In this document: positions 1-41,607 of the stretch, piece by piece
How the letters are laid out: each line of letters starts with the position of its first letter
Position numbering within the stretch: position 1 is the first letter of the stretch
From: Candidatus Woesearchaeota archaeon
GTDB lineage: Archaea; Nanobdellota; Nanobdellia; Pacearchaeales; GW2011-AR1
Reading direction: 5' to 3'
Assembly (NCBI GenBank): GCA_964421685.1
Contig: CAYQXU010000001.1
Span: 1 to 41,607 of the forward strand
DNA length: 41,607 nucleotides
Notes under the pieces: generated by a model
Told to the model about the DNA's origin: nothing
Database searches by the model: none
What the model saw: only the letters and a program-made list of their open reading frames with translations
Position numbers and translations under genes: made by a program

Positions 1-226
1 TAGTGTTAGCAGATCAAGTGGACGCCCCTGACTTTAGTCTGTGGGTAGTTCACAACTTAACATTTTAATACATCTTTATTATTGGCAAATATTAAAATTT
101 GGTTTTTTAAGGGTTAAAATAACTAAAATTGGTTTTTATCGACATTTATCTCAAGTGTAAAGTATGTTAAGTTAAAGGGTTTACTTTACATTTATAAAGA
201 GTTTAAAAAGTAAATTCTTTGAATTT

Positions 227-997
227 TCAAACAATAACTCTTATTTTTTCTCCTAAAGCTATTTCGACAATATCATTTTTCTTTAATTTATATTCTCTTA
301 TAGAGTCAATAGAAAGAATCATGTGATTTATTTTATTTTCAACCTCAATTTTTTCATCACTTCTTATCTGCCCTTTTTTTATTCTTGGTTTATGAATTTT
401 TAAATTCAAAGGCTCTCTTACAATAAATTTCAACTTATTTGAGAGTTTGCTAAATGGCTTTCCACCCATTGACCTATACCACGCTGTTGATCCTGTGCCT
501 GTCGTTATAAGAATTCCGGAACTTTTTTGGAGTTCGTTTCCACTTTTTATTTTAAGATCATATATTGAGACATGCTGGGGTTTTGAATTGCCTATATAAA
601 TTTCATTAAGGGCGTTTTCTGCTAATATGCATTTATCTTTTTGGAATATCCTGGCGCTTATCCTTTTGTAATTACTGATTTTATAATTTTTTCCATGAAT
701 TTGCTTCAATTTTCCTGCAAGATTTGTGAGATTTATTGATGTTAAAAATCCTGCGCTTCTTTTTGGATTTGAATTCACTCCCATTATCAATTGACTTGAA
801 ACATAATGCGATGCTGATAGGAAAGTTCCATCTCCCCCAATTGTTATTATCAAATCCTTTTCTTGGAATTGGGATTTTGACAGCTTGTTTTTCCAGGCTA
901 TCTCAATTTTAGCACTCTTAATTGAATTTTCAACTACTTTTTTTACGTTATTTATTAATTTAGAGTCTTTATCTCTAAAAACTAAGAGAATTTCCAT
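227..997 (-). CDS. nadK: NAD(+) kinase
   Basis: 256-aa ORF with the GGDG motif (IITIGGDGTFL) and the TGTGSTAWYRS motif characteristic of NAD kinases. Confidence 0.85.
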   Translation of the reverse strand: MEILLVFRDKDSKLINNVKKVVENSIKSAKIEIAWKNKLSKSQFQEKDLIITIGGDGTFLSASHYVSSQLIMGVNSNPKRSAGFLTSINLTNLAGKLKQIHGKNYKISNYKRISARIFQKDKCILAENALNEIYIGNSKPQHVSIYDLKIKSGNELQKSSGILITTGTGSTAWYRSMGGKPFSKLSNKLKFIVREPLNLKIHKPRIKKGQIRSDEKIEVENKINHMILSIDSIREYKLKKNDIVEIALGEKIRVIV

Positions 998-1338
998 GAT
1001 TCAAAACCTTCTTGCCCAAGTTTTCTTAACACTTCTTTAATTTCATCAATAATCTTTTGTTGCGTTTTCTTGTTTGACACTCTAACAAATTTAATTATAA
1101 GATCTTTAATTTCTTCTTTATCCAATATTTTTATTTTGTACCCATCTGTGATAAAATAAAATCTATATGCTTCATATCTCAACTCTTTAATTATTATTCC
1201 TCCAACTTGACCAACAGTCTTTCCTTTGTAAGGGTTTTCTCTTAAAGAATACATTAATTTTAAAATATTAAGAGATTCACCCTTGAATTTTTTATTTATT
1301 TCTTCCTCTAACCTTTTTGTTACAATTACTTTTGCCAT
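982..1338 (-). CDS. RelE/ParE-superfamily-like toxin (putative)
   Basis: 118-aa ORF. The pattern LRENPYKGKTVGQVGGIIIKELRYEAYRFYFI resembles the RelE/ParE core (enP.G..l....yR.R.g.YR..Y). It overlaps the upstream small ORF by 13 nt and the nadK start by 16 nt. Confidence 0.5.
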   Translation of the reverse strand: MAKVIVTKRLEEEINKKFKGESLNILKLMYSLRENPYKGKTVGQVGGIIIKELRYEAYRFYFITDGYKIKILDKEEIKDLIIKFVRVSNKKTQQKIIDEIKEVLRKLGQEGFESWKFS

Positions 1339-1532
1339 TTCTTTTTAGCATTAGATAAAGCTTCCTCTATAGAAATAGTGTTTTCTTCATCAAACAAAAG
1401 ATCATGCAGTTGTCTTTCTTGCGCACTTTTAATTAAACGCTCTATTATTTCAGTATAACTTTCACCTTTATTGCCAAATTCTCTTATTTTTTCTTTTATG
1501 TTTTTTGTTATAGCTATTGTTGTTATTTCCAT
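1326..1532 (-). CDS. Small antitoxin-like protein (COG1753/VapB-like pattern)
   Basis: 68-aa ORF. TIAITKNIKEKIREFGNKGESYTEIIERLI resembles the archaeal antitoxin pattern (TI.i.de.yekLk.lk..gESfSdvI.rLl). It overlaps the downstream toxin-like ORF. Confidence 0.5.
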   Translation of the reverse strand: MEITTIAITKNIKEKIREFGNKGESYTEIIERLIKSAQERQLHDLLFDEENTISIEEALSNAKKKWQK

Positions 1533-1634
1533 GTTATATTCTTTATATTAATTATAATTGTTATAGAAATTATAGTTTAAAAACTTTTCTACCTATTATT
1601 AGGATAGAGTTAAGATTAATAATTAAGAATAAAC

Positions 1635-2561
1635 TTATTTCTTCTTGCTTTCAGCTTCTTTCTGCTTGATTTTGTCTTCAAGTTTGAGTTTTTCAATAAG
1701 TTCTTTGTATCTGTTTCTTATTGTAACTTCTGTAATTCCGGCAATATCAGCAACTTCTCTTTGCGTTTTTTTCTCATCGTTCATCAAAGCAGCGACGTAT
1801 AATGCAGCTGCAGCTATCCCTGCAGGGCCTCTTCCGCTTGTTAGTTCAACTCCTTCTGCTTGCTTAAGAACTTTGAGTGCATCATTTTGAGTTTTAGGGC
1901 TTAGCTTTAGAACACTCGAAAATCTTGAGATGTAGTCTTTAGGAGAGCTTTGCTTGACTTTAATTCCAAGTTTTCTTATAATGAACCTGTAAGTCCTTCC
2001 AATTTCTTTTCTTTCAACATCAGAAGCTGTTGCCATTTCATCAAGTGTTCTTGGAATATTGTATGATCTGCAAGCTGCGTACAAACAAGCTGCAATAACT
2101 GATTCCATTGATCTTCCTCTTACTAATCCTCGCTGTAGGACATAATTGTATATTCTAGAAGCGTCATCTCTTACTACACTTGGCAAGTTTAAGTAAGATG
2201 CAATAACTCTTAATTCAGCCATTGCTAAACGCAAGTTTCTTTCAATAGAAGTTGAAACTCTTTCCTGCCACTTTTTTAATCTTAGGAATTTTCTAGTCTG
2301 CTTAGGGTCTAAACGATAAATATCTGAAATTTCTCCAACATTAGTTGTAAGCCCTTTGTCAAACTTTTGCATAGAGCTTGGAGCCCCGCCTCTTCCTTTT
2401 TTTTCTGATTTATCAAATTTACCTTGAGAATCAGTGCCTGTGTCAACCATCTTTTCTTCTATAACCAGGCCGCAATCGTTGCAGATTATCTCTCCAAGAT
2501 GTGGATCGAATGTTAAATTGACGCTGTCGCATTCAGGGCATCGTTTTACAAAATTGCTCAT
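1635..2561 (-). CDS. tfb: Transcription initiation factor IIB (TFB)
   Basis: 308 aa. N-terminal zinc ribbon (CPECDS...CNDCG) followed by two cyclin-like repeats with a typical TFB sequence (RGRSMESVIAACLYAACR..., ITEVTIRNRYKEL). Confidence 0.95.
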   Translation of the reverse strand: MSNFVKRCPECDSVNLTFDPHLGEIICNDCGLVIEEKMVDTGTDSQGKFDKSEKKGRGGAPSSMQKFDKGLTTNVGEISDIYRLDPKQTRKFLRLKKWQERVSTSIERNLRLAMAELRVIASYLNLPSVVRDDASRIYNYVLQRGLVRGRSMESVIAACLYAACRSYNIPRTLDEMATASDVERKEIGRTYRFIIRKLGIKVKQSSPKDYISRFSSVLKLSPKTQNDALKVLKQAEGVELTSGRGPAGIAAAALYVAALMNDEKKTQREVADIAGITEVTIRNRYKELIEKLKLEDKIKQKEAESKKK

Positions 2562-2653
2562 GTTGTTAGAATCTATTACTCCTACAATAAAGGTTTATAA
2601 ATCTTTCTATGCAAATTTGCTTTAAAAAGCTTTTGGTTTTGCTTGATTAAAAA

Positions 2654-3016
2654 TTATTCAACTAAGATTCCATTTACGACGCCATCTTGGCTTGGCCTGT
2701 TAGTTACCTTGACTTTTCCAAGGTCTGTTGAAATTATTGTTCCTTTTGTTATAATATTCTGCCTTGCCAAGAACCTGTTTGAAGGGGTTTCAAGAACGTT
2801 TTTTATTTCAGCTTTTTGCATCTTACTTTTAACCTTTACATTAACTAATTTTGCCTGCAAAAGGAAAATTTTTTTATTTCCTCCTTGGATTCTTAGTGAC
2901 TTTCTTTTTTCTTTAGTTGAAAGCTTCACTATCCTTCTTTGCCCTGGCAGTTCATACTTTTTTTTCTTTCTGCTTTTTATGTATCTTCCGCCAGATATTT
3001 TTTTGCCATGTTTCAT
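2654..3016 (-). CDS. rps8e: 30S ribosomal protein S8e
   Basis: 120 aa. GGRYIKSRKKKKYELPG and RIQGGNKKIFLLQAK match the archaeal S8e pattern. Confidence 0.9.
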   Translation of the reverse strand: MKHGKKISGGRYIKSRKKKKYELPGQRRIVKLSTKEKRKSLRIQGGNKKIFLLQAKLVNVKVKSKMQKAEIKNVLETPSNRFLARQNIITKGTIISTDLGKVKVTNRPSQDGVVNGILVE

Positions 3017-3023
3017 TGTAAAA

Positions 3024-3120
3024 ACCTACGGTTTTTTGCTCGAGCCAACACTTACTTTTGGATTATCTCGTGTAAACTCTCGTCCCTCAAACAACTTCTT
3101 TTCATTGCCTTCGAGAGAAG
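3024..3120 (-). promoter_or_regulatory. Conserved leader element, copy 1 (upstream of rps8e)
   Basis: The 45-nt core GCTCGAGCCAACACTTACTTTTGGATTATCTCGTGTAAACTCTCG at 3038-3082 is identical to 25648-25692 and differs by 1 nt from 27394-27438. It lies 21 nt from the rps8e ATG and downstream (on the minus strand) of an A/T box, TTTAAATA, at about 3147-3154. Confidence 0.55.
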
Positions 3121-3299
3121 TTAGTATAAGTGAAGGGAAAATTTGATTTAAATACCTTTTTGTTGAACCTTTTGAAAATAAACCTTTTAAAAAAAGGTTT
3201 CCAAAACTAAAATTTAAATAAATTTTTTCGAAATGTTTATAAACTGCCCATGCAAGATTAAATAATATTAAGCTGATTATTTCAGCTTTTGAATTAAAA

Positions 3300-3551
3300 A
3301 TGGTTAACGGAATCGAAAGGCCACTGGATTTGTTGAACAATTCTAAGGGAAAGGAAGTTTTAGTGTTCCTTAAAGGCGATAAGCAGTTTGTAGGCACACT
3401 ACTCGCCTTTGACATACACATCAACTTAGTTTTGGACAACATAAAAGAAATGCAGAATGGCGAGATAAAAAGAAACCTTGGATTGACTTTTTTGAGAGGA
3501 GATACAATTATCTTCATCTCACCGGCATCGACTGCCTTAAAAAAAGACTAG
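3300..3551 (+). CDS. Sm-like (LSm/SmAP) RNA-binding protein
   Basis: 83 aa with Sm1/Sm2 motif patterns (KEVLVFLKGDKQFVGTLLAFDIHINLVLDN ... TFLRGDTIIFIS). Confidence 0.9.
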   Translation: MVNGIERPLDLLNNSKGKEVLVFLKGDKQFVGTLLAFDIHINLVLDNIKEMQNGEIKRNLGLTFLRGDTIIFISPASTALKKD

Positions 3552-3660
3552 ATTAGCGTTTTTACCTTATCTTTCGCAAGGTTGAATTTTATATATGTTA
3601 AGATTAGCTGTGCTTTTATGATTTAGTTACTTTTATTAATTGAAAATTCTTATATAAAAT

Positions 3661-4563
3661 ATGCCTTCAAACATAAAACTAATTTTTTTAGGAACAGCGG
3701 ATCAAATTCCCAGCGCAGACAGGAATCATACTGCCATATTACTTGGCTATGAAGGCGAGAATATACTTGTAGATTGCGGAGAAGGAACTCAAAGGCAGTT
3801 TAGAAAAGCTGGGCTTAATCCTTGCAAAATTACAAAGATCCTTATAACTCACTGGCATGGGGATCATGTTTTAGGATTGCCTGGATTGCTTTCAACTTTA
3901 TCTCTCTCTGGATATAATAAGAAACTTACTATATATGGTCCAAAAGGGACTAAGGAATTTGTTAAGGAGATGTTAAGAGTTTTTGGGTTCAAAAGAAATT
4001 ATGAGATTATTGCTGAAGATATTCATGGAAAATTTTTTGACAATGGAAATTTTTATCTAGAAGCTGAGGAAATGGAGCATGGAATTCCTTGTAATGCTTA
4101 TTCTTTTGTTAAAAAAGGACAAATAAGAATTGATAAAAGCAAGTTAAAGAAATTTAAAATAAAAGAAGGACCACATTTAGCAAATTTAAAACAAGGAAAA
4201 GATATTTCTTATAATGGGAAGAGTTACAAGGCTAAAGACTTGACTTACAAAGATGAAAATAAAAAAGTAAGTTTTGTTTTAGATACAAGAGATAATAAAA
4301 AAATAATTCCTTTTGTAAAAGGTTCGGATTTGTTGGTTTGTGAGTCAAGCTTTGAGAAAGACTTGAAAAGCCAGGCTCATGAACACCTGCATCTTACATC
4401 AGATCAAGCAGGAGAAATTGCAAAAAGAGCAAACGTCAAAAAGCTTGTCCTTACCCATTTAAGCCAGAGATATGAGAAAAATCCAAGGCAAATTTTGAAT
4501 GAAGCGAAGAAGATTTTCAAGAATACTCTTGTAGTTAAGGATTTTGATGGTGTTTTAGTATAG
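3661..4563 (+). CDS. rnz: Ribonuclease Z (tRNA 3' endonuclease)
   Basis: 300 aa. Metallo-beta-lactamase signature ITHWHGDHVLGLPGLL, C-terminal LTHLSQRY, and a length typical of short-form RNase Z. Confidence 0.9.
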   Translation: MPSNIKLIFLGTADQIPSADRNHTAILLGYEGENILVDCGEGTQRQFRKAGLNPCKITKILITHWHGDHVLGLPGLLSTLSLSGYNKKLTIYGPKGTKEFVKEMLRVFGFKRNYEIIAEDIHGKFFDNGNFYLEAEEMEHGIPCNAYSFVKKGQIRIDKSKLKKFKIKEGPHLANLKQGKDISYNGKSYKAKDLTYKDENKKVSFVLDTRDNKKIIPFVKGSDLLVCESSFEKDLKSQAHEHLHLTSDQAGEIAKRANVKKLVLTHLSQRYEKNPRQILNEAKKIFKNTLVVKDFDGVLV

Positions 4564-4597
4564 AAATTATTAAAAATGTTCTTTTTGTTTTCTTTAA

Positions 4598-4999
4598 ATG
4601 CCAACTGTAGTTGAACTGCCAATGAGCGTTAAAGGAGAAAAATTAGTTAAGATTGTTCAGGCTTCAATGCAAGAGTTGCCTAATTTTTTATTTTATAGAA
4701 GCGAAAGTGGTTCTTTAATAACTCTTGATGCTAGGCCAGACATAAATTTTGATTATTTGGCAGGCTCTTTACCTAATTTAGGACAGGTTATGGCAAGAAG
4801 GGAGTTATTAAGGATAGATAAACAACACTTTAAGGTTGATGGAATTGATATTACAATTCCTGATTATACTGTGCTCGTCATCTCTGTTGGCAGGCTAGAT
4901 AAAAAAATCATGAGTTCTTACAACCCAATTGAAACCCATAGAAGCAATCCTGATCTTTGTTATTTAGTTAGTGGAATCCTCAAAAGATTTGCTAAATAG
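4598..4999 (+). CDS. Hypothetical protein
   Basis: 133-aa ORF in the operon-like position after rnz. No recognisable motif. An alternative start is at 4622. Confidence 0.4.
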   Translation: MPTVVELPMSVKGEKLVKIVQASMQELPNFLFYRSESGSLITLDARPDINFDYLAGSLPNLGQVMARRELLRIDKQHFKVDGIDITIPDYTVLVISVGRLDKKIMSSYNPIETHRSNPDLCYLVSGILKRFAK

Positions 5000-5012
5000 A
5001 AACCTTTTAAAC
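4998..5012 (+). promoter_or_regulatory. Putative archaeal BRE/TATA box for the tRNA pair
   Basis: GAAACCTTTTAAAC is centred about 30 nt upstream of the tRNA-Arg 5' end. Similar AAACCTTTTAAA strings occur in other intergenic regions (for example 3181). Confidence 0.35.
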
Positions 5013-5037
5013 TAATTATTTCTTCGTTTTCTTATAA

Positions 5038-5112
5038 GCCCGAGTAGCTCAGCCTGGATAGAGCACTGGCCTTCTAAGTCAGGGGTCGCAGGTTCAAATC
5101 CTGTCTCGGGCG
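5038..5112 (+). tRNA. tRNA-Arg (anticodon TCT)
   Basis: Manual cloverleaf: acceptor GCCCGAG/CTCGGGC, D arm GCTC..GAGC, anticodon stem CTGGC/GTCAG with loop CTTCTAA, T arm GCAGG-TTCAAAT-CCTGT. No encoded CCA. Confidence 0.92.
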
Positions 5113-5174
5113 CTTTACGAAGTAAAGCGACCTGACGGAATCTTTGATTCTAGTCTGGGCGTTCAAGTAAAATT

Positions 5175-5247
5175 GCGGAGGTGGCACAGCGGCTACTGCG
5201 TTCGCCTGCAGAGCGAATTTTCGTGGGTTCGAGTCCCACCCTCCGCT
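5175..5247 (+). tRNA. tRNA-Cys (anticodon GCA)
   Basis: Manual cloverleaf: acceptor GCGGAGG/CCTCCGC, anticodon stem TTCGC/GCGAA with loop CTGCAGA, T arm GTGGG-TTCGAGT-CCCAC. Followed by a T-rich tract. Confidence 0.92.
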
Positions 5248-5310
5248 TTTATTTTTTAGTTTGTTTTCAAGTATAGAAATTAATTTATAGCTAGCTTTTT
5301 TCAGATTTTT

Positions 5311-5784
5311 ATGATAGAGCCTAGAGAAGAATTTATGTTTGAAGCAATATTGCAGGCTAATTTAGCGAGAGAAAGAGGAGATTATGCAATTGGCGCAGTT
5401 ATCGTGAATGATTGTAAAATAATTTTTTCTTCAGGCAACAAAAGCAAGACTTATGAGAATCCTACTAAACATGCTGAAATAATTGCTATTTCTGAGGCTT
5501 CTAGAATTTTAGGGAGAAGGCATCTTAATGACGGCATTCTTTATACAACTAACGAGCCTTGTGTGATGTGTACAGGAGCAGCTGTTTGGGCTAAGCTCCG
5601 AGGAATTGTTTATGGCTCTAGGTGGGAAGACATGAGGGATTATGCTCAGAAATATGCAAATGAAAGTTATTTATGGAGGACTATTGATATTCCTTGTAAA
5701 TATGTTATTGAAAAATCTAGCGAACAAATAGAGGTTGTCGGAGATTTTATGAGAGAGGAATGTTTAAAACTATTTCATTGCTAA
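5311..5784 (+). CDS. CMP/dCMP-type zinc deaminase (TadA/guanine-deaminase-like)
   Basis: 157 aa with zinc-binding motifs HAE (KHAEIIAI) and PCxxC (EPCVMCTGA). Confidence 0.8.
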   Translation: MIEPREEFMFEAILQANLARERGDYAIGAVIVNDCKIIFSSGNKSKTYENPTKHAEIIAISEASRILGRRHLNDGILYTTNEPCVMCTGAAVWAKLRGIVYGSRWEDMRDYAQKYANESYLWRTIDIPCKYVIEKSSEQIEVVGDFMREECLKLFHC

Positions 5785-5796
5785 TAGATTTATAAA

Positions 5797-6453
5797 ATGA
5801 ACCTTTTGAAAAATAAAGACAAAGATCTTTTGGATCTTTATCCTTATGACATCTCCTTTAGGAGAAGGTTTCCAAAACGAACGAGGTTCCCAAATATAAA
5901 AAATATGAAAAAAGCGTATTTGATTCATGGATGGGGAGGAAGTTCTTCCAGCGAGCCATGGCTTCAATGGATTAAGAAAGAACTTGAAAAGAAGAAGTTT
6001 GAAGTTATTTCATTTGACATGCCAAACACTGAAAAGCCTAAGATAGAAGAGTGGGTTAAATATTTGGAGGATCGCATTAAAGATGTTGATGAAAAAACTT
6101 ATTTCATCGGTCATAGCATTGGATGCCAGACAATTTTAAGATTTTTAGAGAAAATTCATAGACATAAGAGAATTGGAGGATGTGTTTTTGTTGCAGGATG
6201 GTTTAATGTTATTAATTTAGAGCCTGAAGAATTAGCGATAGCTCATCCTTGGATGAATACTGGAATTGAATTTGAAAGAGTTTTAGACCACTGCAATAAA
6301 TTTTTAGCTATTTTTTCAGATAATGACCCTTATGTTCATTTAGACGAGGCTGAAAAATTTAAGACTAATTTAGGAGCTAAGATAATAATTAAGAAAGGGC
6401 AAGAACACTTTAATTCCACTGAAAAAATTCCTGAGATTTTGGAGTTTTTGTGA
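5797..6453 (+). CDS. Alpha/beta serine hydrolase, RBBP9/YdeN-like
   Basis: [11 protein letters not shown] and the nucleophile elbow GHSIGC, with a size typical of the YdeN/RBBP9 family. The conserved part begins at the internal ATG at 5905, which is the more likely start. Confidence 0.7.
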
Positions 6454-6875
6454 TGAAGATGAAATCCTACACGAAAAAACTAGTTATGCACACTAAAAAG
6501 AAAATTGAATTTGTTAACATAACTAAAGATGTTGAAAAGGCTGTTAATGAGAGCAAAGTTAGAGAAGGACTGGTTTTAATTAATGCAATGCACATAACCG
6601 CAAGTGTTTTTATTAATGACGATGAACAAGGGCTTTTAAGTGATTTTGAAAAATGGCTGGAAAAATTAGCCACTAAAGATATTAATTTGTATAAACATAA
6701 TTTAACAGGAGAAGATAATGCTTATTCTCATTTGTGGAGAACAATTATGGGAAGAGAAGTTGTTATTGCCATAACGCAAGGAAAGTTGGATTTTGGACCT
6801 TGGGAGAGTATATTTTATGGAGAATTTGATGGGCAACGAGATAAGCGTATAATTATTAAGATCATAGGCGATTAA
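6453..6875 (+). CDS. YjbQ/UPF0047 family protein (secondary thiamine-phosphate synthase-like)
   Basis: The pattern [22 protein letters not shown] ... [38 protein letters not shown] is typical of UPF0047. The ATG at 6453 overlaps the upstream TGA (TGATG). The ORF track starts at the GTG at 6450. Confidence 0.8.
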
Positions 6876-6936
6876 CACTACTTCGTCCAAGCTTGGCCAA
6901 AGTAAAGAATTATGATAAAAATAATTGGTGAATAAA

Positions 6937-7035
6937 TCAAATCTTCTTCTCTTTTCTTAACTGGTATAGTTTAACTATCAAACCAATTGTTGCAAGAATT
7001 GATAAGTAGGTTAATAAGTAATCTGTAAGAATCAT
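6937..7035 (-). CDS. Possible 32-aa single-TM micro-protein
   Basis: Hand-translated as MILTDYLLTYLSILATIGLIVKLYQLRKEKKI. Its ATG overlaps the TGA of the upstream 72-aa ORF (ATGA), which suggests translational coupling. Confidence 0.3.
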   Translation of the reverse strand: MILTDYLLTYLSILATIGLIVKLYQLRKEKKI

Positions 7036-7250
7036 TTTACATTAGTAAAGATTTTTATTAGTTGTTCTTTGAACAAAAAGCCTATTAATAGAAGCACTAT
7101 TGCTCCAATAATTATTGCAATAATAAACCACCAATTTACATTTAATTTAACCTTTTTATTTGTTTTTCTTAATGGCAATATTGGCTCGAATTTCATTGTC
7201 CCAGGATTAAATTTTGTAGGCAATTGAATTTCTTTTGTTTTCTCATTCAT
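7032..7250 (-). CDS. Small membrane protein
   Basis: 72 aa with one clear TM helix (WWFIIAIIIGAIVLLLIGFLF). It starts 1 nt after the stop of the upstream surface-protein gene. Confidence 0.5.
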   Translation of the reverse strand: MNEKTKEIQLPTKFNPGTMKFEPILPLRKTNKKVKLNVNWWFIIAIIIGAIVLLLIGFLFKEQLIKIFTNVK

Positions 7251-7251
7251 T

Positions 7252-8028
7252 TTATCTTCCTGATTTTTTCCTGTATTGCCTTTCTATTGCTATAAGAATC
7301 ATTGCTCCGAAAATTACAAGAATGAACACATAAACAAATGTGTTGTTTTTTAAGTATGAGAGAACAGCGTCGTCTGAGTTTTGGCTAGGACTTATTCCGC
7401 CTGTTACAGGACTTCGACCTGCGCCAGAATTATCTATTGCCCCAATTGCCTGGCCTGTGCCTGAAAGTGGGACAGAGCCTCTTACTAAGCTTTCTTTACC
7501 GTCATTTACGACAATATTGTAAGTGCCGTCAGGAGCAACTAGCCTGTAGGAAATTTTTTCTCCTGGCTCGAGATTTGGCTGTTTTGTGCCTATTGTCTCG
7601 CCTATTTTTATCGTTATCGTCCTAGAATATTTTGTATTCCCTATGTTTGTTACTGTTAGAGTGCTGCCTTCAAGATCAAATCTAGCCAGCTCCTTGCTTC
7701 CAATGTCGAAAAAAGAGATTGCTTTAATATCCTGATATTGTGCATTAATTACTCCTTGGCCCGATGTTGCTTTATCGCCAAGATCGAGTGTTACAACCTC
7801 CTTAGAGAGCACTGTTTTTTCAATGCTTATTTTTTTCTCAAAGTCTTCAATTGTTACTAAGATATTTCCGTCCATAGGCTTTCCCTGGTCGTCATAAAGC
7901 GTTGCCTTGAATGTTATAGGGGTGCCGGCTTCGAATTCATTTCCATTAGGGAAGTCAATATTAATGGATTTTGCTGACACGAGGGATAATAATACTAAAC
8001 AAAATAAAAATAATGCTAGTTTTTTCAT
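7252..8028 (-). CDS. Secreted, C-terminally anchored surface protein
   Basis: 258 aa. N-terminal signal peptide (MKKLALFLFCLVLLSLVSA), beta-rich ectodomain, Gly/Ser/Pro linker, C-terminal TM (FVYVFILVIFGAMILIAI) followed by a basic tail. Confidence 0.6.
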   Translation of the reverse strand: MKKLALFLFCLVLLSLVSAKSINIDFPNGNEFEAGTPITFKATLYDDQGKPMDGNILVTIEDFEKKISIEKTVLSKEVVTLDLGDKATSGQGVINAQYQDIKAISFFDIGSKELARFDLEGSTLTVTNIGNTKYSRTITIKIGETIGTKQPNLEPGEKISYRLVAPDGTYNIVVNDGKESLVRGSVPLSGTGQAIGAIDNSGAGRSPVTGGISPSQNSDDAVLSYLKNNTFVYVFILVIFGAMILIAIERQYRKKSGR

Positions 8029-8128
8029 GCTTATTTTAAGCTTGAGCCTTATTTAAAAGTTTTTATTATTGCCTGTTTTTACAATAAAGTTTAAATACAC
8101 TTTTTATTTAGTATATTAAGGAGAAAAA

Positions 8129-9514
8129 ATGAAGAGGTTTTTGATTTTTTTTGTTTTAGTTTTAGGATTAATAATTTTTATACAGGCAAAGCCACCTGTA
8201 GGTGTTTGCCCTATTCAATCAGATACAAATGTTGTTTTTTATGGAGAGACTGGATTTGGGGGTGTTGGAGATTTAAGCAAGTCATGGATAACTCATTTTT
8301 TAGATTGGTGGAAACAACAAGATCCTTCAATAAAATATGTTATTTTAGACAGCAACGATGTAAAATACGACTGTAATCTTTCAAACTATTCTGCTGTAAA
8401 AGTCTATATACAGCCTGGTGGAAATGCATATTATCAACAAAAGCAGCTTGGATCTTTAGGAAAGAGCAATATTAATAACTACATAAATAGCGGAAAAGGT
8501 TATGTTGGAATTTGCGCTGGATTTTTTTATGCGGCAGGAGATTATTACTGGCAGGGAAGCTATTATAATTGGCCAAATTTACTCGGGAAATACCCTACTG
8601 TTGAAGGATCTATAACAAATATAGCTGACTATGATTTAAGCCCAGGATACGCTTTGACTGGCGTAAGTAATGGGAATCAAATGATTTATTATGGAGGGCC
8701 AACAAGAGGGTGGAAACAGACCCCTACTAATTTCCCGGGCAGATCTCTTCTTAACTTTTCTGCAATTCCAGGAAATCTACCTGCGTCCATAATGAATAAT
8801 AATATGCTTTTGATGAGTGTTCATGCAGAGGCATTTGAAAATGATGGAATACAAGGCTTGACAACTGAACAGAGAGTTCAAAATTATATATGGTTCGCAA
8901 ATTCAATAAACACTGTTTCAGGAACTAATTTTTATGTCCCTCTGCCTCCCTCTTATGAATGCAGCGATGGTATTGATAATGACTTAGATGGCTTTATAGA
9001 TTATCCTTTAGACCCAGGCTGTTCATCAAAATTTGACAATACTGAGTCTCAAGCTCCTGGAGAGATTTTCTTTGATGATTTTGAATCTGGATTAAGCACG
9101 TGGACTTTAAGCGCTGTTTCTGGAGGAAATAATTGGGTCCAGAGCTCAAGCAATCCTTATCAAGGAAGCTATCATGCACAAAGCCAGCCAATGTCTACTT
9201 CAGAACCTGCTTCTGTTATGGAAAAGGCAGTGTCTACATTAGGATTTAGCAATGTTAAAGTAAGCTATTATAGAAAACTTGTAGGATTAGACTCGGCTGA
9301 CGAATTTCAAGTTAAATGGTTTGATGGAGCAAGTTGGACTATACTTGAGCAGACTGGATCCAATAGCGCCGATGATGTTTCTTATTTATATAAAGAATTT
9401 ACTCTTCCAAGCTCTGCATGGAATAATCCCGCATTTGCAATAAAATTTGAATGCACTGCCGGAGCCGTTTCTGAATATTGCCTTGTTGATAATGTAAAAG
9501 TGTTTTCGGCTTAA
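8129..9514 (+). CDS. Secreted protein: BPL_N/class-I-glutamine-amidotransferase-like domain, Asp-rich Cys motif, and C-terminal beta-sandwich domain
   Basis: Signal peptide, then YIQPGGNAYY...GKGYVGICAGFFYA (GATase1-like/BPL_N pattern), then CSDGIDNDLDGFIDYPLDPGC. The C-terminal domain (FFDDFESGLSTWTL ... YCLVDNVKVF) is homologous to aa about 160-305 of the 1493-aa protein. Confidence 0.6.
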   Translation: MKRFLIFFVLVLGLIIFIQAKPPVGVCPIQSDTNVVFYGETGFGGVGDLSKSWITHFLDWWKQQDPSIKYVILDSNDVKYDCNLSNYSAVKVYIQPGGNAYYQQKQLGSLGKSNINNYINSGKGYVGICAGFFYAAGDYYWQGSYYNWPNLLGKYPTVEGSITNIADYDLSPGYALTGVSNGNQMIYYGGPTRGWKQTPTNFPGRSLLNFSAIPGNLPASIMNNNMLLMSVHAEAFENDGIQGLTTEQRVQNYIWFANSINTVSGTNFYVPLPPSYECSDGIDNDLDGFIDYPLDPGCSSKFDNTESQAPGEIFFDDFESGLSTWTLSAVSGGNNWVQSSSNPYQGSYHAQSQPMSTSEPASVMEKAVSTLGFSNVKVSYYRKLVGLDSADEFQVKWFDGASWTILEQTGSNSADDVSYLYKEFTLPSSAWNNPAFAIKFECTAGAVSEYCLVDNVKVFSA

Positions 9515-9569
9515 TCTTTTTTTCTTTATACAGAAACTTTTAAATACAATAAATGGTACTTTAAAGTGT

Positions 9570-9806
9570 ATGAAAAAAAGTATTACTAAAAGTCCTTTAA
9601 AAAGTACGGTTAATCGCACTAATATGAAAGGGCAAATATTAAATATTCTTAAAAATTTAGAAAAGCCTCTTTCTACGGCAGAGATAGCACAAAATCTTAA
9701 CAAATCTTGGCATACTATAATAAGGTATTGTTTGGATCTTGAAAACGAGAGTAAATTAATTAAATTTGAGATAGGTCGGATTAGTGCTTGGCAAATTAAA
9801 AAATGA
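9570..9806 (+). CDS. Small winged-helix DNA-binding protein
   Basis: ILNILKNLEKPLSTAEIAQNLNKSWHTIIRYCLDLENESKL fits a wHTH pattern. The likely start is the ATG at 9624. The stop overlaps the next gene's start (ATGA at 9803-9806). Confidence 0.6.
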   Translation: MKKSITKSPLKSTVNRTNMKGQILNILKNLEKPLSTAEIAQNLNKSWHTIIRYCLDLENESKLIKFEIGRISAWQIKK

Positions 9807-12800
9807 AAGAGCAGGTGATAAAAAATGAGAAGCAATTTGCACAATGGTTTAGAAAGAACTACAAAGAATTAGGTTATTCAAAAATAATAAGAGGGGATAT
9901 TTCAAGGTGCCCTGATTTTATAATGTTAAGAAATGGTAAAGAGGTGAGAGTTGAGTTAGAAACAATATCATCTAATTTTATTGCCCATAAACATTCATTA
10001 GATTCTATTGATGAAATTATTTGTTTAATTAAAGATGTTGATTTGGGAAAGCCTACTAGAGAAATTAAAGAGTTAAAATTTGAGGGAAATAGGAAAGTTA
10101 CACTAAGCCTTGATGATAAAGTTTATTCTGACTTTCAGAGATTTTGCGAGGAAAATGCTATTATGCTTTCTAAGAAAATTGAGCTTTTAATGAGAGATCT
10201 GCTGAATAAAAAAAAGAATTTTCTTCTGATGTTTTTTTTAGGAATCTTTTTTATAAGTTTTGTCAGCTCTTCAACAATACTATTTGATGGTTTTGAATCT
10301 GGAGGATTGGCAAATTGGACCCTTTGGAGCAATGCAGGGGCGAACAGCAATTGGACAGCTTCAAGCACTGACCCAAATACAGGAACTTTTCATGCTAATG
10401 GAAATCCAAGAACAACTAATGATCCAGGGATAATAATGAATCAAAGCATTAATACTTCAGGATATAAAAATATTACATTTAGCTATGCAAGAAAACTTAA
10501 TTTAGGAACATCGCTTAAGACATTCAGAGCTAAATGGTATAATGGGACAATTTGGACAATAGTTGAGAATGCAAATAATACAGTAGATTCTGTTTACGTA
10601 AATAAAAATTTCACTTTATCATCCTCTGCAGACAATAACTCAAATTTTAAAATAAGCTTTGATTGTACAGAAGGAACAACAACTGACTATTGTAGAGTTG
10701 ATGATGTTAACATTTCTGGAAATGTAATAGACACAACGCCTCCACAGATTAGCATAACCTATCCTTTAAACTCTTCTTATAATATTAATGTAACTGCGTT
10801 GAATTATACAGCAAGCGACAATTCTGCTTTAGATAAATGCTGGTACAGCTTGAATAATGGAGTTACTAATACAACAATTACATGTGGAAATAATGTAAGC
10901 GGGTTAAGCAGCAACGAGGGAAGCAATACCTGGAAGGTTTGGGCAAACGATACTGCAGGAAATCTCAACTCTTCCAGCAAAACCTTTTTTGTAGACACCA
11001 TAAGCCCTAATATATCTATAATCTCACCTTTGAATCAAACCTTTACTAATGCAACAATACTTGTTAATCTATCTGCATCAGACTCTAATGGAGTTTCTCA
11101 AATTTGGTTTTATAATGGAACGGCAAATGTGAGTTATTCCTCTCCAGCTTATTACACTTTTCCTCAAGGATCTACCACAATTATTGCTTACGCAAATGAC
11201 ACAATAGGAAATCTCAATTCTTCTAATAAAACCTTTTTTGTAGATAGTGTGATTCCGAGCATTGTTATTTATTCTCCACTAAATACAACTTACAACTCAA
11301 GCAGTGTTTTCTTGAATTATTCTGCAAGCGATTCTAGCGGAATAAGCGCTTGCTGGTACTCCAGAGATTCAAATCCTAATATTTCATTGGTTGGCTGTTC
11401 TACAGCAACTCTAACAGGATTTAGTGATGGTAGCCACAATATAAGAGTTTATGCAAACGATACTGCAGGAAATTTAAATTCATCAACTGCTTATTTTTCA
11501 GCGGATTCAACACCTCCATCGTGGAGCGGCGTTCAAAGCTCTACACCTGGAGCTTACTCGGCTCAAGTTTCTTACTTTAATGTTACATGGAATGATTCTT
11601 CTGGAGTATCAAGTGTTTTATTTGAAAGCAATTTTTCAGGATCAAATCAAAATTATTCTATGAGCTTGATTTCTGGAAATGTTTATGGGTTCAATGCAAC
11701 TTTGCCTGCAGGAACATTTTATTGGAAATCTTACGCCAACGACACTCTTGGCAATTTGAATGTAAGTGCTAGCCAAATTTTCACAATTTCTAAAGCATCA
11801 AATCCAGTAGACTTGTATATCAACGGGAATAAAAACCAAAATACAACAGTTTTTTATGGGAATCAAACTAATGTTACAGGAGCAGCATTTTCTGGAGGAA
11901 TTTCTATTTACAAAAATGGAGTTTTAATTTCAAATCCTGAAATAGCTGTTCTAGCTGCAAACTTGTCTGGATATATTTATAATGCAACTAGTGCAGGAAA
12001 CCAGAATTACACAAGCAACTCAACAATAATTTATTTAATTGTTAACAAATCAACTCCAGGATTAAATATGCTCATTAACGGAAATGCAAGCAGCTCAAGC
12101 TTAGTTTATGGGAATGTTTCTAACTTAACTTCTTACGAATTTAATTCAGGAGATGATGATGTTGTGTACACTTTATATCGAGATGGAATTGCAATAGGTT
12201 TAGGATCTTCTGTTCAAGATGTCGGTGTTTTAGGAGTTCAAAATTATACTTATACTTATAATACCTCTGGCGGGAGCAACTATTCAAGCAATTCTTTAGC
12301 AAGAAATTTAGAAATATCAAAGGCTAGCCCTAATGTAACTCTTTTGCTCGATGGATCTAGCTCTGATTTATCAATATCTATAAATGATGTTTTAAATGTG
12401 AGCGCTTCCATTTACTCTCCGTCTACTGGCTCAATTGATCTTTATGAGGACTCTAGCTTAAATTCTTCTGGAACAATTATTTCAATTCAAAAAAACTATA
12501 CTAGCCTAGGAAATAGAGTTTGGAAGACTGTTTTTTTAGGAAACCAGAATTACAGCGCTCAGAACATTTCATATACTGTAAGTGTTATAGATTCTAACTC
12601 GCCGCATTTTTCTAATATCAAGGTTTCGCCAAGCTCACAATCAACTTACTCGCCAAATAGAACTTACCAATTTAATATAACCTGGACAGATGATATTGCT
12701 ATTGACAATGTGATCTTCAGTTTTAATGGAACTAACTATAGCTTTTCATCAGGTCAAGTTAAAAGAAATGCAGATGAATATTATATGAACATTAGCAATT

Positions 12801-14284
12801 TAGGCGCTGGAACTTACGTATACAGATGGTATGCAAACGACACTTCAGGAAACTTAGTAGCAACTTCAAACCAGAATTATATTGTTGACAAAGAAATTGC
12901 TGCATTATTTTTGACAATTGTGCCAAGCAGCAGTGTTGCTTACGGAACTCAAACAAGCGTCAGCTGCTCTGCAAATAACTTTGAATCTTCATTATCGTTG
13001 ACTAGAAATGCAGCTGGTGTTTCAAACCCTGATGTAAATAATTTCTCTGTTGGAACTTATAATTATGCTTGCACTTCTGTTGCTACACAAAATTATACAA
13101 GCGCCAGCGCTACAGCATCTTTACTAGTAAGCAAGGCAGCGCCTGTAATTAATATTAGCTTAAATGGAGTTAGCAGCGACTTGGCCTTACCGTCAAGCGG
13201 CGGTTTAGTTGAAATAAACGCAAGTCTTGTTTCCCCATCTAGTGGGACTATTAATTTATCAATAGATGGAAGCTTTGTTGCGTCTAATAGTTCATTTATC
13301 CATTATACAAATTCATTTTCTTCTTCTGGAACTCATTTAGTCAATGTTTCATTTGATGGAGATGAAAATTATAGTTTTGGATACTCTAATTATAATGTTG
13401 TCGTGGCGTCGCCGTCTTCTAGCGGCAGCAGTTCTGGCGGGTCAAATGGAGGAAGCTCTGTAAAAAGCTTTGTTGTTCAAAAGAAAGCTGATTTATATGT
13501 GGGAAGTATTCCTGCATTGGTGGTTAGCTCGCCAGGCGTAAAGAAAATTGTAAGCTGGGATGTTAAGAATAATGGGTCTAGTTTTTTAAATGACTGCAAA
13601 TTTAAGAGCGCTGGCTCATATGCTTCTTGGATAACTAAGACAGAAACAAAAGGCTTGGCTGCCGGAGAAGAGTATAGTTTTGTTTTTGATGTTAACATAC
13701 CTGAAGAGTCTAAGGAAGGAAAATACCTTATGCATGTATTGCTTGACTGCAGTGAAGTAAGCAAGTCAGCTGACTTTTTTGTTGAGATTCAGGGAAAACA
13801 AGTTGATTTCAAGTTGGTTGATGTTGAAAGAGCTGGCAAAGGAAATGTAAAAGTTAAATATAACATAAGCGAGCTTAAAGGGATAAATCAAAACCTTGAG
13901 CTTCAATTCTTAATCTTTAGTCTTGACAATAAAAAGGAAGCTGAAGTTAAAGAAGCTAAATCAATTCTTGCAAACTCAAGCCAGGAGTTTGAAACCACTA
14001 TTCCTATAAAGGAGACACTCCAAGGCGATCTAAGTTTGCTTGTTAACATTAATTCTGAAACTTATTCTAGTTTTGTTCAGGAAAATATTGTTCTTGGAAG
14101 CCCTGTCAGCGGGTTTACAATATTCGGGGGTTTAGCTAGAAGAGACTCCTTAATAAGCATTTCATTAGTTTTGCTATTTTTTGTATTCGCATTTTTTATT
14201 GTAAAAAGAATAAGAAGCCATCATAGGGTAATCAAAGGAAATCGTCTTAGACAGAAATATGCGTCGATGCTAGCTGCTTATTAA
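9803..14284 (+). CDS. Giant (1493 aa) membrane-anchored surface protein with an N-terminal cytoplasmic PD-(D/E)xK-like plus RHH module
   Basis: aa 1-95: nuclease-fold-like pattern (PDFIML..GKEVRVELE..SSNFIAHKH...DEIICL). aa 97-136: RHH pattern (KVTLSLDDKVYSDFQRFCEENAIMLSKKIELLMRDLL). aa 137-157: KKK plus a hydrophobic segment. The rest is >1250 aa of repeated Ig-like modules dense in N-x-S/T sequons, then a C-terminal TM and basic tail. Confidence 0.8.
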   Translation: MKEQVIKNEKQFAQWFRKNYKELGYSKIIRGDISRCPDFIMLRNGKEVRVELETISSNFIAHKHSLDSIDEIICLIKDVDLGKPTREIKELKFEGNRKVTLSLDDKVYSDFQRFCEENAIMLSKKIELLMRDLLNKKKNFLLMFFLGIFFISFVSSSTILFDGFESGGLANWTLWSNAGANSNWTASSTDPNTGTFHANGNPRTTNDPGIIMNQSINTSGYKNITFSYARKLNLGTSLKTFRAKWYNGTIWTIVENANNTVDSVYVNKNFTLSSSADNNSNFKISFDCTEGTTTDYCRVDDVNISGNVIDTTPPQISITYPLNSSYNINVTALNYTASDNSALDKCWYSLNNGVTNTTITCGNNVSGLSSNEGSNTWKVWANDTAGNLNSSSKTFFVDTISPNISIISPLNQTFTNATILVNLSASDSNGVSQIWFYNGTANVSYSSPAYYTFPQGSTTIIAYANDTIGNLNSSNKTFFVDSVIPSIVIYSPLNTTYNSSSVFLNYSASDSSGISACWYSRDSNPNISLVGCSTATLTGFSDGSHNIRVYANDTAGNLNSSTAYFSADSTPPSWSGVQSSTPGAYSAQVSYFNVTWNDSSGVSSVLFESNFSGSNQNYSMSLISGNVYGFNATLPAGTFYWKSYANDTLGNLNVSASQIFTISKASNPVDLYINGNKNQNTTVFYGNQTNVTGAAFSGGISIYKNGVLISNPEIAVLAANLSGYIYNATSAGNQNYTSNSTIIYLIVNKSTPGLNMLINGNASSSSLVYGNVSNLTSYEFNSGDDDVVYTLYRDGIAIGLGSSVQDVGVLGVQNYTYTYNTSGGSNYSSNSLARNLEISKASPNVTLLLDGSSSDLSISINDVLNVSASIYSPSTGSIDLYEDSSLNSSGTIISIQKNYTSLGNRVWKTVFLGNQNYSAQNISYTVSVIDSNSPHFSNIKVSPSSQSTYSPNRTYQFNITWTDDIAIDNVIFSFNGTNYSFSSGQVKRNADEYYMNISNLGAGTYVYRWYANDTSGNLVATSNQNYIVDKEIAALFLTIVPSSSVAYGTQTSVSCSANNFESSLSLTRNAAGVSNPDVNNFSVGTYNYACTSVATQNYTSASATASLLVSKAAPVINISLNGVSSDLALPSSGGLVEINASLVSPSSGTINLSIDGSFVASNSSFIHYTNSFSSSGTHLVNVSFDGDENYSFGYSNYNVVVASPSSSGSSSGGSNGGSSVKSFVVQKKADLYVGSIPALVVSSPGVKKIVSWDVKNNGSSFLNDCKFKSAGSYASWITKTETKGLAAGEEYSFVFDVNIPEESKEGKYLMHVLLDCSEVSKSADFFVEIQGKQVDFKLVDVERAGKGNVKVKYNISELKGINQNLELQFLIFSLDNKKEAEVKEAKSILANSSQEFETTIPIKETLQGDLSLLVNINSETYSSFVQENIVLGSPVSGFTIFGGLARRDSLISISLVLLFFVFAFFIVKRIRSHHRVIKGNRLRQKYASMLAAY

Positions 14285-14509
14285 CTTTTTCTTTTCATTA
14301 ATTTTTGTTGTTAATTTTTTCTAAAAAACTCAAGTGATAATTAAGAAAGAGATTAGACTTCTGACAGCTCAAACTTTATTTTTTGAACCTTAGAAAGCCT
14401 ATTAGTTATGTTTTCTTCTTCTTGCTCTATTTTTTTCTTTTTATCCCTTAATGAAGATTCTTTTTTTGTTAGTTCTTTAATATTTTCTTTTATCTCTTTG
14501 TCTGTTTTT

Positions 14510-14824
14510 TTATAATCTGCTTTTTTTTCTGTTTAATATTAATATTTCTTTATTAATGTCAGACAAAGCTTCTCTTAGCATACTCTGCTGTTTATTTTTG
14601 GGTTTGTTCATTTTCATTTTTCTTATTCTTTTCTTTGGTTTTTTCAGAATTTTCCTTGCGATTTTGTTTTGCTTAAAGTACCTAGACAGGGCTTCAGATA
14701 TTTCCTTTTTTTCGTATCCGCTTTTGGACAGAATACTTTTTATATCTTTTTCAGAATATTTTTGTTTTATAGCCTCCTTTATCCAATTTTTGAGCTCTTC
14801 ATCCCCATTTTCATTAAAGACCAT
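14510..14824 (-). CDS. Small Lys-rich protein, possibly the 5' part of a frameshifted coiled-coil gene
   Basis: 104-aa ORF. Downstream, an open 59-codon coiled-coil-like frame without an ATG continues to 14353 and is reachable by a 1-nt change in an A8 run. Confidence 0.45.
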   Translation of the reverse strand: MVFNENGDEELKNWIKEAIKQKYSEKDIKSILSKSGYEKKEISEALSRYFKQNKIARKILKKPKKRIRKMKMNKPKNKQQSMLREALSDINKEILILNRKKSRL

Positions 14825-14911
14825 TTAAATTTATAAATGTTCCTTTTATCTTTCCTTATGCGACTTAAATATATTATTTATTTTGGCAGTCTAGTTTCTC
14901 TTAGTTTTAAT

Positions 14912-16747
14912 TTACTCATTTAGCGTTTTCTTTAGCCCCTTTTTAGCTTTTTCATATGAGTCTTTAGATATATATTTTCCCAAATAAGCTCTTTCCAGGG
15001 CTTCTAGCTTATTTTTTATTTTTTTTACATTCTTATCTTTTTCGATAATTTTTTTTCTTTCTTCTTCTATATTTTCCGATCTTTCGTCAACTTTTTTCTT
15101 GTATGATGAAATGTCTTCTCTTATTTTTTTCTGCCCACGCCTTAAAATGACAGCTATTATCAATAAAACTAAGACAATTGATCCTATTAGGATAAGCATA
15201 AGATATAGCAAAGATGAGCCTTTAACTCCTGATTCTTTTTCTGTTTTGACAATAATTGAAAAGCTGCTGCTTGCACTCTTGCCTTCATAATCAACTTTTA
15301 CGTATATTATGTATTGTCCGCCGTCCATATTTTTCGGCAATTTTATTAATTTAACATAATTTATCTGACCGTCAACTGCTAAGCTTTCTGTGGCTGAAGT
15401 TATTATATCTCCATAAATGCTTACTATTCTATATTCTATATCAACATCAACTTTTTTATGAACATCTGCTACTTCAAATATTCTTACGTTTAAGAGAATC
15501 TCATCGCCCGGGGAAACTATGGAAAATTGTGTTGGTACTTTTATTTCAACATCAAATAAAGCACTATCTGACTCAACTTCAACTGCCGTTAAAATTTCTT
15601 CTTTTTCACCTCCTGATTCAACTATTATCTTTCCAACATATAAGCTAGGTATAGTGCTTTCTTTTGCTATGAAGTCTATTGTAATTTCTTTTTCTTCTCC
15701 AGGCTTTAGAGTGAATTCTTTTTCATTTATTATCGTGATCTCTTCTATTTTTTGAGCACTTATTTTAATTTTCGTTTCTTCATTTCTTGCATTCTTTACT
15801 TTTATGATTTCTGATTTAATTTGCCCTTGTTTTAAGGACACTTTTATTTCTTTTTTATCTAAGGAAAATATGCTTGGCGTTGCTGGAGAACTTGACCCGC
15901 CCCCACTTGTAATCTTTCCTGTGCCTGATGAAGCTGGAGCCTCTTCTGCAGAATAAACTGAGAAGCCTGTTACATTGAATATTAATGCTCCTCCTGAATA
16001 GCTTTGCTGTGTGCATATTGATGAAGAGCAAACTTCCCCATCTTTTAAGATTCTTGGATTGGTGAAATTTAAATTGTATAAAGTTAAGGTTGCTGGCTTG
16101 TTGAAGTTTGGAAGCTCTGTGGAGTTTATTTCTATTCTGTTATCGGAAATTTTGACACCGTAGCTTAAATTAACTTGATTATCATTGTTGTTAAGATCAT
16201 TTGTCACATTTATTGCCTGATTAAATAATATTTTTCCATAGTTAGTATTTTCTAAAATTATGTTGCTCAAGTTTTGAATATCTTCATAGCTTGAAATGTT
16301 GAAGTTGTTTGAAATACCGCTGTTTGAGCCTGCAAATTCTTCGTAATAAATTGTGAATTTAGACAGGTTTACAAAGAAGCTTACATTTTTTGCTGTAAGG
16401 CCGTAGCTATTGTTAGCGTATAAATATAAAGTATGGTTACCTGAGGTTGTGTTAAAGTAAGTTGAAGAGGCAATTGTGGTGTTTGCAGAATCGTCTATGT
16501 TATAGACTATGGAACTTGCGTAACGAGAGGTGAAGTTTAATAAGAGAGAGTTGTTGTTAAAGTAAGTGTCATTTCTAGGGCTTATTAAGGTTAATTCCGG
16601 GGGCCCTGTAAGAGTTATGTTTATAGCAACATTTTGCGCTGTTGACTCTCCTGTTATTTTTTTTGGATTTGTATTGACTTTTATTAATGAGAATAAAACT
16701 ATTATTAATATAAAAATTCCAAGCAAGAAAAATAACCTCTTATTCAT
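14912..16747 (-). CDS. Surface protein (611 aa) with C-terminal TM and cytoplasmic coiled-coil/SHOCT-like tail
   Basis: N-terminal signal/anchor, sequon-rich ectodomain, CARDB/DUF11-like modules (LKPGEEKEITIDFIAKE...), TM (LLYLMLILIGSIVLVLLIIAVIL), and the tail LEALERAYLGKYISKDSYEKAKKGL. Confidence 0.7.
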   Translation of the reverse strand: MNKRLFFLLGIFILIIVLFSLIKVNTNPKKITGESTAQNVAINITLTGPPELTLISPRNDTYFNNNSLLLNFTSRYASSIVYNIDDSANTTIASSTYFNTTSGNHTLYLYANNSYGLTAKNVSFFVNLSKFTIYYEEFAGSNSGISNNFNISSYEDIQNLSNIILENTNYGKILFNQAINVTNDLNNNDNQVNLSYGVKISDNRIEINSTELPNFNKPATLTLYNLNFTNPRILKDGEVCSSSICTQQSYSGGALIFNVTGFSVYSAEEAPASSGTGKITSGGGSSSPATPSIFSLDKKEIKVSLKQGQIKSEIIKVKNARNEETKIKISAQKIEEITIINEKEFTLKPGEEKEITIDFIAKESTIPSLYVGKIIVESGGEKEEILTAVEVESDSALFDVEIKVPTQFSIVSPGDEILLNVRIFEVADVHKKVDVDIEYRIVSIYGDIITSATESLAVDGQINYVKLIKLPKNMDGGQYIIYVKVDYEGKSASSSFSIIVKTEKESGVKGSSLLYLMLILIGSIVLVLLIIAVILRRGQKKIREDISSYKKKVDERSENIEEERKKIIEKDKNVKKIKNKLEALERAYLGKYISKDSYEKAKKGLKKTLNE

Positions 16748-16781
16748 AATTAAGATAATTATTAGGTCTATTTAAAATTTG

Positions 16782-17387
16782 TTAGTATTTTACTTTCTTT
16801 AAGGAAGCTTGCTTTTTACTGTTTTCTTCTTTAGACCTTTTTACATACCATATTATTATAGATATTGCCACAATTGCTATTATAATGATAATCATTATGC
16901 TTATAGGGAAGGTCTTTTTGGCTGCTCCAGCAGAAGGAGAAGGCTCTTCTTTTTTACTTACTATTTTGACAGGTATTTTGCTAGTAAATCCGCTAGATAC
17001 TTCTAACATTCCTCCTCCATTAGTAGAAACTTGTTTGAATGAGACCATTATTTGATCTATTGAACCTATTTCTTTGTCTGCTGGAATGTCTATTTTAACT
17101 TTTACAGTAACATTTTCTGTGCCAAATGGAACCTCATACAACAAGTCATTGTCGTCTATTATTTGGGCTATTTCACTTCCAGCAGTAATGTTAGCATTTA
17201 TAGTTATATCTTGAGGTTCACCTGCCATGTTTTGTAGATATAACGTAACTGTACTTGACTCTCCAGGGGTCAGTTCTAAGTATCCACTTTTAAAATAAGG
17301 AGTTACCACTCCTGACGCATTTGTAAATGATATAAGTGCTACTAAAATAATAAACAAGATTGCTATTTTGTATTTTATTTTTTCCAT
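16782..17387 (-). CDS. Small anchored surface protein
   Basis: Start taken at MEKIKYK (17387). Signal/anchor, one beta-sandwich-like domain (LTPGESSTVTLYLQN...), C-terminal TM and Lys-rich tail. Confidence 0.65.
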   Translation of the reverse strand: MEKIKYKIAILFIILVALISFTNASGVVTPYFKSGYLELTPGESSTVTLYLQNMAGEPQDITINANITAGSEIAQIIDDNDLLYEVPFGTENVTVKVKIDIPADKEIGSIDQIMVSFKQVSTNGGGMLEVSSGFTSKIPVKIVSKKEEPSPSAGAAKKTFPISIMIIIIIAIVAISIIIWYVKRSKEENSKKQASLKKVKY

Positions 17388-17392
17388 TTTTG

Positions 17393-18313
17393 TTATATTA
17401 CCGCAACATTCCACGATCCGTATGCGGAAGATGAATATGACTGCTGGCTTAGGCTTGAAGGCAGTCCTGTAAGACAGAAGTATAAATTTTGCTGTCCTGA
17501 TGTAAAGTTTCCGTAGTTTAATGAATTATTCCCTCTTTGAAGCAATGCTGAGGTTATGTTTTTGGAGGTTGCATTAGCCATTGTTGTTCCTGAACAGCCT
17601 TGAGATATATTCTGAACACTGAAGTTTGCAGCATAAATAAATTCAGTGAGAGTTGTTTCTCCTCTTAAATCGTAAGCTGTAACATTAGTGTCGACAACTT
17701 CATCATTTCCTGTGTTATTTATTATTATTGGATCATTGTTTGAGCCTGTATTTGTAGTTGAAGCAGTTATTGTTGTCCATGTTAATGCTGTAGGACTCAT
17801 AACCATTGATGTAAGTGTGTTATATGTGAATGTTGTTGATGAGTTTTCTGCATAGCTTCCGCTATTGTCTTTTATTGTTGCATTAATTGTCCATGCTGCA
17901 GGCTTGTCGAAATATTGCATTGAAATTGTGCATGTAAAATTAATGTTGTTTCCAACACCTATAGATGTATTTATGCAGGAAGTGTTTGATCTCGTTGTTT
18001 CACCTGAAAATTGAAAGTAAGCTTTAGCAGAGCTTAAATTAATGTTTGAACTTCCATCTACATCATTTGCTGTATAGTTGAATGTTATTGCCTTTGTTGA
18101 AGATTCTGTTGGATTTTGCGATGAAATTGCATTAACAATAGTTACTGTTGGGGCTGTGTTTCCAATTGTTATATTTAAAGAAGCTGTACCTGAAGTTGCC
18201 TTACCTGTTATTTTTGGACTTTTGAAAAAATCAAAAATCCCTGCAGATACAAATGTAGTTATAATTATTCCGACTATGACTATCATAAAAAGAACATAAA
18301 CCTCCTTTCTCAT
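17393..18313 (-). CDS. Secreted 306-aa paralog of the membrane-proximal ectodomain of the 1521-aa protein
   Basis: Own signal peptide. aa about 55-306 align with aa about 1080-1330 of the ORF at 18352..22917, including DNA blocks with 100% identity. Ends at ...YGSWNVAVI without an anchor. Confidence 0.7.
   Translation of the reverse strand: MRKEVYVLFMIVIVGIIITTFVSAGIFDFFKSPKITGKATSGTASLNITIGNTAPTVTIVNAISSQNPTESSTKAITFNYTANDVDGSSNINLSSAKAYFQFSGETTRSNTSCINTSIGVGNNINFTCTISMQYFDKPAAWTINATIKDNSGSYAENSSTTFTYNTLTSMVMSPTALTWTTITASTTNTGSNNDPIIINNTGNDEVVDTNVTAYDLRGETTLTEFIYAANFSVQNISQGCSGTTMANATSKNITSALLQRGNNSLNYGNFTSGQQNLYFCLTGLPSSLSQQSYSSSAYGSWNVAVI
17411..18155. repeat. Direct repeat, copy A (partner at 18934-19675)
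   Basis: Mosaic similarity. Exact blocks at 17418-17566 = 18941-19089 (149 bp) and 17790-17944 = 19313-19467 (155 bp) are separated by diverged patches. Confidence 0.9.
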
Positions 18314-18351
18314 TTTAAAGATAGCACTTAGCCATTTTTAAATATTATTGT

Positions 18352-21300
18352 TCATTTTTTTACTGCTTTTTTGTATATGCTTCCTATATTTCTCTGGTCT
18401 CTTTCAACTAACGACGATATTTCTGAATATTTAAGGCCCTTTTCTTTTAGATGAACAACTATTGATTCTAGTATTGTCAGCTTTCTATTCTTGAATATTT
18501 CTATCGGCAGGGTGTAGCCTTTTTCTTTTATCATTAAAGGATCTTTCTTCTTTTCATAAGCTTTCTTGTAGGCTGTCCATATTGTTCTTTCATCTCTCAA
18601 CAATTGCTTTGAAATTTCCCTATAGTTCATTCCAAGGTTTTCCTTCATGTATTTAACTAAAGATTCTAGCGCTCCTAGTTCTTTTGTGAATATAGACACT
18701 GGGATATTCTTTTGCTTCATTTCTATTATTTCTGCAATCTCTTTTTCACTCAAGCCATATCTTTCTTTCATTTCCTTGATTATTATTTCCAGCAGCTCTT
18801 TTTTATCAAGTGTATATTTTTCTTTTAGCTCGTCCATAATTAACCCTAAAGCCTTGACAAGTCTGTCTTCCTTGATCCCTTTCTTTTTCTTTCTTGATTT
18901 AGGAATTATAAGAGCGAGAAGCACTGTTACACTCCACGACCCGTATGCGGAAGATGAATATGACTGCTGGCTTAGGCTTGAAGGCAGTCCTGTAAGACAG
19001 AAGTATAAATTTTGCTGTCCTGATGTAAAGTTTCCGTAGTTTAATGAATTATTCCCTCTTTGAAGCAATGCTGAGGTTATGTTTTTGGATGTTGCATTAG
19101 CCATTGTTGTTCCAGAACAGCCTTGGGATATATTCTGGATGCTGAAATTTGCAGCATAAATAAATTCTGTTGTAGTTGTTTCCCCCCTTAAATTATAAGC
19201 TGTGACATTTGTATCAAGAACTTCATCATTTCCTGTGTTATTTATCAAGATAGGGTCATTATTGGAGCCTACATTCGTCTGCCATGTAACAATCTGATCC
19301 CATCCTAGCGACGTAGGACTCATAACCATTGATGTAAGTGTGTTATATGTGAATGTTGTTGATGAGTTTTCTGCATAGCTTCCGCTATTGTCTTTTATTG
19401 TTGCATTAATTGTCCATGCTGCAGGCTTGTCGAAATATTGCATTGAAATTGTGCATGTAAAATTAATATCATTGCCGACTGGGACAGAGGTATTTATGCA
19501 GCTTGTGTTCTGTCTTGTTGTTTCACCTGAAAATTGAAAGTAAGCTGCTGCAGTGCTGATATTGATTGTAGAGCCGCCGTTTGCATCTGTTGCTGTGAAG
19601 TTGAATGTTATTGCCTTTGTTGAAGATTCTGTTGGATTTTGCGCAGAGATTGCGTTAACTGCTCCTATTGTTGGAGCTACTTGGCTGATTATGTTGACAA
19701 CATAGGAATTATTTAATCCTAAATTTCCTGCGCTGTCATTAACGTACACATTTATTGTTCTATTTCCATCTGCAAGACTTGTCAAGGGGATTGATGTTGT
19801 GTTACACCAACCATTGGATACAGATAGAGTTGTATTTGTTCCATTTACTTCAATACTACATGAAACAGGTAAGGTTGTCACATCAGTTGCAGAAATGTTT
19901 AGTGTTAGAGTAGCTGTATTTTGTTTTTGAGTTGCGTTAGTATAGGCAGGCAGAGTTATTGTAGGTGCAGTCGTATCTACAATAAATGTCCTGTTTGCTG
20001 ACGTGAATGCAGAATTTCCCACAGTATCATTTCCCCAAGCAGCCCAAACGTATTTTCCATCGGAAATGCTTGCTACTGTGACGTTCCACCATGAATTATT
20101 TAATGGAGTTGCGTTTGTCTGATTTGCTATCCAACTCCCACTCCAATTTCCATAGAGTGCTAAATAGTTAACTGCCACATTATCTGCTATTTTTAGATCA
20201 AAAGTAACTGATTTTGAACTTGAATTGTAATTGTCTACGGGATTTGTTCCAAAAGTTAGATTTGGGGCTACTGCGTCAACTATTATTGTCCTATTGCTTG
20301 ACCAACCCTCGCCCCCAGAAGAATCATTACACCTTATTCCCCAAATAAAACTTGAGTTAGATAAACCACTTGTTGATAGATTATACCATGTAGCGTTAGT
20401 TGGAGAAGATTGGGTTGTTTTTGCTGCCCATGTTCCTGTGTCGTTTGTCCATATTTCCAAAGCTGATAATGTGGAATCTATGTCGTCAGTACACTTAGCA
20501 TCAAATACAGCTGTTGTACTAGCAGTAGTGTTTGCATTAGCAGGATTTGTTCCAAGAGCAGCTATTGGATTTAAATCTACTTTAGTTACATTGAGCTGTG
20601 AATTATTTCCTGAAGAATTAAATAAAACATATCCTCGATAAGTACCATTATACCATAACTCAGTTCCAATGAAATGTCCAGCGGGAAGCAGGTATCCTGA
20701 AGAATTTGAACAACCTGTGGAATTGCTTCTGTATGTTGGAGCAATTTGATTACAATTAAAACTAAGTGGACTCGAGCAAATTTGTGCTTTTGTTCCACAA
20801 GCTGAGTCAGTACAGTCAAGTACACGATATAGATTTATGTAACGGTCTTTTGTTAAAGTACTGTTTGATGCATTGCACCAGATACCTATTGGGAAAGCTC
20901 CAGAGAGATTTGTGTTTACTGCGAAAGAACTGCTAATAAAATACACAGATTGATTTCCGGTGGCAACCCAATCAGCAACCGCCGATCCTGTTGAAGTACC
21001 TAAAGACTGATTAGACACATTTCCTGAAGAAGATATTCCTCTGAAATAATAAGTTGTTAAAACGTTTGTTGGATCGACAATGTGATCAATTTCAACACTT
21101 CCTCCGACAACTTTTAAATCAAATGTCTCTTGGCTGTTTTGCAAGCTTGTTAAAAGAACTTTGTTGTATTGATTATCTTGGATGTTTGTGAATTCTGCTA
21201 TTTTTGTACTCGAGTCTTTTTCATAAACTTCTATTTTTGGCGAGCCACTTATTTTTCTTGGATAAATGGTTATATCATTTGAAGATGTAAGATTTTTTTC

Positions 21301-22917
21301 GAAAGTTACTCTTACGTAATCTTGGTTTGGAATAGTTTCGCTCCAAATTCCATCAAGTTTTTTCACTTCTTCGTAAATATCTGAGAGGAAGTTTTTATCT
21401 TTATCTAAGTGTTCGGCCTTTGTAATAACTATAATTTCAAATGTCTGGTTGCTTAAGCTAGGGACGAGCCATTCTATATAGTCATAAATTCCGTTGCTGT
21501 CTTTATCTTGCACAGAGCTTGGAGATAGATAAGTATTTTGCTCTATCCAATGAATTTTTATTCTTGAGGGATCTTTTAATTTAAGAGATTCTGGCAGATT
21601 TGTGAATGCAAGAACATTTGTGTAGTGGATTCCATCTGGAGAAGAAATCTTTATTCTTTTCCCTCTTGAAATTGTTTCTTCTAAAACTGATGGGGCAGGG
21701 GTTTCGTATTCTAATTCATATATGGAAGAAGAATCCCCTATAGAAATTTCAAGAACAGATGGTCCGGATTGGGAAGGACTCATTTCTTTCTCCGAGACAT
21801 CTGCTTTGATTTCCTTCAATTTTATTTTTTGAGCATCTTTAGGAATTGATATTTTTGTTTTGCCTGTTTTTTTTGGCGTAATTGTTTGCTTCCACTTTAC
21901 ACTTTCTCCTATTTTTCCAGGAAGCTGTATTGTTGTTATATTAAAATCTTGAGTCATGTTTTCTGCTGTTTCATTAACGTTTGTTATGTTGGTTTCTGTT
22001 ATGTTTCTTGGAGGAGTTATTGTTATATTTGTAATGTTTTCTTCTGGTGCTATTTCAGGCACTTTTGGCTTTTCTATGATAATTCCATAGTTTATCCTAT
22101 GAATTTTTAGTACTGTTCCAGCCCCTCCACCATCACCCCGACCACCCACCCCTTCATTCGAAATTTCAATCTTTATATTGTAAGATGACTTATTTAACAA
22201 AAGAGATTCTATATTGCATGTTTCTTCGCAGATATTGGAGAAATTAATGATTTTTATTTGCGAAGGAATTTCCTCACTTGCATTTGTTGCATTTGAAGAA
22301 GTGCCGAAAAACGATTCTTGAATTGCTCCTTGCTTTGAGTTTGGAAAAATTGAACTATCTAAAATTAAGATTTTATCAAGGTAAACTTTAACGATTCCTT
22401 CCCCTTTAATTAGACCATCAATATTGACATAACTTAAATTTCCTTGATTTTCAAGTTTCCATTCATAAGTTGTTGAGTCATTAGTTTCTATGTTTATTTC
22501 TTGAAAAAATTCTTGCTTCTCAATGCTAATTTCAGGAGCTCTCCCTTCTGAAACTAAAAATCCAGTGAGTTTTATGTTTGCTAGTTGAGAGAAAGCGAAT
22601 GTGAGTGCGATTAAAATTATTGAGAAAATTAATATGTTTATTGTGTGATTTTTAATTATGTGTTTTTTATGTTTTTTTATTTCAATTTCACACTCTTTTA
22701 TGTGATTATCATAGTGATTAATGTATTCATGAATATTTTTTCCATCGTGCTTTTTATGATGTGTTTCAATAAAATTAGCATATGTAATTTGTTTTTTATG
22801 ATAAGCATGATGTAGGTTTTCTAAGTAATTCTGGAGATGTTTTTTTCTAATATTTGCTTCTTTAATTTGCTCTTTGAGCTGGGCTATAGAAGCTTTTGCT
22901 AAGCGAGTCCTTTTCAT
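18352..22917 (-). CDS. Giant (1521 aa) two-TM surface protein with His-rich N-terminal and tandem-HTH C-terminal cytoplasmic domains
   Basis: aa 1-92: His/Lys-rich. TM at aa 93-112. About 1200 aa of sequon-rich ectodomain with Ig-like modules. A short hydrophobic segment (VTVLLALIIP) plus KSRKKKKG. A 182-aa tail with two Tfx/LuxR/sigma-r4-like HTH repeats. Confidence 0.8.
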   Translation of the reverse strand: MKRTRLAKASIAQLKEQIKEANIRKKHLQNYLENLHHAYHKKQITYANFIETHHKKHDGKNIHEYINHYDNHIKECEIEIKKHKKHIIKNHTINILIFSIILIALTFAFSQLANIKLTGFLVSEGRAPEISIEKQEFFQEINIETNDSTTYEWKLENQGNLSYVNIDGLIKGEGIVKVYLDKILILDSSIFPNSKQGAIQESFFGTSSNATNASEEIPSQIKIINFSNICEETCNIESLLLNKSSYNIKIEISNEGVGGRGDGGGAGTVLKIHRINYGIIIEKPKVPEIAPEENITNITITPPRNITETNITNVNETAENMTQDFNITTIQLPGKIGESVKWKQTITPKKTGKTKISIPKDAQKIKLKEIKADVSEKEMSPSQSGPSVLEISIGDSSSIYELEYETPAPSVLEETISRGKRIKISSPDGIHYTNVLAFTNLPESLKLKDPSRIKIHWIEQNTYLSPSSVQDKDSNGIYDYIEWLVPSLSNQTFEIIVITKAEHLDKDKNFLSDIYEEVKKLDGIWSETIPNQDYVRVTFEKNLTSSNDITIYPRKISGSPKIEVYEKDSSTKIAEFTNIQDNQYNKVLLTSLQNSQETFDLKVVGGSVEIDHIVDPTNVLTTYYFRGISSSGNVSNQSLGTSTGSAVADWVATGNQSVYFISSSFAVNTNLSGAFPIGIWCNASNSTLTKDRYINLYRVLDCTDSACGTKAQICSSPLSFNCNQIAPTYRSNSTGCSNSSGYLLPAGHFIGTELWYNGTYRGYVLFNSSGNNSQLNVTKVDLNPIAALGTNPANANTTASTTAVFDAKCTDDIDSTLSALEIWTNDTGTWAAKTTQSSPTNATWYNLSTSGLSNSSFIWGIRCNDSSGGEGWSSNRTIIVDAVAPNLTFGTNPVDNYNSSSKSVTFDLKIADNVAVNYLALYGNWSGSWIANQTNATPLNNSWWNVTVASISDGKYVWAAWGNDTVGNSAFTSANRTFIVDTTAPTITLPAYTNATQKQNTATLTLNISATDVTTLPVSCSIEVNGTNTTLSVSNGWCNTTSIPLTSLADGNRTINVYVNDSAGNLGLNNSYVVNIISQVAPTIGAVNAISAQNPTESSTKAITFNFTATDANGGSTINISTAAAYFQFSGETTRQNTSCINTSVPVGNDINFTCTISMQYFDKPAAWTINATIKDNSGSYAENSSTTFTYNTLTSMVMSPTSLGWDQIVTWQTNVGSNNDPILINNTGNDEVLDTNVTAYNLRGETTTTEFIYAANFSIQNISQGCSGTTMANATSKNITSALLQRGNNSLNYGNFTSGQQNLYFCLTGLPSSLSQQSYSSSAYGSWSVTVLLALIIPKSRKKKKGIKEDRLVKALGLIMDELKEKYTLDKKELLEIIIKEMKERYGLSEKEIAEIIEMKQKNIPVSIFTKELGALESLVKYMKENLGMNYREISKQLLRDERTIWTAYKKAYEKKKDPLMIKEKGYTLPIEIFKNRKLTILESIVVHLKEKGLKYSEISSLVERDQRNIGSIYKKAVKK
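18934..19675. repeat. Direct repeat, copy B (partner at 17411-18155)
   Basis: See copy A. Same orientation, offset about 1.5 kb. Confidence 0.9.
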
Positions 22918-23042
22918 ACTTATTATTTATGTATTTATATTTATAAATATATGTAAAAATATAAAAAGTACTTATTATTAATGTATAGAGGCTTTTGTGG
23001 TAGCTAAGAAAGATTTATAATGTTTTGTAGTTACTAATTGTC

Positions 23043-23192
23043 ATGGCGTTTATTGTTAAAAAAAAGATTAGTGGAAAGGAGTATTATTATCTTAATGAAA
23101 CTAAAAGAGAAAATGGGAAAGTTGTTAGCAAACATATAGCTTATCTAGGGAAAAATAAAGAAGAGGCTGAAAAAAGGCGAAAAATATTTTAA
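23043..23192 (+). CDS. Possible 49-aa protein
   Basis: Hand-translated as MAFIVKKKISGKEYYYLNETKRENGKVVSKHIAYLGKNKEEAEKRRKIF. It shares the K.I.GK.Y.Y....R..GK......LG pattern with the N-terminus of the Fic protein at 34743. Confidence 0.35.
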   Translation: MAFIVKKKISGKEYYYLNETKRENGKVVSKHIAYLGKNKEEAEKRRKIF

Positions 23193-23215
23193 ATGGTTTT
23201 AAGCAAGTTAATAGG

Positions 23216-24781
23216 ATGACTGAAAATAAAGTAGATAGAGTAAAAATTAGTTTAGTTAAGAAAGAAATTTCTGTAGATGAAATGGCTGCTTTTTGCAAGA
23301 GAAAGGGATTTGCCTATCCTTCTTCAGAGATTTATGGAGGATTGGCAGGGTTTTATGATTATGGCAGCTTAGGTTTTTTATTAAAGAAAAACTTTGAAAA
23401 TGTTTGGAGAAGTTTTTTTCTAGGGCTTAATGATAACTTTGTTGAAATTGAATCTTCTGAGGTTATGCCTGAAAAAGTTTTTGTAGGGAGCGGGCATTTA
23501 AAAAATTTTAATGATTTTGCAGCTAAATGCAAGAAAGGACATATTGAAAGAGCAGATCATTTACTTGAAAAAAACCTAAATCAAAGGTTTGAGGGGCTGA
23601 GTGCTGAAGAGTTGTTTGGAAAAATAAAAGAGAACAAGATTAAGTGCTCCATTTGCGGCTCTGAAATTGAATTTGTAGAAATTACCAATATGATGTTTCC
23701 TATTCAATTAGGTTTTGGAAATAATATAAAAGCCTTTTTGAGACCTGAAACGGCCCAAAGCCCTTATGTTAATTTTAAAATTCAGTCAGAGGTTATGAGG
23801 AAAAAACTTCCTTTGGGAATTGCTTTAATTGGAAGGGCTTATAGAAATGAGCTGTCTCCTAGAAACTTTTTACTGAGACAGAGAGCATTTACACAGGCAG
23901 AGCTTCAAATATTTTTCAACCCTTCAAAAATAGACGAACATGAGGAATTCGATGAAATTAAAGACTATTTTCTCAGAGTTGTTCTTAGTGATGAAAGAGA
24001 GAAAGGAATTCAGAAAGTAAAATGCCAGGATTTATTGAAGAAAATACCTAAGTTTTATGTTTATTATCTTGCAAAGGTTCAACAATTTTATTTTGATATT
24101 TTAAATTTTCCAGAGGATAAATTTAGATTTTATGAACTAAATCATGATGAAAAGGCGTTTTATAACAAATATCACTTTGATATGGAAGCAGAGCTTGATT
24201 TTTTGGGCTGGACAGAAATTGGGGGAGTTCATTATAGGACTGATCATGACTTAAAAGGCCATCAAGAAGTTTCAAAGGAAAATCTTGCTTTCTATGATGA
24301 TGAAACTAAAGATAAATTTATTCCACATGTTCTTGAGTTAAGTTTTGGTGTAGATAGAAATTTTTACTCGATTATGAATTTTTCTTATTTTTTTGATTCA
24401 AAGATGGAAAATATTGTTTTGAAAATCCCTCCGAAGTTAGCCCCTATAAAAGCTTCTGTATTTCCTATTGTAAAAGTTGATGAAAACATCGTCAAATATG
24501 CTAGAGATATCTTTAACGGGCTTAAGAAACATTTTAATGTAATTTACGATGATGGGGGTTCCATAGGCAGAAGATATTCAAGAGCTGACGAAGGTGGGAT
24601 TCCATTTTGCATAACTATTGATGAGCAAGCTTTGAAAGATAAAACAGTTACGATAAGAGATCGAGATAGTACTGAACAGGTTAGGGTAAAGGTTGTTGAA
24701 ATAAAAAACTTCATCGAAAGAGTTCTTTCTGGAGAAAATCCTCTAAAACTTGGAAAAATTATTCAAACTAGGAAAAAATAA
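23216..24781 (+). CDS. glyS: Glycine--tRNA ligase (archaeal/eukaryotic alpha2 type)
   Basis: 521 aa. Class II motifs (FLRPETAQ, GRAYRNE.SPR), a Cys-containing insertion, and a C-terminal anticodon-binding domain (GSIGRRYSRADEGGIPFCITID). Confidence 0.93.
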   Translation: MTENKVDRVKISLVKKEISVDEMAAFCKRKGFAYPSSEIYGGLAGFYDYGSLGFLLKKNFENVWRSFFLGLNDNFVEIESSEVMPEKVFVGSGHLKNFNDFAAKCKKGHIERADHLLEKNLNQRFEGLSAEELFGKIKENKIKCSICGSEIEFVEITNMMFPIQLGFGNNIKAFLRPETAQSPYVNFKIQSEVMRKKLPLGIALIGRAYRNELSPRNFLLRQRAFTQAELQIFFNPSKIDEHEEFDEIKDYFLRVVLSDEREKGIQKVKCQDLLKKIPKFYVYYLAKVQQFYFDILNFPEDKFRFYELNHDEKAFYNKYHFDMEAELDFLGWTEIGGVHYRTDHDLKGHQEVSKENLAFYDDETKDKFIPHVLELSFGVDRNFYSIMNFSYFFDSKMENIVLKIPPKLAPIKASVFPIVKVDENIVKYARDIFNGLKKHFNVIYDDGGSIGRRYSRADEGGIPFCITIDEQALKDKTVTIRDRDSTEQVRVKVVEIKNFIERVLSGENPLKLGKIIQTRKK

Positions 24782-24909
24782 ATAGCTTTTTATAAAAATT
24801 ATTGTTTCTCGACGGGAAAAAATATTGATTAGAATATGCAAAAATTTACTTTTACATAAAATTTATAAACAAACTTTTCCTAATTTATTTAAATAAAACA
24901 AGAGGTGAT

Positions 24910-24972
24910 ATGAAATGGCAAAAAAGAAAGCTAAAAAGAAAAAAAGAAGATAAAACTTCTAATTTATTTTAA
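24910..24972 (+). CDS. Candidate ribosomal protein eL41-like micro-ORF
   Basis: MKWQKRKLKRKKEDKTSNLF is preceded by GAGGTGAT (a match to the anti-SD). KW.KRK.KRK resembles eL41. The overlapping frame MAKKKAKKKKRR is an alternative reading. Confidence 0.3.
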   Translation: MKWQKRKLKRKKEDKTSNLF

Positions 24973-25102
24973 TTTTATTTTTATTTATTAAGGCTTGACA
25001 ATATTTTGACTATTTCTTTTTATTATTCTTATTATAATAATTCAAATGCAGATTTTTTAAATTGCTTCGTTTAAAATAAATTTTCTTAAGCTCATTTATT
25101 TT

Positions 25103-25197
25103 GTGAATGGCTTTGCCAGAAGAACAGCTTCTTTAAATCCATTTGCTTCGTAAATGGCTTTGACAGAAAAAGAATTTTCTTTAAATCCATACAAGTA
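25103..25197. repeat. Two tandem ~46-nt degenerate copies of the tRNA 3' end
   Basis: GTGAATGGCTTTGCCAGAAGAACAGCTTCTTTAAATCCAT and GTAAATGGCTTTGACAGAAAAAGAATTTTCTTTAAATCCAT directly abut GTATGGCTTTGAGGAGAATTTAACTCC, which is the tRNA 3' end on the plus strand. Confidence 0.6.
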
Positions 25198-25367
25198 TGG
25201 CTTTGAGGAGAATTTAACTCCCGACCTCGGCCTCTCTCAGCAAGATGTTTTTTAGTGTGTTTATTATTAAACTCCATACACTGAAATTTTCTTTTAGAAA
25301 ATTTCGTGAATGTGCTTGATTTCATCAAGCCCATGAGAGCCGCGCTCTGACACTGAGCTACAAAGCC
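25198..25367 (-). tRNA. tRNA-Met/Ile2 (anticodon CAT) with a 98-nt intron at position 37/38
   Basis: Manual fold: acceptor GGCTTTG/CAAAGCC plus A73, D arm GCTC-AGTGTCA-GAGC, anticodon stem CGGCT/GGCCG, loop CTCATG|intron|A, variable loop AGGTC, T arm GGGAG-TTAAATT-CTCCT. BHB: central helix CUCA/UGAG flanked by 3-nt bulges UG|G and AG|A. Confidence 0.85.
25234..25331 (-). other. tRNA intron (98 nt)
   Basis: Delimited by the BHB geometry. Contains perfect hairpins GCTTGAT-GAA-ATCAAGC and GAAATTTTCT-AAA-AGAAAATTTC. UGAUGA lies near the 5' end and CUGA near the 3' end. Confidence 0.75.
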
Positions 25368-25409
25368 GAATTTAGTAAAAAACGTGCATTTAAAAGTTTT
25401 GAGGTAGAA

Positions 25410-25598
25410 TTAGCTAGACGCCCTTTCCCTTTTTTCAAGCGTAACTAAGTAGCCTGCAATTTGATTTCTCATTTTTTTGCTGGGCATAGTATTTCCAAGC
25501 ACTTTTTTGTTTTCGCTGAAGCCTGAGCTAAATTTAATGCCCCTTCTTCTAAGCTCTTCGGCTGTTCTTTTGATTGTTTTTGACTTTATTTTTCCCAT
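25410..25598 (-). CDS. rps17e: 30S ribosomal protein S17e
   Basis: Start taken at MGKIKSKTIKR, preceded by GGAGG. ENKKVLGNTMPSKKMRNQIAGYLVTL matches the S17e pattern. The longer track ORF (to 25661) runs into the leader element. Confidence 0.85.
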   Translation of the reverse strand: MGKIKSKTIKRTAEELRRRGIKFSSGFSENKKVLGNTMPSKKMRNQIAGYLVTLEKRERASS

Positions 25599-25647
25599 TG
25601 AAAACCTCCTGCGGGTTTTCGATCCAGCTTCCTTCGAGTTTTTTTCT

Positions 25648-25712
25648 GCTCGAGCCAACACTTACTTTTGGATTATCTCGTGTAAACTCTCGTTGCCTCC
25701 GAAGAAACTCGG
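25648..25712 (-). promoter_or_regulatory. Conserved leader element, copy 2 (upstream of rps17e)
   Basis: The core at 25648-25692 is identical to 3038-3082 and lies 49 nt from the rps17e ATG. It is followed by TTGCCTCCGAAGAAACTCGG, which relates to the TTGCCTCCGAGAGAAG tail of copy 3. Confidence 0.55.
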
Positions 25713-25827
25713 ATGAAAACCTAAGTATTCTATCCAGTATCCAATCAGAGGTTTTAATTGCTTCTGAAGGCTCTGAATAAAAACCTTAAGATATTGTCTT
25801 AATATTAAGAATGAGATTATTTGGTTT

Positions 25828-26751
25828 TTAAAGCTTTTCAATGCTGCTTAAGTTTTTTGCAGCATTAATAATACTCTGGGTTTTCTTAGGTGCGTCGCCC
25901 AGGCTTAAGATTATATATGGCAGATTTGCTTCTTGAGATTTTTTATAGGATTTTAATATATCTAAATCAGAAATTTTTTTCTTGTTATAAGCTATTAAGA
26001 GCTCTTCTTTCTCTTTATTTTTGACTTTTAAAGTAATCTCACCATTTTTTATGTCTACTATATCAAGAATTTCAATTGATTTTTTAGCTAATAGCTCTTT
26101 GACTTTGTTAAAGAAGCCTTCTTCTTTTTTCGATGATTTTTTTATTGGTTTTTTTTGAGATTTTGGTTTAGTCCGCTTGGGTTTCTTCTCAAAGATGTTT
26201 AATATTTTAGGTTCTTCAGATAATGTTTTTATCACTTCTTTTTCTTCTTTTGGTTTTGGCGTTACCTCCACAATATGCTTTATCTCAACTCCTTCTTTTT
26301 GAGGTTTTTTTATTATTTTGCTCTCTTCCAATACAAAATCAGATTCAGGAATTGTAAAGTATCTCCAGTGAAGTTCTCTATTTTTCTCAAAAGGAACTGC
26401 AAAGTCTTTTATTGCTCTTAATGCAACTCTTATTGCAGGATCTTGCTCTGTGTCTTTGAGGAATCTTCTGTCTCTTAGAAGTATAAAAGCATCTTTTTCT
26501 TTGCTTTTTAAATGCTGTGAATACTTTTCAAGAGAAGGTTCGTGCTCTGGAAGGTAATATATTGGCGAGCTTCCTACTTTCATATTGCTTATTTTTATTT
26601 TTTTATCTGAATAAAGTTCTGAAAGGAAAGCCCCTGAGAATAAAATGCTAAGGCCAGTTCCGCTCGCTACATGGACTGGTAAGCTTGGACCGTTTCTTCG
26701 CAATATACTTAGAATTTTCTCTTTTATTTCTAATGCGTTTTGCTGAGTCAT
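25828..26751 (-). CDS. Hypothetical protein with N-terminal winged-helix-like domains and a Lys-rich linker
   Basis: 307 aa. The N-terminus (IKEKILSILRRNGPSLPVHVASGTGLS...) is wHTH-like, the linker is KPK-rich, and the C-terminal domain is globular. No confident family call. Confidence 0.5.
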   Translation of the reverse strand: MTQQNALEIKEKILSILRRNGPSLPVHVASGTGLSILFSGAFLSELYSDKKIKISNMKVGSSPIYYLPEHEPSLEKYSQHLKSKEKDAFILLRDRRFLKDTEQDPAIRVALRAIKDFAVPFEKNRELHWRYFTIPESDFVLEESKIIKKPQKEGVEIKHIVEVTPKPKEEKEVIKTLSEEPKILNIFEKKPKRTKPKSQKKPIKKSSKKEEGFFNKVKELLAKKSIEILDIVDIKNGEITLKVKNKEKEELLIAYNKKKISDLDILKSYKKSQEANLPYIILSLGDAPKKTQSIINAAKNLSSIEKL

Positions 26752-26801
26752 TGTTACCTCTTTAATCTTCGATAGAATAATAATTTCAATTATAAATACT
26801 T

Positions 26802-27320
26802 TTATGGCCTAATCCATGCTACTTCATAGTAAGAAACATCTCCCTCTTCATCTACAATTGCAAGAAGGAGGTTCTTTTTTGTGCTGTGGGCAACTCTGTT
26901 TTTTGCTGAGAATTCGTGCCATGAGAATTTCTTTGATTCGTGCTCGCAGAAAACAATCCATTTTGCATGCTCATTTCCTGGTTTTGAACCTTTATTATAA
27001 ACTCTAAAATCAGCCCCGAATTTTAATGCTGTTTTAACTATATACCCTTTTTCTCTTAAATTTTTGAAAACTAAATATTTTATTTGAATTCTCTGGTCAA
27101 GTTTTTCAAGTTTTTTCAAGATTTCCTTTTTTGAAATTTTTTCACTTTTAGAAACTAGATCCATTTTGTCTTTTTCTACTAAGTAAAGTGTTTCTGTTAA
27201 GGTATATTGGATTTTTTCCCCAAGTGACTCCCCAAAAGAGCTTTTTTCATGCAATGAGAATGCCTCGTTAGAGTTGCTTGAAACAATATGCCCTGAAAGG
27301 TTTGATTGTATTTTTTCCAT
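26802..27320 (-). CDS. endA: tRNA-splicing endonuclease (homotetramer-type size)
   Basis: 172 aa. YLVFKNLREKGYIVKTALKFGADFRVYNKG...EHAKWIV...RVAHSTKKNLLLAIVDEEGDVSYYEVAWIRP closely follows the EndA catalytic domain pattern. Confidence 0.88.
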   Translation of the reverse strand: MEKIQSNLSGHIVSSNSNEAFSLHEKSSFGESLGEKIQYTLTETLYLVEKDKMDLVSKSEKISKKEILKKLEKLDQRIQIKYLVFKNLREKGYIVKTALKFGADFRVYNKGSKPGNEHAKWIVFCEHESKKFSWHEFSAKNRVAHSTKKNLLLAIVDEEGDVSYYEVAWIRP

Positions 27321-27393
27321 TTTTAAAACAACCTAACGGTTTTTTTAGATTTTCCCTTAAGTTAGACTCAAGGCTGATAACCTGCGGTTTTTT

Positions 27394-27520
27394 GCTCGAG
27401 CCAACACTTACTTTTGGATTATCTCGTGTAAGCTCTCGTCCCTCAAACAACTTCTTTTTTTCTCAAGCCCACACTCAATTTGGACTATGTCGTGTAAACT
27501 CTCGTTGCCTCCGAGAGAAG
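27394..27520 (-). promoter_or_regulatory. Conserved leader element, copies 3a and 3b (tandem, upstream of endA)
   Basis: The core at 27394-27438 has 1 mismatch to the others. A diverged second core (TCTCAAGCCCACACTCAATTTGGACTATGTCGTGTAAACTCTCG) lies at 27461-27504, followed by TTGCCTCCGAGAGAAG. The element is 73 nt from the endA ATG. Confidence 0.55.
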
Positions 27521-27611
27521 TTTATTTCCCGTGTTATAAACAATTTATTGGAATATTTAAATTTGTGGTTTCATTGGAAATATTTATTAACATGCCTTTG
27601 CTTTTTACACT

Positions 27612-28097
27612 ATGCCGAAAAATAAACCCCTCCGTGAAAATAAGGTGGTTACACGTGCTATCCAAGAAGGAATTAGAGAAATCACTAAAAGAGATAAGGC
27701 AGCTTCTCCTGAAAGACTTTTAAAAGATATAGATTCTAGCAGGTTAAATGATGTAATTGTTGATGCTTATCGCTTTATTGGGACAAGATCTAATGATTAT
27801 TCTGGCAGAAGAGGAGATGTGTATCTTTATAATGCTGTTGAAAGGGCTGTGGCTTCAGGGAGTGTTTTTTATGCAAGTTCAAGAAAAGGGTCGTTAGATG
27901 AACGCTCTAAGATAATGAGAATTGCTGCCTTTATTTTTGCAGCCTTGGGAGTTTTATTTGTTGCCTTTTTTGGAATAAATATCAACGGTGACGCAGTTTC
28001 TAGTGAAATATCAGCTAGAGGGAATTTATTTGGCATTGGTTTTGGCATTTTTTTATTAATTTTGAGTTTCATGGCCTTTTCGAGTTATAAAAAATAA
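27612..28097 (+). CDS. Hypothetical membrane protein
   Basis: 161 aa. Soluble N-terminal half and two C-terminal TM helices (IAAFIFAALGVLFVAFFG, LFGIGFGIFLLILSFMAF). Confidence 0.5.
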   Translation: MPKNKPLRENKVVTRAIQEGIREITKRDKAASPERLLKDIDSSRLNDVIVDAYRFIGTRSNDYSGRRGDVYLYNAVERAVASGSVFYASSRKGSLDERSKIMRIAAFIFAALGVLFVAFFGININGDAVSSEISARGNLFGIGFGIFLLILSFMAFSSYKK

Positions 28098-28159
28098 GAA
28101 AGTTTGCCATGTAAAGCTGTTTTAGTAAATAATTTAAATTGACTTTATGTCATAGATTT

Positions 28160-30955
28160 ATGGGTAATTATAATTTTAAAAAAATTGAGCAGAAATGGCA
28201 GAAGAGTTGGGAGAGCAAGAAGATTTTCAACGTCAAGGAGAATTCTAAGAAGAAAAAATTCTATGTTTTAGATATGTTTCCTTACCCTAGCGGAGAAGGA
28301 TTGCATATGGGCCATGCTTTTACTTTTAGCTTAGGAGATATTTTTGCCAGATTTAAGAGACTTCAAGGATATAATGTTCTTTATCCAATAGGTTATGATT
28401 CTTTGGGTTTGCCGGCTGAAAACGCTGCAATAAAAAAAGGAACTCATCCAAAAAAATATACTGAACAATCTATTACTAATTTTATGAAACAACAAAAAGC
28501 AATGGGCTGGAGTTATGATTGGAGCAGACTTGTGATGACTAATGATCCTGAATATTATCGAGGTGATCAGTGGATATTCTTGCAAATGTTAAAGAAAGGT
28601 TTGGCTTATCGAAAAAAATCAGCAGTTAATTATTGTTCTAAGTGTCAGACTGTTCTTGCAAATGAACAAGTTATTCAAGGAATGTGTTGGCGACATGATG
28701 ATACTAAGGTTGAAATAAAACAATTAGAGCAGTGGTATTTTAAGACAACTCAGTATGCTGAAGAGTTGCTGCAAGGATTAGATAAACTAGATTGGCCTGA
28801 GAGAGCGAAGACAATGCAGAGAAACTGGATTGGAAAAAGCGAAGGGGCTGAGATTCTTTTTGAGATTAATGGAAAAAAGTGGCCTATCTTCACAACACGA
28901 CCCGACACAATCTACGGAGTTACATTTATGGTTGTAAGTGCACAACATTCAAAACTTCAAGAACTTGTGACTGAAAAACAAAAGAAAGAAGTTGATGAGT
29001 TTGTTAGAAAACTTGGAAGTGTTTCTGAAAAAGAACTTGAGAAGATGGATAAAGAAGGCGTTTTCACAGGAAGTTATGCGGTAAACCCTATGACTAAAGA
29101 AAGAATTCCTATTTATGCAGGTAATTTTGTTCTTGCTGATTATGGGTCTGGAATGATAATGGCTGTTCCTGGACACGACTCTAGAGATTATGATTTTGCA
29201 AAGAAGTATAATTTGAAGATAAAACCCGTTGTGTTAAAAACTCATGAAGAAAGTTTTAGTTACGTTATGGGAGTTGATGAAAAAGATATAAAAGACATTG
29301 GTGTTAAAATTGTTGAAAAAACAAAGGATGGATTTTTTAAGATAAAAATTCCTTTTGATAATTTAGATAAATATAAAGATTTTATTAGGAAAAATTTGAA
29401 GCCAGGATTTTGGAATGAGTTTAGCACTCCTAAAGGATTTTATTTTATTTTTAAACATAAAAGTGGAGAGATAGAAGAGTTTTTGTTAGATGAGAAAACA
29501 AATGATATTATTGATGAGTATGGCATGACCTTTAATAAAGAAAAACCTAAAAAATTTCATGAGAATGTTTATAGTTGGCTAGCCGAAAACGGTTTTTATA
29601 AAGAGTTATTAATTCATCAAGATTTTGGCAACTTGATTAATTCAGGTTCTTTTAACGATCTTGATAGTGATGAGGCTAAAGAACATATAATAAAAAATCT
29701 TGAAGAGAAAAAATTAGGAAAGAAAACTGTTCAATTCAAGTTGAGAGATTGGCTTATTTCAAGGCAGAGATATTGGGGGACGCCCATTCCAGTTGTTTAT
29801 TGTGGAAAATGTGGAATTGTTCCAGTTCCAGAAAAAGAATTGCCCATAAAACTCCCAGATAAAGTAGAGTTTGGGAAGGGAAATCCTCTTGCAACAAATG
29901 AGAAATGGATAAACGTTAAGTGTCCTAAGTGCAAAGGGAAAGCAAGAAGGGAAACAGATACTATGGATACTTTTGTTAACTCTTCGTGGTATTATTTAAG
30001 GTATTGCGATTCTAAAAACAAAAAACAAGCATTTGATTCTAAGAAAGCAAATTACTGGTGCCCTATAGACCAGTATATTGGAGGGCCTGAACACATAACT
30101 ATGCATTTAATTTACATCAGATTTTATACTAAATTTTTAAGAGATTGTGGATTAATTAATTTCAGTGAACCAGCTCTTAAGTATTTTACCCAAGGGGTTG
30201 TTAAGGGCAGCGACGGAAATAGAATGTCAAAAAGCAGGGGAAATGTTGTTGAGCCCCTGAATACTATTGAAAAGTATGGCGCTGATAGTTTGAGGCTGTA
30301 TCTAGTGGGAGCTTCTTCTGCAGATAGCGATATTAATTGGGATGAAGCAGGGATTAGCGGAAGTTTTAAACTTGTTAATAAAGTTTACGAATACTTTTCT
30401 GAAATTAAGTTTGGAAAAGCAGATCCAAGGGCTGAAAGCAAGCTAAATAAAACAATAAAAGAAGTTTCACATCTTGCTGAATCTTTTAAGCATAATCTTG
30501 CGATTATCCGTCTTAGGGATTTTTTTGATTACATGAGTGAAAGACAAATAGATAAGAAAACTGCAGAGGCATTTTTGCAGCTATTACATGTTTATTGCCC
30601 CTTTGTGACAGAGGAACTTTGGCAGAAAATCAAGGGTGGAGGGTTTATTTCTTTAAGTTCTTGGCCTAAAGCTGATGAGAAAAAAATAAATCTTCAGTTT
30701 GAGAAAGAGGAAGAGGCTATTAGCAGTTTGGTAAATGATATTAATAATGTAAAGAAGTTTGTTAATAAAGCAAGCAAGGTTTTTATCTATGTTATCCCTA
30801 ATGAACTTTCAATTTATGTTAGTAATTTAATTGAGATCAGCAAGAGAACTAATTTAAATGTCAAAATTTATGCTGTTAATGATAAAGAAAAATATGACCC
30901 TAAAGGAAAAGTAAGCAAGGCTAAGCCTGGGAAGCCTGGGATTTATTTGGAGTGA
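28160..30955 (+). CDS. leuS: Leucine--tRNA ligase, bacterial-type, with an extra insertion
   Basis: YPSGEGLHMGH (HIGH), RMSKSRGN (KMSKS), CP1 editing domain (TTRPDTIYGVTFMV...), and RDWLISRQRYWG. Start taken at MGNYNFKKIEQKWQ (28160). Confidence 0.93.
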   Translation: MGNYNFKKIEQKWQKSWESKKIFNVKENSKKKKFYVLDMFPYPSGEGLHMGHAFTFSLGDIFARFKRLQGYNVLYPIGYDSLGLPAENAAIKKGTHPKKYTEQSITNFMKQQKAMGWSYDWSRLVMTNDPEYYRGDQWIFLQMLKKGLAYRKKSAVNYCSKCQTVLANEQVIQGMCWRHDDTKVEIKQLEQWYFKTTQYAEELLQGLDKLDWPERAKTMQRNWIGKSEGAEILFEINGKKWPIFTTRPDTIYGVTFMVVSAQHSKLQELVTEKQKKEVDEFVRKLGSVSEKELEKMDKEGVFTGSYAVNPMTKERIPIYAGNFVLADYGSGMIMAVPGHDSRDYDFAKKYNLKIKPVVLKTHEESFSYVMGVDEKDIKDIGVKIVEKTKDGFFKIKIPFDNLDKYKDFIRKNLKPGFWNEFSTPKGFYFIFKHKSGEIEEFLLDEKTNDIIDEYGMTFNKEKPKKFHENVYSWLAENGFYKELLIHQDFGNLINSGSFNDLDSDEAKEHIIKNLEEKKLGKKTVQFKLRDWLISRQRYWGTPIPVVYCGKCGIVPVPEKELPIKLPDKVEFGKGNPLATNEKWINVKCPKCKGKARRETDTMDTFVNSSWYYLRYCDSKNKKQAFDSKKANYWCPIDQYIGGPEHITMHLIYIRFYTKFLRDCGLINFSEPALKYFTQGVVKGSDGNRMSKSRGNVVEPLNTIEKYGADSLRLYLVGASSADSDINWDEAGISGSFKLVNKVYEYFSEIKFGKADPRAESKLNKTIKEVSHLAESFKHNLAIIRLRDFFDYMSERQIDKKTAEAFLQLLHVYCPFVTEELWQKIKGGGFISLSSWPKADEKKINLQFEKEEEAISSLVNDINNVKKFVNKASKVFIYVIPNELSIYVSNLIEISKRTNLNVKIYAVNDKEKYDPKGKVSKAKPGKPGIYLE

Positions 30956-30962
30956 GGATAGT

Positions 30963-31490
30963 TTATTTTGGTCGTCCGATTTGACTTTGAAGTAATCTTT
31001 TTGCTTGTTCATCTGATAGGGATGGTTTATAAAATTCTTGGGGCATTGGTGGAAGATAATAAGGTTTAATTCCTGCAGCTTTTTTTATAACACCATAAAC
31101 CCATGGAGTAGCTTTTGGAAATCTTGATCTTATTACCTTTGAATCTACCCCTAAATTAAATATATCATTAAGAGCCATTGCTACTGCAGGAGATCTATTT
31201 TGACCTCTAAAACAATGCACAAAAAGAGCTTCACATTTGTCTTTATACTCTTTGAAGTCTTTAACTATTCTTTGTGCTAAATCATTAGTCAAGTTTCCTG
31301 CTCTGTTAGAATCTTGAACATCTTCAAACATATATTCTGATATTCTAATCCAGTTTGGAGATTCTTTTAAAGAAGGATAGCCTTTTTTAAACAATTCTAT
31401 GTCTGTAAAGCCTTTTATTCTAATTGCATAAGTCGGCTTAGAAGGTTGAAAATTTAATGCGTCGTATATACCATAAATAGAGATATCCAT
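30963..31490 (-). CDS. Cys-based phosphatase (PTP/DUSP-like)
   Basis: 175 aa with a HCxxGxxRS P-loop (VHCFRGQNRSPAVAMAL). Confidence 0.6.
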   Translation of the reverse strand: MDISIYGIYDALNFQPSKPTYAIRIKGFTDIELFKKGYPSLKESPNWIRISEYMFEDVQDSNRAGNLTNDLAQRIVKDFKEYKDKCEALFVHCFRGQNRSPAVAMALNDIFNLGVDSKVIRSRFPKATPWVYGVIKKAAGIKPYYLPPMPQEFYKPSLSDEQAKRLLQSQIGRPK

Positions 31491-31602
31491 AGTATTGGTA
31501 AAAATACCTATTTTATAATAATTTCTATATTTTGATGCTTTTCTTGAAGTAGAAAGTTTTATTAAATAATTTTACCTGACTTATTTATAAAAAGAGGCTG
31601 AA

Positions 31603-32580
31603 ATGACAAAAATAGCTATTAATGGACTTGGAAGAATTGGAAGACTTGTTTTGAAAATAGGTTTGGAGAGAGGATTAGATATTGTTGCTGTGAATGATCT
31701 TACAAACGTTCAAAATCTTACTTATTTATTGAAATATGATTCTGTTTATGGAAATTATGGCAAAAGAGTAGAGGCTGGAAAGGATTTTTTTAGTATTAAT
31801 GGAAAGAAAATAAATGTTTTTTCTGAAAAAGAGCCTGAAAAACTGCCTTGGAAAAAGTTAGGTGTTGATGTTGTTGTTGAAGCTACTGGTTTTTTTGAAG
31901 ATGAAGGATATAGGCATATCAAAGCAGGAGCAAAAAAAGTTATTATTACTGCTCCGTCTAAGAAGTGTGATGCTACTATTGTTCTGGGAGTTAATGAAGA
32001 AAAACTAAAGAAGGAACATAAAGTCATTTCAATGGGCTCTTGCACCACTAATTGCTTAGCTCCATTAGCTAAAATTCTTAATGATAAGTTTGGAATAAAA
32101 AAAGCATTTATGACTACTGTCCATGCTTACACAAATGATCAGAAGATCTTAGACATCCCACATAAAAGATTTAGGAGAGGACGGGCTGCTGCAGTTAATA
32201 TAATTCCCACAACCTCTGGGGCAACTACTTCTGTTATCGAAACAATCCCTGAATTAAAAGGAAAGATGGATGGATTGGCAATGAGAGTTCCTATTGCTTG
32301 CGGGAGTATTGTGGATTTTGTTGCAGAATTAAATCAGAACGCAACTAAAGAACAAATTAACAATGCTTTGAAAATTGCAGCACACGGAAAATTAAAAGGT
32401 ATTCTTCAATATAGCGAAGATGAGTTAGTTTCTTCTGACATCATTAAGAATAGCAACTCTTCAATTATAGACGGGCTTTCAACACAAGTTATCGGGAATA
32501 TTGCCAAGGTTTTGTCTTGGTATGATAATGAGTATGGCTATTCTTGTAGAATGGTTGATCTTCTGAAGAAATTTAAATAA
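31603..32580 (+). CDS. gap: Glyceraldehyde-3-phosphate dehydrogenase, class I (bacterial/eukaryotic type)
   Basis: INGLGRIGRLV Rossmann motif, the active-site SCTTNCLAP, and WYDNEYGYS at the C-terminus. Confidence 0.93.
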   Translation: MTKIAINGLGRIGRLVLKIGLERGLDIVAVNDLTNVQNLTYLLKYDSVYGNYGKRVEAGKDFFSINGKKINVFSEKEPEKLPWKKLGVDVVVEATGFFEDEGYRHIKAGAKKVIITAPSKKCDATIVLGVNEEKLKKEHKVISMGSCTTNCLAPLAKILNDKFGIKKAFMTTVHAYTNDQKILDIPHKRFRRGRAAAVNIIPTTSGATTSVIETIPELKGKMDGLAMRVPIACGSIVDFVAELNQNATKEQINNALKIAAHGKLKGILQYSEDELVSSDIIKNSNSSIIDGLSTQVIGNIAKVLSWYDNEYGYSCRMVDLLKKFK

Positions 32581-32581
32581 A

Positions 32582-33496
32582 ATGTATGACTTAATAATTA
32601 TAGGGGCAGGACCTGCAGGGATGACTGCGGCTATTTATGCTGCAAGAAGAAAAATAAAGTTCATAATCATTAGTTTAGACATCGGTGGGCAGATGTCTTG
32701 GAGTTCTGAAATTGAGAATTATCCTGGAACAACACATGCTTCTGGAGTTGAGTTAACTAGAAGTTTTCAAGAACATGTAAAGGTTTATGGAATTAATATA
32801 AAAACAGAAGAAGTTTCTAGCATTGTTAAAAAAGAAAAAGCTATATTTGTAAGAACAAAGAAAAGAGTTTATGAATCAAAGACTGTAATAATAGCTTCTG
32901 GCAAAAGCCCTAGAAAATTAAATGCCCTCGGTGAAGAAAGATTTTTGGGAAAAGGATTAAGTTATTGTGCTGCTTGCGATGCTCCTCTTTACAAAGATAA
33001 AAAAGTTGTGGTTGTTGGGGGAGGGAATTCTGGTTTAGGAGCTGCTTTATTCTTGTCAAAGTATGCAAAAAAAGTTTATATTCTTGAAATGCTGCCAAAA
33101 CTTGGCGGAGAACCTTACTTAAAAGATAAAGTTTTGCAAGATAAGAAAATTAGTGTTATAGCAGGAGCAAAAATTAAAGAAATTTTTGGAAAAAAATTTA
33201 TAAGTGGTTTTAAGTATGAAAAAGACAAAATTGAAAAAACTCTAGATGTCGATGGGATTTTTGTTGAGATAGGACTAGTAACCAAAGTTGATTTTGTTAA
33301 AGTCAAGAAGAATAAATGGGGAGAGATAATGATTTTTAGAAGCACTAAAACACATGATGAAAACCTTACAAGTATTCCAGGAATTTTTGCAGCAGGAGAT
33401 GTTACAGATATTCCAACAAAGCAGATAGTTGCAGCTGCAGGAGAAGGCTGCAAGGCTGCTTTGGCTGCTTTTGACTATATCCATAGGTGGAAGTAA
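32582..33496 (+). CDS. trxB: Thioredoxin-disulfide reductase-like flavoprotein
   Basis: IIIGAGPAGMTAAIYAAR (FAD), redox CAACD, VVVVGGGNSG (NADPH), GIFAAGDV. Starts 1 nt after the gap stop. Confidence 0.85.
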   Translation: MYDLIIIGAGPAGMTAAIYAARRKIKFIIISLDIGGQMSWSSEIENYPGTTHASGVELTRSFQEHVKVYGINIKTEEVSSIVKKEKAIFVRTKKRVYESKTVIIASGKSPRKLNALGEERFLGKGLSYCAACDAPLYKDKKVVVVGGGNSGLGAALFLSKYAKKVYILEMLPKLGGEPYLKDKVLQDKKISVIAGAKIKEIFGKKFISGFKYEKDKIEKTLDVDGIFVEIGLVTKVDFVKVKKNKWGEIMIFRSTKTHDENLTSIPGIFAAGDVTDIPTKQIVAAAGEGCKAALAAFDYIHRWK

Positions 33497-33497
33497 A

Positions 33498-34631
33498 ATG
33501 AAAACTCTATCTGACTTTGACTTTCACGGAAAAAGAATTATTCTAAGAGCTGATTTGAATTCTGATCATAAAAATAAAAAAATTTTAATTAGTGAGAGAA
33601 TTATTGAAGCAAGTAAGACAATAAAAGATCTGAAAGATAAGAAAGCAAGACTTGTTGTTATTGCACACCAAGGCCAAAAAGGAAAGTCTGATTTTTTAAG
33701 TTTAAAGCAGCACGCTAAGCTTTTTAATAGATATGTGAAGATTAGATTTGTTGATGATATTTTGGGTAAAAGAGCAATAGAAGCAATTAATAAAGTTAAA
33801 CCCGGAGAAGCTATTTTATTGGAGAATTTAAGGTTTGAAGATGATGAGTTAGATCCAGATAAGAAAAATAATAAATTTCTAAAATTAGTTTCTTTATTCG
33901 ACGTTTATGTTAATGATGCTTTTTCTGTATGCCATAGAAAACACTTTTCAATCGTGGGTTTCCCAAAATACTTGCCTAGCTGTGCTGGAATACTCCTTGA
34001 AAAAGAAGTAAATGCTTTAAAAAAGATTAAAGTGAAAGATGCTCTTTATGTTTTAGGGGGGGCAAAACCAGGAGATTATCTTCCATTGTTAAAAGGAAAT
34101 AAAGTTTTAGCTTGCGGGCTTTTTGGACAATCTTGTTTAGTTGCAAAAGGGAAAAATCTAGGATTTCAAAATAAGTATCTTGAAAAAGAAGCTTCTTTAG
34201 ATGAAAATTTAAAGAGTGAATTAAGAAAAAAACTTAGAAATGTAGAAACTCCTATTGATTTTGCAGTTAAAGTAAATGGAAAAAGAAAAGAACTTTCTTT
34301 GGATGAATTCCCAAACAAGTATGAAATTTTTGATATAGGACAGAAAACAATTGACAAATATGTTGCTGAAATAAAAAAAGCAAAATCAATTTATATGAAA
34401 GGGCCTGCCGGTGATTTTTCTTCTAAAGGTTTTGAAAAAGGAACATTTGCTATTTTAAGGGCAATTGCAAACAGCAAGGCTTTTTCTTTGATTGGTGGAG
34501 GCCATTTAAGCGATGCTATTGTTAAATCAAGAATTCCAATTAAAAAGTTTGGCCATGTAAGTTTGTCTGGAGGAGCTTTGTTAGAGTATTTAGCTGGTGA
34601 AAAATTGCCCGGGATTGAGGCTTTGAAGTAA
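33498..34631 (+). CDS. pgk: Phosphoglycerate kinase
   Basis: Start taken at MKTLSDFDFHGKRIILRADLN, 1 nt after the trxB stop. Also VIAHQGQKG, LENLRFE and GGGALLEYL motifs. Confidence 0.9.
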   Translation: MKTLSDFDFHGKRIILRADLNSDHKNKKILISERIIEASKTIKDLKDKKARLVVIAHQGQKGKSDFLSLKQHAKLFNRYVKIRFVDDILGKRAIEAINKVKPGEAILLENLRFEDDELDPDKKNNKFLKLVSLFDVYVNDAFSVCHRKHFSIVGFPKYLPSCAGILLEKEVNALKKIKVKDALYVLGGAKPGDYLPLLKGNKVLACGLFGQSCLVAKGKNLGFQNKYLEKEASLDENLKSELRKKLRNVETPIDFAVKVNGKRKELSLDEFPNKYEIFDIGQKTIDKYVAEIKKAKSIYMKGPAGDFSSKGFEKGTFAILRAIANSKAFSLIGGGHLSDAIVKSRIPIKKFGHVSLSGGALLEYLAGEKLPGIEALK

Positions 34632-34742
34632 GACGATGCAATAAACCCGTCTTTCTTTTACCCCTACCAAATATAAAGCTTTATAAATATGTAAGGGTAA
34701 ATATTTATAGATAAATATTAAATTAGGATTATTAATTTCAAA

Positions 34743-35681
34743 ATGTATTTTAAAGATAAGGAAATTAATGGCAAGAAGTATAGATATGCCTTAAAATCAG
34801 TAAGGCTTCCTGACGGAAAAATAAAAGTTCTTGAGAAAAGATTTAAAGGAGAAACTAAAGAGGAACTTAATAAAATATTCAATAAAAAATCTGAAATAGA
34901 ACACTTGAATTATATGCTATTTAATTTTAGAACAGACCATATTTTTACACAAGAACAATTTGCGAGAATTGAGGAGATAAGGCTTGGCTACCTTAAGTTA
35001 TTAAGAAAATTGCCAAAAAAAAACTTTAAGGATTTACTTGACAGATTTACCGCTAATTTTACCTATGAAAGCAATGCTTTAGAGGGGAATTCTTTGACAC
35101 TTAAGGATGTTGCAATGGTTATGTTTGAAAATGTTTCTATAAAAGGAAAGGATTTAAGGGAAATTTATGAGACAAGAAATTCTAGAAGAATTATAGAAAT
35201 GATATTTAAGAAAGAATTTGATTTAACTAATGAAGATATTATAAGAATGCATAGGCTGCTAGTGAAAGACACAGGAATAAATGCAGGATATAAAAAATTC
35301 CCTAATATGATTGTTGGAAAAAATATTAGGTTGATTCCTCCTGAAAAAGTTTATGAAGAAATAAGCGAACTGTTAAAGTGGGTTAAAGAAAACAAAGGAA
35401 GGCTTCATCCTTTAAAGCTTGCAGCATTACTTCATGGTAAGTTTGAAAAAATACATCCTTTTGAAGATGGAAATGGGAGGGTTGGAAGGTTTTTGATTAA
35501 TGTTATTTTAGCAAATAATAAATATCCCCCATTAATTATAAGAAAATCACAACGTTTGGCTTATTTAACTGCTTTAGAAAAATTTGATAAAGGGCATTCT
35601 GACAATCTGGAGAGGTTTATCCTTCAGAGATTTAAAGATACATACAGGAAGTTTTTTGAGATTTATATCAGATATGTTTAA
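34743..35681 (+). CDS. Fic-domain protein (class II, AMPylase-type motif)
   Basis: Canonical HPFEDGNGRVGRFL (HxFx(D/E)GNGRxxR) and an N-terminal inhibitory-helix-like motif SNALEGN ((S/T)xxxE(G/N)). Confidence 0.88.
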   Translation: MYFKDKEINGKKYRYALKSVRLPDGKIKVLEKRFKGETKEELNKIFNKKSEIEHLNYMLFNFRTDHIFTQEQFARIEEIRLGYLKLLRKLPKKNFKDLLDRFTANFTYESNALEGNSLTLKDVAMVMFENVSIKGKDLREIYETRNSRRIIEMIFKKEFDLTNEDIIRMHRLLVKDTGINAGYKKFPNMIVGKNIRLIPPEKVYEEISELLKWVKENKGRLHPLKLAALLHGKFEKIHPFEDGNGRVGRFLINVILANNKYPPLIIRKSQRLAYLTALEKFDKGHSDNLERFILQRFKDTYRKFFEIYIRYV

Positions 35682-35726
35682 ATTAAAAAAGCAAAATTTG
35701 GGGTGGAATAAGTATAAAAGATAAAA

Positions 35727-36440
35727 ATGAAAATCATCAAAGTTAAGAATTATCAAGAATTGTTTAAAAAAGCTTGTGAGATATTAGTTAATGAAATTTA
35801 TAAACAACCAAATCTTGTTATTGGTTTTGCAACGGGAGAAACACCTTTAGGATTGTATAAGGAACTCGTGAATGCTTATAAAAAAAGGAAAATTGATTTT
35901 TCTAAGATTAAGAGTTTTAATTTAGATGAGTATTATCCTATAAGGAAGAGTGATAAAAATAGTTTTTATCAATATATGCTTAAAAATTTATTCAATAAAG
36001 TGAATATAAAAAAATCCAACATAAATTTTTTAAATGGTGAAACAAAAAAACTTGGAAAAGAGTGTTTAGATTATGAACTAAAAATTAAAAGAAATCCCAT
36101 AGATATTCAAATTTTAGGAGTAGGTGTTAATGGACATATTGGCTTTGATGAGCCTGGATCAACAATTGACTCAAAAACAAGACTAATTAAGCTAACTAAG
36201 TCAACAATTAGAAGAAACTCTAAGTTTTTTAAAAATAAAAAAATGCCTGCTCAAGCCTTGACTATGGGTATTAATACTATATTAAAATCTAGGAAAATTA
36301 TTCTTTTAGCTTCTGGAAAAGATAAAAAATTGCCAATTAAGCATTTGATTAAAGGACCAACTAGGGGGAATTATCCTGTGAGTTATCTAAGAAAACATAA
36401 GAATCTTATTTTAATTGCTGATAAAGCGTGTTTGGGTTAA
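35727..36440 (+). CDS. nagB: Glucosamine-6-phosphate deaminase / 6-phosphogluconolactonase family
   Basis: GFATGETPLGLY, FNLDEYY and GVGVNGHIGFDEPGS motifs. Confidence 0.78.
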   Translation: MKIIKVKNYQELFKKACEILVNEIYKQPNLVIGFATGETPLGLYKELVNAYKKRKIDFSKIKSFNLDEYYPIRKSDKNSFYQYMLKNLFNKVNIKKSNINFLNGETKKLGKECLDYELKIKRNPIDIQILGVGVNGHIGFDEPGSTIDSKTRLIKLTKSTIRRNSKFFKNKKMPAQALTMGINTILKSRKIILLASGKDKKLPIKHLIKGPTRGNYPVSYLRKHKNLILIADKACLG

Positions 36441-36519
36441 GCTAACCTAAATTGTAACCTTTTTTAAGTAGTTAATAAACAGAAAAGTTTATAAACCTTA
36501 AAATTGTGAAATAATCACG

Positions 36520-37224
36520 ATGGTACAATCTCAAGGATTAAATATTAGAGAAGGGAGAACTTATTTGGATGTTCAATCCAAGCAAGGAACTCTTTCTTTT
36601 TTAGCTTCTGCTTTCGGGTCCGGAACTTATTCTGATGTGGGAACTAAAATTACTGAGGCAGGATTAGAACAGCCGACGATGGCGCAGACTGCTGAATTAG
36701 TTCATGGCGCTTGGCAAAATCCTAAAGAAAAATATTCTGCTGACATTATACAAAAATTAAGAAGCAATTGGCTTTGGGCGTTTAATGGATTGTTATACGC
36801 TCCAAACGAAGGAGTTTATATTCAAGACAGACCTGAAGTAAGGAATGGAAGAGTTTTTATGGATTACAAGGATGTTGTTAGAAAACTAGGGGCTAAAGAT
36901 TCTAGTGTAAGATTTGTTCCCTTTGGGACATTCAAAAGAGAATCGCAATCTTCTTTAGAGTTTGCTAAAAATCCATTCATTCAAGCTTTGGCTGGAGAAG
37001 AAGGAGCGGATAAGTTAGCTCAAGTTGCTGATAAATACAGATACAAACCTTGTGTTTGGGCTTTAGATAGGAAAGATGTTTCTCAATTAACTGCGAGAGT
37101 TGCTGGTCTTGTTTCCAGGTTCATCGTCGTCAGCAGGCTTGGTGTTGTCGGCGGCTGGCTCGGCTACGACGGCGACGTCGGCTGTGCTTTTGGGGTGCGT
37201 CAGGGCGAAGCGCGAACGAAGTGA
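36520..37224 (+). CDS. Hypothetical protein with a compositionally atypical (GC-rich) 3' end
   Basis: 234-aa ORF with no recognisable motif. The last ~35 codons (about 37120-37224) are strongly GC-rich relative to everything around them. Confidence 0.45.
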   Translation: MVQSQGLNIREGRTYLDVQSKQGTLSFLASAFGSGTYSDVGTKITEAGLEQPTMAQTAELVHGAWQNPKEKYSADIIQKLRSNWLWAFNGLLYAPNEGVYIQDRPEVRNGRVFMDYKDVVRKLGAKDSSVRFVPFGTFKRESQSSLEFAKNPFIQALAGEEGADKLAQVADKYRYKPCVWALDRKDVSQLTARVAGLVSRFIVVSRLGVVGGWLGYDGDVGCAFGVRQGEARTK

Positions 37225-37249
37225 TGTTCGCCAAAGCTTGGTCAAACAT

Positions 37250-37278
37250 GTGAAGCGCTGAGCTTCGCAAGTTTTTTT
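37250..37278 (+). terminator. Hairpin plus T7 tract (intrinsic-terminator-like)
   Basis: GTGAAGC-GCTGA-GCTTCGC forms a 7-bp stem (one G-U pair). It is followed by AAG and TTTTTTT, 26 nt after the stop of the ORF at 36520..37224. Confidence 0.5.
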
Positions 37279-37644
37279 CTTCTCTTTCGTAAAGTTTATT
37301 AATTATTGATTTTAATATTTCTTGTTTTAGTTTAGAATCTTTATGATTTTAGAACGCTTAAATGGTTGGAATGCTTATGCAAAATGGGCTGATAGCCATA
37401 TTCTAAGAAGATTTCTCATTGAAAAAATTCATCAAGCAAAAGAGCTTAATTATCAAATACCTATTTAGATGCTTTAGGTTAAGTTTAAAATTAAGAGTTT
37501 CTTGTATATTAGTTAAGGAAAGCAGGCAAAAATTAGTTTCGCTTGTAAACTCGCCCAAAATTGATAGGTTATTAATAGACAAGAAACAAGTATTGATTAA
37601 AGTTATAATAAATAAATTAGGAATAATTAATCAAAAATAAAAAG

Positions 37645-38757
37645 ATGGTTAAAAGAGATATTACTCAAGAGGCTTACGAAAAAGCAAAGGCGGCTCTTAG
37701 GAGATGTGCAACTTCTCGCGGATTATATGCTTCTGGCGGAAAAAATGGATATAAAGGAGTTTGGGCTAGGGATAGTATGATTTCTTTAATTGGAGCAAGC
37801 ACAGACAGAGATAGTTTATTCAAGGAACAGTTTAAAAAAAGCTTGCTAACTCTTGGGAAGTATCAAAGCAAATTAGGGCAGATTCCTAACGCTGTTTTGC
37901 ATTTTGAAAGAAAAAATCCTGAAGTTGATTACAAATCAATTGATTCCAGTTTATGGTTTGTTATTGGGCACTATTTGTATAAAAAAAGATTCAGAGATAG
38001 TTCTTTATTTAAAAAAGATGCGCATAAAATAAAAAAAGCATTAACTTGGATTGCTTATAGAGATGAAGGAGAGGATATTATTTTAGACCAGCTTCCTACA
38101 ACTGACTGGCAAGATGCATTTCCCCAAAAATTCGGGGCTGTTGCTAGCACTCAAGCACTTTATTATAAAATTCTTAATTTAATTGAAGATGGAAAAAAAT
38201 CAAAAAAACTAAAGTATATTGTTAATAAAGATTCTGAAAACAAGCTGTGGAGTGGATGGTTTTATTGGGCATATAGATGGAAAAATCATAATAAATATAA
38301 GGAAATAGGAAATTGGTTTGACTCTTTTGGAAATATACTTTCTATTTTATTTGGCTTAGCGACGGAAAAACAAACAAGGAAAATCCTACATTATATAAAA
38401 AAACATAGAATAAACAGGCCTTATCAGTTAAAAGATATATTTCCTACAATAAAAAAAACAAGCGATTATTGGCAAGATTATTATTATGATGCGAAAGCAA
38501 CTCCAAATCTTTATTTGAATGGAGGCATTTGGCCTTATCTCGGGGGATTTTATGTTCTTGCTTTGGTAAAGATGAAAATGCTTAAAGAAGCTAAGATAGA
38601 ATTAGAGAAACTAGCTGAAGCAAATCTTAAAGGAAATACTTTTCCAGAGTGGATTGATCCAATAACAAAGGAAACACATGGAGAGTTTCAGGCTTGGAGT
38701 GCTGGAACTTACATATGGGCTTATAATTCTTTAAAAAGCAGGAAATTTTTAATATAA
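37645..38757 (+). CDS. (alpha/alpha)6-barrel glycosidase-like protein (GDE_C / GH100-like)
   Basis: YKGVWARDSMISLIGA, LPTTDWQDAFP, NGGIWPYLGGFY and QAWSAGTYIWAY resemble the amylo-alpha-1,6-glucosidase/neutral-invertase fold pattern. Confidence 0.6.
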   Translation: MVKRDITQEAYEKAKAALRRCATSRGLYASGGKNGYKGVWARDSMISLIGASTDRDSLFKEQFKKSLLTLGKYQSKLGQIPNAVLHFERKNPEVDYKSIDSSLWFVIGHYLYKKRFRDSSLFKKDAHKIKKALTWIAYRDEGEDIILDQLPTTDWQDAFPQKFGAVASTQALYYKILNLIEDGKKSKKLKYIVNKDSENKLWSGWFYWAYRWKNHNKYKEIGNWFDSFGNILSILFGLATEKQTRKILHYIKKHRINRPYQLKDIFPTIKKTSDYWQDYYYDAKATPNLYLNGGIWPYLGGFYVLALVKMKMLKEAKIELEKLAEANLKGNTFPEWIDPITKETHGEFQAWSAGTYIWAYNSLKSRKFLI

Positions 38758-38758
38758 T

Positions 38759-39889
38759 ATGATAAGGATAAGGGGTGAAAGAGTGCTCGTTAAACCAGAC
38801 GATTTAAAGCCAAGCTCTAAAGATTTTGAGATATTGGGAGTTTTGAACCCTGGGGCGTTAAGGCTTAGTGATGGACGAATTGTAATTTATGTTAGAGTTA
38901 TAGAGAGATTAAAAAAGACAGAAGATTCTAAATATTTTTATTCTCCCAGATTTTCTGGAAAAGAAAATCTTGAAATAAGAATTGACAGGTTTTTAAAGAA
39001 AAGCACAGAGGGGCATAGTGATATGGATATTTCCTTTAAAGACGGAACTAAGAGGCTTACTTATCTTTCGCATTTGAGGAGAATTATTTTAGATGAAGGA
39101 GGATTTAAAATTTTAAAGCTTGAGCAAAATCCCGCATTTTACGGAACTTATTGGAATGCTGAATTGGGTGTTGAAGATCCTAGAATTACTAAAATCAAAG
39201 ATCTTTATTATATGACTTATGTTTCTTTGAGCAGGAAAGAAGGTGTTTCAACTTGTTTGGCTGTTTCTAAAGATGGGTTTAATTGGGATAGAAAAGGAAT
39301 TATTTTTGGCGAGCAGGATAAGGATGTTGTGATTTTCCCAGAAAAAATTAAGGGGAGGTATGTTGCTTTTGACAGGCCAGAAGGAAATTTTGAATTTACC
39401 CTTCCGCATATATGGATTGCTTATTCCAAAGATTTGCAGTATTGGGGAAAACTTAAGGGAGTTTTTTTCTCAAGGAAAAATGTTGATTTTCACAGAAGCG
39501 GCGCAGGTCCGCCTCCAATGAAAACAGAAAAAGGATGGTTATTCATACTTCACGGAGTAACAAAAACTCATCCTAGAGAATTCTTGTCAAGTATTAAGAA
39601 GCTTTTTGGTTTATCTATAAAACAAAAGGAGGAAATTTATGCTGTTTGGGCTGTTTTGCTTGACTTAAACAATCCAAGGAAAATTATCGCAAGATCACAT
39701 CTGCCAATTTTATATCCTAGGCGGGCTCATGATATTTCTTTTGAGGGAAAGAAAGTTATTTTCCCAACAGGGATTATAGAAGACAAAAATGGAAAAGACA
39801 TTTTATTGTATTCTGGTGCAGGAGATACTTACACTTCAGTTAAAAGAATTAGAATAAGCGATATTTTTGATTCAATGGAAGAGGTTTAA
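38759..39889 (+). CDS. GH130/DUF377-family glycosidase or glycoside phosphorylase
   Basis: GVLNPGALRLSDGRIVIYVRV, GVEDPRITKIKDLYYMTYV, AVSKDGFNWDRKG and VVIFPEKIKGRYVAFDRP are typical GH130 beta-propeller motifs. Confidence 0.75.
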   Translation: MIRIRGERVLVKPDDLKPSSKDFEILGVLNPGALRLSDGRIVIYVRVIERLKKTEDSKYFYSPRFSGKENLEIRIDRFLKKSTEGHSDMDISFKDGTKRLTYLSHLRRIILDEGGFKILKLEQNPAFYGTYWNAELGVEDPRITKIKDLYYMTYVSLSRKEGVSTCLAVSKDGFNWDRKGIIFGEQDKDVVIFPEKIKGRYVAFDRPEGNFEFTLPHIWIAYSKDLQYWGKLKGVFFSRKNVDFHRSGAGPPPMKTEKGWLFILHGVTKTHPREFLSSIKKLFGLSIKQKEEIYAVWAVLLDLNNPRKIIARSHLPILYPRRAHDISFEGKKVIFPTGIIEDKNGKDILLYSGAGDTYTSVKRIRISDIFDSMEEV

Positions 39890-40509
39890 TTTCTATATTT
39901 TCCAATAAGAGTTGGAATTGTTTTTATTCCTTCTAAAGAATATGCGATTGATCTTGTACATCCGTCGTCTATGTCATAATCAAAAATTTTGCATAAAGGC
40001 TCGTTATTCTTTCTTGCCCACGAGTTGTAGTCTTTTTCTCTCACTTCCCCGCCAGGAAAGACTATTACTGGGAACCTTGGATAGATAAAATCAGCTATGC
40101 TTATTATTGATTCTATTTTCTTTTTTGTTTCAGGAGGTATATCTTTTTCAGATCTTCCCTCTAATACTTTCCTTACTTCAAGTGCTGTTTCACTAACATT
40201 CCCTATTGTTAAAAGTATGTCCATGCCCTGCATTTTTGGCCACACCCCTGCATCAGATAGATTAATATCTGCGTTGTGCCAAGCCATTGAATCATATCTT
40301 TGGAGCCTTACTTTGTCGGTTATTCTTTTGCTAAGCTTATCTTCATTCAATCCTTGCAAATAATCTAACTCCCTTTTGTATTCTTCTACTAAAACATCTA
40401 TTCCCAACTCTTTGTGATGGCGAAATTCTTCTTTCATAGCGTTGGCTAATAAAAACCATCTTTTTACTTCTAATGTGCTTATTTCACTTGTTTTTGAAGA
40501 AGAGGCCAT
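39886..40509 (-). CDS. Hypothetical protein, weak ParB/Srx-like C-terminal pattern
   Basis: 207 aa. IDDGCTRSIAYSLEGIKTIP loosely resembles the DGxHRxxA....G...IP pattern of ParB-like nuclease domains. Convergent, with its stop overlapping the stop of the gene at 38759..39889. Confidence 0.45.
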   Translation of the reverse strand: MASSSKTSEISTLEVKRWFLLANAMKEEFRHHKELGIDVLVEEYKRELDYLQGLNEDKLSKRITDKVRLQRYDSMAWHNADINLSDAGVWPKMQGMDILLTIGNVSETALEVRKVLEGRSEKDIPPETKKKIESIISIADFIYPRFPVIVFPGGEVREKDYNSWARKNNEPLCKIFDYDIDDGCTRSIAYSLEGIKTIPTLIGKYRN

Positions 40510-40547
40510 ATAGGTTTAGAAATAGCAGGGTTTAAAAAAATTGTGTT

Positions 40548-41567
40548 TTAAGGAAGAAATTTTCTCAATTCTTTAAAATTAATTTTATAAGCTCTAACAA
40601 AACTATCATTTACATGAGCATATAAGATTCCTTCTTGCTTGTTTAACTGAAGGAAGTCTGAAGCAAATGTAATTGTTGTTGCTTTTGGATCTTCTATCAG
40701 GGGTTTAGGCGAAACCCACGGAATTTCCCCTGTTTTTGGATTGAATAAAAATAATCCTGGACGGAATTTTCTGTAAATTGTTTTTCCCATTTTATGAATG
40801 CTGGGTTCTCTTCCATTAACAACTCCTAGCAATAATCCTTTGTAATTAATCATTTCTTTTGGGAATATTCTGCATGGAGAAGCATGGCCTTTTATCCAGG
40901 AATATTTCATTTTTCTTGGGTCTAAAACGATTTTTATTTTTTTCCAACCTTTATCTGGATGTTTTGAGGTTGAAAGTGAGATTACTGAAGTTCCTTTTTC
41001 AATATCTTCAAAGAGTAAGGCTTCATTAAGCATTAGATATTTTTCATTTAATTTTATCGGCGAGAAACACGATTCTTTAAAGCCATCTATTTTTGCAGTC
41101 GGTTTTAATATCGGTCCTGTTGCTTTTAATGATTCTAGGCTTTTCCCTTGTGCATGACCAAGATAAACTTTGAAACCTATTTTATTTTTTAGCTTGTAAG
41201 CAATAGTAAAATAAACATGTTTAATCCCTTTTTCTTCCCAAATATCTGGATCTTCTAATCCTATAAAGTATTTGTCTTTTCCCTCGAGATTTTTCGTAAT
41301 TTTGTCTATGCCCTTAATTTTTAAGTCTTTGATAATTTTCCAATTTAATCCATCATTACTATTTACAATTGCTAATTTACTTTTGTCCACAAAACCAACA
41401 ATATCAACATTACCTTTTCTTTTTGTTATAATTCTGGCAATTCCTTTTAATGGTTTTGAACTTTTGTCTATAGCTAAAGCCATTATTGGATGCTTACTTG
41501 AAAAATCTCCAAGAACTGGTTTATCCCAATAAGAAACAGCTGAGTTTAATTGAAAAGAAATCCCCAC
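40548..41567 (-). CDS. Beta-propeller glycosidase-like protein (distant GH130/GH43-like)
   Basis: 339 aa. NSNDGLNWKII and GLEDPDIWEEKGIKHVYFTIAY echo the motifs of the neighbouring GH130-like gene. Confidence 0.5.
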   Translation of the reverse strand: MGISFQLNSAVSYWDKPVLGDFSSKHPIMALAIDKSSKPLKGIARIITKRKGNVDIVGFVDKSKLAIVNSNDGLNWKIIKDLKIKGIDKITKNLEGKDKYFIGLEDPDIWEEKGIKHVYFTIAYKLKNKIGFKVYLGHAQGKSLESLKATGPILKPTAKIDGFKESCFSPIKLNEKYLMLNEALLFEDIEKGTSVISLSTSKHPDKGWKKIKIVLDPRKMKYSWIKGHASPCRIFPKEMINYKGLLLGVVNGREPSIHKMGKTIYRKFRPGLFLFNPKTGEIPWVSPKPLIEDPKATTITFASDFLQLNKQEGILYAHVNDSFVRAYKINFKELRKFLP

Positions 41568-41607
41568 AGCTTGCTGTGGTTGGGTAAAAACTATATAGTA
41601 TAATATT

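Follow-up and report, generated by a model that had tools for sequence, protein, structure and literature searches.

The 45-nt string that recurs before the genes for S8e, S17e and EndA is not a regulon operator; it belongs to a repeat family present in Pacearchaeota/Woesearchaeota-type DPANN genomes. With a probability of roughly 0.58, this is a proliferating and partly domesticated family of modular hairpin repeats, which provides otherwise leaderless genes with portable leaders bearing a Shine-Dalgarno (SD) motif, the 44-nt core hairpin being a nested add-on. According to this explanation, copies of a cassette would have entered transcribed DNA, nearly always as sense copies, and most often they would have landed in the very interval that separates the transcription start of an otherwise leaderless gene from its start codon. 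There it would supply a structured 5′ end together with an SD-like AGGU or GGAGGU at the proper distance from the ATG, and the core would be gained and lost separately from the cassette, at two sites. The genomes of DPANN archaea are tiny and their mRNAs mostly leaderless, and to our knowledge almost nothing is known of how expression is tuned in these archaea. A repeat that installs ready-made, structured leaders with a ribosome-binding site would offer a direct and datable example of how a small repeat switches the translation-initiation mode, and essential genes (those for ribosomal proteins, SRP54, EndA and RuBisCO) are among the genes concerned.

In the window, that is, the whole stretch of 41,607 nucleotides that was analysed, the string is found exactly at 3038–3082 and 25648–25692 and with one mismatch at 27394–27438, just as an earlier, sequence-only reading of this DNA had reported; no such match is expected by chance, and 0 of 100 shuffles gave one. 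The diverged tandem copy described in the same reading was recovered at 27462–27504 by the repeat finder and by the covariance model. The window thus has four cores, every one on the minus strand, and the common orientation and the distances of 21, 49 and 73 nt to the ATGs of S8e, S17e and EndA, respectively, had been given correctly. Copies 1 and 3b (Table 1) share 98% identity over 80 nt (3023–3102 versus 27379–27458), so the repeated unit exceeds 45 nt. The GC content of the element is 0.42–0.54, against 0.29–0.36 for the window. Two derived, helix-weakening substitutions (AAGUGUUGG; NGAGUGUGGG to UAAGUGUUGG) are common to the three main window cores, and the core comparison shows them in no genome other than that of the window. 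Such shared, derived and helix-weakening changes argue for copying from one variant and against independent selection, and they point to the three copies being the likely descendants of one variant that was copied recently.

Table 1. Positions of the cassette components, cores and genes at the three leaders of the window
Feature	Position	Strand	Remarks
TATA-like box TATTTAAA, S8e promoter	3147–3154	−	cassette begins 25 nt downstream; same box in L024 and L022
Complete S8e leader cassette	3017–3122	−	P1a, B motif, nested core, A-run/U-run hairpin with SD-like motif
P1a hairpin, S8e leader	3093–3122	−	AACUUCU/AGAAGUU, loop CUCGAAGGCAAUGAAA; equals empty core site 1
B motif GUUUGAGGGA, S8e leader	3083–3092	−	alternative 13-bp helix with A-side UCUCUCGA (minimum-free-energy fold)
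Core hairpin, copy 1	3039–3082	−	site 2, after GAGGGA; covariance-model score 78.2 bits
P3 hairpin, S8e leader	3020–3037	−	AAAAAACC-GUA-GGUUUUU; SD-like UAGGU at 3024–3028, 7 nt before the ATG at 3016
Ribosomal protein S8e gene	2654–3016	−	Pfam PF01201, E = 2e-27
P1a hairpin, S17e leader	25635–25711	−	CGAGUUU/AAACUCG around loop CUUCGGAGGCAA and core copy 2
Core hairpin, copy 2	25649–25692	−	site 1, within P1a; covariance-model score 80.4 bits
P3-type hairpin, S17e leader	25600–25620	−	GAAAACC-CGCAGGA-GGUUUUC; SD AGGAGGU at 25604–25610; ATG at 25598
Ribosomal protein S17e gene	25410–25598	−	Pfam PF00833, E = 1e-10
P1a hairpin, EndA leader	27449–27522	−	AACUUCU/AGAAGUU around loop CUCGGAGGCAA and core copy 3a
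Older core, copy 3a	27462–27504	−	inside P1a of the EndA leader; covariance-model score 68.5 bits
Core hairpin, copy 3b	27395–27438	−	site 2, after B motif 27439–27448; covariance-model score 77.6 bits
First, partial P3, EndA leader	27379–27394	−	
Second P3-type hairpin, EndA leader	27325–27346	−	SD-like UAGGU at 27331–27335; ATG at 27320
tRNA-splicing endonuclease EndA gene	26802–27320	−	Pfam PF01974 and PF02778

On the transcribed strand, the core folds into one continuous hairpin of 16 positions (CGAGAGYUURCACGAG/NGAGUGYGGGCUCGAG, 44 nt) and not into the two isolated 4-bp helices first described. It contains three consecutive U·G pairs and, close to either end, a tandem mismatch of the G·A/A·G type, and these U·G and G·A pairs can be formed on the sense strand only. 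Across the 11 Watson–Crick or wobble pairs of 12 copies, 97.7% of the cells are paired, and one pair is compensatory (A-U to G-C, in the relative L003), which supports the earlier placement of a hairpin on the transcribed-sense strand. As for the switch that had been proposed between an upstream CUCUCG and the CGAGAG of the core, the pairing is confined to the window lineage, and other genomes read ACUUUCAUCGG instead.

The core is surrounded by a cassette, which consists of the stem P1a, the purine-rich B motif and an A-run/U-run hairpin named P3. The loop of P1a reads (C)AUCGGAGGCAA, the B motif reads YGCUUGAGGGA with the purine-rich GAGGGA within it, and P3 in the leader copies carries AGGU or GGAGGU 7–10 nt before the ATG. 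The P1a stems vary yet stay complementary (GACUUUC/GAAAGUC, AACUUCU/AGAAGUU, CGAGUUU/AAACUCG, CGAUUUU/AAAAUCG, CAACUUU/AAAGUUG and CGGUUUC/GAAAUCG), with compensatory changes at 7 of 7 pairs among 13 distinct variants. In this alignment, which is an excerpt with 3′ arms picked by hand, 96.7% of the cells are paired, a value attained by 0 of 500 shuffles, in which 62.7% are paired. The window lineage also has an alternative helix between the A and B sides (UCUCUCGA/UUGAGGGA plus GCAAU/GUUGU), for which compensatory changes are seen in the S8e orthologues L019 and L015.

The core occupies two sites that share their context (GAGGCAA^U.AAA and GAGGGA^UCAAAA). Both are found empty, as GGCAA|U(U/G)A... 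and GAGGGA|UCAAAA, and filled, as GGCAA[core]CA.AAA and GAGGGA[core]CAAAAA. The loop of the core is itself replaced or interrupted in L019, L002 and L003b. A further module of about 50 nt with GCAACUUCAC lies inside the core loop of L002 (5767–5859, minus strand), and the GCAACUUCAC module is met again in L004 (6612–6680), where it separates the A motif from the B motif; this suggests that more nested repeat modules exist than P1a, B, P3 and the core.

Beyond the window, an exact-pattern scan of one genome per species gave six further cores, three apiece from a Woesearchaeota and a Pacearchaeota MAG, and each core lies 65–125 nt upstream of an ATG on the same strand. The genes that follow them encode an RNase T-like exonuclease, a presenilin-type signal-peptide peptidase, SRP54, a T2SS-F-like protein, the RuBisCO large subunit and L44e. 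Since these genes are unrelated, the element is not tied to RNA or ribosome genes, a link which the sequence-only reading had drawn from the three genes of the window. Among five matches in a metagenome scan, one is real (L010) and the other four are false positives in bacterial rpoB coding sequence; a two-arm pattern scan of viral contigs gave 0 matches, and the core covariance model, run over about 238 kb of related loci, detected no additional diverged cores. A permissive search for the cassette by stem plus motif was mostly noise (400 matches versus about 210 in shuffles) and added known copies only. The sample comprises about 20 copies, which lie on fragments of a few MAGs, and when independent loci are counted, sense outnumbers antisense by about 12 to 1. 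Copies scattered inside genes, in both orientations and without relation to gene starts had been named earlier as the mark of a MITE. Copies do lie inside genes for MGMT and a kinase, and one is antisense, but the tie to gene starts is strong.

Comparison of orthologues shows the cassette present in some leaders and absent from others. The homologues of S8e that were retrieved with their contigs keep the LSm-S8e-TFIIB synteny. At 89% S8e identity (L019), the leader contains P1a, core, B and P3, with the core at the other site and with a different, extended loop; at 82% (L015), it contains P1a, B and P3 without the core; and at 75–76% (L022 and L024), there is no cassette, and the ATG stands 21 nt after the same TATA box, a distance from which we read the S8e mRNAs of L022 and L024 as leaderless. 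EndA and S17e of L022 show the same cassette-free arrangement. The expectation of conservation in orthologous leaders has accordingly failed, and the element is conserved neither upstream of orthologous genes nor upstream of the genes of one pathway, as would be usual for a ribosomal-protein leader or a riboswitch. Leaders with and without the cassette in orthologous positions indicate an insertion that is specific to certain lineages and falls between the predicted transcription start and the ATG.

In many genes of the window, a TATA-like box stands about 27–30 nt ahead of the ATG, and SD-like motifs in the window are essentially confined to the three cassette genes and two others. The cores lie downstream of TATA-like boxes and within the expected transcribed leader, in agreement with the earlier description; transcription at the cassette leaders would begin at positions predicted from these boxes. 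The AGGU motif presumably acts as a ribosome-binding site, and the cassette hairpins at the 5′ end would stabilise the mRNA. A practical effect of the cassette is that it causes gene-calling artefacts, namely N-terminally extended S8e proteins and spurious ORFs. In the S8e homologues P0004 and P0005, gene callers extend the protein upstream through the cassette (N-termini VWARAEKKLLGGSKTVGFKM... and MRTSLEDNEKKLIEGSKTVGFKM...), and in the window the 163-aa ORF at 3026–3517 on the minus strand, which covers the S8e leader, is such a spurious product. Separately, the divergent intergenic region between LSm and S8e holds a hairpin at 3262–3280 (AAGCUGA-UUAUU-UCAGCUU), which covaries among relatives (AGCCGA/UCGGCU in L015, AGCUGA/UCAGCU in L024 and CCGA/UCGG in L022).

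In addition to leaders, the cassette is found in frame within coding sequences. L010 has a cassette with core inside an MGMT-family gene, and L003 has a decayed cassette with core inside a Bud32-like kinase gene (5700–6614). MGMT proteins of DPANN archaea fall into two classes, one of 97–100 aa with ...NKNPYAPKVACHRV and the other of 121–141 aa with an insertion at the same point. In the DNA of five MGMT genes, this insertion is composed of a P1a hairpin with the AUCGGAGGCAA loop (with a core nested in it or without one), an invariant GAUUAGAGGAGAUUCAAAAAG and then P3, in which one compensatory change is seen (GG/CC to GA/UC). The MGMT genes translate the A motif in two frames, as ATFVGG and as ISSEAI, so it is the nucleic acid and not the peptide that is conserved. 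Among codons that specify the same amino acid, identity at the third position is 0.93 for the insert block compared with 0.34 and 0.50 for the flanking codons. The inserts are kept open in MGMT (the five genes plus L030) and in the kinase of L003. All insert-bearing MGMT ORFs are open, and the loops of genic cores are changed in such a way that the in-frame stop disappears, which implies that the insert is translated. AlphaFold2 gives the MGMT insert a pLDDT below 50, with moderately confident flanks. The variants of P1a group like the MGMT proteins, which suggests vertical inheritance, and certain genomes retain the MGMT insert but have no further copy in 49 kb, a low copy density which argues against homogenisation by gene conversion. 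A peptide-profile search of the protein database for in-frame copies gave no matches. Two readings of the A-run in MGMT were dropped, frameshifting for want of an in-frame slippery heptamer and translational bypass for want of a stop after the take-off codon.

The constraint just described could also belong to a cis-regulatory RNA module, through which a protein, or the anti-Shine-Dalgarno end of 16S rRNA, would co-regulate many mRNAs. The parts recognised would be the conserved GGAGGCAA loop, the GAGGGA/GAGGAG motif and the tandem-G·A hairpin, translation or stability would be controlled, and copies would have spread by conferring regulation. Such a trans-acting factor fits the nucleotide-level conservation between genomes, which in MGMT goes far beyond what the codons require, as well as the sense-strand specificity of the structure, the sense bias, and P1a variants that track the MGMT phylogeny as if retained vertically for a long time under selection. 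However, the target genes have no function in common, close orthologues are without the module or have it in another arrangement, the core loop is replaceable or interruptible, and the window copies share mutations that weaken the helix. Nor do the Rfam 15 covariance models match the element, either at the gathering threshold or at E ≤ 10, so that it is absent from Rfam, where the sequence-only reading had advised looking, and nothing on it was found in the PMC and bioRxiv papers searched. A regulon of this type is therefore considered rather unlikely.

All the same, the sense orientation, the strand-specific wobbles and the saturated synonymous sites around the 93%-conserved MGMT insert speak for selection on an RNA function, and these signs of RNA-level selection point to something that a purely selfish model leaves unexplained. 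The cassette could then be a functional RNA module that colonises transcripts, either a sense RNA-level mobile element fixed in DNA or a 'zip-code' for a DPANN factor or anti-SD. If true, this would explain both the nucleotide-level selection within MGMT and the passage from leaderless to SD-dependent initiation; we regard it as quite unlikely. The in-frame copies themselves may be an archaeal counterpart of the 'selfish DNA in genes' of Rickettsia, or else an unrecognised RNA signal in coding regions.

Returning to the portable-leader reading, the manner of copying can be approached through the few insertions that have flanking duplications. In L006 (6794–6875), a coreless cassette lies antisense in the 5′ end of the Gins51 gene, between two copies of the first 32 nt of that gene. 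The MGMT insertion of L030 is flanked by a duplication of 27 nt, and L031 keeps a duplication of the 27-nt type with only a CACUUCGC remnant of the element. The differences between the duplicate copies in L006 and L030 are nearly all synonymous (7 of 9), which would fit donor DNA from a related lineage. No flanking duplication was seen at the leader copies. Because terminal inverted repeats, short target-site duplications and a transposase were all absent from about 330 kb of loci, it is the distribution alone from which mobility is deduced; candidate routes of copying are a REP/IS200-like single-strand-DNA hairpin mechanism and recombination with homeologous DNA. Two side observations concern these loci. 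In L006, a 44-codon upstream ORF (6778–6909, minus strand) starts from the duplicated Gins51 start and continues across the antisense cassette as far as an ATATGA, where its stop overlaps the true Gins51 ATG; this is a termination-reinitiation arrangement that keeps the leaderless start usable. In L031, the MGMT gene (10001–10366) has a duplicated TAMNKNPY-like segment (TAMGKDGY) beside the CACUUCGC remnant and looks like a deletion footprint of the cassette.

A processing site had also been suggested. In this rival, the element would be an intron or a site cut by EndA, and a bulge-helix-bulge (BHB) motif would serve to excise it from leaders as well as from the mRNAs of MGMT and the kinase. 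The endA gene itself is preceded by a copy, the genic copies are sense-oriented, and a relaxed BHB in L010 (AAGAA/UUUUU, UCCA/UGGA) would splice in frame. Yet the BHB scan, which recovers the window's own tRNA intron as a control, finds no conserved BHB in the leaders. The candidate motifs of the five MGMT genes differ in register; L028 and L029 have them out of frame or not at all, and the in-frame candidates leave 3, 4 or 5 residues from the NP/Asn hinge to the catalytic Cys, whereas uninterrupted proteins have 6, so that the junctions are inconsistent with the NKNPYAPKVACHRV homologues. With MGMT ORFs that stay open and core loops that avoid stops, EndA splicing was rejected as very improbable. 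Archaeal mRNA introns with a BHB are known from cbf5 (PMC2738675). Introns of the cbf5 type resemble the present family in being short sense insertions in archaeal coding sequences of a host that encodes EndA, but the family differs from them in having no conserved BHB, inconsistent predicted products and maintained reading frames.

Equally faint is the chance of gene-specific autoregulation, in which S8e, S17e, EndA or L7Ae would bind the hairpin. The element does precede two ribosomal-protein genes and endA, and its tandem G·A pairs are reminiscent of K-turn-type protein sites; but the same element stands upstream of the genes for RuBisCO, SRP54, the exonuclease, the peptidase and the T2SS-F-like protein, and the S8e, S17e and EndA leaders of relatives are without it. 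This distribution contradicts two of the roles named in the sequence-only reading, the autoregulatory site and the embedded small RNA. A K-turn or L7Ae site was rejected on structural grounds, since the tandem G·A pairs are flanked by Watson–Crick pairs on both sides and have no adjoining 3-nt bulge; the loop that neighbours them is variable (12 × 5 nt), and L010 lacks AA. An embedded small RNA is just as improbable, the element having neither a promoter nor a terminator of its own.

Palindromic elements kept within bacterial genes are among the closest known systems. The RPE features used here for comparison are those generally known from the RPE literature. Like the RPEs of Rickettsia and the QMITEs of Coxiella (PMC5896051), the present family consists of short, hairpin-forming dispersed repeats that lie in intergenic DNA and in frame within genes, are kept as translated insertions, and are present or absent among orthologues. 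In this family too, in-frame insertions in genes remain open, and the hairpin-forming sequence occurs in non-coding DNA as well. Unlike RPEs, it occurs in archaea, the sense orientation holds for about 12 of 13 independent loci, the copies are concentrated between transcription start and ATG and bring an SD-like motif, the nested core is gained separately, and the MGMT copy is under strong nucleotide-level constraint.

The family has strand-specific imperfect hairpins without terminal inverted repeats or a short target duplication in common with REP/BIME-RAYT and with PATEs derived from IS200/IS605, and its core, like these elements, adjoins a fixed short context (GAGGNA^U.AAAA). It differs from REP elements and PATEs in lying 5′ and not 3′ of genes, in a P1a that covaries and so has no fixed recognition sequence, and in two insertions with target duplications of 27–32 nt. 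A strand-specific hairpin beside a fixed short target, a feature of the REP/IS200 type, is seen in the core only, and no Y1 (HUH) transposase, RAYT or TnpB is found in the locus gene lists (precomputed Pfam, about 330 kb of loci). The Correia elements of Neisseria, the pneumococcal BOX and the enterobacterial ERIC are likewise modular mosaic hairpins that are co-transcribed with their neighbours and may alter expression. The present family departs from them in having neither terminal inverted repeats nor a TA duplication, in its bias of orientation and position, in the ribosome-binding site it provides and in its in-frame genic copies. With classical MITEs it shares several near-identical non-coding copies per genome that are polymorphic among relatives. 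Terminal inverted repeats are lacking, however, for one end of the cassette (ACUUUC...) is no inverted copy of the other (...GGUUUUU), and the only inverted repeat of the cassette, P1a, covaries between copies; in place of a target-site duplication of 2–10 bp, two copies have duplications of 27 and 32 nt. In a MITE census, a Woesearchaea genome was among the archaeal genomes of highest MITE density (PMC11602168).

Several other features of the window were observed. Directly downstream of S17e lies a tRNA with anticodon CAU (25198–25367, minus strand), which was found by Rfam and missed by ARAGORN. It has an intron of 101 nt at the canonical position with a good BHB motif, and since UGAUGA at its start is C-box-like and CUGA at its end D-box-like, this intron may be the source of a box C/D small RNA. 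Just 3′ of this intron-bearing tRNA, two tandem units of 47 nt with 70% identity (25086–25179) overlap a small ORF of 80 aa (25092–25334, minus strand). Finally, two 300-nt direct repeats (93% and 85% identity; 1523 nt apart) at 17406–18076 and 18929–19599 are situated in the neighbouring minus-strand ORFs 17393–18313 and 18352–22917, and they look like a duplicated domain common to the two adjacent genes.

Follow-up and report, generated by a model that had tools for sequence, protein, structure and literature searches.

Gene content and organization of the region

The DNA analysed here (the window, 41,607 nucleotides) is a contig of a Candidatus Pacearchaeota MAG, a lineage that agrees with the DPANN cell presumed in an earlier, sequence-only reading; the source organism is a tiny, probably symbiotic archaeon. 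Each ORF listed in that reading is present at its given coordinates, and a Kyte-Doolittle segment was found in every one said to carry a signal peptide or TM anchor, that is, in all except a wHTH gene and a small Lys-rich ORF. Comparison of related loci replaces the single ~16-kb island first described by two separately conserved cassettes and some extras: positions 7032-22917 hold two unrelated surface-protein cassettes, each conserved in Pacearchaeota/Woesearchaeota. At the edge of the region, g258 and g72 are membrane proteins outside both conserved cassettes, and no counterparts of them were found in the related loci. The edge genes and the plus-strand features, including cassette A, are the following.

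7032-8028, minus strand: g258 (signal peptide, Ig-like domain, TM anchor) and g72 (small single-TM protein)
8129-9514, plus strand: g461, secreted protein with a C-terminal domain like the g1493 head domain
9570-14284, plus strand: cassette A (wHTH78, PD-(D/E)xK-like/RHH module, giant adhesin)
9570-9806, plus strand: wHTH78, small winged-helix protein, first gene of cassette A
9803-10219, plus strand: PD-(D/E)xK-like and RHH module, residues 1-139 of the 1493-aa ORF (g1493), AF2 pLDDT 89.9
10208-10215, plus strand: A8 run of lysine codons at the g1493 fusion point
10190-14284, plus strand: cassette A surface protein proper, from the internal M130, MRDLLNKKKNFLLMFFLGIFFISFVSSS (canonical signal peptide)

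Cassette A and the g1493 read-through

The stop codon of wHTH78 overlaps the next ATG (ATGA), and homologues of this gene lie upstream of the nuclease-like/RHH gene in three relatives (L001, L003 and L007). The RHH and nuclease-like N-terminus attributed to g1493 has a confidently modelled fold, with weak PD-(D/E)xK (Hjc/Bax1) and RHH (SvtR, E 0.068) signals, but its fusion to a giant is unique to one genome. All 31 homologues of the module (31/31) are free-standing proteins of 134-162 aa that end at query residue ~137-140, and the claim that both giants carry cytoplasmic DNA-binding modules is thus not general. The small protein and the giant are translationally coupled in the four independent relatives examined (L001, L003, L005 and L007), where the coding sequence of the small protein overlaps that of a secreted giant at the latter's start; these giants are 647 to >2300 aa long and begin at the point corresponding to M130, with a signal peptide. 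In the surface protein itself the head domain is followed by Big_7-type Ig repeats and then by membrane-proximal Ig modules; residues 1449-1467 form a TM, and the tail behind it is basic. With A7 instead of A8 at the fusion point, the reading frame gives a 141-aa protein ending in NKKRIFF, whose TGA overlaps the ATG (TGATG) opening MFFLGIFFISFVSSS. Because genes two and three join at the A8 run, the cytoplasmic DNA-binding N-terminus of g1493 is a local read-through and not a designed feature: this second fusion of the region is a one-genome read-through of two normally separate genes. It may be real and expressed, since the identical 1493-aa ORF is found in two sources, NCBI and a Logan assembly.

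Cassette B and its giant membrane protein

Cassette B occupies the opposite strand and is founded on g1521.

18352-22986 with downstream genes to 14510, minus strand: cassette B (g1521, g306, g210, g611, g104)
18352-22917, minus strand: g1521, giant membrane protein of 1521 aa
22642-22917, minus strand: g1521 N-domain, residues 1-92, conserved, helical, predicted cytoplasmic
22579-22641, minus strand: g1521 TM, residues 93-113, signal anchor with positive N-flank, N-in, KD19 2.41
18937-22578, minus strand: g1521 ectodomain, residues 114-1327, Big_3_4/Big_13-type Ig repeats (Pfam)
18880-18936, minus strand: junction element, residues 1328-1346, WSVTVLLALIIPKSRKKKK (W-x-I-[RK]-I, 8-12 uncharged residues, polybasic cluster)
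18550-18708, minus strand: HTH repeat A, residues ~1404-1456, sigma-70 region 4/LuxR type
18355-18513, minus strand: HTH repeat B, residues ~1469-1521, same fold as repeat A
17393-18313, minus strand: g306, secreted paralogue of the giant's last ectodomain domain
16782-17387, minus strand: g210, signal peptide, beta-rich domain, C-terminal TM anchor, position conserved
14912-16747, minus strand: g611, signal peptide, Ig repeats, ASH/Cep192-like Ig domain, TM, charged coiled-coil tail
14510-14824, minus strand: g104, small Lys-rich cytoplasmic protein, last gene of cassette B

The giant thus runs from the N-domain through its sole canonical TM (residues 93-113) and a sequon-rich Ig ectodomain to a short hydrophobic/polybasic element, a linker and two HTHs. 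Relatives keep this one plan, with an N-domain of ~90 aa and, in nearly all of them, one canonical TM near residue 90. The N-domain (consensus MGRTRLAKA..ISY..Y..DGRT..EWI.YYD.YI..C) had no significant match in Pfam or the PDB, and so no known family and no likeness to any anti-sigma domain; its profile matches 50 of the 67 HTH-tailed giants, at their extreme N-terminus.

Downstream, g306 follows the giant directly in most of the 80 loci compared (see below) and ends exactly at the final beta-strand (GSWNVAVI), and the order giant-g306-g210-g611 is kept in most of them. The likely start of g210 is the ATG at 17387 (MEKIKYK). Counterparts of g611 are conserved in position at 35-52% identity; its tail is not conserved, and the counterpart in L011 ends right after the TM. 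Positional counterparts of g104, of 90-103 aa, occur in L008, L011 and L012, with no detectable sequence conservation between them and g104. No protease gene was found in cassette B.

The module families said to be shared across the locus were recovered in alignments among g1493, g461, g1521, g611 and g306. Residues 159-304 of g1493, its head domain, align with the C-terminal domain of g461 (313-458; 44.6% identity, E 7e-34), g1493 366-637 with g1521 850-1148 (27% identity), g1493 402-481 with g611 50-127, and g1521 1077-1333, the last ectodomain domain, with g306 50-306 (85.6% identity). Ig-type Pfam families match (Big_7, E 4e-11; Big_3_4, E 1.9e-8); the modules had been called CARDB-like, but CARDB had no Pfam match, and other Ig-like families (Cep192_D3, ASH) matched instead. 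The tail of g611 had likewise been called SHOCT-like, with an LE.L..AY motif in common with the N-terminus of g1521; neither a SHOCT Pfam match nor, at E<=100, a BLAST alignment between the two was obtained. Against composition-matched shuffles, the extreme richness in sequons holds for g1493 (z 8.3), g1521 (z 9.0; 66 sequons in the ectodomain), g306 (z 2.5) and the N-terminal half of g611 (z 3.0), and is absent from g258, g461, g210 and the membrane-proximal modules.

The HTH tail and its distribution

The DNA-binding-type module noticed at the C-terminus of g1521 is a Sigma70_r4_2 HTH pair (PF08281, E 1.7e-9, 37.6 bits; cut-off 25.7) placed after a stop-transfer-like element. The AF2 model has pLDDT >90 over the pair, and local Foldseek matches of the repeats include sigma-E r4 with -35 DNA, SigR r4, RcsB and the archaeal TF 8hnp, at rmsd 0.7-2 A. 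The HTH family comprises 2022 representative proteins (E<=1e-3), with the HTH at the extreme C-terminus among the matches listed; 67 of the best 150 are at least 1000 aa long, and 62 of these 67 have the junction motif.

Species-representative genomes hold 341 HTH-tail loci, and the best 80 of them are almost all from Nanoarchaeota, Woesearchaeota or Pacearchaeota. The loci were picked via the HTH tail, and the sample is one of HTH-tail-bearing loci only; junction and HTH lie within one uninterrupted ORF in 63 of these 80. The co-occurrence check that had been proposed thus finds the g1521 fusion in dozens of species-level genomes. In three relatives (L012, L014 and L015) the HTH-repeat module forms a protein of its own, lacking any hydrophobic segment, and its gene lies just upstream of a family giant, whose start it overlaps. 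The C-terminus of a split-form giant was read in one case, that of L012: it stops right after the last beta-strand and has no hydrophobic/polybasic element. Many more free-standing multi-repeat versions, of 300-370 aa and without signal peptides, exist. The fused/split gene pattern ties the HTH module to the giant. In L011 an in-frame TAA separates the tail from the giant; at least one strain can thus do without the covalent link.

The junction element and the promoter boxes

A two-TM hairpin had been proposed for g1521. Its second segment (W1328-P1339, WSVTVLLALIIP), of ~9-13 residues, falls below the KD19 threshold of 1.6, compared with 2.85-3.42 for the bona fide anchors of the locus, and AF2 gives no helix there (pLDDT <50). 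Among ~100 relatives, the stretch from the W to the polybasic cluster is 13 aa long at the median, R/K usually stands at +3, and 5-9 K/R come after the hydrophobic part in all members; KD19 is <1.6 in ~90% of relatives and 1.6-2.2, with canonical TM length, in ~10%. We regard the junction as a candidate non-canonical stop-transfer or membrane-crossing element. Because it is too short and polar, with low KD19 and no AF2 helix, a cytoplasmic tail is not predicted by standard criteria, though it is plausible. Between the two public versions of the contig there are indels of 57 nt and 68 nt, placed precisely at the g306/g1521 repeat ends, and the GenBank version lacks the 57 nt that code for the junction element; conservation in the family favours the version in the window over this alternative assembly.

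The promoter of g1521 has an 18-bp box (ATACATAHATAATAAGTA), present as a direct-repeat pair flanking the TATA box.

22969-22986, minus strand: distal 18-bp box, ATACATTAATAATAAGTA, 52 bp upstream of the proximal copy
22941-22947, minus strand: TATA-like TTTATAA, -30 to -24 from the g1521 ATG
22917-22934, minus strand: proximal 18-bp box, ATACATAAATAATAAGTA, whose final base is the A of the g1521 ATG

The proximal box follows the TATA box and precedes the start of the transcript, which is predicted to be leaderless. At up to 3 mismatches, the 41.6-kb window has only 2 matches to the box, against 0.26 expected. In 31 related loci the box is found solely upstream of the giant and in constant orientation; the spacing is 51-52 bp in 18 relatives, the TATA position of -31/-30 recurs in ~25, and the positions are fixed (distal box at -70, TATA at -31, proximal box at -18 and running into the ATG). 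The two copies co-vary within genomes (Hamming 1.58 vs 2.05, P 0.005), and in split-form loci it is the HTH gene whose promoter bears repeated boxes, either related to these or different. A conserved, operator-like box pair at the giant's own promoter points to autoregulation and would make a transcriptional role concrete. The HTHs may bind the boxes, but some other factor could be the binder; the sign of the regulation is inferred as well.

A model for the cassettes and its alternatives

We propose that cassette B is an operon whose first product, a giant membrane protein, would double as its transcription factor. The N-domain would lie inside the cell, and the single canonical TM would lead to the sequon-rich Ig ectodomain outside. 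The W-x-I-[RK]-I hydrophobic stretch and polybasic cluster may then act as an unusually short stop-transfer element and leave the last ~175 residues, the helical linker and two HTHs, in the cytoplasm. From there the tethered pair would bind the two boxes of the leaderless promoter, and feedback from the membrane-borne giant, through its amount or its state, would act on transcription of the giant and of three accessory surface proteins. Some signal may act through the giant; host-contact sensing or proteolytic release is possible, as an extra assumption beyond autoregulation. Cassette A would have been, in its ancestral form, three translationally coupled genes for the wHTH, the PD-(D/E)xK-like/RHH protein and the giant adhesin. 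We give this account as a whole, an autoregulated cassette B together with an ancestrally three-gene cassette A, an even chance of being correct, and it is our best explanation.

The whole g1521 chain after residue 113 might instead lie outside, with the hydrophobic/polybasic element and HTHs at the distal tip of a stalk, where they could bind extracellular DNA or that of the host, enter the host membrane or, at the extreme, deliver the HTH into the host. Hydropathy gives no second TM in g1521 or ~90% of relatives, AF2 models no helix at the junction, and a hydrophobic stretch with a polybasic cluster has the look of membrane-active peptides, all of which suits an external tail. We nevertheless consider it quite improbable, and place the tail in the cytoplasm, because the free-standing HTH versions lack signal peptides and must be cytoplasmic, the junction element occurs in fused forms and is absent from the split L012 giant as a re-entry element predicts, clusters of 5-9 K/R resist Sec translocation (the positive-inside rule), ~10% of relatives have a junction of canonical TM length, and the tail has 0 sequons against 5.4 per 100 aa in the ectodomain; the promoter-specific box pair also speaks against an external location. 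A C-in topology would follow.

A doubtful but more credible variant keeps the tail inside and has the N-domain bind and silence the HTH module, in cis when fused or in trans when split, until a change in the ectodomain (host contact, shedding or proteolysis) frees it for the boxes. N-domain, TM and extracellular sensor form an anti-sigma layout, the N-domain is found in 50/67 tailed giants, and a split HTH gene directly upstream that overlaps the giant's start recalls sigma/anti-sigma operons; sigma-70-classified genes without an identified anti-sigma partner are moreover reported in Woesearchaeota (Castelle et al. 2021, PMC8204110). Against this, the N-domain resembles neither an anti-sigma domain nor any other known family, the L014 giant still has its HTH partner with just 14 aa before the TM, and the cassette has no protease gene. 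It is highly improbable that the fusions at large are artefacts or decaying genes in which frameshifts, lost stops or repeat mis-assembly joined small regulators to their neighbours. The g1493 fusion, unique among 31 homologues and one base away from a two-gene layout at its A8, the indels between contig versions and the in-frame stop inside the L011 tail all lend themselves to such a reading, but the 1493-aa ORF is identical in both sources. For g1521 this reading is already refuted by a fusion that is contiguous in 63/80 independent species-level assemblies (the best 80 of 341), with a conserved junction motif, and present in 62/67 long representative proteins.

Autoregulation of cassette B by its tethered giant fits the evidence at least as well as outside-in contact sensing or tethering of DNA at a contact site, both put forward in the sequence-only reading and both pure conjecture. 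That reading knew of no described system of this organisation, and we came upon no published account of it; the arrangement, common to hundreds of related genomes, is apparently undescribed.

Comparison with known systems

The small protein of cassette A shares a predicted alpha-beta core, PD...ExE acidic residues and a strand-helix-helix C-terminus with Hjc/Bax1 nucleases and SvtR-type RHH proteins, at levels below significance (Foldseek E >=0.14; SvtR E 0.068); its ELE lacks the canonical lysine of PD-(D/E)xK enzymes, and an SNFxxHxH...VDE motif is peculiar to its family. The SPEARE proteins of Nanohaloarchaeota are giant adhesin-like surface proteins of DPANN archaea, and giant proteins of nanohaloarchaea are reportedly also discussed in one paper. 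By description, they resemble g1521 in being very large, repeat-rich and extracellular, in belonging to small host-dependent archaea and in their presumed role in attachment; to our knowledge, no DNA-binding tail, conserved N-domain or promoter boxes have been described for them.

Archaeal regulators of the Tfx/8hnp type have the HTH fold of g1521 (repeat B against 8hnp 14-51, 33% over 42 aa, rmsd 0.7 A) but are small and soluble with one HTH; membership of g1521 in Tfx itself was rejected (NCBIfam Tfx, 17.7 bits; cut-off 60). ECF sigma/anti-sigma pairs such as SigI-RsgI of Clostridium thermocellum have a membrane partner composed of a cytoplasmic N-domain, a TM and large extracellular binding modules. 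They share with cassette B a sigma-region-4-type HTH with a membrane partner and, in split forms, a translationally coupled HTH gene upstream, whereas cassette B has an N-domain unlike anti-sigma domains, is mostly one polypeptide and has no sigma region 2; its HTH protein is therefore no sigma factor. Transcription initiation in archaea uses TBP/TFB.

ArnR, with an N-terminal HTH, C-terminal TM helices and no large ectodomain, differs from g1521 in HTH family and phylum. ArnR and ArnR1 of Sulfolobus acidocaldarius are archaeal membrane-anchored TFs, as g1521 would be; described as a 'membrane-bound one-component system', they control genes for surface structures by way of a specific promoter to which they bind (PMC6396743). 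In the bacterial ToxR, CadC and TcpP, a winged helix of OmpR type at the N-terminus is joined through a single canonical TM to a small sensor in the periplasm, whereas g1521 has a duplicated, C-terminal HTH of sigma-70-r4/LuxR type, an extra cytoplasmic N-domain, an Ig ectodomain of >1200 aa, a putative membrane return by a 9-13 residue segment and no sequence relationship to them. What they have in common with the predicted layout of g1521 is a membrane-tethered DNA-binding domain and an extracytoplasmic domain in one polypeptide, a one-component design with no kinase, and ToxR, CadC and TcpP use it to regulate surface or virulence genes.

Composition of the surface-protein region

In place of the single 16-kb "contact-sensing island" that had been proposed from the sequence alone, we find a plainer picture, which for one of the two giants rests on much firmer ground. 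The region at 7032-22917 is made up of nine ORFs and a 78-aa winged-helix gene (9570-9806) and belongs to a Candidatus Pacearchaeota MAG (locus tags HY212_03200-03230), a DPANN archaeon as guessed earlier. Its flanks are housekeeping in nature, with TFB, tRNAs, a class II (ProRS-type) aminoacyl-tRNA synthetase, LeuRS, a tRNA-intron endonuclease and glycolysis genes. Unrelated to the surface-protein finding is a Fic/DOC-domain protein (34743-35681, E 1.7e-20), encoded amid genes of glycolysis and sugar metabolism.

Hydropathy confirmed a signal peptide and/or anchor in all ORFs of the region but the winged-helix gene and the Lys-rich g104. The proposed sharing of modules among the surface proteins was likewise borne out by all-against-all BLAST: a head domain is common to g1493, the giant of cassette A, and g461 (44.6% identity), Ig repeats are common to g1493, g611 and g1521, the giant of cassette B, and g306 is a duplication of the last ectodomain domain of g1521 (85.6% identity). 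The same head domain is present four times in the giant of a related locus, L007, and g461 (8129-9514), a secreted protein, also carries an acidic double-disulfide repeat (NF033662, E 7e-7) and, at residues ~82-145, a weak class-I glutamine-amidotransferase-like/BPL_N region. The sequon richness ascribed to all ectodomains holds for the distal parts of g1493, g1521, g306 and g611, at about twice the composition expectation (z 2.5-9); there is no enrichment in g258, g461, g210 or the membrane-proximal modules. Two of the suggested module identities had to be given up. Pfam matches at E≤0.1 include no CARDB, and the g611 region read as such matches Cep192_D3 (29.4 bits, cut-off 27) and ASH/HYDIN-type Ig domains, so that what stands is a generic Ig-like beta-sandwich. 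A SHOCT-like motif had been seen in both the g611 tail and the g1521 N-terminus; no SHOCT match was found in Pfam at E≤1, the two ends gave no BLAST alignment at E≤100, and the g611 tail is not conserved in the related locus L011.

The HTH tail of g1521 and its family

The DNA-binding-type fusion at the C-terminus of g1521 proved to be real and widespread. Sigma70_r4_2 (PF08281) matches the isolated tail (last 182 residues) in three stretches, with E 1.7e-9 and 37.6 bits against a gathering score of 25.7, and the whole protein with 26.7 bits. AF2 models the tail as two HTH units of the sigma-r4/LuxR-GerE type with pLDDT >90 (recognition-helix residues RDxRTIWT / RDQRNIWT), a fold that resembles SigE r4 on -35 DNA, SigR r4, SigL r4 and RcsB in local Foldseek matches (prob 0.97-1.0, rmsd 0.7-2.1 Å). 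Global Foldseek E-values were non-significant both for this model, because it is multidomain, and for that of the g1493 N-terminal module; local matches alone were used, and they are labelled weak. We rejected a bacterial sigma-70 factor as the identity of g1521, since region-4 matches are the only ones within its 1521 aa, with no sigma region 2 or other sigma domain; TIGR02937 scores 20.1 bits (cut-off 42.9), and its match is confined to the final 36 residues.

Searched exhaustively for the HTH module, 1.84 billion representatives yielded 2022 relatives; 67 of the best 150 are proteins of 1000-5919 aa, and in the matches listed the module lies at the extreme C-terminus. Related loci, picked via the tail itself, number 341 in species-representative genomes. 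The best 80 of these are almost all from Nanoarchaeota, Woesearchaeota or Pacearchaeota, and in 63 of the 80 the junction and the HTH pair occupy one uninterrupted ORF. Homologues of g306, g210 and g611 lie downstream in the same order in most of these 80 loci, often with a ProRS-type synthetase gene divergent upstream and a g1493-like gene convergent downstream. The complete archaeal cassette also occurs in MAGs labelled Patescibacteria, Bacillota or 'bacterium' (L017, L022, L026, L090), probably as mis-binned DPANN contigs. In L011 (= L025), from a Woesearchaeota MAG, an in-frame TAA at about 8000-8020 (..EKYSLNNK*TTEVIV..) cuts the HTH tail from a 1400-aa giant, while the near-identical P0008 (ENA assembly) reads E (GAA) at that site; the stop codon is either a natural fission in progress or an error.

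The 67 giants (at least 1000 aa, among the best 150) are built to a common plan, with one canonical TM near residue 90 and a sequon-rich body. A conserved N-domain of ~90 aa opens 50 of them; most of the others are gene calls cut short at the N-terminus, or begin with a short or different one. No match to residues 1-189 of g1521 came from a word-index homology search, and the N-domain family was recovered from the long matches of the exhaustive HTH search. When 31 N-domains were compared with Pfam, no family was common to more than two members, and the best match of a profile search against the PDB was unrelated (E 0.11). An anti-sigma domain (ASD/ZAS) was supported by neither scan.

The junction element and the location of the tail

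A two-TM hairpin had been predicted for g1521. One canonical TM, the N-terminal one, is indeed present; the second segment is not a TM by standard criteria. It consists of the 12 residues WSVTVLLALIIP, followed by KSRKKKK, and the SWSVTV within it is the last beta-strand of the Ig domain, because the terminus of g306 reads ..SWNVAVI*. True anchors of the locus have Kyte-Doolittle hydropathies (KD19) of 2.85-3.42. Across the family the junction reads ..YST..G-W-x-I-[RK]-I, then 8-12 uncharged residues, then 5-9 K/R, with a median of 13 residues from the W to the basic cluster. The polybasic cluster after the hydrophobic stretch is dense in every member, the stretch lengthens to canonical TM hydropathy in about 10%, and AF2 gives low confidence and no helix at this element. 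An archaeosortase/PGF-CTERM-type sorting signal was rejected, because the element does not close the protein: its basic cluster precedes another ~175 residues, which include two folded HTH domains.

On balance we consider the tail fairly likely to be cytoplasmic. This is favoured by the dense polybasic cluster together with the lengthened stretch of some members, by the absence of sequons from the tail (0), by the many free-standing HTH versions with three or four repeats and no signal peptide, and by three loci (L012, L014, L015) where the HTH-repeat module is a separate protein without hydrophobic segment, directly upstream of and overlapping the family giant. The L012 giant ends right after the last beta-strand, and the hydrophobic/polybasic element is missing from it. 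The puzzle thus posed is that either a hydrophobic stretch of 9-13 residues with a polybasic cluster takes the chain back through an archaeal membrane, or the cell exposes a DNA-binding module on its exterior, and either would be new. A miniature member of the family, P0228 (346 aa), comprises the N-domain, the TM, ~85 extracellular residues, SWTITAIMSLALIRISSKRKKK and two HTHs, and could serve as a natural minimal construct for work on topology and DNA binding.

The GenBank version of the contig, JACQCI010000067.1 (L013; 41653 nt), lacks 57 nt encoding AYGSWSVTVLLALIIPKSR (window 18880-18936) and 68 nt at the g306/g210 boundary (window 17388-17455), so in its annotation the giant has 1502 aa and no hydrophobic element, and g306 and g210 are fused into one protein of 487 aa. 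Each deletion coincides exactly with the 3' end of one copy of a 716-nt repeat (the two copies being 87% identical), and the pair is probably an assembly artefact at this repeat; the window version is supported because the junction is conserved across the family. N-gaps do not account for the two altered proteins, as the GenBank contig has no Ns.

Paired boxes at the promoter of the giant

Alignment of the 200 nt upstream of 32 giants, each with its N-domain start inside the fetched DNA, revealed a direct-repeat pair of an 18-bp box, ATACAT-A-H-ATAATAAGTA, written as TACAYNNWTRRTARGTA. One copy lies at about -70, TTTATAA at -31/-30, and the second copy runs from -18 into the ATG. The copies in the window are:

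Copies of the 18-bp box in the window
22969-22986, in the orientation of g1521: distal 18-bp box
22917-22934, in the orientation of g1521: proximal 18-bp box

At ≤3 mismatches the 41.6 kb contain just this pair of matches, where 0.26 would be expected. Neither cassette A nor any other gene of the window has the box upstream, for which reason a common regulon of the whole "island" was rejected. A degenerate pattern of the box matches 31 of 96 fetched loci, every checked match being at a giant promoter; all matches are in gene orientation, and 18 of the loci share a spacing of 51-52 bp. Within genomes, the copies of a pair co-vary (P 0.005). In the split-form loci the HTH gene also has repeated boxes at its promoter, some related to the 18-bp box and some different. 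A TATA box in this position implies that the giant's mRNA is leaderless, with a predicted start at 22917 in the window. By established archaeal promoter logic, the proximal box would then occupy the site of repressor action, from the TATA box to the start, and the distal box that of activator action, upstream of BRE/TATA. The obvious candidate for a protein that would bind these boxes is the family-specific HTH pair.

In 14 related loci (L011, at 3691-3700 and 3721-3730, and 13 further loci), the interval from the 18-bp boxes to the divergent ProRS-type synthetase gene contains a second conserved repeat pair, TAGGCACTAC x2, with a spacing of 30-33 nt around a TTTAAAT-like box. The window copies have diverged to TTTTGTGGTAGCTAA and TTTTGTAGTTACTAA (22993-23007 and 23023-23037). 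This pair may serve the synthetase gene as operator or promoter, or may be one more part of the promoter of the giant.

Cassette A and the read-through in g1493

The second giant had been taken for an adhesin with a DNA-binding N-terminus, a view that does not generalise, because the module (9803-10219) is a separate protein in 31/31 homologues found, which are 134-162 aa long and end where the query reads ..LLNKKK. In the four independent loci examined (L001, L003, L005, L007) the small module gene comes after a gene for a small wHTH (L001, L003, L007) or RHH (L005) protein, and its end overlaps the beginning of a gene for a giant secreted protein (647 to >2300 aa). The module/giant boundary in the window is an A8 run (10208-10215), with ..LLNKKKNFLLMFF.. 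as the peptide across the junction; A7 instead of A8 would give a 141-aa small protein whose TGA overlaps an ATG. Internal M130 starts a textbook signal peptide that aligns with those of the relatives, and the first of the two hydrophobic segments of g1493 (140-158, 1449-1467) is a signal peptide in the relatives. An identical 1493-aa ORF is recorded in two sources, NCBI and a Logan assembly, and is probably the real consensus sequence, but the fusion is a lineage-specific read-through. SD analysis is uninformative on internal initiation at M130/M144, because only ~8 of 34 window genes have an SD-like motif. The general rule for cassette A is an adhesin gene co-transcribed with small DNA-binding proteins, not an adhesin with a DNA-binding end.

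Residues 1-139 of g1493 form a confident fold (AF2, pLDDT 89.9) in the order helix, four strands, helix, strand, with weak likeness to PD-(D/E)xK (Hjc, Bax1) and RHH (SvtR) proteins. Foldseek matches to Hjc and Bax1 are weak (prob 0.4-0.7, E ≥0.14), as is a PDB profile match to 8gy8 covering the PDF..VE stretch (E 0.12). For the RHH part, helices 105-117 and 122-138 come after KVTLSL, and SvtR (2kel, E 0.068) and Pfam DUF6364 (E 0.038) are weak matches. Invariant in the family are E9, D38 (≥90%), E51, E53, H62, H64 and D70, with ELE in place of ExK. Besides E9, PD38 and E51-L-E53 there is an invariant SNFxxHxH...(V)DE motif, and the canonical lysine is missing. The protein may belong to a distinct PD-(D/E)xK subfamily and be enzymatically active in a metal-dependent manner.

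The three small modules of cassette A (nuclease-like, RHH, wHTH) are shuffled among themselves. In two homologues of the module, P0086 and P0087, a C-terminal wHTH that resembles the separate wHTH78 replaces the RHH after the nuclease-like domain, and in L005 a stand-alone 51-aa RHH gene (5849-6004), a copy of the module's RHH segment, takes the place of the upstream wHTH gene. At 9536-9569 of the window, a TTTAAATAC box at about -31 from the wHTH78 start is followed by two tandem 12-mers reaching into its ATG (ACAATAAATGGT / ACTTTAAAGTGT), as if cassette A had a leaderless promoter and an operator of its own. L003 has the same layout at about 5765-5800, with the tandem 12-mer ACTATTAAATGT x2 reaching an ATG, which suggests that its wHTH gene begins at this internal ATG (MKKSMSKS). 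Compared with PADLOC and PHROGs, the small proteins and the g1521 tail showed generic wHTH/HTH likeness only, and a defence-system or phage origin was rejected.

Proposed mechanism and known systems

Our best reading of g1521 is a membrane-tethered autoregulator, which would report its own abundance or state to its own promoter and would thereby set the expression of the whole cassette; intergenic gaps in cassette B are 5-87 nt. Host-contact sensing or proteolytic release, as proposed in the sequence-only reading, is compatible with the data and not indicated by any measurement here. An attractive variant is anti-sigma-like, with the N-domain sequestering the HTH. It draws on the domain layout, on the gene order of the split forms and on the sigma-70-classified genes that Castelle et al. 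(PMC8204110) reported in Woesearchaeota without anti-sigma partners; however, the N-domain matches no known family, and the L014 giant does without it. The HTH-tailed giant family may also be the source of these "sigma-70 genes without anti-sigma factors"; the supplement of PMC8204110 has no entry for fam00359.

How DPANN cells sense and hold their hosts, with tiny genomes and few regulators, is an open question, and most lineage-specific DPANN membrane proteins are without predicted function. For Pacearchaeota and Woesearchaeota the finding delimits one large protein architecture, sharply conserved, together with its operon, and gives this operon a concrete, testable candidate circuit, namely two sigma-4-like HTHs and two 18-bp boxes at fixed positions around the TATA box. 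Beyond the autoregulator, we put forward only tentatively, as a rather doubtful extension, a family of adhesin-transcription factor fusions, in Pacearchaeota and Woesearchaeota at least, in which one polypeptide would run from the host-facing surface to the chromosome, return through the membrane by an ultra-short hydrophobic/polybasic element of 9-13 residues and bind an operator pair in its own leaderless promoter, so that host attachment would be read out as expression without kinase or second messenger.

A known membrane-tethered transcription factor is ArnR in Sulfolobus (PMC6396743). Full-text literature searches returned no description of a giant adhesin with a C-terminal sigma-4-like HTH pair, nor of its conserved N-domain, ultra-short junction element, accessory cassette or box pair. 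ToxR/CadC, also known as transcription factors tethered to the membrane, have their OmpR-type wHTH at the N-terminus and their periplasmic sensor at the C-terminus, with one canonical TM; in g1521, by contrast, the HTH is of the sigma-r4 type and C-terminal, and the sole canonical TM is N-terminal.

Follow-up and report, generated by a model that had tools for sequence, protein, structure and literature searches.

An in-frame fusion of a nuclease-like and ribbon-helix-helix module to a giant surface protein in a Woesearchaeota archaeon

In a Candidatus Woesearchaeota archaeon, a tiny DPANN archaeon of the symbiotic type, a single open reading frame (ORF) of 1493 codons joins a PD-(D/E)xK nuclease-like domain and a ribbon-helix-helix (RHH) domain (together, the N-module) to a giant adhesin-like surface protein, and this gene fusion is genuine and heritable. 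DPANN archaea need contact with a host cell, and their giant, fast-evolving surface proteins are prime candidates for making it; to our knowledge, nothing is known about how these proteins are controlled. Our literature search returned no description of a cassette of winged helix-turn-helix (wHTH), nuclease-like/RHH and adhesin genes, the nearest concepts being transmembrane transcription regulators (TTRs), SPEARE proteins and RbkR. We give about an even chance to the view that the N-module is a DNA-binding regulator from the head of an operon, here tethered to the membrane via the signal peptide of its target and probably severed from the adhesin by signal peptidase, its function being one that we infer from the evidence below.

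The fused reading frame and its relatives

The window is the whole 41,607-nucleotide stretch of DNA analyzed, and the features of the locus within it are as follows.

9539-9546, plus strand: TATA-box-like element TTTAAATA, ending 24 nt before the wHTH ATG
9555-9567, plus strand: GGTACT motif (9555-9560) and overlapping perfect palindrome ACTTTAAAGT (9558-9567), a candidate operator in the interval from TATA box to start
9570-9806, plus strand: wHTH gene, 78 aa, stop TGA 9804-9806
9803-14284, plus strand: fused ORF, 1493 aa (MBI3623065.1, NCBI name 'hypothetical protein')
9803-10081, plus strand: PD-(D/E)xK-like domain, aa 1-93
10088-10210, plus strand: RHH domain, aa 96-136 (strand KVTLSL, helices 105-117 and 122-136)
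10190-10273, plus strand: Sec-type signal sequence inside the ORF (M130; n-region K136-K138; h-region F140-V154, 10220-10264; c-region S155-S157)
10208-10215, plus strand: A8 homopolymer in the junction lysine codons; T8 run downstream at 10232-10239
10274-14149, plus strand: extracellular region, an N-terminal domain of about 146 aa (aa 159-304) followed by Ig-like repeats
14150-14284, plus strand: C-terminal transmembrane (TM) anchor (TM aa 1450-1467, LISISLVLLFFVFAFFIV) with a basic tail in the cytoplasm, stop codon included

An earlier note on this DNA had described the sequence features of the wHTH gene and the fused ORF, and all of them are present where the note places them, including the ATGA at 9803-9806 in which the stop of the wHTH gene overlaps the next start (ATG 9803-9805). 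From there the ORF runs without a stop through the PD-(D/E)xK-like domain (CPDFIML, aa 36-42; GKEVRVELE, 45-53; SSNFIAHKH, 56-64; DEIICL, 70-75), the RHH domain (KVTLSLDDKVYSDFQRFCEENAIMLSKKIELLMRDLL at aa 98-134), a lysine-rich signal peptide, the Ig-repeat surface protein and the C-terminal anchor. At the junction, the in-frame ATG at 10190 (M130) is followed by KKK, the hydrophobic FLLMFFLGIFFISFV (aa 140-154) and SSS, and about 1290 extracellular residues lie between this signal segment and the C-terminal TM. By inspection, the segment follows a Sec-type class I pattern (K136-K138, F140-V154 and the small residues V154-S-S156), although a signal that lies 130 residues inside an ORF is atypical. 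The mature N-terminus (xxIxFDGFESGG) aligns with those of unfused orthologues that have ordinary N-terminal signal peptides (L007, L016). The ectodomain is homologous to those of L008, L009 and L010 (32-56% identity) and matches Pfam Big_7 in four stretches (E 9e-10), with weak matches to Big_13, PKD and NPCBM_assoc in Pfam and to an OmpL47-type barrel in NCBIfam; the whole 1493-aa ORF holds 76 NxS/T sequons.

Two assemblers agree on this ORF, which is the same in NCBI JACQCI010000067.1 and in the Logan assembly of SRR12113410, both made from the source data. These two assemblies probably share reads, homopolymers sit exactly at the junction and most homologues are separate genes, all of which would suit a one-nucleotide error in the A8 or T8 run that joins two genes during sequencing or assembly. 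However, the same in-frame junction is found with different sequences in five other lineages (L008, 1542 aa; L009, 1845 aa; L010/L032, 1521 aa; L030; L034), whose N-modules are 30-40% diverged, and at the junctions of L008, L009 and L034 there is no long homopolymer. The spacing from KKIE to the first adhesin motif is 40, 42 or 43 residues, in-frame differences that imply a frame repeatedly maintained, and in all seven fused loci examined the fused frame is open across the junction, with both alternative frames full of stop codons. Because five divergent lineages share the junction, we conclude that the in-frame fusion proposed in the earlier note is real; an artefact is extremely improbable and essentially refuted.

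That orthologues might always encode the two parts separately had also been raised, and this is not so: the parts are separate in most of the distinct nuclease-like/RHH loci (roughly 23 of 29), but not in all. About 80% of relatives have two genes with overlapping stop and start. A word-index search for homologues gave 31 matches, all of them stand-alone proteins of 134-162 aa, and its picture of complete separation is misleading since the long fused proteins were absent from its results and came to light in genome and metagenome scans. The annotation of the 1493-aa protein as a single 'hypothetical protein' calls for caution, given that it consists of two units that are separate genes in most relatives.

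The N-modules of the fused lineages have dN/dS values of 0.06-0.15, with saturated dS, and intact signature residues; as far as sequence can tell, the N-module is still functional in these lineages. In neighbor-joining trees, a clade of three fused loci and one unfused locus (L008, L030, L010 and L007) has a bootstrap of 77/100. Monophyly of all fused loci has no support (bootstrap 0/100), in trees whose deep branches are without resolution. The fused or unfused state appears labile, and the unfused L007 is 1 nt away from the fused frame. Selection may be neutral towards the fusion, which would then simply be 'locked in': the end of the RHH domain abuts the signal peptide without a spacer, so that no additional selection is required to keep the frame continuous. 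Two further loci (L028/P0181 and L098/P0184) have RHH-only versions fused to the adhesin, each behind a TATA box of its own. Their value as proof that an RHH-TM-adhesin unit functions is weakened, since both adhesin ORFs are interrupted soon after, by a frameshift in L028 and an in-frame TGA in L098, and these versions may reflect gene decay or errors at low coverage.

The junction could also be read as the site of two independent products, with the adhesin made mainly from the ATG at 10190 (or 10229), MRDLLNKKK... as an ordinary signal peptide and the fusion as a formal read-through; slippage on the A8 run could then also restore a separate N-module. An in-frame Met does precede KKK in the window, L009, L010, L030, L034 and L028. 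With A7 instead of A8, the N-module would end in ...LLNKKRIFF and a stop, in a classical TGATG overlap onto the ATG at 10229, and L010 has an A8/TGATG geometry identical to that of the window. However, no SD-like or TATA-like motif was found before either ATG, the Met (M130) is a conserved residue of the RHH helix that unfused homologues have as well, and in L008 the hydrophobic segment is preceded by no in-frame ATG or GTG, only by a TTG. Because there is no stop between the start at 9803 and 14282, ribosomes that initiate at 9803 must make the fusion. We therefore regard the two-product reading as improbable: the sequence signals lend no support to the two isoforms that the earlier note had suggested from the internal ATG, and internal initiation of the adhesin is disfavored.

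The two domains of the N-module

The AF2 model of aa 1-93 (pLDDT 93.8) has a canonical alpha-beta-beta-beta-alpha-beta core (H9-23, E27-31, E39-43, E46-55, H58-62, E71-76) with E9, PD38 and E51-x-E53 at the expected positions, in agreement with the nuclease-like fold that had been proposed from the letters; the Foldseek matches are weak. The signature consists of E9, P37-D38, E51-L-E53, S57-N-F59, H62-x-H64, D70 and C74, and its E-PD-ExE-HxH-D-C residues are 90-99% conserved among 149 representatives. At the positions of the catalytic motif, E9, P37-D38 and E51 are 95-96% conserved, and an invariant Glu (E53, 99%) stands where Lys would be expected. Variants of PD-(D/E)xK with D..ExE exist, for example in BamHI. 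Foldseek placed Hjc, Bax1, McrC and restriction enzymes on top, all weakly and with E of at least 0.2 (best PDB match Hjc 1gef: E 0.2, prob 0.77, 48 aligned columns). The best BFVD structure match is a 'Restriction endonuclease' (E 0.035), and among PDB sequences the profile search picked out 8gy8 (E 0.12); all of these matches are sub-threshold and thematically consistent. With the minimal PD-(D/E)xK nucleases (Hjc, Bax1, VRR-NUC, BamHI-like) the domain shares the core fold and the placing of three elements, a Glu in helix 1, a PD where strand 2 begins and an E-x-(E/K) within strand 3, but it differs in the invariant Glu in place of Lys, in an additional invariant SNF-x2-HxH-x5-D-x3-C and in having no significant match. 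No family in Pfam, NCBIfam, PADLOC or PHROG covers it. An origin in a defense system or phage, or a mobile or toxin-antitoxin reading, was dropped because the locus lies in synteny with core genes, in Pacearchaeota with PCNA, and the N-module has no PADLOC or PHROGs match.

The assignment of aa 96-136 as an RHH domain holds, with nearly all of the best Foldseek matches being RHH proteins. The AF2 model of aa 93-137 (pLDDT 93.4) has an extended N-terminal segment followed by helices 13-25 and 30-43, and its best matches are MatP, CopG (TM 0.73-0.76, rmsd 1.6-1.7), StnY (TM 0.8), NikR, Arc and ParD, at probabilities of up to 0.94 and E values of 0.16-3 that reflect the small size of the domain. 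Profile matches are weak: SvtR 2kel at E 0.07 and, among curated RHH profiles, none above threshold for the window protein and only DUF6364 at E 0.036, under its cut-off. The homologous region of P0105, however, passes Pfam RHH_1 (21.1 versus 20.5 bits), and P0035 matches a PHROG Arc-like repressor at 3e-4. The domain shares the beta-alpha-alpha unit of about 42 residues with Arc/MetJ/CopG repressors (CopG, Arc, NikR, SvtR and ParD/MazE-type antitoxins) but, unlike them, follows a nuclease-like domain in the chain and leads, in this clade, directly into a membrane segment.

The N-module has 31 or more close homologues, and its family numbers 836 cluster representatives at E<=1e-3 among matches of at most 413 aa; together with the open frame at the fused junctions, these numbers set the observation apart from chance. 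The modules occur in several permutations: wHTH with nuclease-like/RHH, RHH with nuclease-like/wHTH, and the nuclease-like domain fused to HTH_24 or to a TFIIB repeat. At the head of the rib operon in Hadarchaeota, the nuclease-like domain and an RHH-like DUF7557 lie N-terminal to a wHTH and a PF01982 kinase; we know of no canonical RbkR that contains the nuclease-like domain. A DNA-binding regulator fused to the product that it heads or controls is likewise the arrangement of RbkR, although the partner there is a cytoplasmic enzyme and in the window an exported adhesin. RbkR itself is an archaeal regulator made of a wHTH and a CTP-dependent riboflavin kinase (PMC5397151).

The near-invariant E-PD-ExE-HxH-D-C looks like a catalytic or metal site, which would suit a nuclease no less than a passive domain of a regulator. 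An alternative is that the N-module is an active, metal-dependent, DNA-targeted nuclease at the cytoplasmic face of the adhesin that, for example, processes DNA entering at host contacts; its association with the adhesin would be covalent in this clade and non-covalent where the genes are separate, and the wHTH and RHH domains would serve DNA recognition, not control of transcription. The precedent is the SPEARE proteins of Nanohaloarchaeota (Hamm et al. 2019, PMC6642349), giant DPANN surface adhesins with a conserved cytoplasmic region of restriction-endonuclease type across a single TM. In one member the orientation is reversed, with the TM at the N-terminus, and cytoplasmic and extracellular parts were found in different size fractions, suggesting processing (PMC6642349). 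Compared by description only, SPEARE has type III restriction-enzyme, serine protease and laminin-G domains, whereas the fused ORF has a minimal domain of about 95 aa plus an RHH; Pfam finds no protease or ResIII/helicase domain in it, only Ig-like, PKD and NPCBM_assoc. The residues at canonical PD-(D/E)xK positions (E9, PD38, E51xE53), the conserved HxH, D and C, the resemblance to Holliday-junction resolvases, Bax1 and restriction enzymes, and the rule that gene fusion usually marks physically interacting partners speak for this nuclease reading. Against it, Glu replaces the canonical Lys (as in BamHI), the fold matches are not significant, and the presence of the module in an RbkR-type regulator of a riboflavin operon and in fusions to TFIIB- and AsnC-type DNA-binding domains fits transcription better. 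We consider it unlikely, but worth keeping in view.

Operon context and candidate operator

The upstream gene encodes a wHTH protein, as had been noted, with Pfam FaeA (22.3 bits, cut-off 20.7) and HTH_12 (21.9 bits, cut-off 21.4) above their cut-offs, HTH_11 close to its own (24.6 bits versus 25, E 2.3e-5) and Csa3/CasR-type wHTH matches in PADLOC and NCBIfam; its NCBI entry (MBI3623066.1) reads 'HTH domain-containing protein'. Orthologues of this gene precede the N-module in most loci, mostly with an overlap of 4 nt. In unfused loci the wHTH gene is followed by the N-module gene (140-150 aa) and a gene for a large secreted protein, with ATGA-type overlaps, and of the 69 unfused loci that could be evaluated, 65 have a next gene that starts within a few nucleotides and encodes an N-terminal hydrophobic, signal- or TM-like segment. 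Pacearchaeota-type operons extend into genes for a pilin-like protein of about 258 aa and a protein of about 1260 aa.

The TATA-like box is found at a constant distance from the wHTH gene at 14 loci aligned on the ATG and at four more by motif search, and in the window its position 24 nt before the ATG implies a leaderless transcript; most genes of the window have TATA-like boxes of a similar kind and no SD. Between box and start, (G/A)GTACT is kept at -15 to -10 in the window, L008, L030, L040, L046, L013, L034, L044 and L010, a conservation that persists despite saturated synonymous sites. A second AAAAGTAC lies at 9600-9607, within the wHTH coding region. The wHTH and N-module proteins may bind the candidate GGTACT/palindrome operator.

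On this comparative evidence, the conserved unit is an operon with a leaderless promoter that encodes the wHTH protein, the nuclease-like/RHH protein and a secreted protein. The earlier note missed that the N-module is a conserved operon-head element, a context that favors a regulatory role over the structural role at the cytoplasmic face of an adhesin that it had proposed. The permutations of the modules, the RbkR-type regulator of Hadarchaeota and the conserved promoter with GGTACT suggest such a regulatory role too.

Topology and fate of the fusion protein

TTRs, which are reported to be widespread in bacteria and archaea (PMC10269533; see also PMC6396743), include ToxR, CadC, TcpP and archaeal ArnR/ArnR1; at the N-terminus they have a DNA-binding domain in the cytoplasm, followed by one hydrophobic membrane segment and a large part outside the cytoplasm. 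The fused ORF likewise has a DNA-binding domain (RHH, aa 96-136) and a membrane segment (hydrophobic aa 140-154) in one polypeptide, and could work as a one-polypeptide regulator of this type, with an uncleaved signal anchor and an ectodomain that senses a surface or host contact and signals to the cytoplasmic module. The hydrophobic segments of L008, L009, L010, L030 and L034 are 18-21 residues long, enough to span a membrane, and another giant protein of the window (18352-22917, minus strand) also has a cytoplasmic N-terminal extension of about 95 aa before a TM. However, the h-region in the window has just 15 residues, the c-regions retain small residues at -1/-3, the mature end aligns with orthologues that have cleavable signals, essentially no linker separates the C-terminal RHH helix from the membrane segment, and the covalent link is dispensable in unfused relatives. 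TTRs have an OmpR-type wHTH, whereas the fused ORF has an RHH behind a PD-(D/E)xK-like domain, and RHH is not mentioned in the text of the TTR survey (PMC10269533). The features of a cleavable signal, the Ig-repeat adhesin of more than 1200 aa with its own C-terminal anchor and orthologues that are mostly two genes further set the fused ORF apart from TTRs. A sensing regulator of this kind is quite unlikely in our judgment.

In the reading that we prefer, that of a tethered operon-head regulator, translation would most likely start at 9803, coupled to the wHTH gene through the ATGA overlap. In this genome and at least five other lineages the middle gene has no stop codon, so that the last RHH helix leads through the lysine-rich stretch directly into the Sec signal of the adhesin. 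The hydrophobic segment would act as an internal signal with the KKK side in the cytoplasm, a topology predicted from the positive-inside rule and the unfused orthologues, with the folded N-module cytoplasmic and the ectodomain exported and probably N-glycosylated. With its conserved small residues (VSS|S, VGA|T, VSA|A), the c-region probably permits cleavage of the adhesin by signal peptidase, after which the adhesin would be held by its own C-terminal TM and an N-module of roughly 16-18 kDa would stay tethered to the membrane by the signal peptide. There, with its wHTH partner, it may regulate through the conserved GGTACT/palindrome promoter. Cells are very small and a tethered regulator could presumably still reach the DNA, although the near-absent linker could make it harder for a tethered RHH dimer to bind DNA. 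The fusion would tie the supply of the regulator one-to-one to the export of the adhesin.

Single-nucleotide indels in the A-rich lysine codons may convert fused into unfused states and back. If they do, the fusion would be a labile, clade-specific variant of the two-gene arrangement. A bolder combination, in which the module is a catalytically active DNA-targeted enzyme that works with the adhesin at host contacts (a mini-SPEARE of Woese- and Pacearchaeota) and slippage at the A-rich junction switches it between free and tethered forms, is a long shot; if true, the slippage switch would amount to a phase-variation-like control of a DPANN surface system.

The nuclease-like domain represents an enzyme-like family without a curated match, with 836 cluster representatives and an almost invariant signature. 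Across Woese- and Pacearchaeota it is systematically paired with wHTH and RHH domains immediately upstream of genes for secreted proteins. The repeated fusion of module and adhesin via the signal peptide serves, in the 'Rosetta-stone' sense, as evidence that a cytoplasmic DNA-binding/nuclease-like module and a surface protein are functionally linked. Through a small soluble domain, a candidate operator and a predicted site of cleavage, the locus offers a testable handle on the regulation of DPANN adhesins or on SPEARE-like handling of DNA.

Fusion of the two genes in the window and in related lineages

In the window, which is AT-rich (GC 33%), the earlier note had described a winged-helix (wHTH) gene whose stop overlaps the start of a PD-(D/E)xK-like plus ribbon-helix-helix (RHH) module, itself fused in-frame to a giant surface protein. 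The overlap is present as claimed, the frame runs from 9803 to 14282 without a stop codon, and every peptide string quoted in the note is found in the ORF. Profile matches of the 78-aa upstream protein agree with the wHTH call (FaeA and HTH_12 above cut-offs, HTH_11 at E 2e-5). In the ectodomain, Big_7 matches four stretches (E 9e-10), with weaker matches to Big_13, PKD and NPCBM_assoc, and the 1493 residues hold 76 NxS/T sequons. NCBI labels the proteins of a matching contig, JACQCI010000067.1 (GCA_016201665.1), ‘Candidatus Pacearchaeota archaeon’.

Coding features of the fused locus
9570-9806, +, wHTH gene, 78-aa ORF, TGA at 9804-9806
9803-14284, +, fused ORF, 1493 aa, ATG at 9803-9805
10190 and 10229, in-frame internal ATGs (codons 130 and 143)
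10208-10215, A8 run at the fusion junction
10232-10239, T8 run at the fusion junction
aa 1450-1467, C-terminal transmembrane (TM) segment followed by a basic tail

A single-nucleotide homopolymer error joining two genes, in this genome alone, is one alternative. A word-index search with aa 1-133 gave 31 homologues, every one a stand-alone protein (134-162 aa) that stops 3-10 residues past the position of LLNKKK, and with A7 in place of A8 the window module would end ...LLNKKRIFF*, with a TGATG stop/start overlap onto the ATG at 10229. The unfused loci L003, L005, L007 and L029 encode, in order, a wHTH protein (76-93 aa), the N-terminal module (143-153 aa) and a large secreted protein; the module's stop either overlaps the following start or lies directly beside it, and in L003, L005 and L029 a GGAGG Shine-Dalgarno (SD) sequence lies within the module's 3' end. 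However, neither the word-index search nor a 50%-representative library returned a fused protein of >1400 aa for the N-module query, although the collection does contain the window protein, as a cluster representative in its own right. Hence, to conclude from these searches alone that the parts are always separate would be wrong. Scans of one-genome-per-species contigs and JGI metagenomes recovered the same in-frame fusion in five other lineages.

Fused loci outside the window
L008, CAZCCD010000009.1, ORF of 1542 aa, junction ELLIKEFLSNKNNKKISLFFILFGMFFISLVGA/TT
L009, CAYZNI010000001.1, ORF of 1845 aa, junction ENVMKELMKKKFVFFGFALLIFLTFFASSA
L010 (= L032), JBBSXB010000007.1, ORF of 1521 aa, junction ELAIKDIMKKKRVLMFFLFSFILIFSLQG
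L030, Ga0209514_10032664, ORF running off the contig end, junction MSAKKKKTAVLIFSFLAVLLIGMVSA/AQ
L034, Ga0172375_10000153, ORF of >1142 aa, junction AKNKKIAAVFLGFVFLMFFATVCA

The junctions vary in sequence and length, several lack long homopolymers, and in every fused case the two other frames across the junction are full of stops. Given these five lineages, their differing junctions and the closed alternative frames, we reject an artefact of homopolymer calling or assembly as hardly credible; the fusion in the window is genuine. The N-modules of the fused lineages differ at 29-36% of residues, synonymous sites are saturated, dN/dS is 0.06-0.15 and all signature residues of the nuclease-like domain are kept, which indicates purifying selection on the module while fused.

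Two further loci, L028 (P0181) and L098 (P0184), encode only the RHH, Lys-rich stretch, signal peptide and adhesin domain, each preceded by an AT-rich region of its own that contains a TATA. Their adhesin ORFs are broken soon after, by a frameshift near 3262 (L028) and an in-frame TGA near 673 (L098), while coding potential goes on; these may be paralogues in decay or assembly errors at low coverage, and they therefore carry little weight. On a 583-kb Nanoarchaeota scaffold (L099, 4900-5273), an RHH-only gene of 90 aa (P0188) overlaps with the 5' end of the gene for a 1180-aa secreted protein; shortly before it, in another frame, comes a further RHH-coding stretch (KQKVTLSIDKEVYKHFKQYCEENAIMLSKKIEL). 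The two may represent a tandem or rearranged RHH, and no nuclease-like domain was seen nearby.

Fold and family of the N-terminal module

The earlier note had proposed a restriction-endonuclease-like fold followed by an RHH. AlphaFold2, given 32 homologues, models aa 1-137 at pLDDT 93.8 with helix 9-23, strands 27-31, 39-43 and 46-55, helix 58-62 and strand 71-76 in order. This is the topology of a minimal PD-(D/E)xK core: E9 lies on the first helix, strand 2 begins with P37-D38, and strand 3 carries E51-L-E53. Topology and motif thus favour the nuclease-like call, but a significant match is lacking in Foldseek searches of the PDB, where the best matches (E 0.2-3) are archaeal Hjc resolvases, Bax1, I-Ssp6803I, tRNA endonuclease, McrC and type II restriction enzymes. 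BFVD matches (E 0.035-1.3) carry the names ‘restriction endonuclease’ and ‘Holliday junction resolvase’, a profile run against PDB sequences aligned the PDF...EVxVE region to 8gy8 (E 0.12), and no curated family was found in Pfam, NCBIfam, PADLOC or PHROG. The RHH call is firm at the fold level. Modelled alone, the C-terminal 45 residues (pLDDT 93.4) superpose on CopG with a TM of 0.73-0.76 and an rmsd of 1.6-1.7 over 42 residues, and also on StnY, NikR, Arc, ParD, MazE and MatP, the best matches being almost all RHH proteins; the profile touches the archaeal-virus RHH protein SvtR (2kel, E 0.07).

The nuclease-like (Nuc) domain belongs to a family of 836 cluster representatives at E<=1e-3, of which the best 150 are all <=413 aa. 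Across 149 representatives, E9 (96%), P37 (95%), D38 (96%), E51 (96%), E53 (99%), F59 (93%), H62 (95%), H64 (93%), D70 (93%) and C74 (90%) are conserved, a pattern that marks a catalytic or metal-binding site and not a degenerate fold. The invariant acidic/His/Cys residues also leave room for an enzymatic, SPEARE-like nuclease role, which we consider somewhat unlikely.

The three small modules occur as a wHTH gene with Nuc-RHH or as an RHH gene with Nuc-wHTH (P0030/P0031 type), and Nuc is also fused to HTH_24/AsnC-type domains, a TFIIB repeat, RHH_1 plus NTP-transferase, or an N-terminal RHH-like DUF7557. The swapped layout, with an RHH gene of 45-55 aa before Nuc-wHTH, is seen in many Pace- and Woesearchaeota (L014, L015, L018, L020, L024, L025 and many of L054-L096), and the P0030/P0031 wHTH resembles the window's separate wHTH protein. 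In Hadarchaeota (L026, 945-2027; L027, 6209-7291), one 360-aa protein combines, in this order, DUF7557, Nuc, a MarR-like wHTH and a CTP-dependent riboflavin kinase (PF01982, E 7e-45). It heads a RibB/lumazine-synthase operon, its stop overlapping the RibB start with two DMRL-synthase-family genes next, and is an RbkR-type regulator carrying the same Nuc-like domain. The 413-aa P0105 (contig ENA ERZ27297570; Nuc, RHH_1 and NTP-transferase), with genes for an EamA transporter and two members of the SecD/SecF family downstream, is another module fusion to the first gene of an operon, here near protein-export components.

Operon context and proposed mode of action

Elements upstream of and within the wHTH gene
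8129-9514, +, secreted protein, 461 aa, weak BPL_N and glutamine-amidotransferase-like matches at its N-terminus
9539-9546, +, conserved TATA-like element TTTAAATA, ending 24 nt before the wHTH ATG
9555-9560, +, (G/A)GTACT motif at -15 to -10, kept in the window's relatives
9558-9567, palindrome ACTTTAAAGT, overlapped by the (G/A)GTACT motif
9600-9607, second AAAAGTAC, about 30-40 nt into the wHTH coding region, encoding the conserved ‘KST’ of a Lys/Ser-rich N-tail

The promoter layout of TTTAAATA, 8-9 nt, (G/A)GTACT, about 9 nt and ATG is strongly conserved in the window and in L008, L030, L040, L046, L013, L034, L044, L010, L005 and L007. Part of the conservation of the wHTH N-tail may reflect its DNA, as a putative second operator half-site. 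Across the window, an SD is absent from most genes and a comparable box sits about 25-30 nt before them, a pattern suggestive of leaderless transcription.

The C-terminal domain of the 461-aa protein (aa 313-458) shares 45% identity with aa 159-304 of the adhesin, its first extracellular domain (10277-10714), and 63% with that of the L008 adhesin. L010 and L028 have this gene ahead of the cassette too; the neighbourhood is thus syntenic and the domain common to adjacent surface proteins. For 65 of the 69 unfused loci that could be evaluated, the product of the next gene, which starts no more than a few nucleotides from the end of the N-module, has an N-terminal hydrophobic segment. In Pacearchaeota-type loci, with PCNA upstream, the N-module is followed by a conserved protein of about 258 aa with a class III (type IV pilin-like) signal, for example KKAQVTIFVIIA, and then by a secreted protein of about 1260 aa. 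The same succession is seen in L017-L025 and L055-L096, with about 1260-1350 aa for the secreted protein; in L022 the 258-aa gene occurs twice, the extra copy lying among small nucleotidyltransferase/HEPN-like genes. A second giant ORF in the window (18352-22917, -, 1521 aa) has a His/Lys-rich helical cytoplasmic N-extension of about 95 aa before its TM segment (TINILIFSIILIALTFAFSQLA) and a faint Sigma70_r4_2 match, and is thus another example, beside the fused ORF, of a cytoplasmic N-terminal extension on a giant surface protein.

Translation would start at 9803, coupled to the wHTH gene through ATGA. The earlier note had allowed for a second, secreted isoform from the ATG at 10190, and separate products could arise by such internal initiation or by slippage. 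However, neither an SD nor a TATA was found before 10190 or 10229, M130 belongs to the RHH helix and is conserved, in unfused homologues as well, and L008 has no in-frame ATG or GTG ahead of the hydrophobic segment. Sequence signals thus lend the two-isoform idea no support, and separate products are distinctly unlikely. From the start at 9803, the KKK/hydrophobic segment would act as an internal signal, the N-module being kept inside by the positive-inside rule. An uncleaved, ToxR-like anchor is unlikely, given that positions -3 and -1 of the c-regions are still occupied by small residues and that the mature end aligns with those of unfused orthologues having ordinary signal peptides (L007, ...NIVEA/NTIMFENWESG; L016, ...LTFS/DEIFFDDFESG); on the same grounds, signal-peptidase cleavage is likely. 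After cleavage the N-module would stay tethered by the signal peptide and the adhesin would be held by its own C-terminal anchor. We favour a module that regulates the operon's own promoter, on account of its DNA-binding partners, operon-head position, RbkR- and TFIIB-type fusions and the conserved promoter motif, and give a regulator with a cleaved tether about an even chance.

Lability of the fused state and relation to known systems

Orthologues do not always encode the two parts separately: among distinct Nuc-RHH loci with a readable junction, 6 are fused and about 23 unfused. A neighbour-joining tree of the N-module groups the fused L008, L030 and L010 with the unfused L007 at 77/100 bootstrap; monophyly of all fused loci receives 0/100, and the deeper branching is not resolved. 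Each of the two types of adhesin N-terminus, FxDGFESGG..NWT and FxDxxQxDFNNGTY, is seen fused and unfused. Deletion of one A in AAAGAAAAATGG would fuse L007, and loss of one A from A8 would separate the window and L010. The fused state thus appears labile, and in these three loci a single-nucleotide indel in the Lys-codon A-runs would toggle it. As no spacer separates the RHH end from the signal peptide, frame continuity alone is no evidence for an adaptive fusion.

The overall layout resembles that of the transmembrane transcription regulators ToxR, CadC and ArnR (PMC10269533), although these have other DNA-binding domains and true anchors. The closest DPANN precedent is the SPEARE proteins of Nanohaloarchaeota, giant adhesins with a conserved cytoplasmic restriction-enzyme region (reversed in orientation in one member) and proteomic evidence for separation of cytoplasmic and extracellular parts (PMC6642349). 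The window protein lacks their protease and ResIII domains and is therefore an analogue, not a member. RbkR (PMC5397151) illustrates how archaeal regulators become joined to the product they head. Our literature search found no account of this cassette or of the Nuc-like domain family.

The fusion is a labile form, confined to certain lineages, of what is otherwise a two-gene arrangement, and a regulatory function would fit it. Membrane-tethered DNA-binding or nuclease modules on surface proteins are already known; new here is such an arrangement made from an undescribed domain family, which makes the fusion more than a gene-calling curiosity.

Follow-up and report, generated by a model that had tools for sequence, protein, structure and literature searches.

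What does a small gene do that repeats, in part letter for letter, the membrane-proximal module of a giant surface protein encoded beside it? This question is raised by a window of 41,607 nucleotides (the whole stretch of DNA that we analysed, positions 1 to 41,607 of contig CAYQXU010000001.1, assembly GCA_964421685.1, Candidatus Woesearchaeota archaeon), in which every feature discussed here is encoded on the minus strand. The small gene, S (17393..18313), encodes 306 aa, and its neighbor, L (18352..22917), encodes a giant surface protein of 1521 aa with matches to Big_3_4 and Sigma70_r4_2. The original prediction described direct repeats between the two genes (17411-18155 and 18934-19675), took them as a sign of ongoing gene conversion or cassette exchange, and viewed S as a free copy of the L ectodomain that might serve as a soluble decoy or as a donor cassette for surface variation. 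When aligned precisely, the repeats, which lie 1.5 kb apart, pair without gaps at an offset of 1523 over 745 bp (17411..18155 in S and 18934..19678 in L, where the copy thus runs slightly further), with 103 mismatches (86.2% identity). At the protein level, the repeat pairs residues 48-306 of S with residues 1075-1333 of L, an S-like module of two Ig-like domains. The alignment is a mosaic, and its two perfect blocks have exactly the predicted coordinates: 149 bp at 17418..17566 = 18941-19089 (S aa 250-299) and 155 bp at 17790..17944 = 19313-19467 (S aa 124-175). With the 103 mismatches placed randomly, runs of this length were never reached in 100,000 trials (P<1e-5), and third codon positions alone, with runs of 51 and 49 identical positions, gave the same outcome. 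Inside the blocks dS is 0, compared with 0.91 outside, where dN is 0.17 and omega 0.19. The two tracts are very recent and are set in older sequence. The intervening patches are not made up chiefly of the clustered non-synonymous change that had been proposed; synonymous change in them is approaching saturation, and an omega of 0.19 at a dS of ~0.9 indicates that selection on these patches is purifying and not diversifying.

The same pattern extends across the clade. S and L from one genome are 85% identical, compared with 68% for the closest S orthologue, and in 24 of 35 pairs S and L from the same genome form an exclusive sister pair, mostly at SH-aLRT >=94; the S/L tree requires 34 label changes on its 82 leaves. 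Perfect S/L tracts of at least 100 nt (155-678 nt) are found in seven independent MAGs from different studies. Trees of separate segments disagree, with own-genome sisters in 13 of 13 pairs for the C-terminal (3') two-thirds and in 8 of 13 for the N-terminal (5') third, which groups partly by gene type. The N-terminal third of the window L is grouped with the L of another genome (G021), to which it is 80-87% identical, compared with 71-73% to its own S. In the window lineage the tracts lie mainly in the 3' two-thirds, and S- or L-specific character persists in the 5' third and at the last few codons. In a divergent clade (type 2) the sequences sort by gene, S with S and L with L, and both genes are retained at only 32-43% identity to each other. 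The S family, the synteny, the private leader of S and the type-2 tree agree on an old, single origin of the pair and not on repeated duplication. Ongoing gene conversion is supported by the run lengths, the dS contrast, the sister pairs, the tracts and the segment trees, and comparison of these sequences strongly supports a clade-wide concerted evolution of S and L by this non-reciprocal form of homologous recombination. Tandem paralogues known to evolve in concert, such as duplicated tuf genes or surface-antigen paralogues (PMC10919680), likewise have identical tracts in older sequence, resemble each other within a genome more than orthologues do across genomes, and give trees that differ by segment. 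Unlike in those cases, S is a whole gene that is paired with no more than the end module of a 1521-aa protein, and the pattern recurs over a whole DPANN order. Neutral conversion between nearby repeats would give the same DNA pattern without functional coupling.

The architecture of S is simple. An N-terminal signal/anchor helix (aa 3-23) is followed by a conserved extension and two Ig-like beta-sandwiches (aa 56-165 and aa 170-305) with one conserved Cys pair each. The signal peptide ascribed to S stands as far as the sequence itself goes, with a hydrophobic helix and a ...VSA↓G site, where we infer that it is cleaved. A class III (prepilin) signal, suggested by the MKRG start of many S proteins, was ruled out; the window S does not have the Gly of this motif, and every S protein carries a site resembling those cut by SPase I, ...SA↓G. 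Weak Arch_flagellin matches in 3 of 27 S proteins were attributed to the hydrophobic helix. The extension, ITGKATSGTASLNITIGN (18158..18211), contains T36 and G37, both invariant in the family, and has low pLDDT in the monomer model; it is the candidate donor or docking strand. In this AF2 model the extension is disordered and the two Ig sandwiches, of 7 and 9 strands, appear complete. Comparison of S with Pfam, NCBIfam and PDB sequences gave nothing specific, the sole match being a weak, cadherin-like one at the DxDG region, and Foldseek returned only generic two-Ig proteins, e.g. Fab light chains and RbmA. The S family (~305 aa) has at least 257 matches, mostly of ~300-310 aa, in Pacearchaeota/Woesearchaeota-type MAGs. 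In the 38-nt spacer between L and S (18314..18351), a TATA-like box, ATATTTAAAAA, lies ~22-32 nt ahead of the S start codon and, in a genome that is AT-rich, may be a promoter of S itself. In-frame read-through from the L stop into S was considered and rejected, S being in the frame of L at 7 of 15 loci, no different from chance.

L is built around the same module. A cytoplasmic N-terminus and a hydrophobic helix at ~aa 94-114 precede a large Ig-rich ectodomain that closes with the S-like module, and the module is followed by a short hydrophobic stretch and a KKKK run, and then by a tail with HTH motifs. S ends in ...AYGSWNVAVI-stop where L runs on through ...AYGSWSVTVLLALIIPKSRKKKK into a tail of ~175 aa, and this C-terminal comparison matches the earlier observation that S stops at the point where L continues towards its anchor. 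The part that S lacks (18355..18918) comprises the short hydrophobic segment, the poly-Lys run and the cytoplasmic HTH region. Among L orthologues that have the tail its identity is 40-62%, and at some tail-less loci it is encoded separately, by an upstream gene. Across loci the payload of L ranges from 528 to 2451 aa and the module is constant.

Among relatives, a look at which had been proposed together with the prediction, the S/L pair recurs throughout the clade, and at ~30 loci it belongs to a four-gene cluster with the fixed order L-S-X-Y, in which L ends in an S-like module. Two loci, L012 and L029, have no S, the form predicted for an L::S pop-out deletion. X (16782..17387; 201 aa, typically ~185 aa) lies directly downstream of S at nearly all loci and has one Ig-like domain between a signal peptide and a C-terminal TM helix, after which comes a Lys-rich tail. 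Y (14912..16747; 611 aa, typically ~570 aa), the conserved fourth gene, starts with a signal peptide and an N-terminal extension like that of S; Ig-like domains follow, and the protein closes with a C-terminal TM helix and a coiled-coil tail. Its extension, ITGESTAQNVAINITLTG (16604..16657), is homologous to that of S: the N-terminal segments of S and Y align locally with a score of 43 within a locus and 36 across loci, compared with ~25 for controls (permutation P<5e-5), and the N-terminal strand co-varies between the two proteins. The same genome has a second, paralogous cluster on another contig (C21), 35% identical. An ancient, length-conserved family in a fixed four-gene cluster is not what would be expected of a recent free copy of the L ectodomain, and this part of the prediction is not supported. 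The module occurs in 47 of the 151 genomes from the order, or in 24 of 68 when only high-quality genomes are counted, and a core S-layer role is unlikely because of this restricted presence. A literature search on the cluster, or on gene conversion in Pacearchaeota, returned nothing.

The reading that we favor, with moderate confidence, is that S forms an ancient, gene-converted pair with the last module of L, within a patchily distributed L-S-X-Y surface operon, and is a structural partner of L. The two are probably kept alike because both must fit the same surface assembly; homogenization would be tolerated or favored because both modules would do the same job there. The mechanism that we prefer takes chaperone-usher and Gram-positive WxL/Elr pili as its pattern. 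S would be the repeating subunit, combining an N-terminal strand with an acceptor module; L would be the adhesin and present its variable payload on an acceptor module of the S type; Y would contribute an S-like N-terminal strand together with a membrane anchor; and X would be a membrane-anchored Ig-like helper. More tentatively, as a possibility that we would not put at even odds, we propose that L-S-X-Y encodes an unrecognised DPANN strand-complementation fibre, with S as the shaft, L as the adhesin, Y as a membrane-anchored terminator providing a donor strand and X as a membrane-bound chaperone, in which conversion would match the acceptor module of L to the shaft. At loci where L bears a tail, fibre assembly might be coupled to the release of a membrane-tethered HTH regulator. 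We count in support of such an assembly logic the S/Y N-terminal similarity, an extension that is conserved yet unstructured, a payload that varies on a constant module, a sub-threshold similarity of X to DUF916, and the likeness in architecture to the WxL/Elr pilus. Against a pilus-like model we count the two apparently complete Ig sandwiches of the AF2 monomer and the homologue of the ...NI-I... strand that L already holds in cis. In addition, with hydrophobic segments on both sides of its ectodomain and a cytoplasmic tail, L fits poorly as a distal tip unless it is processed. An AF2 model of a cis construct (L module plus S, read-through from locus L026) reached a pLDDT of 62 and a pTM of 0.36 on an alignment of 11 rows only.

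The apparently complete Ig folds of the AF2 model speak at the same time for the best-surviving alternative, which we regard as rather unlikely: the module may be a shared non-covalent anchoring domain that forms no fibre, S and L docking on X, Y or another envelope component, and conversion would be a neutral or mildly beneficial by-product of proximity. X and Y are indeed adjacent and membrane-anchored, S/L-specific columns are not found across the whole family, and in tail-bearing L the module sits right at the membrane. However, docking of this kind leaves unexplained both the co-varying N-terminal strand that S and Y have in common and the strong conservation of a 300-aa protein made only of an anchoring domain.

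That S has an export signal, is not anchored at its C-terminus and stops at the point where the anchor of L begins, also fits the proposal of a soluble decoy or competitor, a secreted mimic of the L module that would block or modulate its binder and that gene conversion would keep up to date. Nothing else points that way, and we consider a decoy improbable. The pair is ancient and stands in a fixed operon with two further envelope proteins, the type-2 clade keeps both genes despite their low mutual identity, and the module that would be mimicked is the conserved membrane-proximal part and not the variable outer payload. If both modules fit one assembly, S is neither a decoy nor a cassette for variation.

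The blocks are about one short-read length, so that they could be thought of as collapsed or chimeric repeat paths from copies that in truth differ throughout. A second assembly of the same population, GCA_016201665.1 (JACQCI010000067.1), does differ. It lacks 57 nt of one copy and 67 nt of the other, in each case precisely at the 3' end, and has one SNP, at 17855, inside the 155-bp block; because of these differences the perfect identity of the blocks could be slightly inflated by the assembler. The rest of the mosaic agrees between both assemblies, however, and at both disputed ends it is the window version that matches the orthologues. Similar tracts, the longest of 678 nt, were recovered in seven MAGs from different studies, and the incongruence of the amino-acid trees does not depend on perfect identity. 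We regard an assembly artefact as very improbable. As a practical warning, one public version of the contig is mis-assembled at the repeat ends, with the L anchor deleted and S fused to X.

The mosaic form of the S/L pair, together with five reverse-transcriptase matches in the genome, could recall programmed surface variation, in which L would be rewritten either from S as a donor cassette, as in pilS, vls or msp2 systems, or by a diversity-generating retroelement (DGR) with S as its template; we find this extremely improbable. The reverse-transcriptase matches all lie on other contigs, and the mismatches affect all four bases (S bases A 40, T 31, C 22 and G 10; 53 transitions and 50 transversions); since they are not biased towards adenine, a DGR is rejected. 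Silent-cassette antigenic variation of the pilE/pilS, vlsE or msp2 type is rejected as well. A third donor copy was looked for and none was found in this genome, which is 86% complete, so that with two copies only there is no cassette library; S is a complete, conserved gene under purifying selection (omega 0.19), and across the clade the differences are not concentrated in a hypervariable patch. A history without conversion, in which the L module underwent a recent segmental duplication and the copies then diverged in patches, to which the tandem direct repeats and their high overall identity might point, has practically no chance of being right and is refuted by the contrast in dS between blocks and surroundings, the grouping by gene type in the type-2 clade, the disagreement of the segment trees with the N-terminal third of L closer to a foreign L than to its own S, and the conservation across the order of the S family and of its private leader, which lies outside the repeat.

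In chaperone-usher pili, the FimH adhesin has a pilin domain homologous to FimA/FimG, which allows its entry into the same polymer. L likewise would be an adhesin with a domain homologous to a shaft subunit, strand exchange between L and S being hypothetical; unlike in those systems there is no outer membrane here, and neither an usher nor a PapD-family chaperone was detected. Donor-strand fibres are also formed in archaea, as Sulfolobus threads (PMC9715654), bundling pili (PMC12337348) and cannulae (10.1101/2024.12.30.630787), from Sec-exported, N-glycosylated Ig-like subunits with an N-terminal strand, a neighboring paralogue serving as cap or nucleator. S has no sequence or fold match to these three, and they differ from L-S in having no giant adhesin that bears the subunit module and no reported gene conversion.

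A likeness in architecture is also seen with the WxL/Elr donor-strand pilus, which comprises a tip adhesin, a shaft subunit, a membrane chaperone and an anchor (10.64898/2026.10.17.759780; PMC10599100) and has been found only in Bacillota (10.64898/2026.10.17.759780). Its clusters (PMC10599100; 10.64898/2026.10.17.759780; csc clusters, PMC1534035) follow the same gene logic. A small protein contains nothing but signal peptide, N-terminal strand and module; a large one ends in that module after a variable payload (for these two proteins a parallel of architecture only); an Ig-like protein is anchored in the membrane; and, as may be the case for Y, one subunit has a donor-type N-terminal strand and a C-terminal anchor. 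By sequence, L-S-X-Y does not belong to this family. The WxL HMM (PF13731) had no match in the genome at E<=10 and none among 27 S proteins. DUF916 (PF06030) was matched in 6 of 21 X proteins, at best with 23 bits against a cut-off of 27.3 and over ~45 of 121 profile positions, and no match exceeded the cut-off in 61 genomes; DUF3324 was not found in X. In contrast to the WxL/Elr systems, X has one Ig domain in place of DUF916 plus DUF3324, a TM helix serves as anchor where those systems use LPxTG with sortase, and the module consists of two Ig-like domains, with L often having a TM segment and an HTH tail. Y compares with the donor-only WxL/Elr subunit in its S-type N-terminal segment and C-terminal TM helix, but has a large Ig-like ectodomain of its own.

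DPANN archaea live attached to other cells, and next to nothing is known of how they display surface proteins. For these lineages neither an S-layer nor an adhesin system has been determined (10.1101/2023.10.27.564410). The four-gene surface module defined here is conserved and occurs in roughly a third of the genomes of the order, and the matching of S and L by gene conversion provides genetic evidence for their joint function. The strand-complementation model of L-S-X-Y is concrete and open to experimental test. If it holds, a pilin-like module borne by an adhesin would be a design with three origins, one of them in archaea and the others in the chaperone-usher pili of Gram-negative and the WxL pili of Gram-positive bacteria.

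The gene for the small protein S (306 amino acids; 17393..18313, minus strand) and that for the neighbouring giant surface protein L (1521 amino acids; 18352..22917, minus strand) share a direct repeat, the copies of which (17411-18155 and 18934-19678) align without gaps at an offset of 1523, with 103 mismatches over 745 bp (86.2% identity). The two perfectly identical runs of the original prediction, 149 bp (17418-17566) and 155 bp (17790-17944) in the S copy, proved exact on realignment. When the mismatches were randomly redistributed, runs of this length arose in none of 100,000 trials, and redistribution at third codon positions alone likewise never yielded them. In protein terms, residues 48-306 of S have their counterpart in residues 1075-1333 of L, a unit referred to here as the module. 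As had been claimed, S stops at ...AYGSWNVAVI, exactly where L continues into VTVLLALIIPKSRKKKK, which is followed by a tail of ~175 amino acids with sigma-70 region-4-like helix-turn-helix (HTH) matches. No third copy of the repeat was found in the genome (927 kb, 86% complete). The observation of a mosaic direct repeat is confirmed.

A second assembly of the same population (GCA_016201665.1, contig JACQCI010000067.1; L039) matches the window exactly over 13,969 and 9,075 nt and has one SNP, at position 17855 within the 155-bp block. It lacks 57 nt (window 18892-18948), removing AYGSWSVTVLLALIIPKSR and with it the entire membrane anchor of L, and a further 67 nt (window 17359-17425), fusing S to the next gene, X, in a 487-aa product. 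The same ...TCATCTTCC, close to the repeat's 3' end, immediately precedes both deletions. Given that orthologues agree with the window at both sites, JACQCI010000067.1 is probably mis-assembled locally. This shows that assemblers struggle at the S/L repeat, and true identity in the blocks could be slightly below 100%. The mosaic nevertheless holds: both assemblies have it, seven independent MAGs carry tracts of the same kind, and the amino-acid trees stand whether or not the blocks are perfectly identical.

Using the Nei-Gojobori method, we compared the two blocks with the remainder of the repeat. In the blocks dS is 0, whereas outside them dS is 0.91 and dN 0.17 (omega 0.19), and synonymous change is saturated even in the most diverged patch (S residues 174-195). 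Thus, the blocks were replaced recently, whereas the patches are old and have evolved under purifying selection. These values replace the clustered non-synonymous change that had been read into the patches, and the same method gave no sign of diversifying selection in the S/L repeat. The mismatches fall at all four bases (53 transitions, 50 transversions), which rules out the adenine-specific pattern that marks a diversity-generating retroelement (DGR). Five above-cut-off matches to reverse transcriptase (PF00078) occur in the 0.93-Mb genome, on contigs other than that of the S/L locus and with no linkage to it (C27:7445-8167, and on C74, C12, C64 and C72); they could be DGRs or group II introns.

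The same process is seen across the clade. Among 35 S/L pairs, each from a different genome, identity within a locus ranges from 32% to 94%, and seven pairs hold perfect tracts of at least 100 nt (678, 519, 422, 329, 287 and 160 nt, and 155 plus 149 nt in the window). In a tree built from 82 module sequences, 24 of the 35 pairs are exclusive sisters within their own genome, mostly with SH-aLRT of at least 94, and 34 changes of the S/L label are required. Recurrent independent duplication is ruled out, because the S-specific leader, which lies outside the repeat, is conserved (T36 and G37 are invariant) and synteny is fixed. A divergent type-2 clade, which includes a cluster on contig C21 of the window's genome, provides an internal control: its S sequences from different genomes cluster together, as do its L sequences, indicating that conversion has ceased in this clade while both genes are kept.

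Incongruence between trees of different segments is a classical signature of gene conversion. In the window's subclade, S and L are own-genome sisters in 13 of 13 genomes when S residues 126-300 are used, but in only 8 of 13 with residues 47-125, over which window L matches the L of its nearest relative (G021) at 80-87% and its own S at 71-73%. This shows conversion, with most tracts falling in the 3' two-thirds of the module. At its last few residues the module is again type-specific, reading W-x-V-A-V in S and W-x-I-[KR]-I, followed by the anchor, in L. The gene conversion originally proposed for the window is therefore borne out by the tracts, the sister pairs and the segment incongruence, and extends clade-wide. 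At one locus the order is S-X-Y-L, not L-S-X-Y (L035:1951-12571), with ~9 kb between the modules; even so, S and L remain sisters there (SH-aLRT 97-99, 64% identity), so a 1.5-kb spacing is not a precondition for homogenisation.

Other recombination products were also found. Two MAGs (L012, a whole 4188-bp contig, and L029:2-3642) have a single module per genome and no S gene; L stops at the module end and X follows directly, as expected from pop-out deletion between direct repeats. A third locus (L020:134-2790, on a 5.9-kb contig) carries an S-X-S-X tandem with S copies 100% identical over at least 852 nt, the result of either unequal crossover or an assembly artefact.

The family founded on S is conserved and comprises at least 257 database proteins, mostly ~300-310 aa, from Nanoarchaeota, Pacearchaeota and Woesearchaeota MAGs; the closest non-self match to S is 68% identical. 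The C21 cluster (35% identical) repeats the arrangement of the window, with a module-ended large protein, a free small copy and homologues of the two genes after S, and a check of relatives for the pair recovered the L-S-X-Y order in ~30 loci of other genomes. X (~185 aa) and Y (~570 aa) both have a signal peptide and a C-terminal TM helix; X adds one Ig-like domain and a Lys tail, Y Ig-like domains and a coiled-coil tail. For X, the longest reading frame (window 16782-17414) begins with a GTG that overlaps the end of S; an ATG at 17387, 5 nt past the S stop, is the more probable start codon and yields a normal signal peptide (MEKIKYKIAILFIILVALISFTNASG). L varies from 528 to 2451 aa across loci, with variable payloads and a constant terminal module, and either ends exactly at the module end or is extended by a short hydrophobic segment, a poly-Lys run and the HTH tail. 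This tail (window 18355-18918), fused to L in many genomes, is in some loci a separate small gene just upstream of a tail-less L (L015:372-962, L032:3824-4333), and the DNA-binding module is thus part of the cluster, fused or free. The S/L module occurs, usually paired, in 47 of 151 genomes from the order (24 of the 68 of high quality), which makes it an accessory system and not a universal envelope layer.

An AF2 model of S (27-row alignment, pLDDT 85.6) comprises an N-terminal helix (residues 3-23), a low-confidence yet sequence-conserved extension (~25-55) and two apparently complete Ig-like beta-sandwiches (56-165 and 170-305), each with one invariant Cys pair. Foldseek on this model returned generic two-Ig proteins only, and Pfam, NCBIfam and PDB sequence searches gave nothing specific for S. 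The L-S-X-Y architecture matches Bacillota WxL clusters point by point: in these, a small protein consists of signal and module only, a large protein carries that module at its C-terminus in addition to host-binding domains, and a further gene encodes a membrane-anchored Ig-like protein (PMC10599100). According to a recent preprint, WxL clusters build a pilus: copies of the small protein polymerise as each passes its N-terminal strand to the following subunit; the large protein, which only accepts a strand, is the adhesin at the tip; the membrane protein acts as chaperone; and a donor-only protein anchors the base (10.64898/2026.10.17.759780). An N-terminal segment, ITGxATSxxxxLNITI, is homologous between S and Y and more similar within a locus than between loci (mean local score 43 against 36, with ~25 for unrelated controls; permutation P<5e-5), and this sharing, together with the strong conservation of the segment and its unstructured state in the monomer model, fits strand-donation logic of the WxL type. 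L would then have to present the same acceptor surface as S, a requirement that would account for homogenisation of the 3' two-thirds being tolerated or favoured.

WxL family membership fails, with no match to the WxL HMM; PF06030 hits 6 of 21 X proteins, at no more than 23 bits against a cut-off of 27.3 and over ~45 of 121 positions. A pairing construct based on a natural read-through (locus L026, 11 alignment rows) gave a pTM of 0.36, and the flanking hydrophobic segments and cytoplasmic tail of L suit a distal tip poorly unless L is processed. Given these points and the apparently complete sandwiches in the S model, a pilus-like mechanism is a possibility that we infer tentatively. A simpler alternative, in which S and L use the module as a common domain for docking onto X or Y, seems somewhat less likely to us. 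Under both the pilus-like and the docking reading, S is a structural partner of L. Donor-strand fibres are known in archaea, namely threads (PMC9715654), bundling pili (PMC12337348) and cannulae (10.1101/2024.12.30.630787), but none has the L-S-X-Y architecture, and none matched by fold or sequence.

An [ILV]-T-G-x-[AV] motif lies 5-20 residues past the N-terminal hydrophobic helix in at least 12 predicted surface proteins genome-wide (e.g. PITGNAASG, SITGNAVAP, TVTGNATAS, PITGNVVAG), including window L (residues 126-130), S (35-39) and Y (31-35) and proteins on contigs C9, C16, C17, C19, C31, C46, C51 and C79. This motif might act as a general signal for processing, sorting or strand docking in proteins that DPANN archaea export.

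The suggestions that S is a soluble decoy or a donor cassette for surface variation find no support, given the purifying omega, the single pair of copies in the genome and the antiquity of the operon pair. Gene conversion is a phenomenon of a known kind; the DPANN surface operon in which it occurs here is uncharacterised, and the assembly model proposed for it can be tested.

What the first reader, a model, noticed from the sequence alone, without database searches (positions are those of the whole stretch)
18355..18900. Tandem Tfx/LuxR/sigma-region-4-like HTH repeats on the cytoplasmic tail of a giant surface protein
After the hydrophobic segment and KSRKKKKG stop-transfer-like signal, the last 182 aa contain two similar units:
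- IPVSIFTKELGALESLVKYMKENLGMNYREISKQLLRDERTIWTAYKKAYEKK
- LPIEIFKNRKLTILESIVVHLKEKGLKYSEISSLVERDQRNIGSIYKKAVKK

Both fit the L..lE..V......G.s..EIs..l.r...Ti.....kA.kK helix-turn-helix pattern. A 1300-aa ectodomain covalently linked to two DNA-binding motifs suggests a membrane-bound one-component regulator.

The hydrophobic segment is short (about 12-14 residues), so the membrane topology needs testing.
Basis: partly seen in the sequence, partly recalled or inferred. Interest (0 to 1): 0.7.

Follow-up and report, generated by a model that had tools for sequence, protein, structure and literature searches.

The report
Giant archaeal surface protein with DNA-binding tail
A 1,521-residue surface glycoprotein of a tiny DPANN archaeon ends in two real helix-turn-helix DNA-binding units, this fusion is conserved in the giant genes of most of the 80 related species inspected, and its own promoter carries a matching pair of conserved 18-bp sites, so the cell-surface protein probably controls its own gene from the membrane.

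Summary
The last 182 aa (18355-18900, minus strand) of ORF 18352-22917 hold two units that are 44% identical. They score above Pfam's cutoff for Sigma70_r4_2. AlphaFold models them at pLDDT 95-98. They superpose at under 1 Å on sigma region 4, RcsB and the Tfx-family regulator EnfR.

It is not a frameshift. A scan of one genome per species found 311 loci encoding the HTH pair. In about 70 of the best 80, all DPANN-labelled apart from a few oddly labelled bins, the pair ends a large open frame. That frame exceeds 1,200 aa wherever the contig holds the whole gene. In four divergent loci the pair is a separate soluble gene overlapping the start of the giant gene.

New here: an asymmetric 18-bp motif, ATACAYANATARTAAGTA, sits twice at the giant gene's promoter, at -69 and -17, flanking the TATA box. 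All 84 matches in 1.15 Mb lie in such promoters.

The best reading is a membrane-tethered autoregulator. The weak point is topology. The segment before the polybasic run has only 8-10 hydrophobic residues in relatives and is not predicted to insert on its own. The composition of the tail is nevertheless cytoplasmic in type. I rate it a new variant of the known transmembrane transcription regulators.

The parts
18352..22917 (-). Giant gene, 1521 aa: N-terminal cytoplasmic-type domain, TM, ectodomain, short hydrophobic segment, polybasic run, linker, two HTH units.
   Evidence: Orthologous open frames of 1,200 to more than 3,400 aa with the same ends occur in dozens of DPANN genomes.
22639..22917 (-). 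N-terminal ~93-aa basic helical domain (MKRTRLAKASIAQLKEQI...HYDNHIKECE...), cytoplasmic in type.
   Evidence: Conserved in 33 of 35 complete orthologs. K+R 24.5% and 0.63 sequons per 100 aa. No Pfam or NCBIfam family.
22579..22635 (-). Canonical N-terminal transmembrane anchor (ILIFSIILIALTFAFSQLA), followed by a conserved LTGF motif.
   Evidence: Top hydrophobic segment of the protein. Rough insertion energy -2.3 kcal/mol here, median -2.9 in 34 orthologs (positions).
18937..22578 (-). Ectodomain of about 1,210 aa, rich in Asn/Ser/Thr, with Ig-like repeats.
   Evidence: Pfam Big_3_4, Big_3_3 and Big_13. 66 N-x-S/T sequons here. Across 30 proteins: 4.86 sequons per 100 aa and K+R 5.4%.
18919..19689 (-). 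Last ectodomain module (aa 1077-1333), duplicated as the free 306-aa protein encoded downstream.
   Evidence: 86% identity over 257 aa. The alignment ends at ...SWSVTVL, which marks the end of the fold. DNA identity 85-93%.
18901..18936 (-). Short hydrophobic segment WSVTVLLALIIP, the putative minimal stop-transfer or membrane segment.
   Evidence: Second most hydrophobic stretch in the protein. The junction W-T-I-[KR]-(8-10 hydrophobic residues)-polybasic is present in 52 relatives. Rough insertion energy +1.7 kcal/mol.
18877..18900 (-). Polybasic clamp KSRKKKKG.
   Evidence: Relatives carry a median of 8 K/R in the 12 residues after the hydrophobic run, range 6-11.
18706..18876 (-). Helical linker of about 57 aa with two short repeats (KEKYTLDKKELLEII / KERYGLSEKEIAEII).
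   Evidence: Three helices at pLDDT 65-80. Weak MCM winged-helix and Sigma70_r4_2 stretches. Absent or shortened in some relatives.
18547..18705 (-). HTH unit A (IPVSIF...RDERTIWTAYKKAYEKK).
   Evidence: Pfam Sigma70_r4_2 best stretch. pLDDT 96-98. Recognition helix R-[DN]-x-R-T-I-W-[TS]-x-Y is nearly invariant.
18355..18510 (-). HTH unit B (LPIEIF...RDQRNIGSIYKKAVKK).
   Evidence: 44% identical to unit A. Sub-threshold NCBIfam hits to sigma70-ECF, Tfx and EnfR fall here. pLDDT 95-98.
22917..22934 (-). Proximal 18-bp operator-like site ATACATAAATAATAAGTA. Its last A is the A of the ATG.
   Evidence: Exact consensus. Same position (-17/-18) in most of the 38 promoters.
22939..22947 (-). TATA box TTTATAAAT, centred about 26 nt before the ATG, which implies a leaderless mRNA.
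   Evidence: Read from the sequence. TTTATAAG/A sits at the same place in the aligned promoters. The transcription start itself is inferred.
22969..22986 (-). Distal 18-bp operator-like site ATACATTAATAATAAGTA, 52 bp upstream of the proximal one.
   Evidence: One mismatch to the consensus. These two are the only matches with up to 3 mismatches in the 41.6-kb window. Position -69/-70 is conserved.
14510..18313 (-). Four co-oriented, closely spaced downstream genes (306, 210, 611 and 104 aa), a probable operon with the giant gene.
   Evidence: Gaps of 38, -22, 34 and 87 nt. The same gene order occurs in L001, L002, L014, L054 and L073.

Best explanation
**Identity (shown).** The tail is a DNA-binding module built from two tandem HTH units of the sigma-70-region-4/Tfx type. 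It sits at the C-terminus of a conserved family of giant DPANN surface glycoproteins that are anchored at the N-terminus.

**Topology (inferred).** The N-terminal basic domain stays in the cytoplasm. One canonical TM exports about 1,210 aa of glycosylated Ig-like ectodomain. Translocation then stops at a minimal hydrophobic segment of about 9 residues, clamped by 6-11 Lys/Arg. This leaves the linker and both HTH units in the cytoplasm, tethered at the membrane.

**Target (inferred).** One tail binds one asymmetric 18-bp site, ATACAYANATARTAAGTA, with one HTH on the ATACA half and the other on the TAAGTA half. Two such sites lie 52 bp apart (five helical turns) and flank the TATA box of the protein's own leaderless promoter.

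**Effect (inferred).** The proximal site lies between the TATA box and the start codon, so occupancy should block RNA polymerase. The giant protein would then repress its own operon, which includes the four downstream surface-protein genes. Whatever removes, clusters or cleaves the protein at the surface would change expression.
For: HTH identity:
- Pfam Sigma70_r4_2 scores 36.9 bits against a cutoff of 25.7.
- pLDDT is 95-98.
- Local fits to sigma region 4, RcsB and EnfR are below 1 Å. EnfR is a Tfx-family promoter-binding repressor with a sigma-r4-type HTH (PMC10570040).

Conserved fusion:
- A scan of one genome per species found 311 loci encoding the pair.
- In about 70 of the best 80, the pair ends a large open frame. 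That frame exceeds 1,200 aa wherever the contig is long enough.

Functional linkage (fused in most lineages, split in a few):
- In L002, L075, L083 and L086 the pair is a soluble 164-186-aa gene.
- Its stop overlaps the start of a giant TM-anchored glycoprotein gene.

Operator:
- 35 of 38 promoters carry at least two copies at fixed positions.
- All 84 matches in 1.15 Mb abut a giant-gene start, against 0-3 in shuffles.
- Only these two matches exist in the window.
- The two sites of one genome resemble each other more than sites of other genomes (permutation p=1e-4).
- Loci with divergent stand-alone HTH genes have divergent direct repeats. In two of the four, the 52-53-bp spacing is kept.
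- L075 and L086 giants lack the N-terminal domain. L075 still has clear repeats; L086's are weak. L075 thus points to the HTH as the binder.

Cytoplasmic tail:
- Sequon density is 0.61 per 100 aa in the tail, 0.63 in the N-terminal domain and 4.86 in the ectodomain.
- K+R is 23% in the tail against 5.4% in the ectodomain.

Precedent:
- Short poly-Leu segments of 9-10 residues can be inserted by translocons (PMC4796907).
- Transmembrane transcription regulators are widespread, including in archaea (PMC10269533).
- ArnR in Sulfolobus is a membrane-bound regulator of surface-structure genes (PMC6396743).
Against: - No binding experiment links the tail to the motif. Another factor could bind it.
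- The hydrophobic run is far shorter than the 19-24-residue anchors of the same gene cluster. My rough Hessa-type estimate, with parameters from memory, position-independent and ignoring flanking charges, gives +1.7 kcal/mol here and a median of +3.2 in relatives.
- The paralog alignment suggests that WSVTV is the last strand of the folded module. That leaves only about 6-7 hydrophobic residues free.
- AlphaFold gave no confident model of the junction.
- Whole-chain Foldseek E-values are not significant.
- The 18-bp motif partly resembles the core promoter itself (TACATA + AT-rich), so part of its conservation could reflect basal promoter function.
- The direction of regulation rests only on site position.
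Confidence: 0.55

Rival explanations
1. The same architecture, but the tail works only after release. A protease cuts within or next to the short, Pro-containing hydrophobic segment when the ectodomain is engaged or damaged. The freed tandem-HTH protein then acts on the operators. This resembles anti-sigma factor, SREBP or Notch proteolysis.
For: - Soluble stand-alone versions of the same module exist and evidently function untethered.
- The anchor is unusually weak and often ends in Pro (ILLVAIIP, LALIIP). By general knowledge, not tested here, such helix-breaking residues are typical of intramembrane-protease substrates.
- In the split loci the gene order, an HTH gene overlapping a membrane-anchored gene, mirrors sigma/anti-sigma operons.
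Against: - No protease gene lies in the window or in the conserved cluster.
- No cleavage motif has been identified.
- Membrane-tethered regulators that bind DNA without release are well documented (PMC10269533).
- In a very small cell the tethered form could reach the chromosome.
Confidence: 0.2
2. The tail is cytoplasmic and HTH-folded but is not the factor that reads the 18-bp sites. It binds DNA non-specifically, tethering the chromosome to the surface apparatus, or it binds a protein partner such as the N-terminal domain or the basal transcription machinery. The operators belong to another regulator.
For: - Sigma region 4 domains also make protein contacts with anti-sigma factors (Foldseek hits 3hug, 8z6g, 3vep).
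- The conserved basic N-terminal domain has no assigned function and is a candidate partner or alternative DNA binder.
- The link between tail and operator is purely correlative.
Against: - The recognition helices are nearly invariant and rich in Arg, Thr, Asn and Tyr, as expected for specific DNA reading.
- The motif is asymmetric and 18 bp long, which fits two non-identical HTH units on one chain.
- The motif changes where the HTH changes.
- The L075 promoter keeps clear repeats although its giant lacks the N-terminal domain.
Confidence: 0.15
3. The hydrophobic stretch does not span the membrane, and the tail is exported with the ectodomain. The polybasic run and the HTH units then sit on the outside, for example holding extracellular DNA or acidic surface polymers.
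For: - The segment fails the rough insertion estimate in all 52 relatives.
- The folded module seems to include its first residues.
- DPANN archaea depend on external nucleic-acid building blocks (general knowledge).
Against: - The tail has cytoplasmic-type composition and almost no glycosylation sequons, like the N-terminal domain.
- The stand-alone relatives have no signal peptide or TM.
- 6-11 Lys/Arg directly after the segment fit the positive-inside rule.
- An external role would leave the promoter-specific operator pair without a cognate factor in the cluster.
Confidence: 0.08
4. Artefact: a separate small HTH gene was joined to the giant ORF by a lost stop codon, a frameshift or a misassembly near 18900.
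For: - Single genomes do show breaks. L014 has a stop inside the linker, and L001 has a break before the last module.
- Stand-alone HTH genes exist elsewhere.
Against: - The frame is continuous here.
- The same junction (W-T-I-K/R, 8-10 hydrophobic residues, polybasic run, linker, HTH pair) recurs in 52 independent assemblies.
- In the stand-alone cases the HTH gene lies upstream of the giant gene, not downstream.
Confidence: 0.01

Closest known systems
Transmembrane transcription regulators (TTRs) such as ToxR, CadC and TcpP, as surveyed by Demey et al. 2023 (PMC10269533)
   Same: One polypeptide combines a DNA-binding domain with a membrane anchor and an extracytoplasmic domain. Regulation is thought to occur from the membrane. 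The class is reported in archaea as well as bacteria.
   Different: - Classic members have an N-terminal OmpR-type winged helix, one TM and a small periplasmic sensor.
- Here the DNA-binding part is C-terminal and is a tandem of sigma-r4/Tfx-type HTH units.
- It follows a ~1,210-aa adhesin-like ectodomain and needs a second, atypically short, membrane passage.
- The words 'DPANN' and 'Nanoarchaeota' do not occur in that paper's main text.
ArnR/ArnR1 of Sulfolobus acidocaldarius (PMC6396743)
   Same: Archaeal membrane-bound one-component regulators that bind promoters of cell-surface structure genes.
   Different: They are not themselves surface structural proteins, and no sequence relationship was found. 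By general knowledge, not tested here, they are small proteins with an N-terminal HTH and C-terminal TM helices.
Tfx family, including EnfR of Thermococcus onnurineus (PDB 8HNO/8HNP; PMC10570040)
   Same: - Archaeal sigma-70-region-4-like HTH.
- Unit-level superposition at 0.7-0.8 Å with 33% identity over 42 residues.
- EnfR binds a promoter site that reaches the translation start and acts as a repressor.
   Different: - Tfx proteins are soluble dimers with one HTH plus an acidic C-terminal domain, and they bind pseudo-palindromes.
- The tail has two HTH units in one chain, no Tfx C-domain and an asymmetric candidate site.
- TIGR00721 scores 17.5 bits against a cutoff of 60.25.
ECF sigma / anti-sigma pairs (for example SigE-RseA, SigL-RslA)
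   Same: - A sigma-r4-type HTH is held at the membrane by a single-pass protein with an N-terminal cytoplasmic domain and an external domain.
- In the four split loci, the HTH gene overlaps the start of the membrane-protein gene, as in sigma/anti-sigma operons.
   Different: - Archaea have no sigma factors.
- No sigma region 2 and no anti-sigma domain was detected.
- In most lineages the two parts are one polypeptide.
Giant membrane-anchored surface proteins of Nanohaloarchaeota ('SPEARE'; PMC10266531)
   Same: Very large Ig-like, membrane-anchored proteins of DPANN archaea that also carry a domain of cytoplasmic type, a VirB4/TraG-like ATPase.
   Different: That domain is an ATPase, not a DNA-binding domain. 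The lineage is different and no homology was tested. No autoregulatory sites have been described for them.
Cbp1, the CRISPR repeat-binding protein of Sulfolobus (PDB 2LVS)
   Same: An archaeal protein made of tandem HTH repeats. Foldseek prob 0.75 over 102 columns.
   Different: The E-value is not significant. By general knowledge, not tested here, Cbp1 is a soluble protein with three repeats that binds CRISPR repeat DNA.

Membership tests
Pfam PF08281 Sigma70_r4_2 (HTH domain family) | Score at or above the gathering threshold of 25.7 bits | tested here: met
   36.9 bits, E=2.8e-9 for the tail with three stretches. 26.7 bits for the full protein. Most relatives carry the same precomputed Pfam hit.
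Sigma-70 family sigma factors | Presence of region 2 (core-binding and -10 recognition) in addition to region 4 | tested here: not met
   No Sigma70_r2 hit at E<=1. TIGR02937 scores 19.5 bits against a cutoff of 42.9, matching only the region-4 end of the model.
Tfx family (TIGR00721) | Family HMM score at or above 60.25 bits, that is an N-terminal HTH plus the Tfx C-terminal domain | tested here: not met
   17.5 bits, over HTH positions 8-47 of the model only. EnfR (NF053597) scores 17.8 against a cutoff of 260. The HTH fold matches 8HNP locally.
LuxR/GerE-type regulators (PF00196) | Match to the GerE HTH model | tested here: not met
   GerE is not among the Pfam hits at E<=1. Only local structural similarity to RcsB, VpsT and SdiA was found.
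Transmembrane transcription regulators (definition of PMC10269533) | A predicted DNA-binding domain and at least one predicted transmembrane region in one protein | tested here: met
   HTH domains plus a canonical N-terminal TM. The definition is quoted.
Transmembrane transcription regulators | DNA-binding domain located in the cytoplasm and acting on DNA from the membrane | tested here: inconclusive
   Composition and sequon density are cytoplasmic in type, and soluble relatives exist. However, the second membrane segment is not predicted to insert. No TM predictor such as DeepTMHMM was available.
ToxR/CadC-like regulators | N-terminal OmpR-type winged-helix (Trans_reg_C) domain | tested here: not met
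   No Trans_reg_C hit. The N-terminal domain has no family match.
Anti-sigma/sigma or Notch/SREBP-type regulated proteolysis systems | Signal-dependent cleavage that releases the DNA-binding part | not testable with these tools
   No protease gene lies in the window. Cleavage can only be shown experimentally.
Autoregulated operon (operator-repressor pair) | Specific binding of the encoded HTH to sites in its own promoter | not testable with these tools
   The support is correlative: 84 of 84 motif matches lie at giant-gene promoters, and the motif and the HTH diverge together.

The most novel reading that the evidence does not exclude
The giant protein is a contact receptor of an episymbiotic archaeon. 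Binding or pulling on the ectodomain at the host surface destabilises the deliberately minimal anchor of about 9 residues, or exposes it to cleavage. This frees or repositions the tandem-HTH tail from the two operators and switches the whole surface-protein operon. That would be a Notch-like, mechanically or proteolytically gated signalling device in Archaea, conserved across the 311 species-level genomes in which the HTH pair was found.
Probability: 0.15. Interest if true: 0.85.

Novelty: new variant of a known kind. Interest (0 to 1): 0.7.

Why it matters
DPANN archaea live attached to other cells. How they sense contact and control their surface is unknown, and almost none can be cultured.

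This family offers a concrete, testable circuit:
- a defined DNA-binding module of about 120 aa;
- a defined 18-bp site present twice in a defined promoter;
- a physical link to a giant surface protein;
- natural fused and split versions to compare.

The conserved 8-10-residue hydrophobic segment followed by a polybasic clamp is also a natural test case for how short a stop-transfer signal can be.

If the tail binds the sites, this would be one of the clearest archaeal examples of a structural cell-surface protein that carries its own transcription factor.

Tried and rejected
- **PDB sequence searches** found nothing significant. I searched with the tail and with a profile of single units. The best hits, S100/troponin C at E=0.035 and an Xre-type protein at E=0.085, I treat as chance.
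- **Whole-chain Foldseek matches** for both models were not significant (E>=0.009). Only the local HTH superpositions are informative.
- **AlphaFold of the last 332 aa** gave no usable model of the Ig module or the junction (pLDDT<50). It therefore could not settle whether the hydrophobic stretch is a strand or a helix.
- **The frameshift or missed-stop idea** was rejected.
- **A viral or mobile origin** was rejected. There are no relatives in IMG/VR, and the window is ordinary archaeal chromosome with TFB, tRNA-splicing endonuclease, aminoacyl-tRNA synthetases and glycolysis genes.
- **An archaeosortase-type C-terminal sorting signal** (motif + TM + basic tail) was considered. I did not adopt it, because 180 folded residues follow the basic run and the hydrophobic part is too short.
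- **The N-terminal domain as the operator binder** is disfavoured. The L075 and L086 giants lack that domain, and the L075 promoter still has clear repeats; L086's are weak.
- **Co-variation between single motif positions and single recognition-helix residues** could not be established. Both are too conserved among the 35 fused loci.
- **Four literature searches** found no prior description of this family. The library is limited to open-access papers.
Full report
**1. What is at the coordinates**

- The finding lies at the 3' end of a single continuous ORF, 18352..22917 on the minus strand, 1521 aa.
- Reading the DNA: TGG (W1328) is at 18936-18934, the hydrophobic stretch WSVTVLLALIIP ends at 18901, KSRKKKKG starts at 18900, the last Lys codon ends at 18355, and TGA is at 18354-18352. 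The coordinates and the quoted peptides are exact.
- The two units, aa 1405-1457 and 1470-1521, align at 44% identity with E=3e-13 for the pairwise comparison.

**2. Are they helix-turn-helix domains?** Yes.

- The 202-aa C-terminal piece scores 36.9 bits (E=2.8e-9) against Pfam Sigma70_r4_2, cutoff 25.7, with three matched stretches. HTH_23 and an archaeal MCM winged-helix model give weaker hits.
- NCBIfam gives only sub-threshold hits, and all are to the expected relatives: sigma70-ECF, Tfx (TIGR00721) and EnfR.
- AlphaFold2 with 53 sequences models each unit as a short strand plus three helices at pLDDT 95-98. The preceding ~57-aa linker forms three helices at pLDDT 65-80.
- Foldseek against the PDB gives no significant whole-chain match. 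It does give tight local superpositions (prob 0.99-1.00, rmsd 0.7-1.0 Å, 42-44 residues) on SigR region 4 (5fgm), SigL region 4 with RslA (3hug), RcsB on DNA (5vxn), SigE region 4 on -35 DNA (2h27) and 8hnp_B at 33% identity.
- 8HNP is the T55I mutant of EnfR, a Tfx-family repressor. Its sigma-r4-type HTH binds a promoter site that reaches the translation start (PMC10570040).
The family HMMs for Tfx, for sigma factors (no region 2) and for GerE are not met.

**3. Is the fusion real?**

- A search of 5.8 billion proteins with the tail found 60 relatives. All come from metagenomes or from bins labelled Nanoarchaeota or Nanoarchaeia. Many are contig-end fragments that carry the same junction...SQSYS..GSWTIKILLVALIP-KKKKK-linker-HTH-HTH.
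- A scan of one genome per GTDB species found 311 loci encoding the HTH pair. The best 80 are labelled Nano-, Woese- or Pacearchaeota, apart from a few oddly labelled bins.
- In about 70 of them the pair ends a large open frame. That frame runs from 1,200 to more than 3,400 aa wherever the contig holds the whole gene.
- The junction is nearly universal: W-T-I-[K/R], then a median of 9 uncharged residues (interquartile range 8-10), then a polybasic run with a median of 8 K/R in 12 residues, then 120-370 aa with two or four HTH units.
- A missed stop or frameshift is excluded.
- The N-terminus is conserved too. It is a ~90-aa basic helical domain (MGRTRLAKA.I.ELK...EWI.YYD.YI.ECE), then a canonical 19-aa TM, then LTGF, in 33 of 35 complete genes.

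**4. Stand-alone versions**

- In L002, L075, L083 and L086 the HTH pair is a separate 164-186-aa protein with a basic N-terminus and no hydrophobic segment.
- In every case its stop overlaps by 4-16 nt the start of a gene for a large N-anchored, sequon-rich surface protein.
- In L002 that giant ends at ...GLWTVSIQ*, exactly where the hydrophobic segment would begin.
- Being fused in most lineages and adjacent in a few is classic evidence of a functional link. It also shows that the module works as a cytoplasmic protein.

**5. A candidate target**

- Aligning the 300 nt upstream of the giant genes revealed an 18-bp asymmetric motif, consensus A-T-A-C-A-Y-A-N-A-T-A-R-T-A-A-G-T-A.
- 35 of 38 promoters have at least two copies, typically starting at -69/-70 and -17/-18 from the ATG. 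The spacing is 52 bp. TTTATAAG/A lies between them, centred about 26 nt before the ATG, which implies a leaderless mRNA.
- In the window the copies are 22969-22986 and 22917-22934 (minus strand), and the TATA box is 22939-22947. They are the only matches with up to 3 mismatches in 41.6 kb.
- A degenerate scan of 1.15 Mb of window plus loci, on both strands, gave 84 matches. All lie directly upstream of a giant-type start codon. This includes the second giants of tandem pairs and two genes with broken frames. Shuffled sequence gave 0-3.
- Distal and proximal sites of one genome are more alike than sites from different genomes: 2.17 against 2.78 mismatches, permutation p=1e-4.
- The split loci, whose HTH sequences are the most divergent, have different direct repeats. 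L075 has three copies of ATACMWTRTTTATAGG. L083 has two copies of TACTTACAYAGAMAGAAA, 52 bp apart. L002 has copies of TACTTAKTTRAATAGA. L086 has only weak repeats.
- L075 and L086 giants lack the N-terminal domain. L075 nevertheless keeps clear repeats, which points to the HTH pair rather than the N-terminal domain as the reader of the sites.
- An 18-bp asymmetric site with conserved ends about 12 bp apart is what two different HTH units joined by a 12-residue linker would be expected to cover. That last point is inference, and none of this is a binding experiment.

**6. Topology, the weak point**

- The N-terminal TM is ordinary.
- The C-terminal segment is the second most hydrophobic stretch of the protein but is short.
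- I made a rough Hessa-type estimate. It uses position-independent values and length coefficients recalled from the 2007 scale and ignores flanking charges. It gives +1.7 kcal/mol here and a median of +3.2 (range 1.3-6.1) in 52 relatives.
- The same estimate gives -2.3 to -7.6 for the six other anchors or signal peptides of this cluster.
- The downstream 306-aa paralog is 86% identical to aa 1077-1333 and stops at ...SWNVAVI. WSVTV therefore probably belongs to the last strand of the folded module, and only about LLALIIP is free.
- In favour of a cytoplasmic tail:
  - Sequon density is 0.61 per 100 aa in the tail, 0.63 in the N-terminal domain and 4.86 in the ectodomain.
  - K+R is 23%, 24.5% and 5.4% respectively.
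  - The polybasic clamp fits the positive-inside rule.
  - The soluble relatives have no export signal.
  - Published work shows that 9-10 leucines can be inserted by translocons, although Leu/Ala mixtures need at least 13 (PMC4796907).
- I conclude that a cytoplasmic, tethered tail is the most likely state but is not shown.

**7. Mechanism proposed**

- Shown: the domain identity, the conserved architecture, the gene linkage, and the promoter-specific motif pair.
- Inferred: the tail is cytoplasmic, one tail binds one 18-bp site, and occupancy of the proximal site, which lies between the TATA box and the start, represses the operon.
- That operon comprises the giant gene and the four tightly spaced downstream genes. 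Their order is conserved in L001, L002, L014, L054 and L073.
- Whether the tail acts tethered or after proteolytic release, and whether the ectodomain senses anything, is open.

**8. Comparison with what is known**

- By the definition of Demey et al. 2023 (a DNA-binding domain plus at least one TM), this is a transmembrane transcription regulator. That class is reported as widespread in bacteria and archaea. Archaeal ArnR/ArnR1 regulate surface-structure genes from the membrane.
- It differs from the classic members in several ways:
  - the DNA-binding part is C-terminal;
  - it is a tandem of sigma-r4/Tfx-type HTH units;
  - the carrier is a giant adhesin-like glycoprotein;
  - a minimal second membrane segment is required;
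  - the candidate target is its own promoter.
- Giant DPANN surface proteins with a cytoplasmic-type domain are known in Nanohaloarchaeota, but there the domain is a VirB4-like ATPase.
- I found no description of this family in four literature searches.
- Hence I classify it as a new variant of a known kind.

**9. Verdict**

- The finding is real, widespread and mechanistically suggestive.
- The main uncertainties are the membrane topology and the lack of direct evidence that the tail binds the operators.
- Interest 0.7.

Noticed in passing
window 17393-18313 (-): A 306-aa protein with its own signal peptide is 86% identical to the last ectodomain module of the giant protein (aa 1077-1333) and stops where the hydrophobic segment would begin. 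DNA identity is 85-93%. L001, L002, L014, L054 and L073 also encode a ~300-340-aa protein directly downstream. Where the ends are visible it closely resembles the last module of its own giant, which suggests concerted evolution of a free copy.
   Followed up: partly
window 9803-14284 (+); L001 14644-19272 (-): The convergent second giant surface protein (1493 aa) has a ~150-aa cytoplasmic-type N-terminal domain before its TM. The domain is conserved in L001. Only a weak NCBIfam hit to a LexA-regulated protein (E=0.038) was found. None of the 18-bp motif matches in the window falls in its promoter.
   Followed up: partly
L001 5159-9940; L017 about 4197-10357: Orthologous giant genes in two genomes carry an intein-like insertion (CYDSETEIF...MTLNQKTGEKEWQKPTDYQTFKHNEEMY...). 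The L017 reading frame is interrupted around it. The L001 frame breaks further downstream, before the last module.
   Followed up: no
window 22997-23036 (-): A second conserved promoter motif, TAGGCACTAC in most loci and TTAGTAACTAC / TTAGCTACCAC here, occurs twice flanking a TATAAAT box. It lies between the giant promoter and the divergent gene and is possibly the site of another regulator.
   Followed up: no
window 23043-23216 (+): A plus-strand ORF starting at 23043 (MAFIVKKKISGKEYYYLNETKR...) stops after about 47 aa. The class-II aminoacyl-tRNA-synthetase-like ORF is called from 23216 in another frame. The L014 ortholog is one 557-aa ORF with this N-terminal extension. This suggests a frameshift at an A-run or a sequencing error.
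   Followed up: partly
L018 1629-1699; L059 20090-20351; L076 2558-2817: Giant genes occur in tandem. Shortly after the HTH tail of one gene comes a new operator pair and a new MGRT... start. This arrangement could explain how fused and split forms interconvert.
   Followed up: partly
L014 8014-8024: In this genome the giant ORF is cut by a stop inside the linker, so the HTH pair is called as a separate 150-aa protein (P0026). An intact version of nearly the same sequence exists in another sample (P0007).
   Followed up: partly
L002 7052-7876 (-): A tyrosine recombinase (phage-integrase family) gene lies directly upstream of the stand-alone HTH gene and giant gene cluster in this genome.
   Followed up: no

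Follow-up and report, generated by a model that had tools for sequence, protein, structure and literature searches.

Two similar hairpin sequences stand side by side on the minus strand in front of endA, which encodes a tRNA-splicing endonuclease of 172 aa (26802..27320, minus strand; an open reading frame with homologues that carry PF01974 and PF02778 and are named tRNA-intron lyase). They lie in the 291-nt spacer between endA and a divergent gene at 27612, and their position raises a simple question: do they belong to endA, as a local duplication that serves the endonuclease, or is each of them one copy of something that occurs elsewhere? We addressed this in a stretch of 41,607 nucleotides (the window), in the remainder of the Woesearchaeota genome from which it comes (G000), and in related genomes and metagenomes. 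The reading that we favour, with a probability of roughly 0.7, is that the two hairpins are independent copies of a ~44-nt hairpin module, the core, and that they occupy slots of a dispersed, modular leader cassette situated between the endA promoter and the start codon.

Read along the minus strand, the spacer has a clear anatomy. A TATA-like box (AAATTTAAATATT, 27553..27562) marks the endA promoter; the box and the sequence that follows it are kept at the orthologous endA locus L212, and transcription would start ~28 nt downstream, near 27531-27535. The 5' arm of a first stem, stem A (AACUUCU, 27516..27522), pairs with 27449-27455 and is present in the minimum-energy fold of the module. It is followed by the conserved loop CUCGGAGGCAA (27505..27515), which contains an SD-like GGAGG. 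Slot I opens directly 3' of this loop and holds the distal core, 3b (CGAGAGUUUACACGACAUAGUCCAAAUUGAGUGUGGGCUUGAG, 27462..27504; covariance model score 69.4 bits, E 3e-18; fold -10.3 kcal/mol). After an A-run linker at 27456-27461 comes the 3' arm of stem A (AGAAGUU, 27449..27455) and then the conserved GUUUGAGGGA (27439..27448), which is common to the rps8e leader and is found in many leaders as GCUUGAGGGAUC. Slot II begins directly 3' of it and contains the proximal core, 3a (CGAGAGCUUACACGAGAUAAUCCAAAAGUAAGUGUUGGCUCGAG, 27395..27438; 79.7 bits, E 2e-21; fold -11.2 kcal/mol, z -2.45). A first SD-type module, CAAAAAACCGCAGGUU (27379..27394), has no start codon after it, and similarity to the rps8e leader stops here. 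The remainder is a second, partial leader unit, comprising an R-type hairpin region (CCUUGAGUCUAACUUAAGGGAAAAUC, 27347..27378), which is folded in the minimum-energy structure and matches the ...CCGNNNNNNAGGGAAAAUCGAAAAAAACC... module of other leaders, and an SD hairpin (AAAAAAACCGUUAGGUUGUUUU) that is followed by AAAA-AUG (27321..27346; SD-like AGGU at 27331-27334; fold -5.5 kcal/mol, z -2.4). Folds of whole leaders are modestly more stable than those of shuffled sequences (z about -1.5 to -1.7). Much of this agrees with an earlier note on the same DNA, made from the sequence alone. The two cores upstream of endA are where it had placed them, separated by 23 nt (27439-27461) and not by the 22 nt it had given, and the loop strings that it quoted, the retained CGAGAG, UUUACAC and GUGU and the G-U-compatible CUUGAG are all present. 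Its assumption that 3a and 3b are homologous is borne out by the covariance model of the family, which both copies match with E values of about 1e-18 to 1e-21, far beyond chance.

The family to which the two copies demonstrably belong is not confined to this locus. A profile search found 17 cores in the assembly (927 kb in 89 contigs, 33% G+C), an 86%-complete MAG without the 3' end of its 16S gene, and 16 of these are in sense orientation just upstream of a start codon or a tRNA. Besides the endA pair, two of these copies lie in the window on the minus strand, one in slot II of the rps8e leader (3039..3082), where slot I is empty, and one in slot I of the rps17e leader (25649..25692). At least 15 unrelated genes, plus one tRNA, have a core in front of them; the products behind cores include S8e, S17e, EndA, L37Ae, S24e, a proteasome subunit, RNase J, a DRG-type GTPase, form III RuBisCO, Mre11, a CBS protein, a signal-peptide peptidase, a DUF4234 membrane protein, an unknown protein and an intron-containing tRNA. 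At this tRNA (G000 C3:30637-30800, corresponding to locus L009 1628-1720) a full cassette, with stem A, core, GAACCUUUAGAAAAGGUUC hairpin and SD-like module, stands directly upstream, where an SD is of no use.

Outside this genome, a search with an exact-stem pattern returned 20 loci from GTDB species genomes whose titles name Woesearchaeota, Pacearchaeota or Nanoarchaeota, and at least 80 loci from metagenomes, a sample that is biased towards exact stems by its selection. Thirteen other genomes carry between 1 and 18 copies each. The core was absent from all 36 other genera of the same family and from all 24 genomes of the same order that were searched, two weak matches apart; the weak match in the relative G035 falls within a coding region, on the other strand. 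Among 80 distinct copies with long flanks, intergenic copies lie sense-only upstream of an open reading frame in 34 cases and antisense-only in 8, and 7 of the 80 are inside reading frames (six sense, one antisense). Across genomes the core is kept at the orthologous genes rps8e, rps17e, mre11, L44e and RuBisCO. Rfam 15 gave no match on the cores, either in the window at gathering thresholds, in 27300-27620 at E values up to 10, or at four other loci, and we found no description of the core element in the literature.

What unites these copies is a fold. Column counts describe the ~44-nt core as a 10-bp helix closed at both ends by a near-invariant GA facing GA and a C-G pair, with two near-invariant U.G wobbles in the middle, such that each strand reads CGAG-N8-CGAG. 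The loop varies in length from 15 to about 45 nt. For covariation analysis, 60 copies were taken by coordinate from five core-bearing genomes, without selection for exact stems, and 61 distinct sequences were aligned. Across these 61 copies, from nine other genomes, 98.8% of the helix cells are paired, and compensatory changes, 94 cells in all, occur at 7 of the 10 pairs. The alignment scores 0.483 for covariation, compared with 0.156 after column shuffling and at most 0.076 when partners are slid by 1-3 columns; it was fitted to the covariance model and so favours pairing, but the slide control and the count of double changes are clear. The consistent consensus fold that the earlier note had named as a check on its proposal is supported, and, as it had supposed, the differences in 3b preserve the structure, both in the single-sequence folds of the two copies and in the covariation of the family.

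These data also bear on whether the core is read as DNA. A palindromic operator for a dimeric transcription factor, acting as a roadblock downstream of the transcription start, would account for the dyad symmetry with its four CGAG tetramers and for a position just downstream of promoters. Yet the arms are kept complementary by compensatory changes even within one genome, and the asymmetries have a sense of strand: UUU opposite GGG and G.A opposite G.A are wobble and sheared pairs on one strand and A.C mismatches on the other. Such asymmetries, on the gene-sense strand only, are expected of a single-stranded fold, of RNA or ssDNA, and not of identical half-sites in a duplex; moreover, a loop of 15 to about 45 nt would shift the half-sites apart. 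We regard the operator as very improbable.

Several known RNA motifs were considered for the same fold. A kink-turn or L7Ae site was rejected, as each G.A motif forms a symmetric 2x2 internal loop that C-G pairs close, with no 3-nt bulge; the sheared geometry of these tandem pairs is itself assumed from their CGAG/CGAG context. Box C/D RNA was rejected for want of UGAUGA or CUGA and of any Rfam C/D match at E values up to 10, and a tRNA-like or split-tRNA origin because ARAGORN and Rfam found only ordinary tRNAs. Since its non-canonical pairs are invariant, the core is probably recognised by a factor, which might move DNA or act on RNA. The loops bear signatures that differ from genome to genome, a pattern that indicates spread or homogenisation of copies within genomes.

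The cores sit in a larger and equally recurrent scaffold. From 5' to 3', the cassette opens with stem A, looped by GGAGGCAA; slot I and the returning strand of stem A come next, then UUGAGGGA and slot II, and last a small hairpin with an SD-like AGGU, which the ATG follows a few nucleotides on. Slot I is located right after GGAGGCAA and slot II right after (GC)UUGAGGGA(UC). Searching for the 3' module AAAACC-GYA-GGUUUU, a few nucleotides and an ATG, we found at least 28 leaders in the genome that end in an SD module directly before the start codon, about half of which have no core. In the core-less leaders GGAGGCAA is the plain loop of the stem A hairpin. Stem A takes several forms, all of them complementary (AACUUCU/AGAAGUU, GCGAUUUY/RAAAUCGC, GUGGCAUC/GAUGCCAC and GACUUUC/GAAAGUU), with compensatory changes at 6 of 8 pairs across the family; it was judged by pair counting, since many copies carry an identical stem sequence and partner swapping is then uninformative. 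The GGAGGC between stem A and core is invariant in 26 aligned modules. The earlier note had seen the SD-like GGAGG in the loop of a CUCUCG/CGAGAG hairpin. The motif does stand between these strings, and when the 3b module is folded as a single sequence, stem A encloses a hairpin of this kind with 4 bp (CUCG/CGAG), but the structure conserved throughout the family is a different one, in which GGAGGCAA is the loop, or the 5' side of an internal loop, of the covarying enclosing stem A.

The scaffold pattern occurs in 5 of 37 genera of the same family, this genome included, with low copy number in the four others. A set of paralogous genes whose products start MVYK(R/K)YI(Y/K)R.GKK.GPYYYH (C9:3565, C13:7544, C21:7541) each has a core-less scaffold leader. 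In the SD modules (27330-27339, 27379-27389, 3023-3033 and all others), AACCGUAGG equals the 5' strand of helix 45 of the E. coli 16S rRNA, and the variant AACCGCAGGUU complements exactly the conserved AACCUGCGGUU immediately 5' of the anti-SD; either likeness may be due to chance.

With the two slots defined, the origin of the endA pair can be read from orthologous leaders. The rps8e leader of this genome is the endA unit minus the 3b segment, with common flanks, as the earlier note had described and as the alignments bear out; its slot I is empty and its slot II filled. In the close relative L090, where the rps8e promoter is the same and the protein starts are near-identical, the arrangement is reversed, with slot I filled and slot II empty. 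At the endA loci L212 and L213 (EndA 83% identical), both slots are empty, as against 3b in slot I and 3a in slot II here. These orthologous leaders have the same TATA box and downstream sequence (ATTTAAATATT...TTTATAACGCGGAAAATA) and the same scaffold, AAACUUCC-CUCAGAGGCAAUUAA-AGGAAGUU-GCUUGAGGGA-GGU-AAAACCGUAGGUCUUUAAC-AUG. Slots are thus filled and emptied independently of each other. By this comparison, the endA leader of the window is a scaffold of the L212 type plus 3b in slot I, 3a in slot II and the second partial unit (27321-27378), and it is this partial unit that appears to supply the working SD of endA. At any single slot, insertion and precise deletion would account for the alignments equally well.

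The identities among cores tell the same story. Core 3b is 82% identical to its neighbour 3a and 91% identical to cores on contigs C80 and C3, while 3a matches the cores of rps8e and rps17e at 98% identity. A local tandem duplication, which the earlier note had proposed, is not supported in view of these closer relatives elsewhere and of the independent filling of slots at orthologous loci, and the sequence comparisons indicate that 3a and 3b are two independent core copies in two different standard slots.

The second half of that proposal, that the element precedes endA because the leader is processed by EndA or feeds back on it, was suggested by the placement of two homologous hairpins immediately upstream of the gene. 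It could draw further on an intron-containing tRNA 2 kb away and on a relaxed bulge-helix-bulge (BHB) pairing, UUC.UCUC.gga.GG / UU.GAGG.gac.GAG, which can be drawn in both the endA and the rps8e leaders. The tRNA (25198-25367, minus strand; Rfam 45.6 bits, missed by ARAGORN) has an intron of ~98 nt, and served as a positive control: our scan for a pair of 3-nt bulges, one on each strand, with a 4-bp helix between them and a helix on either side, recovered its true CUCA/UGAG splice-site BHB (GCU.CUCA.ugg.GC / GC.UGAG.aga.GGC). In the endA, rps8e and rps17e leaders the relaxed scan returned 3, 2 and 1 matches, against 2.2, 0.7 and 1.1 in shuffles, and none at a core. The drawable pairing is within shuffle expectation and absent from other copies of the element, and is common to the endA and rps8e leaders because these are 98% identical there. 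The core does resemble the archaeal BHB substrates of EndA (tRNA, rRNA and mRNA introns) in having a pseudo-two-fold symmetric helix with two symmetric irregularities, and it adjoins endA here, but its irregularities are 2x2 G.A internal loops 10 bp apart and not 3-nt bulges 4 bp apart.

Nor does the element show any specific tie to endA. In the core-bearing genomes, 10 endA orthologues were inspected and none is preceded by a core; the same element precedes the many unrelated genes listed above. Apart from the 83%-identical orthologue, eleven endA orthologues taken with their upstream DNA are without a core, and those that were read through are leaderless or short-leadered. With no BHB above chance and no conserved linkage (at the closest orthologues the scaffold is empty or the intergenic region is 92 nt long), an EndA/BHB substrate was rejected, and a local duplication whose placement reflects EndA-dependent processing or autoregulation is scarcely credible as an account of the locus.

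Throughout the genome, TATA-like hexamers peak at -30..-26 from first ATGs (294 versus a background of about 30 per 5-nt bin), and SD-like motifs precede only 10% of open reading frames, which together make leaderless initiation the rule and scaffold leaders the exception. Leaders built on the scaffold have their nearest TATA-like box 34-102 nt before GGAGGCA and never closer than 34 nt, so that the start would fall at stem A or a few nucleotides before it; co-transcription of the leader, cores included, with the downstream gene is likely on this spacing. Comparison of loci such as L212 shows the cassette to be positioned downstream of conserved TATA boxes. At five more distant endA orthologues, the TTTAAATAT box ends about 22 nt before the ATG, a leaderless arrangement, and orthologues that are 87% identical have 92 nt of intergenic DNA and a leader of about 13 nt. 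At another endA locus, L204 (G066:C3), about 90 nt of a different, G-rich sequence (...CCUGUCGGCAAAGCCGACUUGAGCGGGUGGGCGGGAAAG...) lie between TATA box and ATG and may represent a leader insertion of another type in this position.

The behaviour of core and cassette is best explained, in our analysis, as that of a dispersed repeat akin to the REP, BOX, Correia and RPE elements, to which they are unrelated in sequence. Each comparison captures a part. Like the REP sequences and BIMEs of gamma-proteobacteria with their RAYT (Y1) transposases, the cores are short imperfect palindromes (35-45 nt), many per genome, with a conserved tetranucleotide at the foot of the hairpin, and they often occur side by side in composite arrays, are probably transcribed with their neighbours and fold on one strand. 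They differ in having an archaeal host, in occupying 5' leaders where REP sequences follow genes, and in a hairpin foot that reads CGAG, with tandem G.A pairs, in place of GTAG; no Y1 gene flanked by cores was found. BOX elements of Streptococcus pneumoniae and Correia elements of Neisseria share with the cassette a modular build, in which an outer scaffold encloses inner hairpins in varying number, and a location between promoters and genes, with co-transcription (here inferred). Their stable RNA structures alter expression of the downstream gene, as those of the cassette may; processing of the RNase III type is not known for the cassette, which, unlike them, brings a ribosome-binding site to otherwise leaderless genes. 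The palindromic elements of Rickettsia (RPEs) are also found in frame within coding genes, where they add a peptide segment, although most cores are in leaders and not in coding sequence. One core does answer to this description, lying in a conserved coding gene with the frame intact: at C32:6415-6475 (locus L016 1496-1556) it is in frame in a 559-aa fusion of a SET domain and an MnmA-like tRNA thiolase, is translated as GRVVSRDNPKASGATS, adding ~20 residues, and falls in a linker of ~75 aa between a PRC-barrel (ending at 421) and a C-terminal barrel (starting at 497). Its flanks are G-rich (GGGUGGG...UUGGGGUGGGG). Set against the classical criteria for MITEs, the core arms are inverted repeats, but with conserved mismatches.

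The means of spread are less apparent. Filled and empty slots, when compared, display no visible target-site duplication, and we found no transposase or other mobilising enzyme, and no autonomous partner, for the cores. Matches to Y1 transposases (PF01797) occur in 9 of the 14 genomes with cores and in 16 of the 60 without (p = 0.012), a weak association; G066 carries 18 cores and has no Y1 match, the Y1 genes of G000 have no core in their flanks, and the only adjacency of a Y1 gene and a core is in G068:C7. A RAYT-like Y1 partner is doubtful, given this weak association and a search that found no Y1 gene flanked by cores.

Two side observations concern neighbouring elements. In G000, the region C64:1031-2835 (locus L214) contains an RT-16 RNA motif (RF03019, 97.9 bits) followed by reverse-transcriptase reading frames, a Y1-transposase-like reading frame and a long hairpin with a GC-GA-GCC/GGC-GA-GC tandem G.A loop, which was not recognised as a group II intron domain; in G068:C7 the same arrangement of Y1-like frame and hairpin has a core copy 25 nt later. 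Separately, a subfamily of cores with G-rich flanks adjoins the 3' end of a tRNA on the opposite strand (loci L132, L072, L053 and L128, on metagenome and MAG contigs). Its flanks (AGCGGGGG / core / UGGGAUUUG...) repeat the 3'-terminal sequence of the tRNA, two or three times in a row in L053, and could represent an att-site remnant or a targeting preference.

Not every feature of the family speaks of a repeat. The core might instead be a domesticated cis-regulatory RNA, with a pseudo-symmetric helix that is bound by a dimeric RNA-binding protein or other trans factor and co-regulates genes of information processing, so that what looks like repetitive spread would be the assembly of a regulon. 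Retention at orthologous genes in several genomes and the invariance of the non-Watson-Crick positions, G.A/A.G and U.G, while helix positions covary, are as compatible with selection for an RNA function as with selfish spread; the invariant loop motif and the strong sense-orientation bias lean the same way, and genome-specific loop signatures would suit co-evolution with a partner. Against this stand the heterogeneity of the gene set, which extends to a tRNA and membrane proteins of unknown function, the gain and loss of cores at orthologous leaders, the scaffold leaders that do without a core, the copies within coding sequences and the lack of the element in most genera of the same family, and no candidate protein was found. 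We judge a domesticated regulatory RNA to be unlikely, with a real chance of being right.

Returning to independent cores in a dispersed cassette, we are able to propose how the endA locus may have reached its present form. Cores and cassette would spread as non-autonomous DNA, and the cassette would lodge between the promoter and the ATG of leaderless genes. There it would be tolerated on account of its 3' module, whose weak hairpin (-5.5 kcal/mol) supplies an SD. The endA gene, leaderless or short-leadered in other lineages, would here carry a structured leader of ~210 nt in its transcript and use the SD of the cassette for translation. In the transcript the hairpins may act as leader structure, whether as a 5'-proximal stabiliser, by partial masking of the SD, or as a site for a factor that reads the invariant G.A and U.G features. 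A bolder version of this model, which we offer tentatively as a possibility with the balance against it, holds that the cassette is a mobile, selfish "translation-initiation adaptor" that has switched dozens of genes from leaderless to SD-led initiation, surviving only between the promoter and the ATG of leaderless genes because it carries its own SD hairpin, and that the core is the recognition site of a factor specific to DPANN archaea, whether a single-strand transposase or an RNA-binding protein that acts as a dimer.

The new evidence at this locus consists of the endA orthologue with empty slots and the two-slot model, and its implications extend beyond endA. The tiny genomes of DPANN archaea are regarded as streamlined, and here about 3% of genes have a repeated, structured leader of 70-210 nt that would put SD-led initiation in place of leaderless initiation. 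For annotation, such leaders explain long "empty" intergenic regions, the spurious reading frames that cross them and odd in-frame protein inserts. With its invariant tandem G.A and U.G pairs, and with its conservation in groundwater and sediment MAGs of Woese-, Pace- and Nanoarchaeota, the core is a defined bait for new factors that bind RNA or ssDNA. A cassette that proved mobile would be a natural case in which repeat DNA changes, one gene after another, how translation is initiated.
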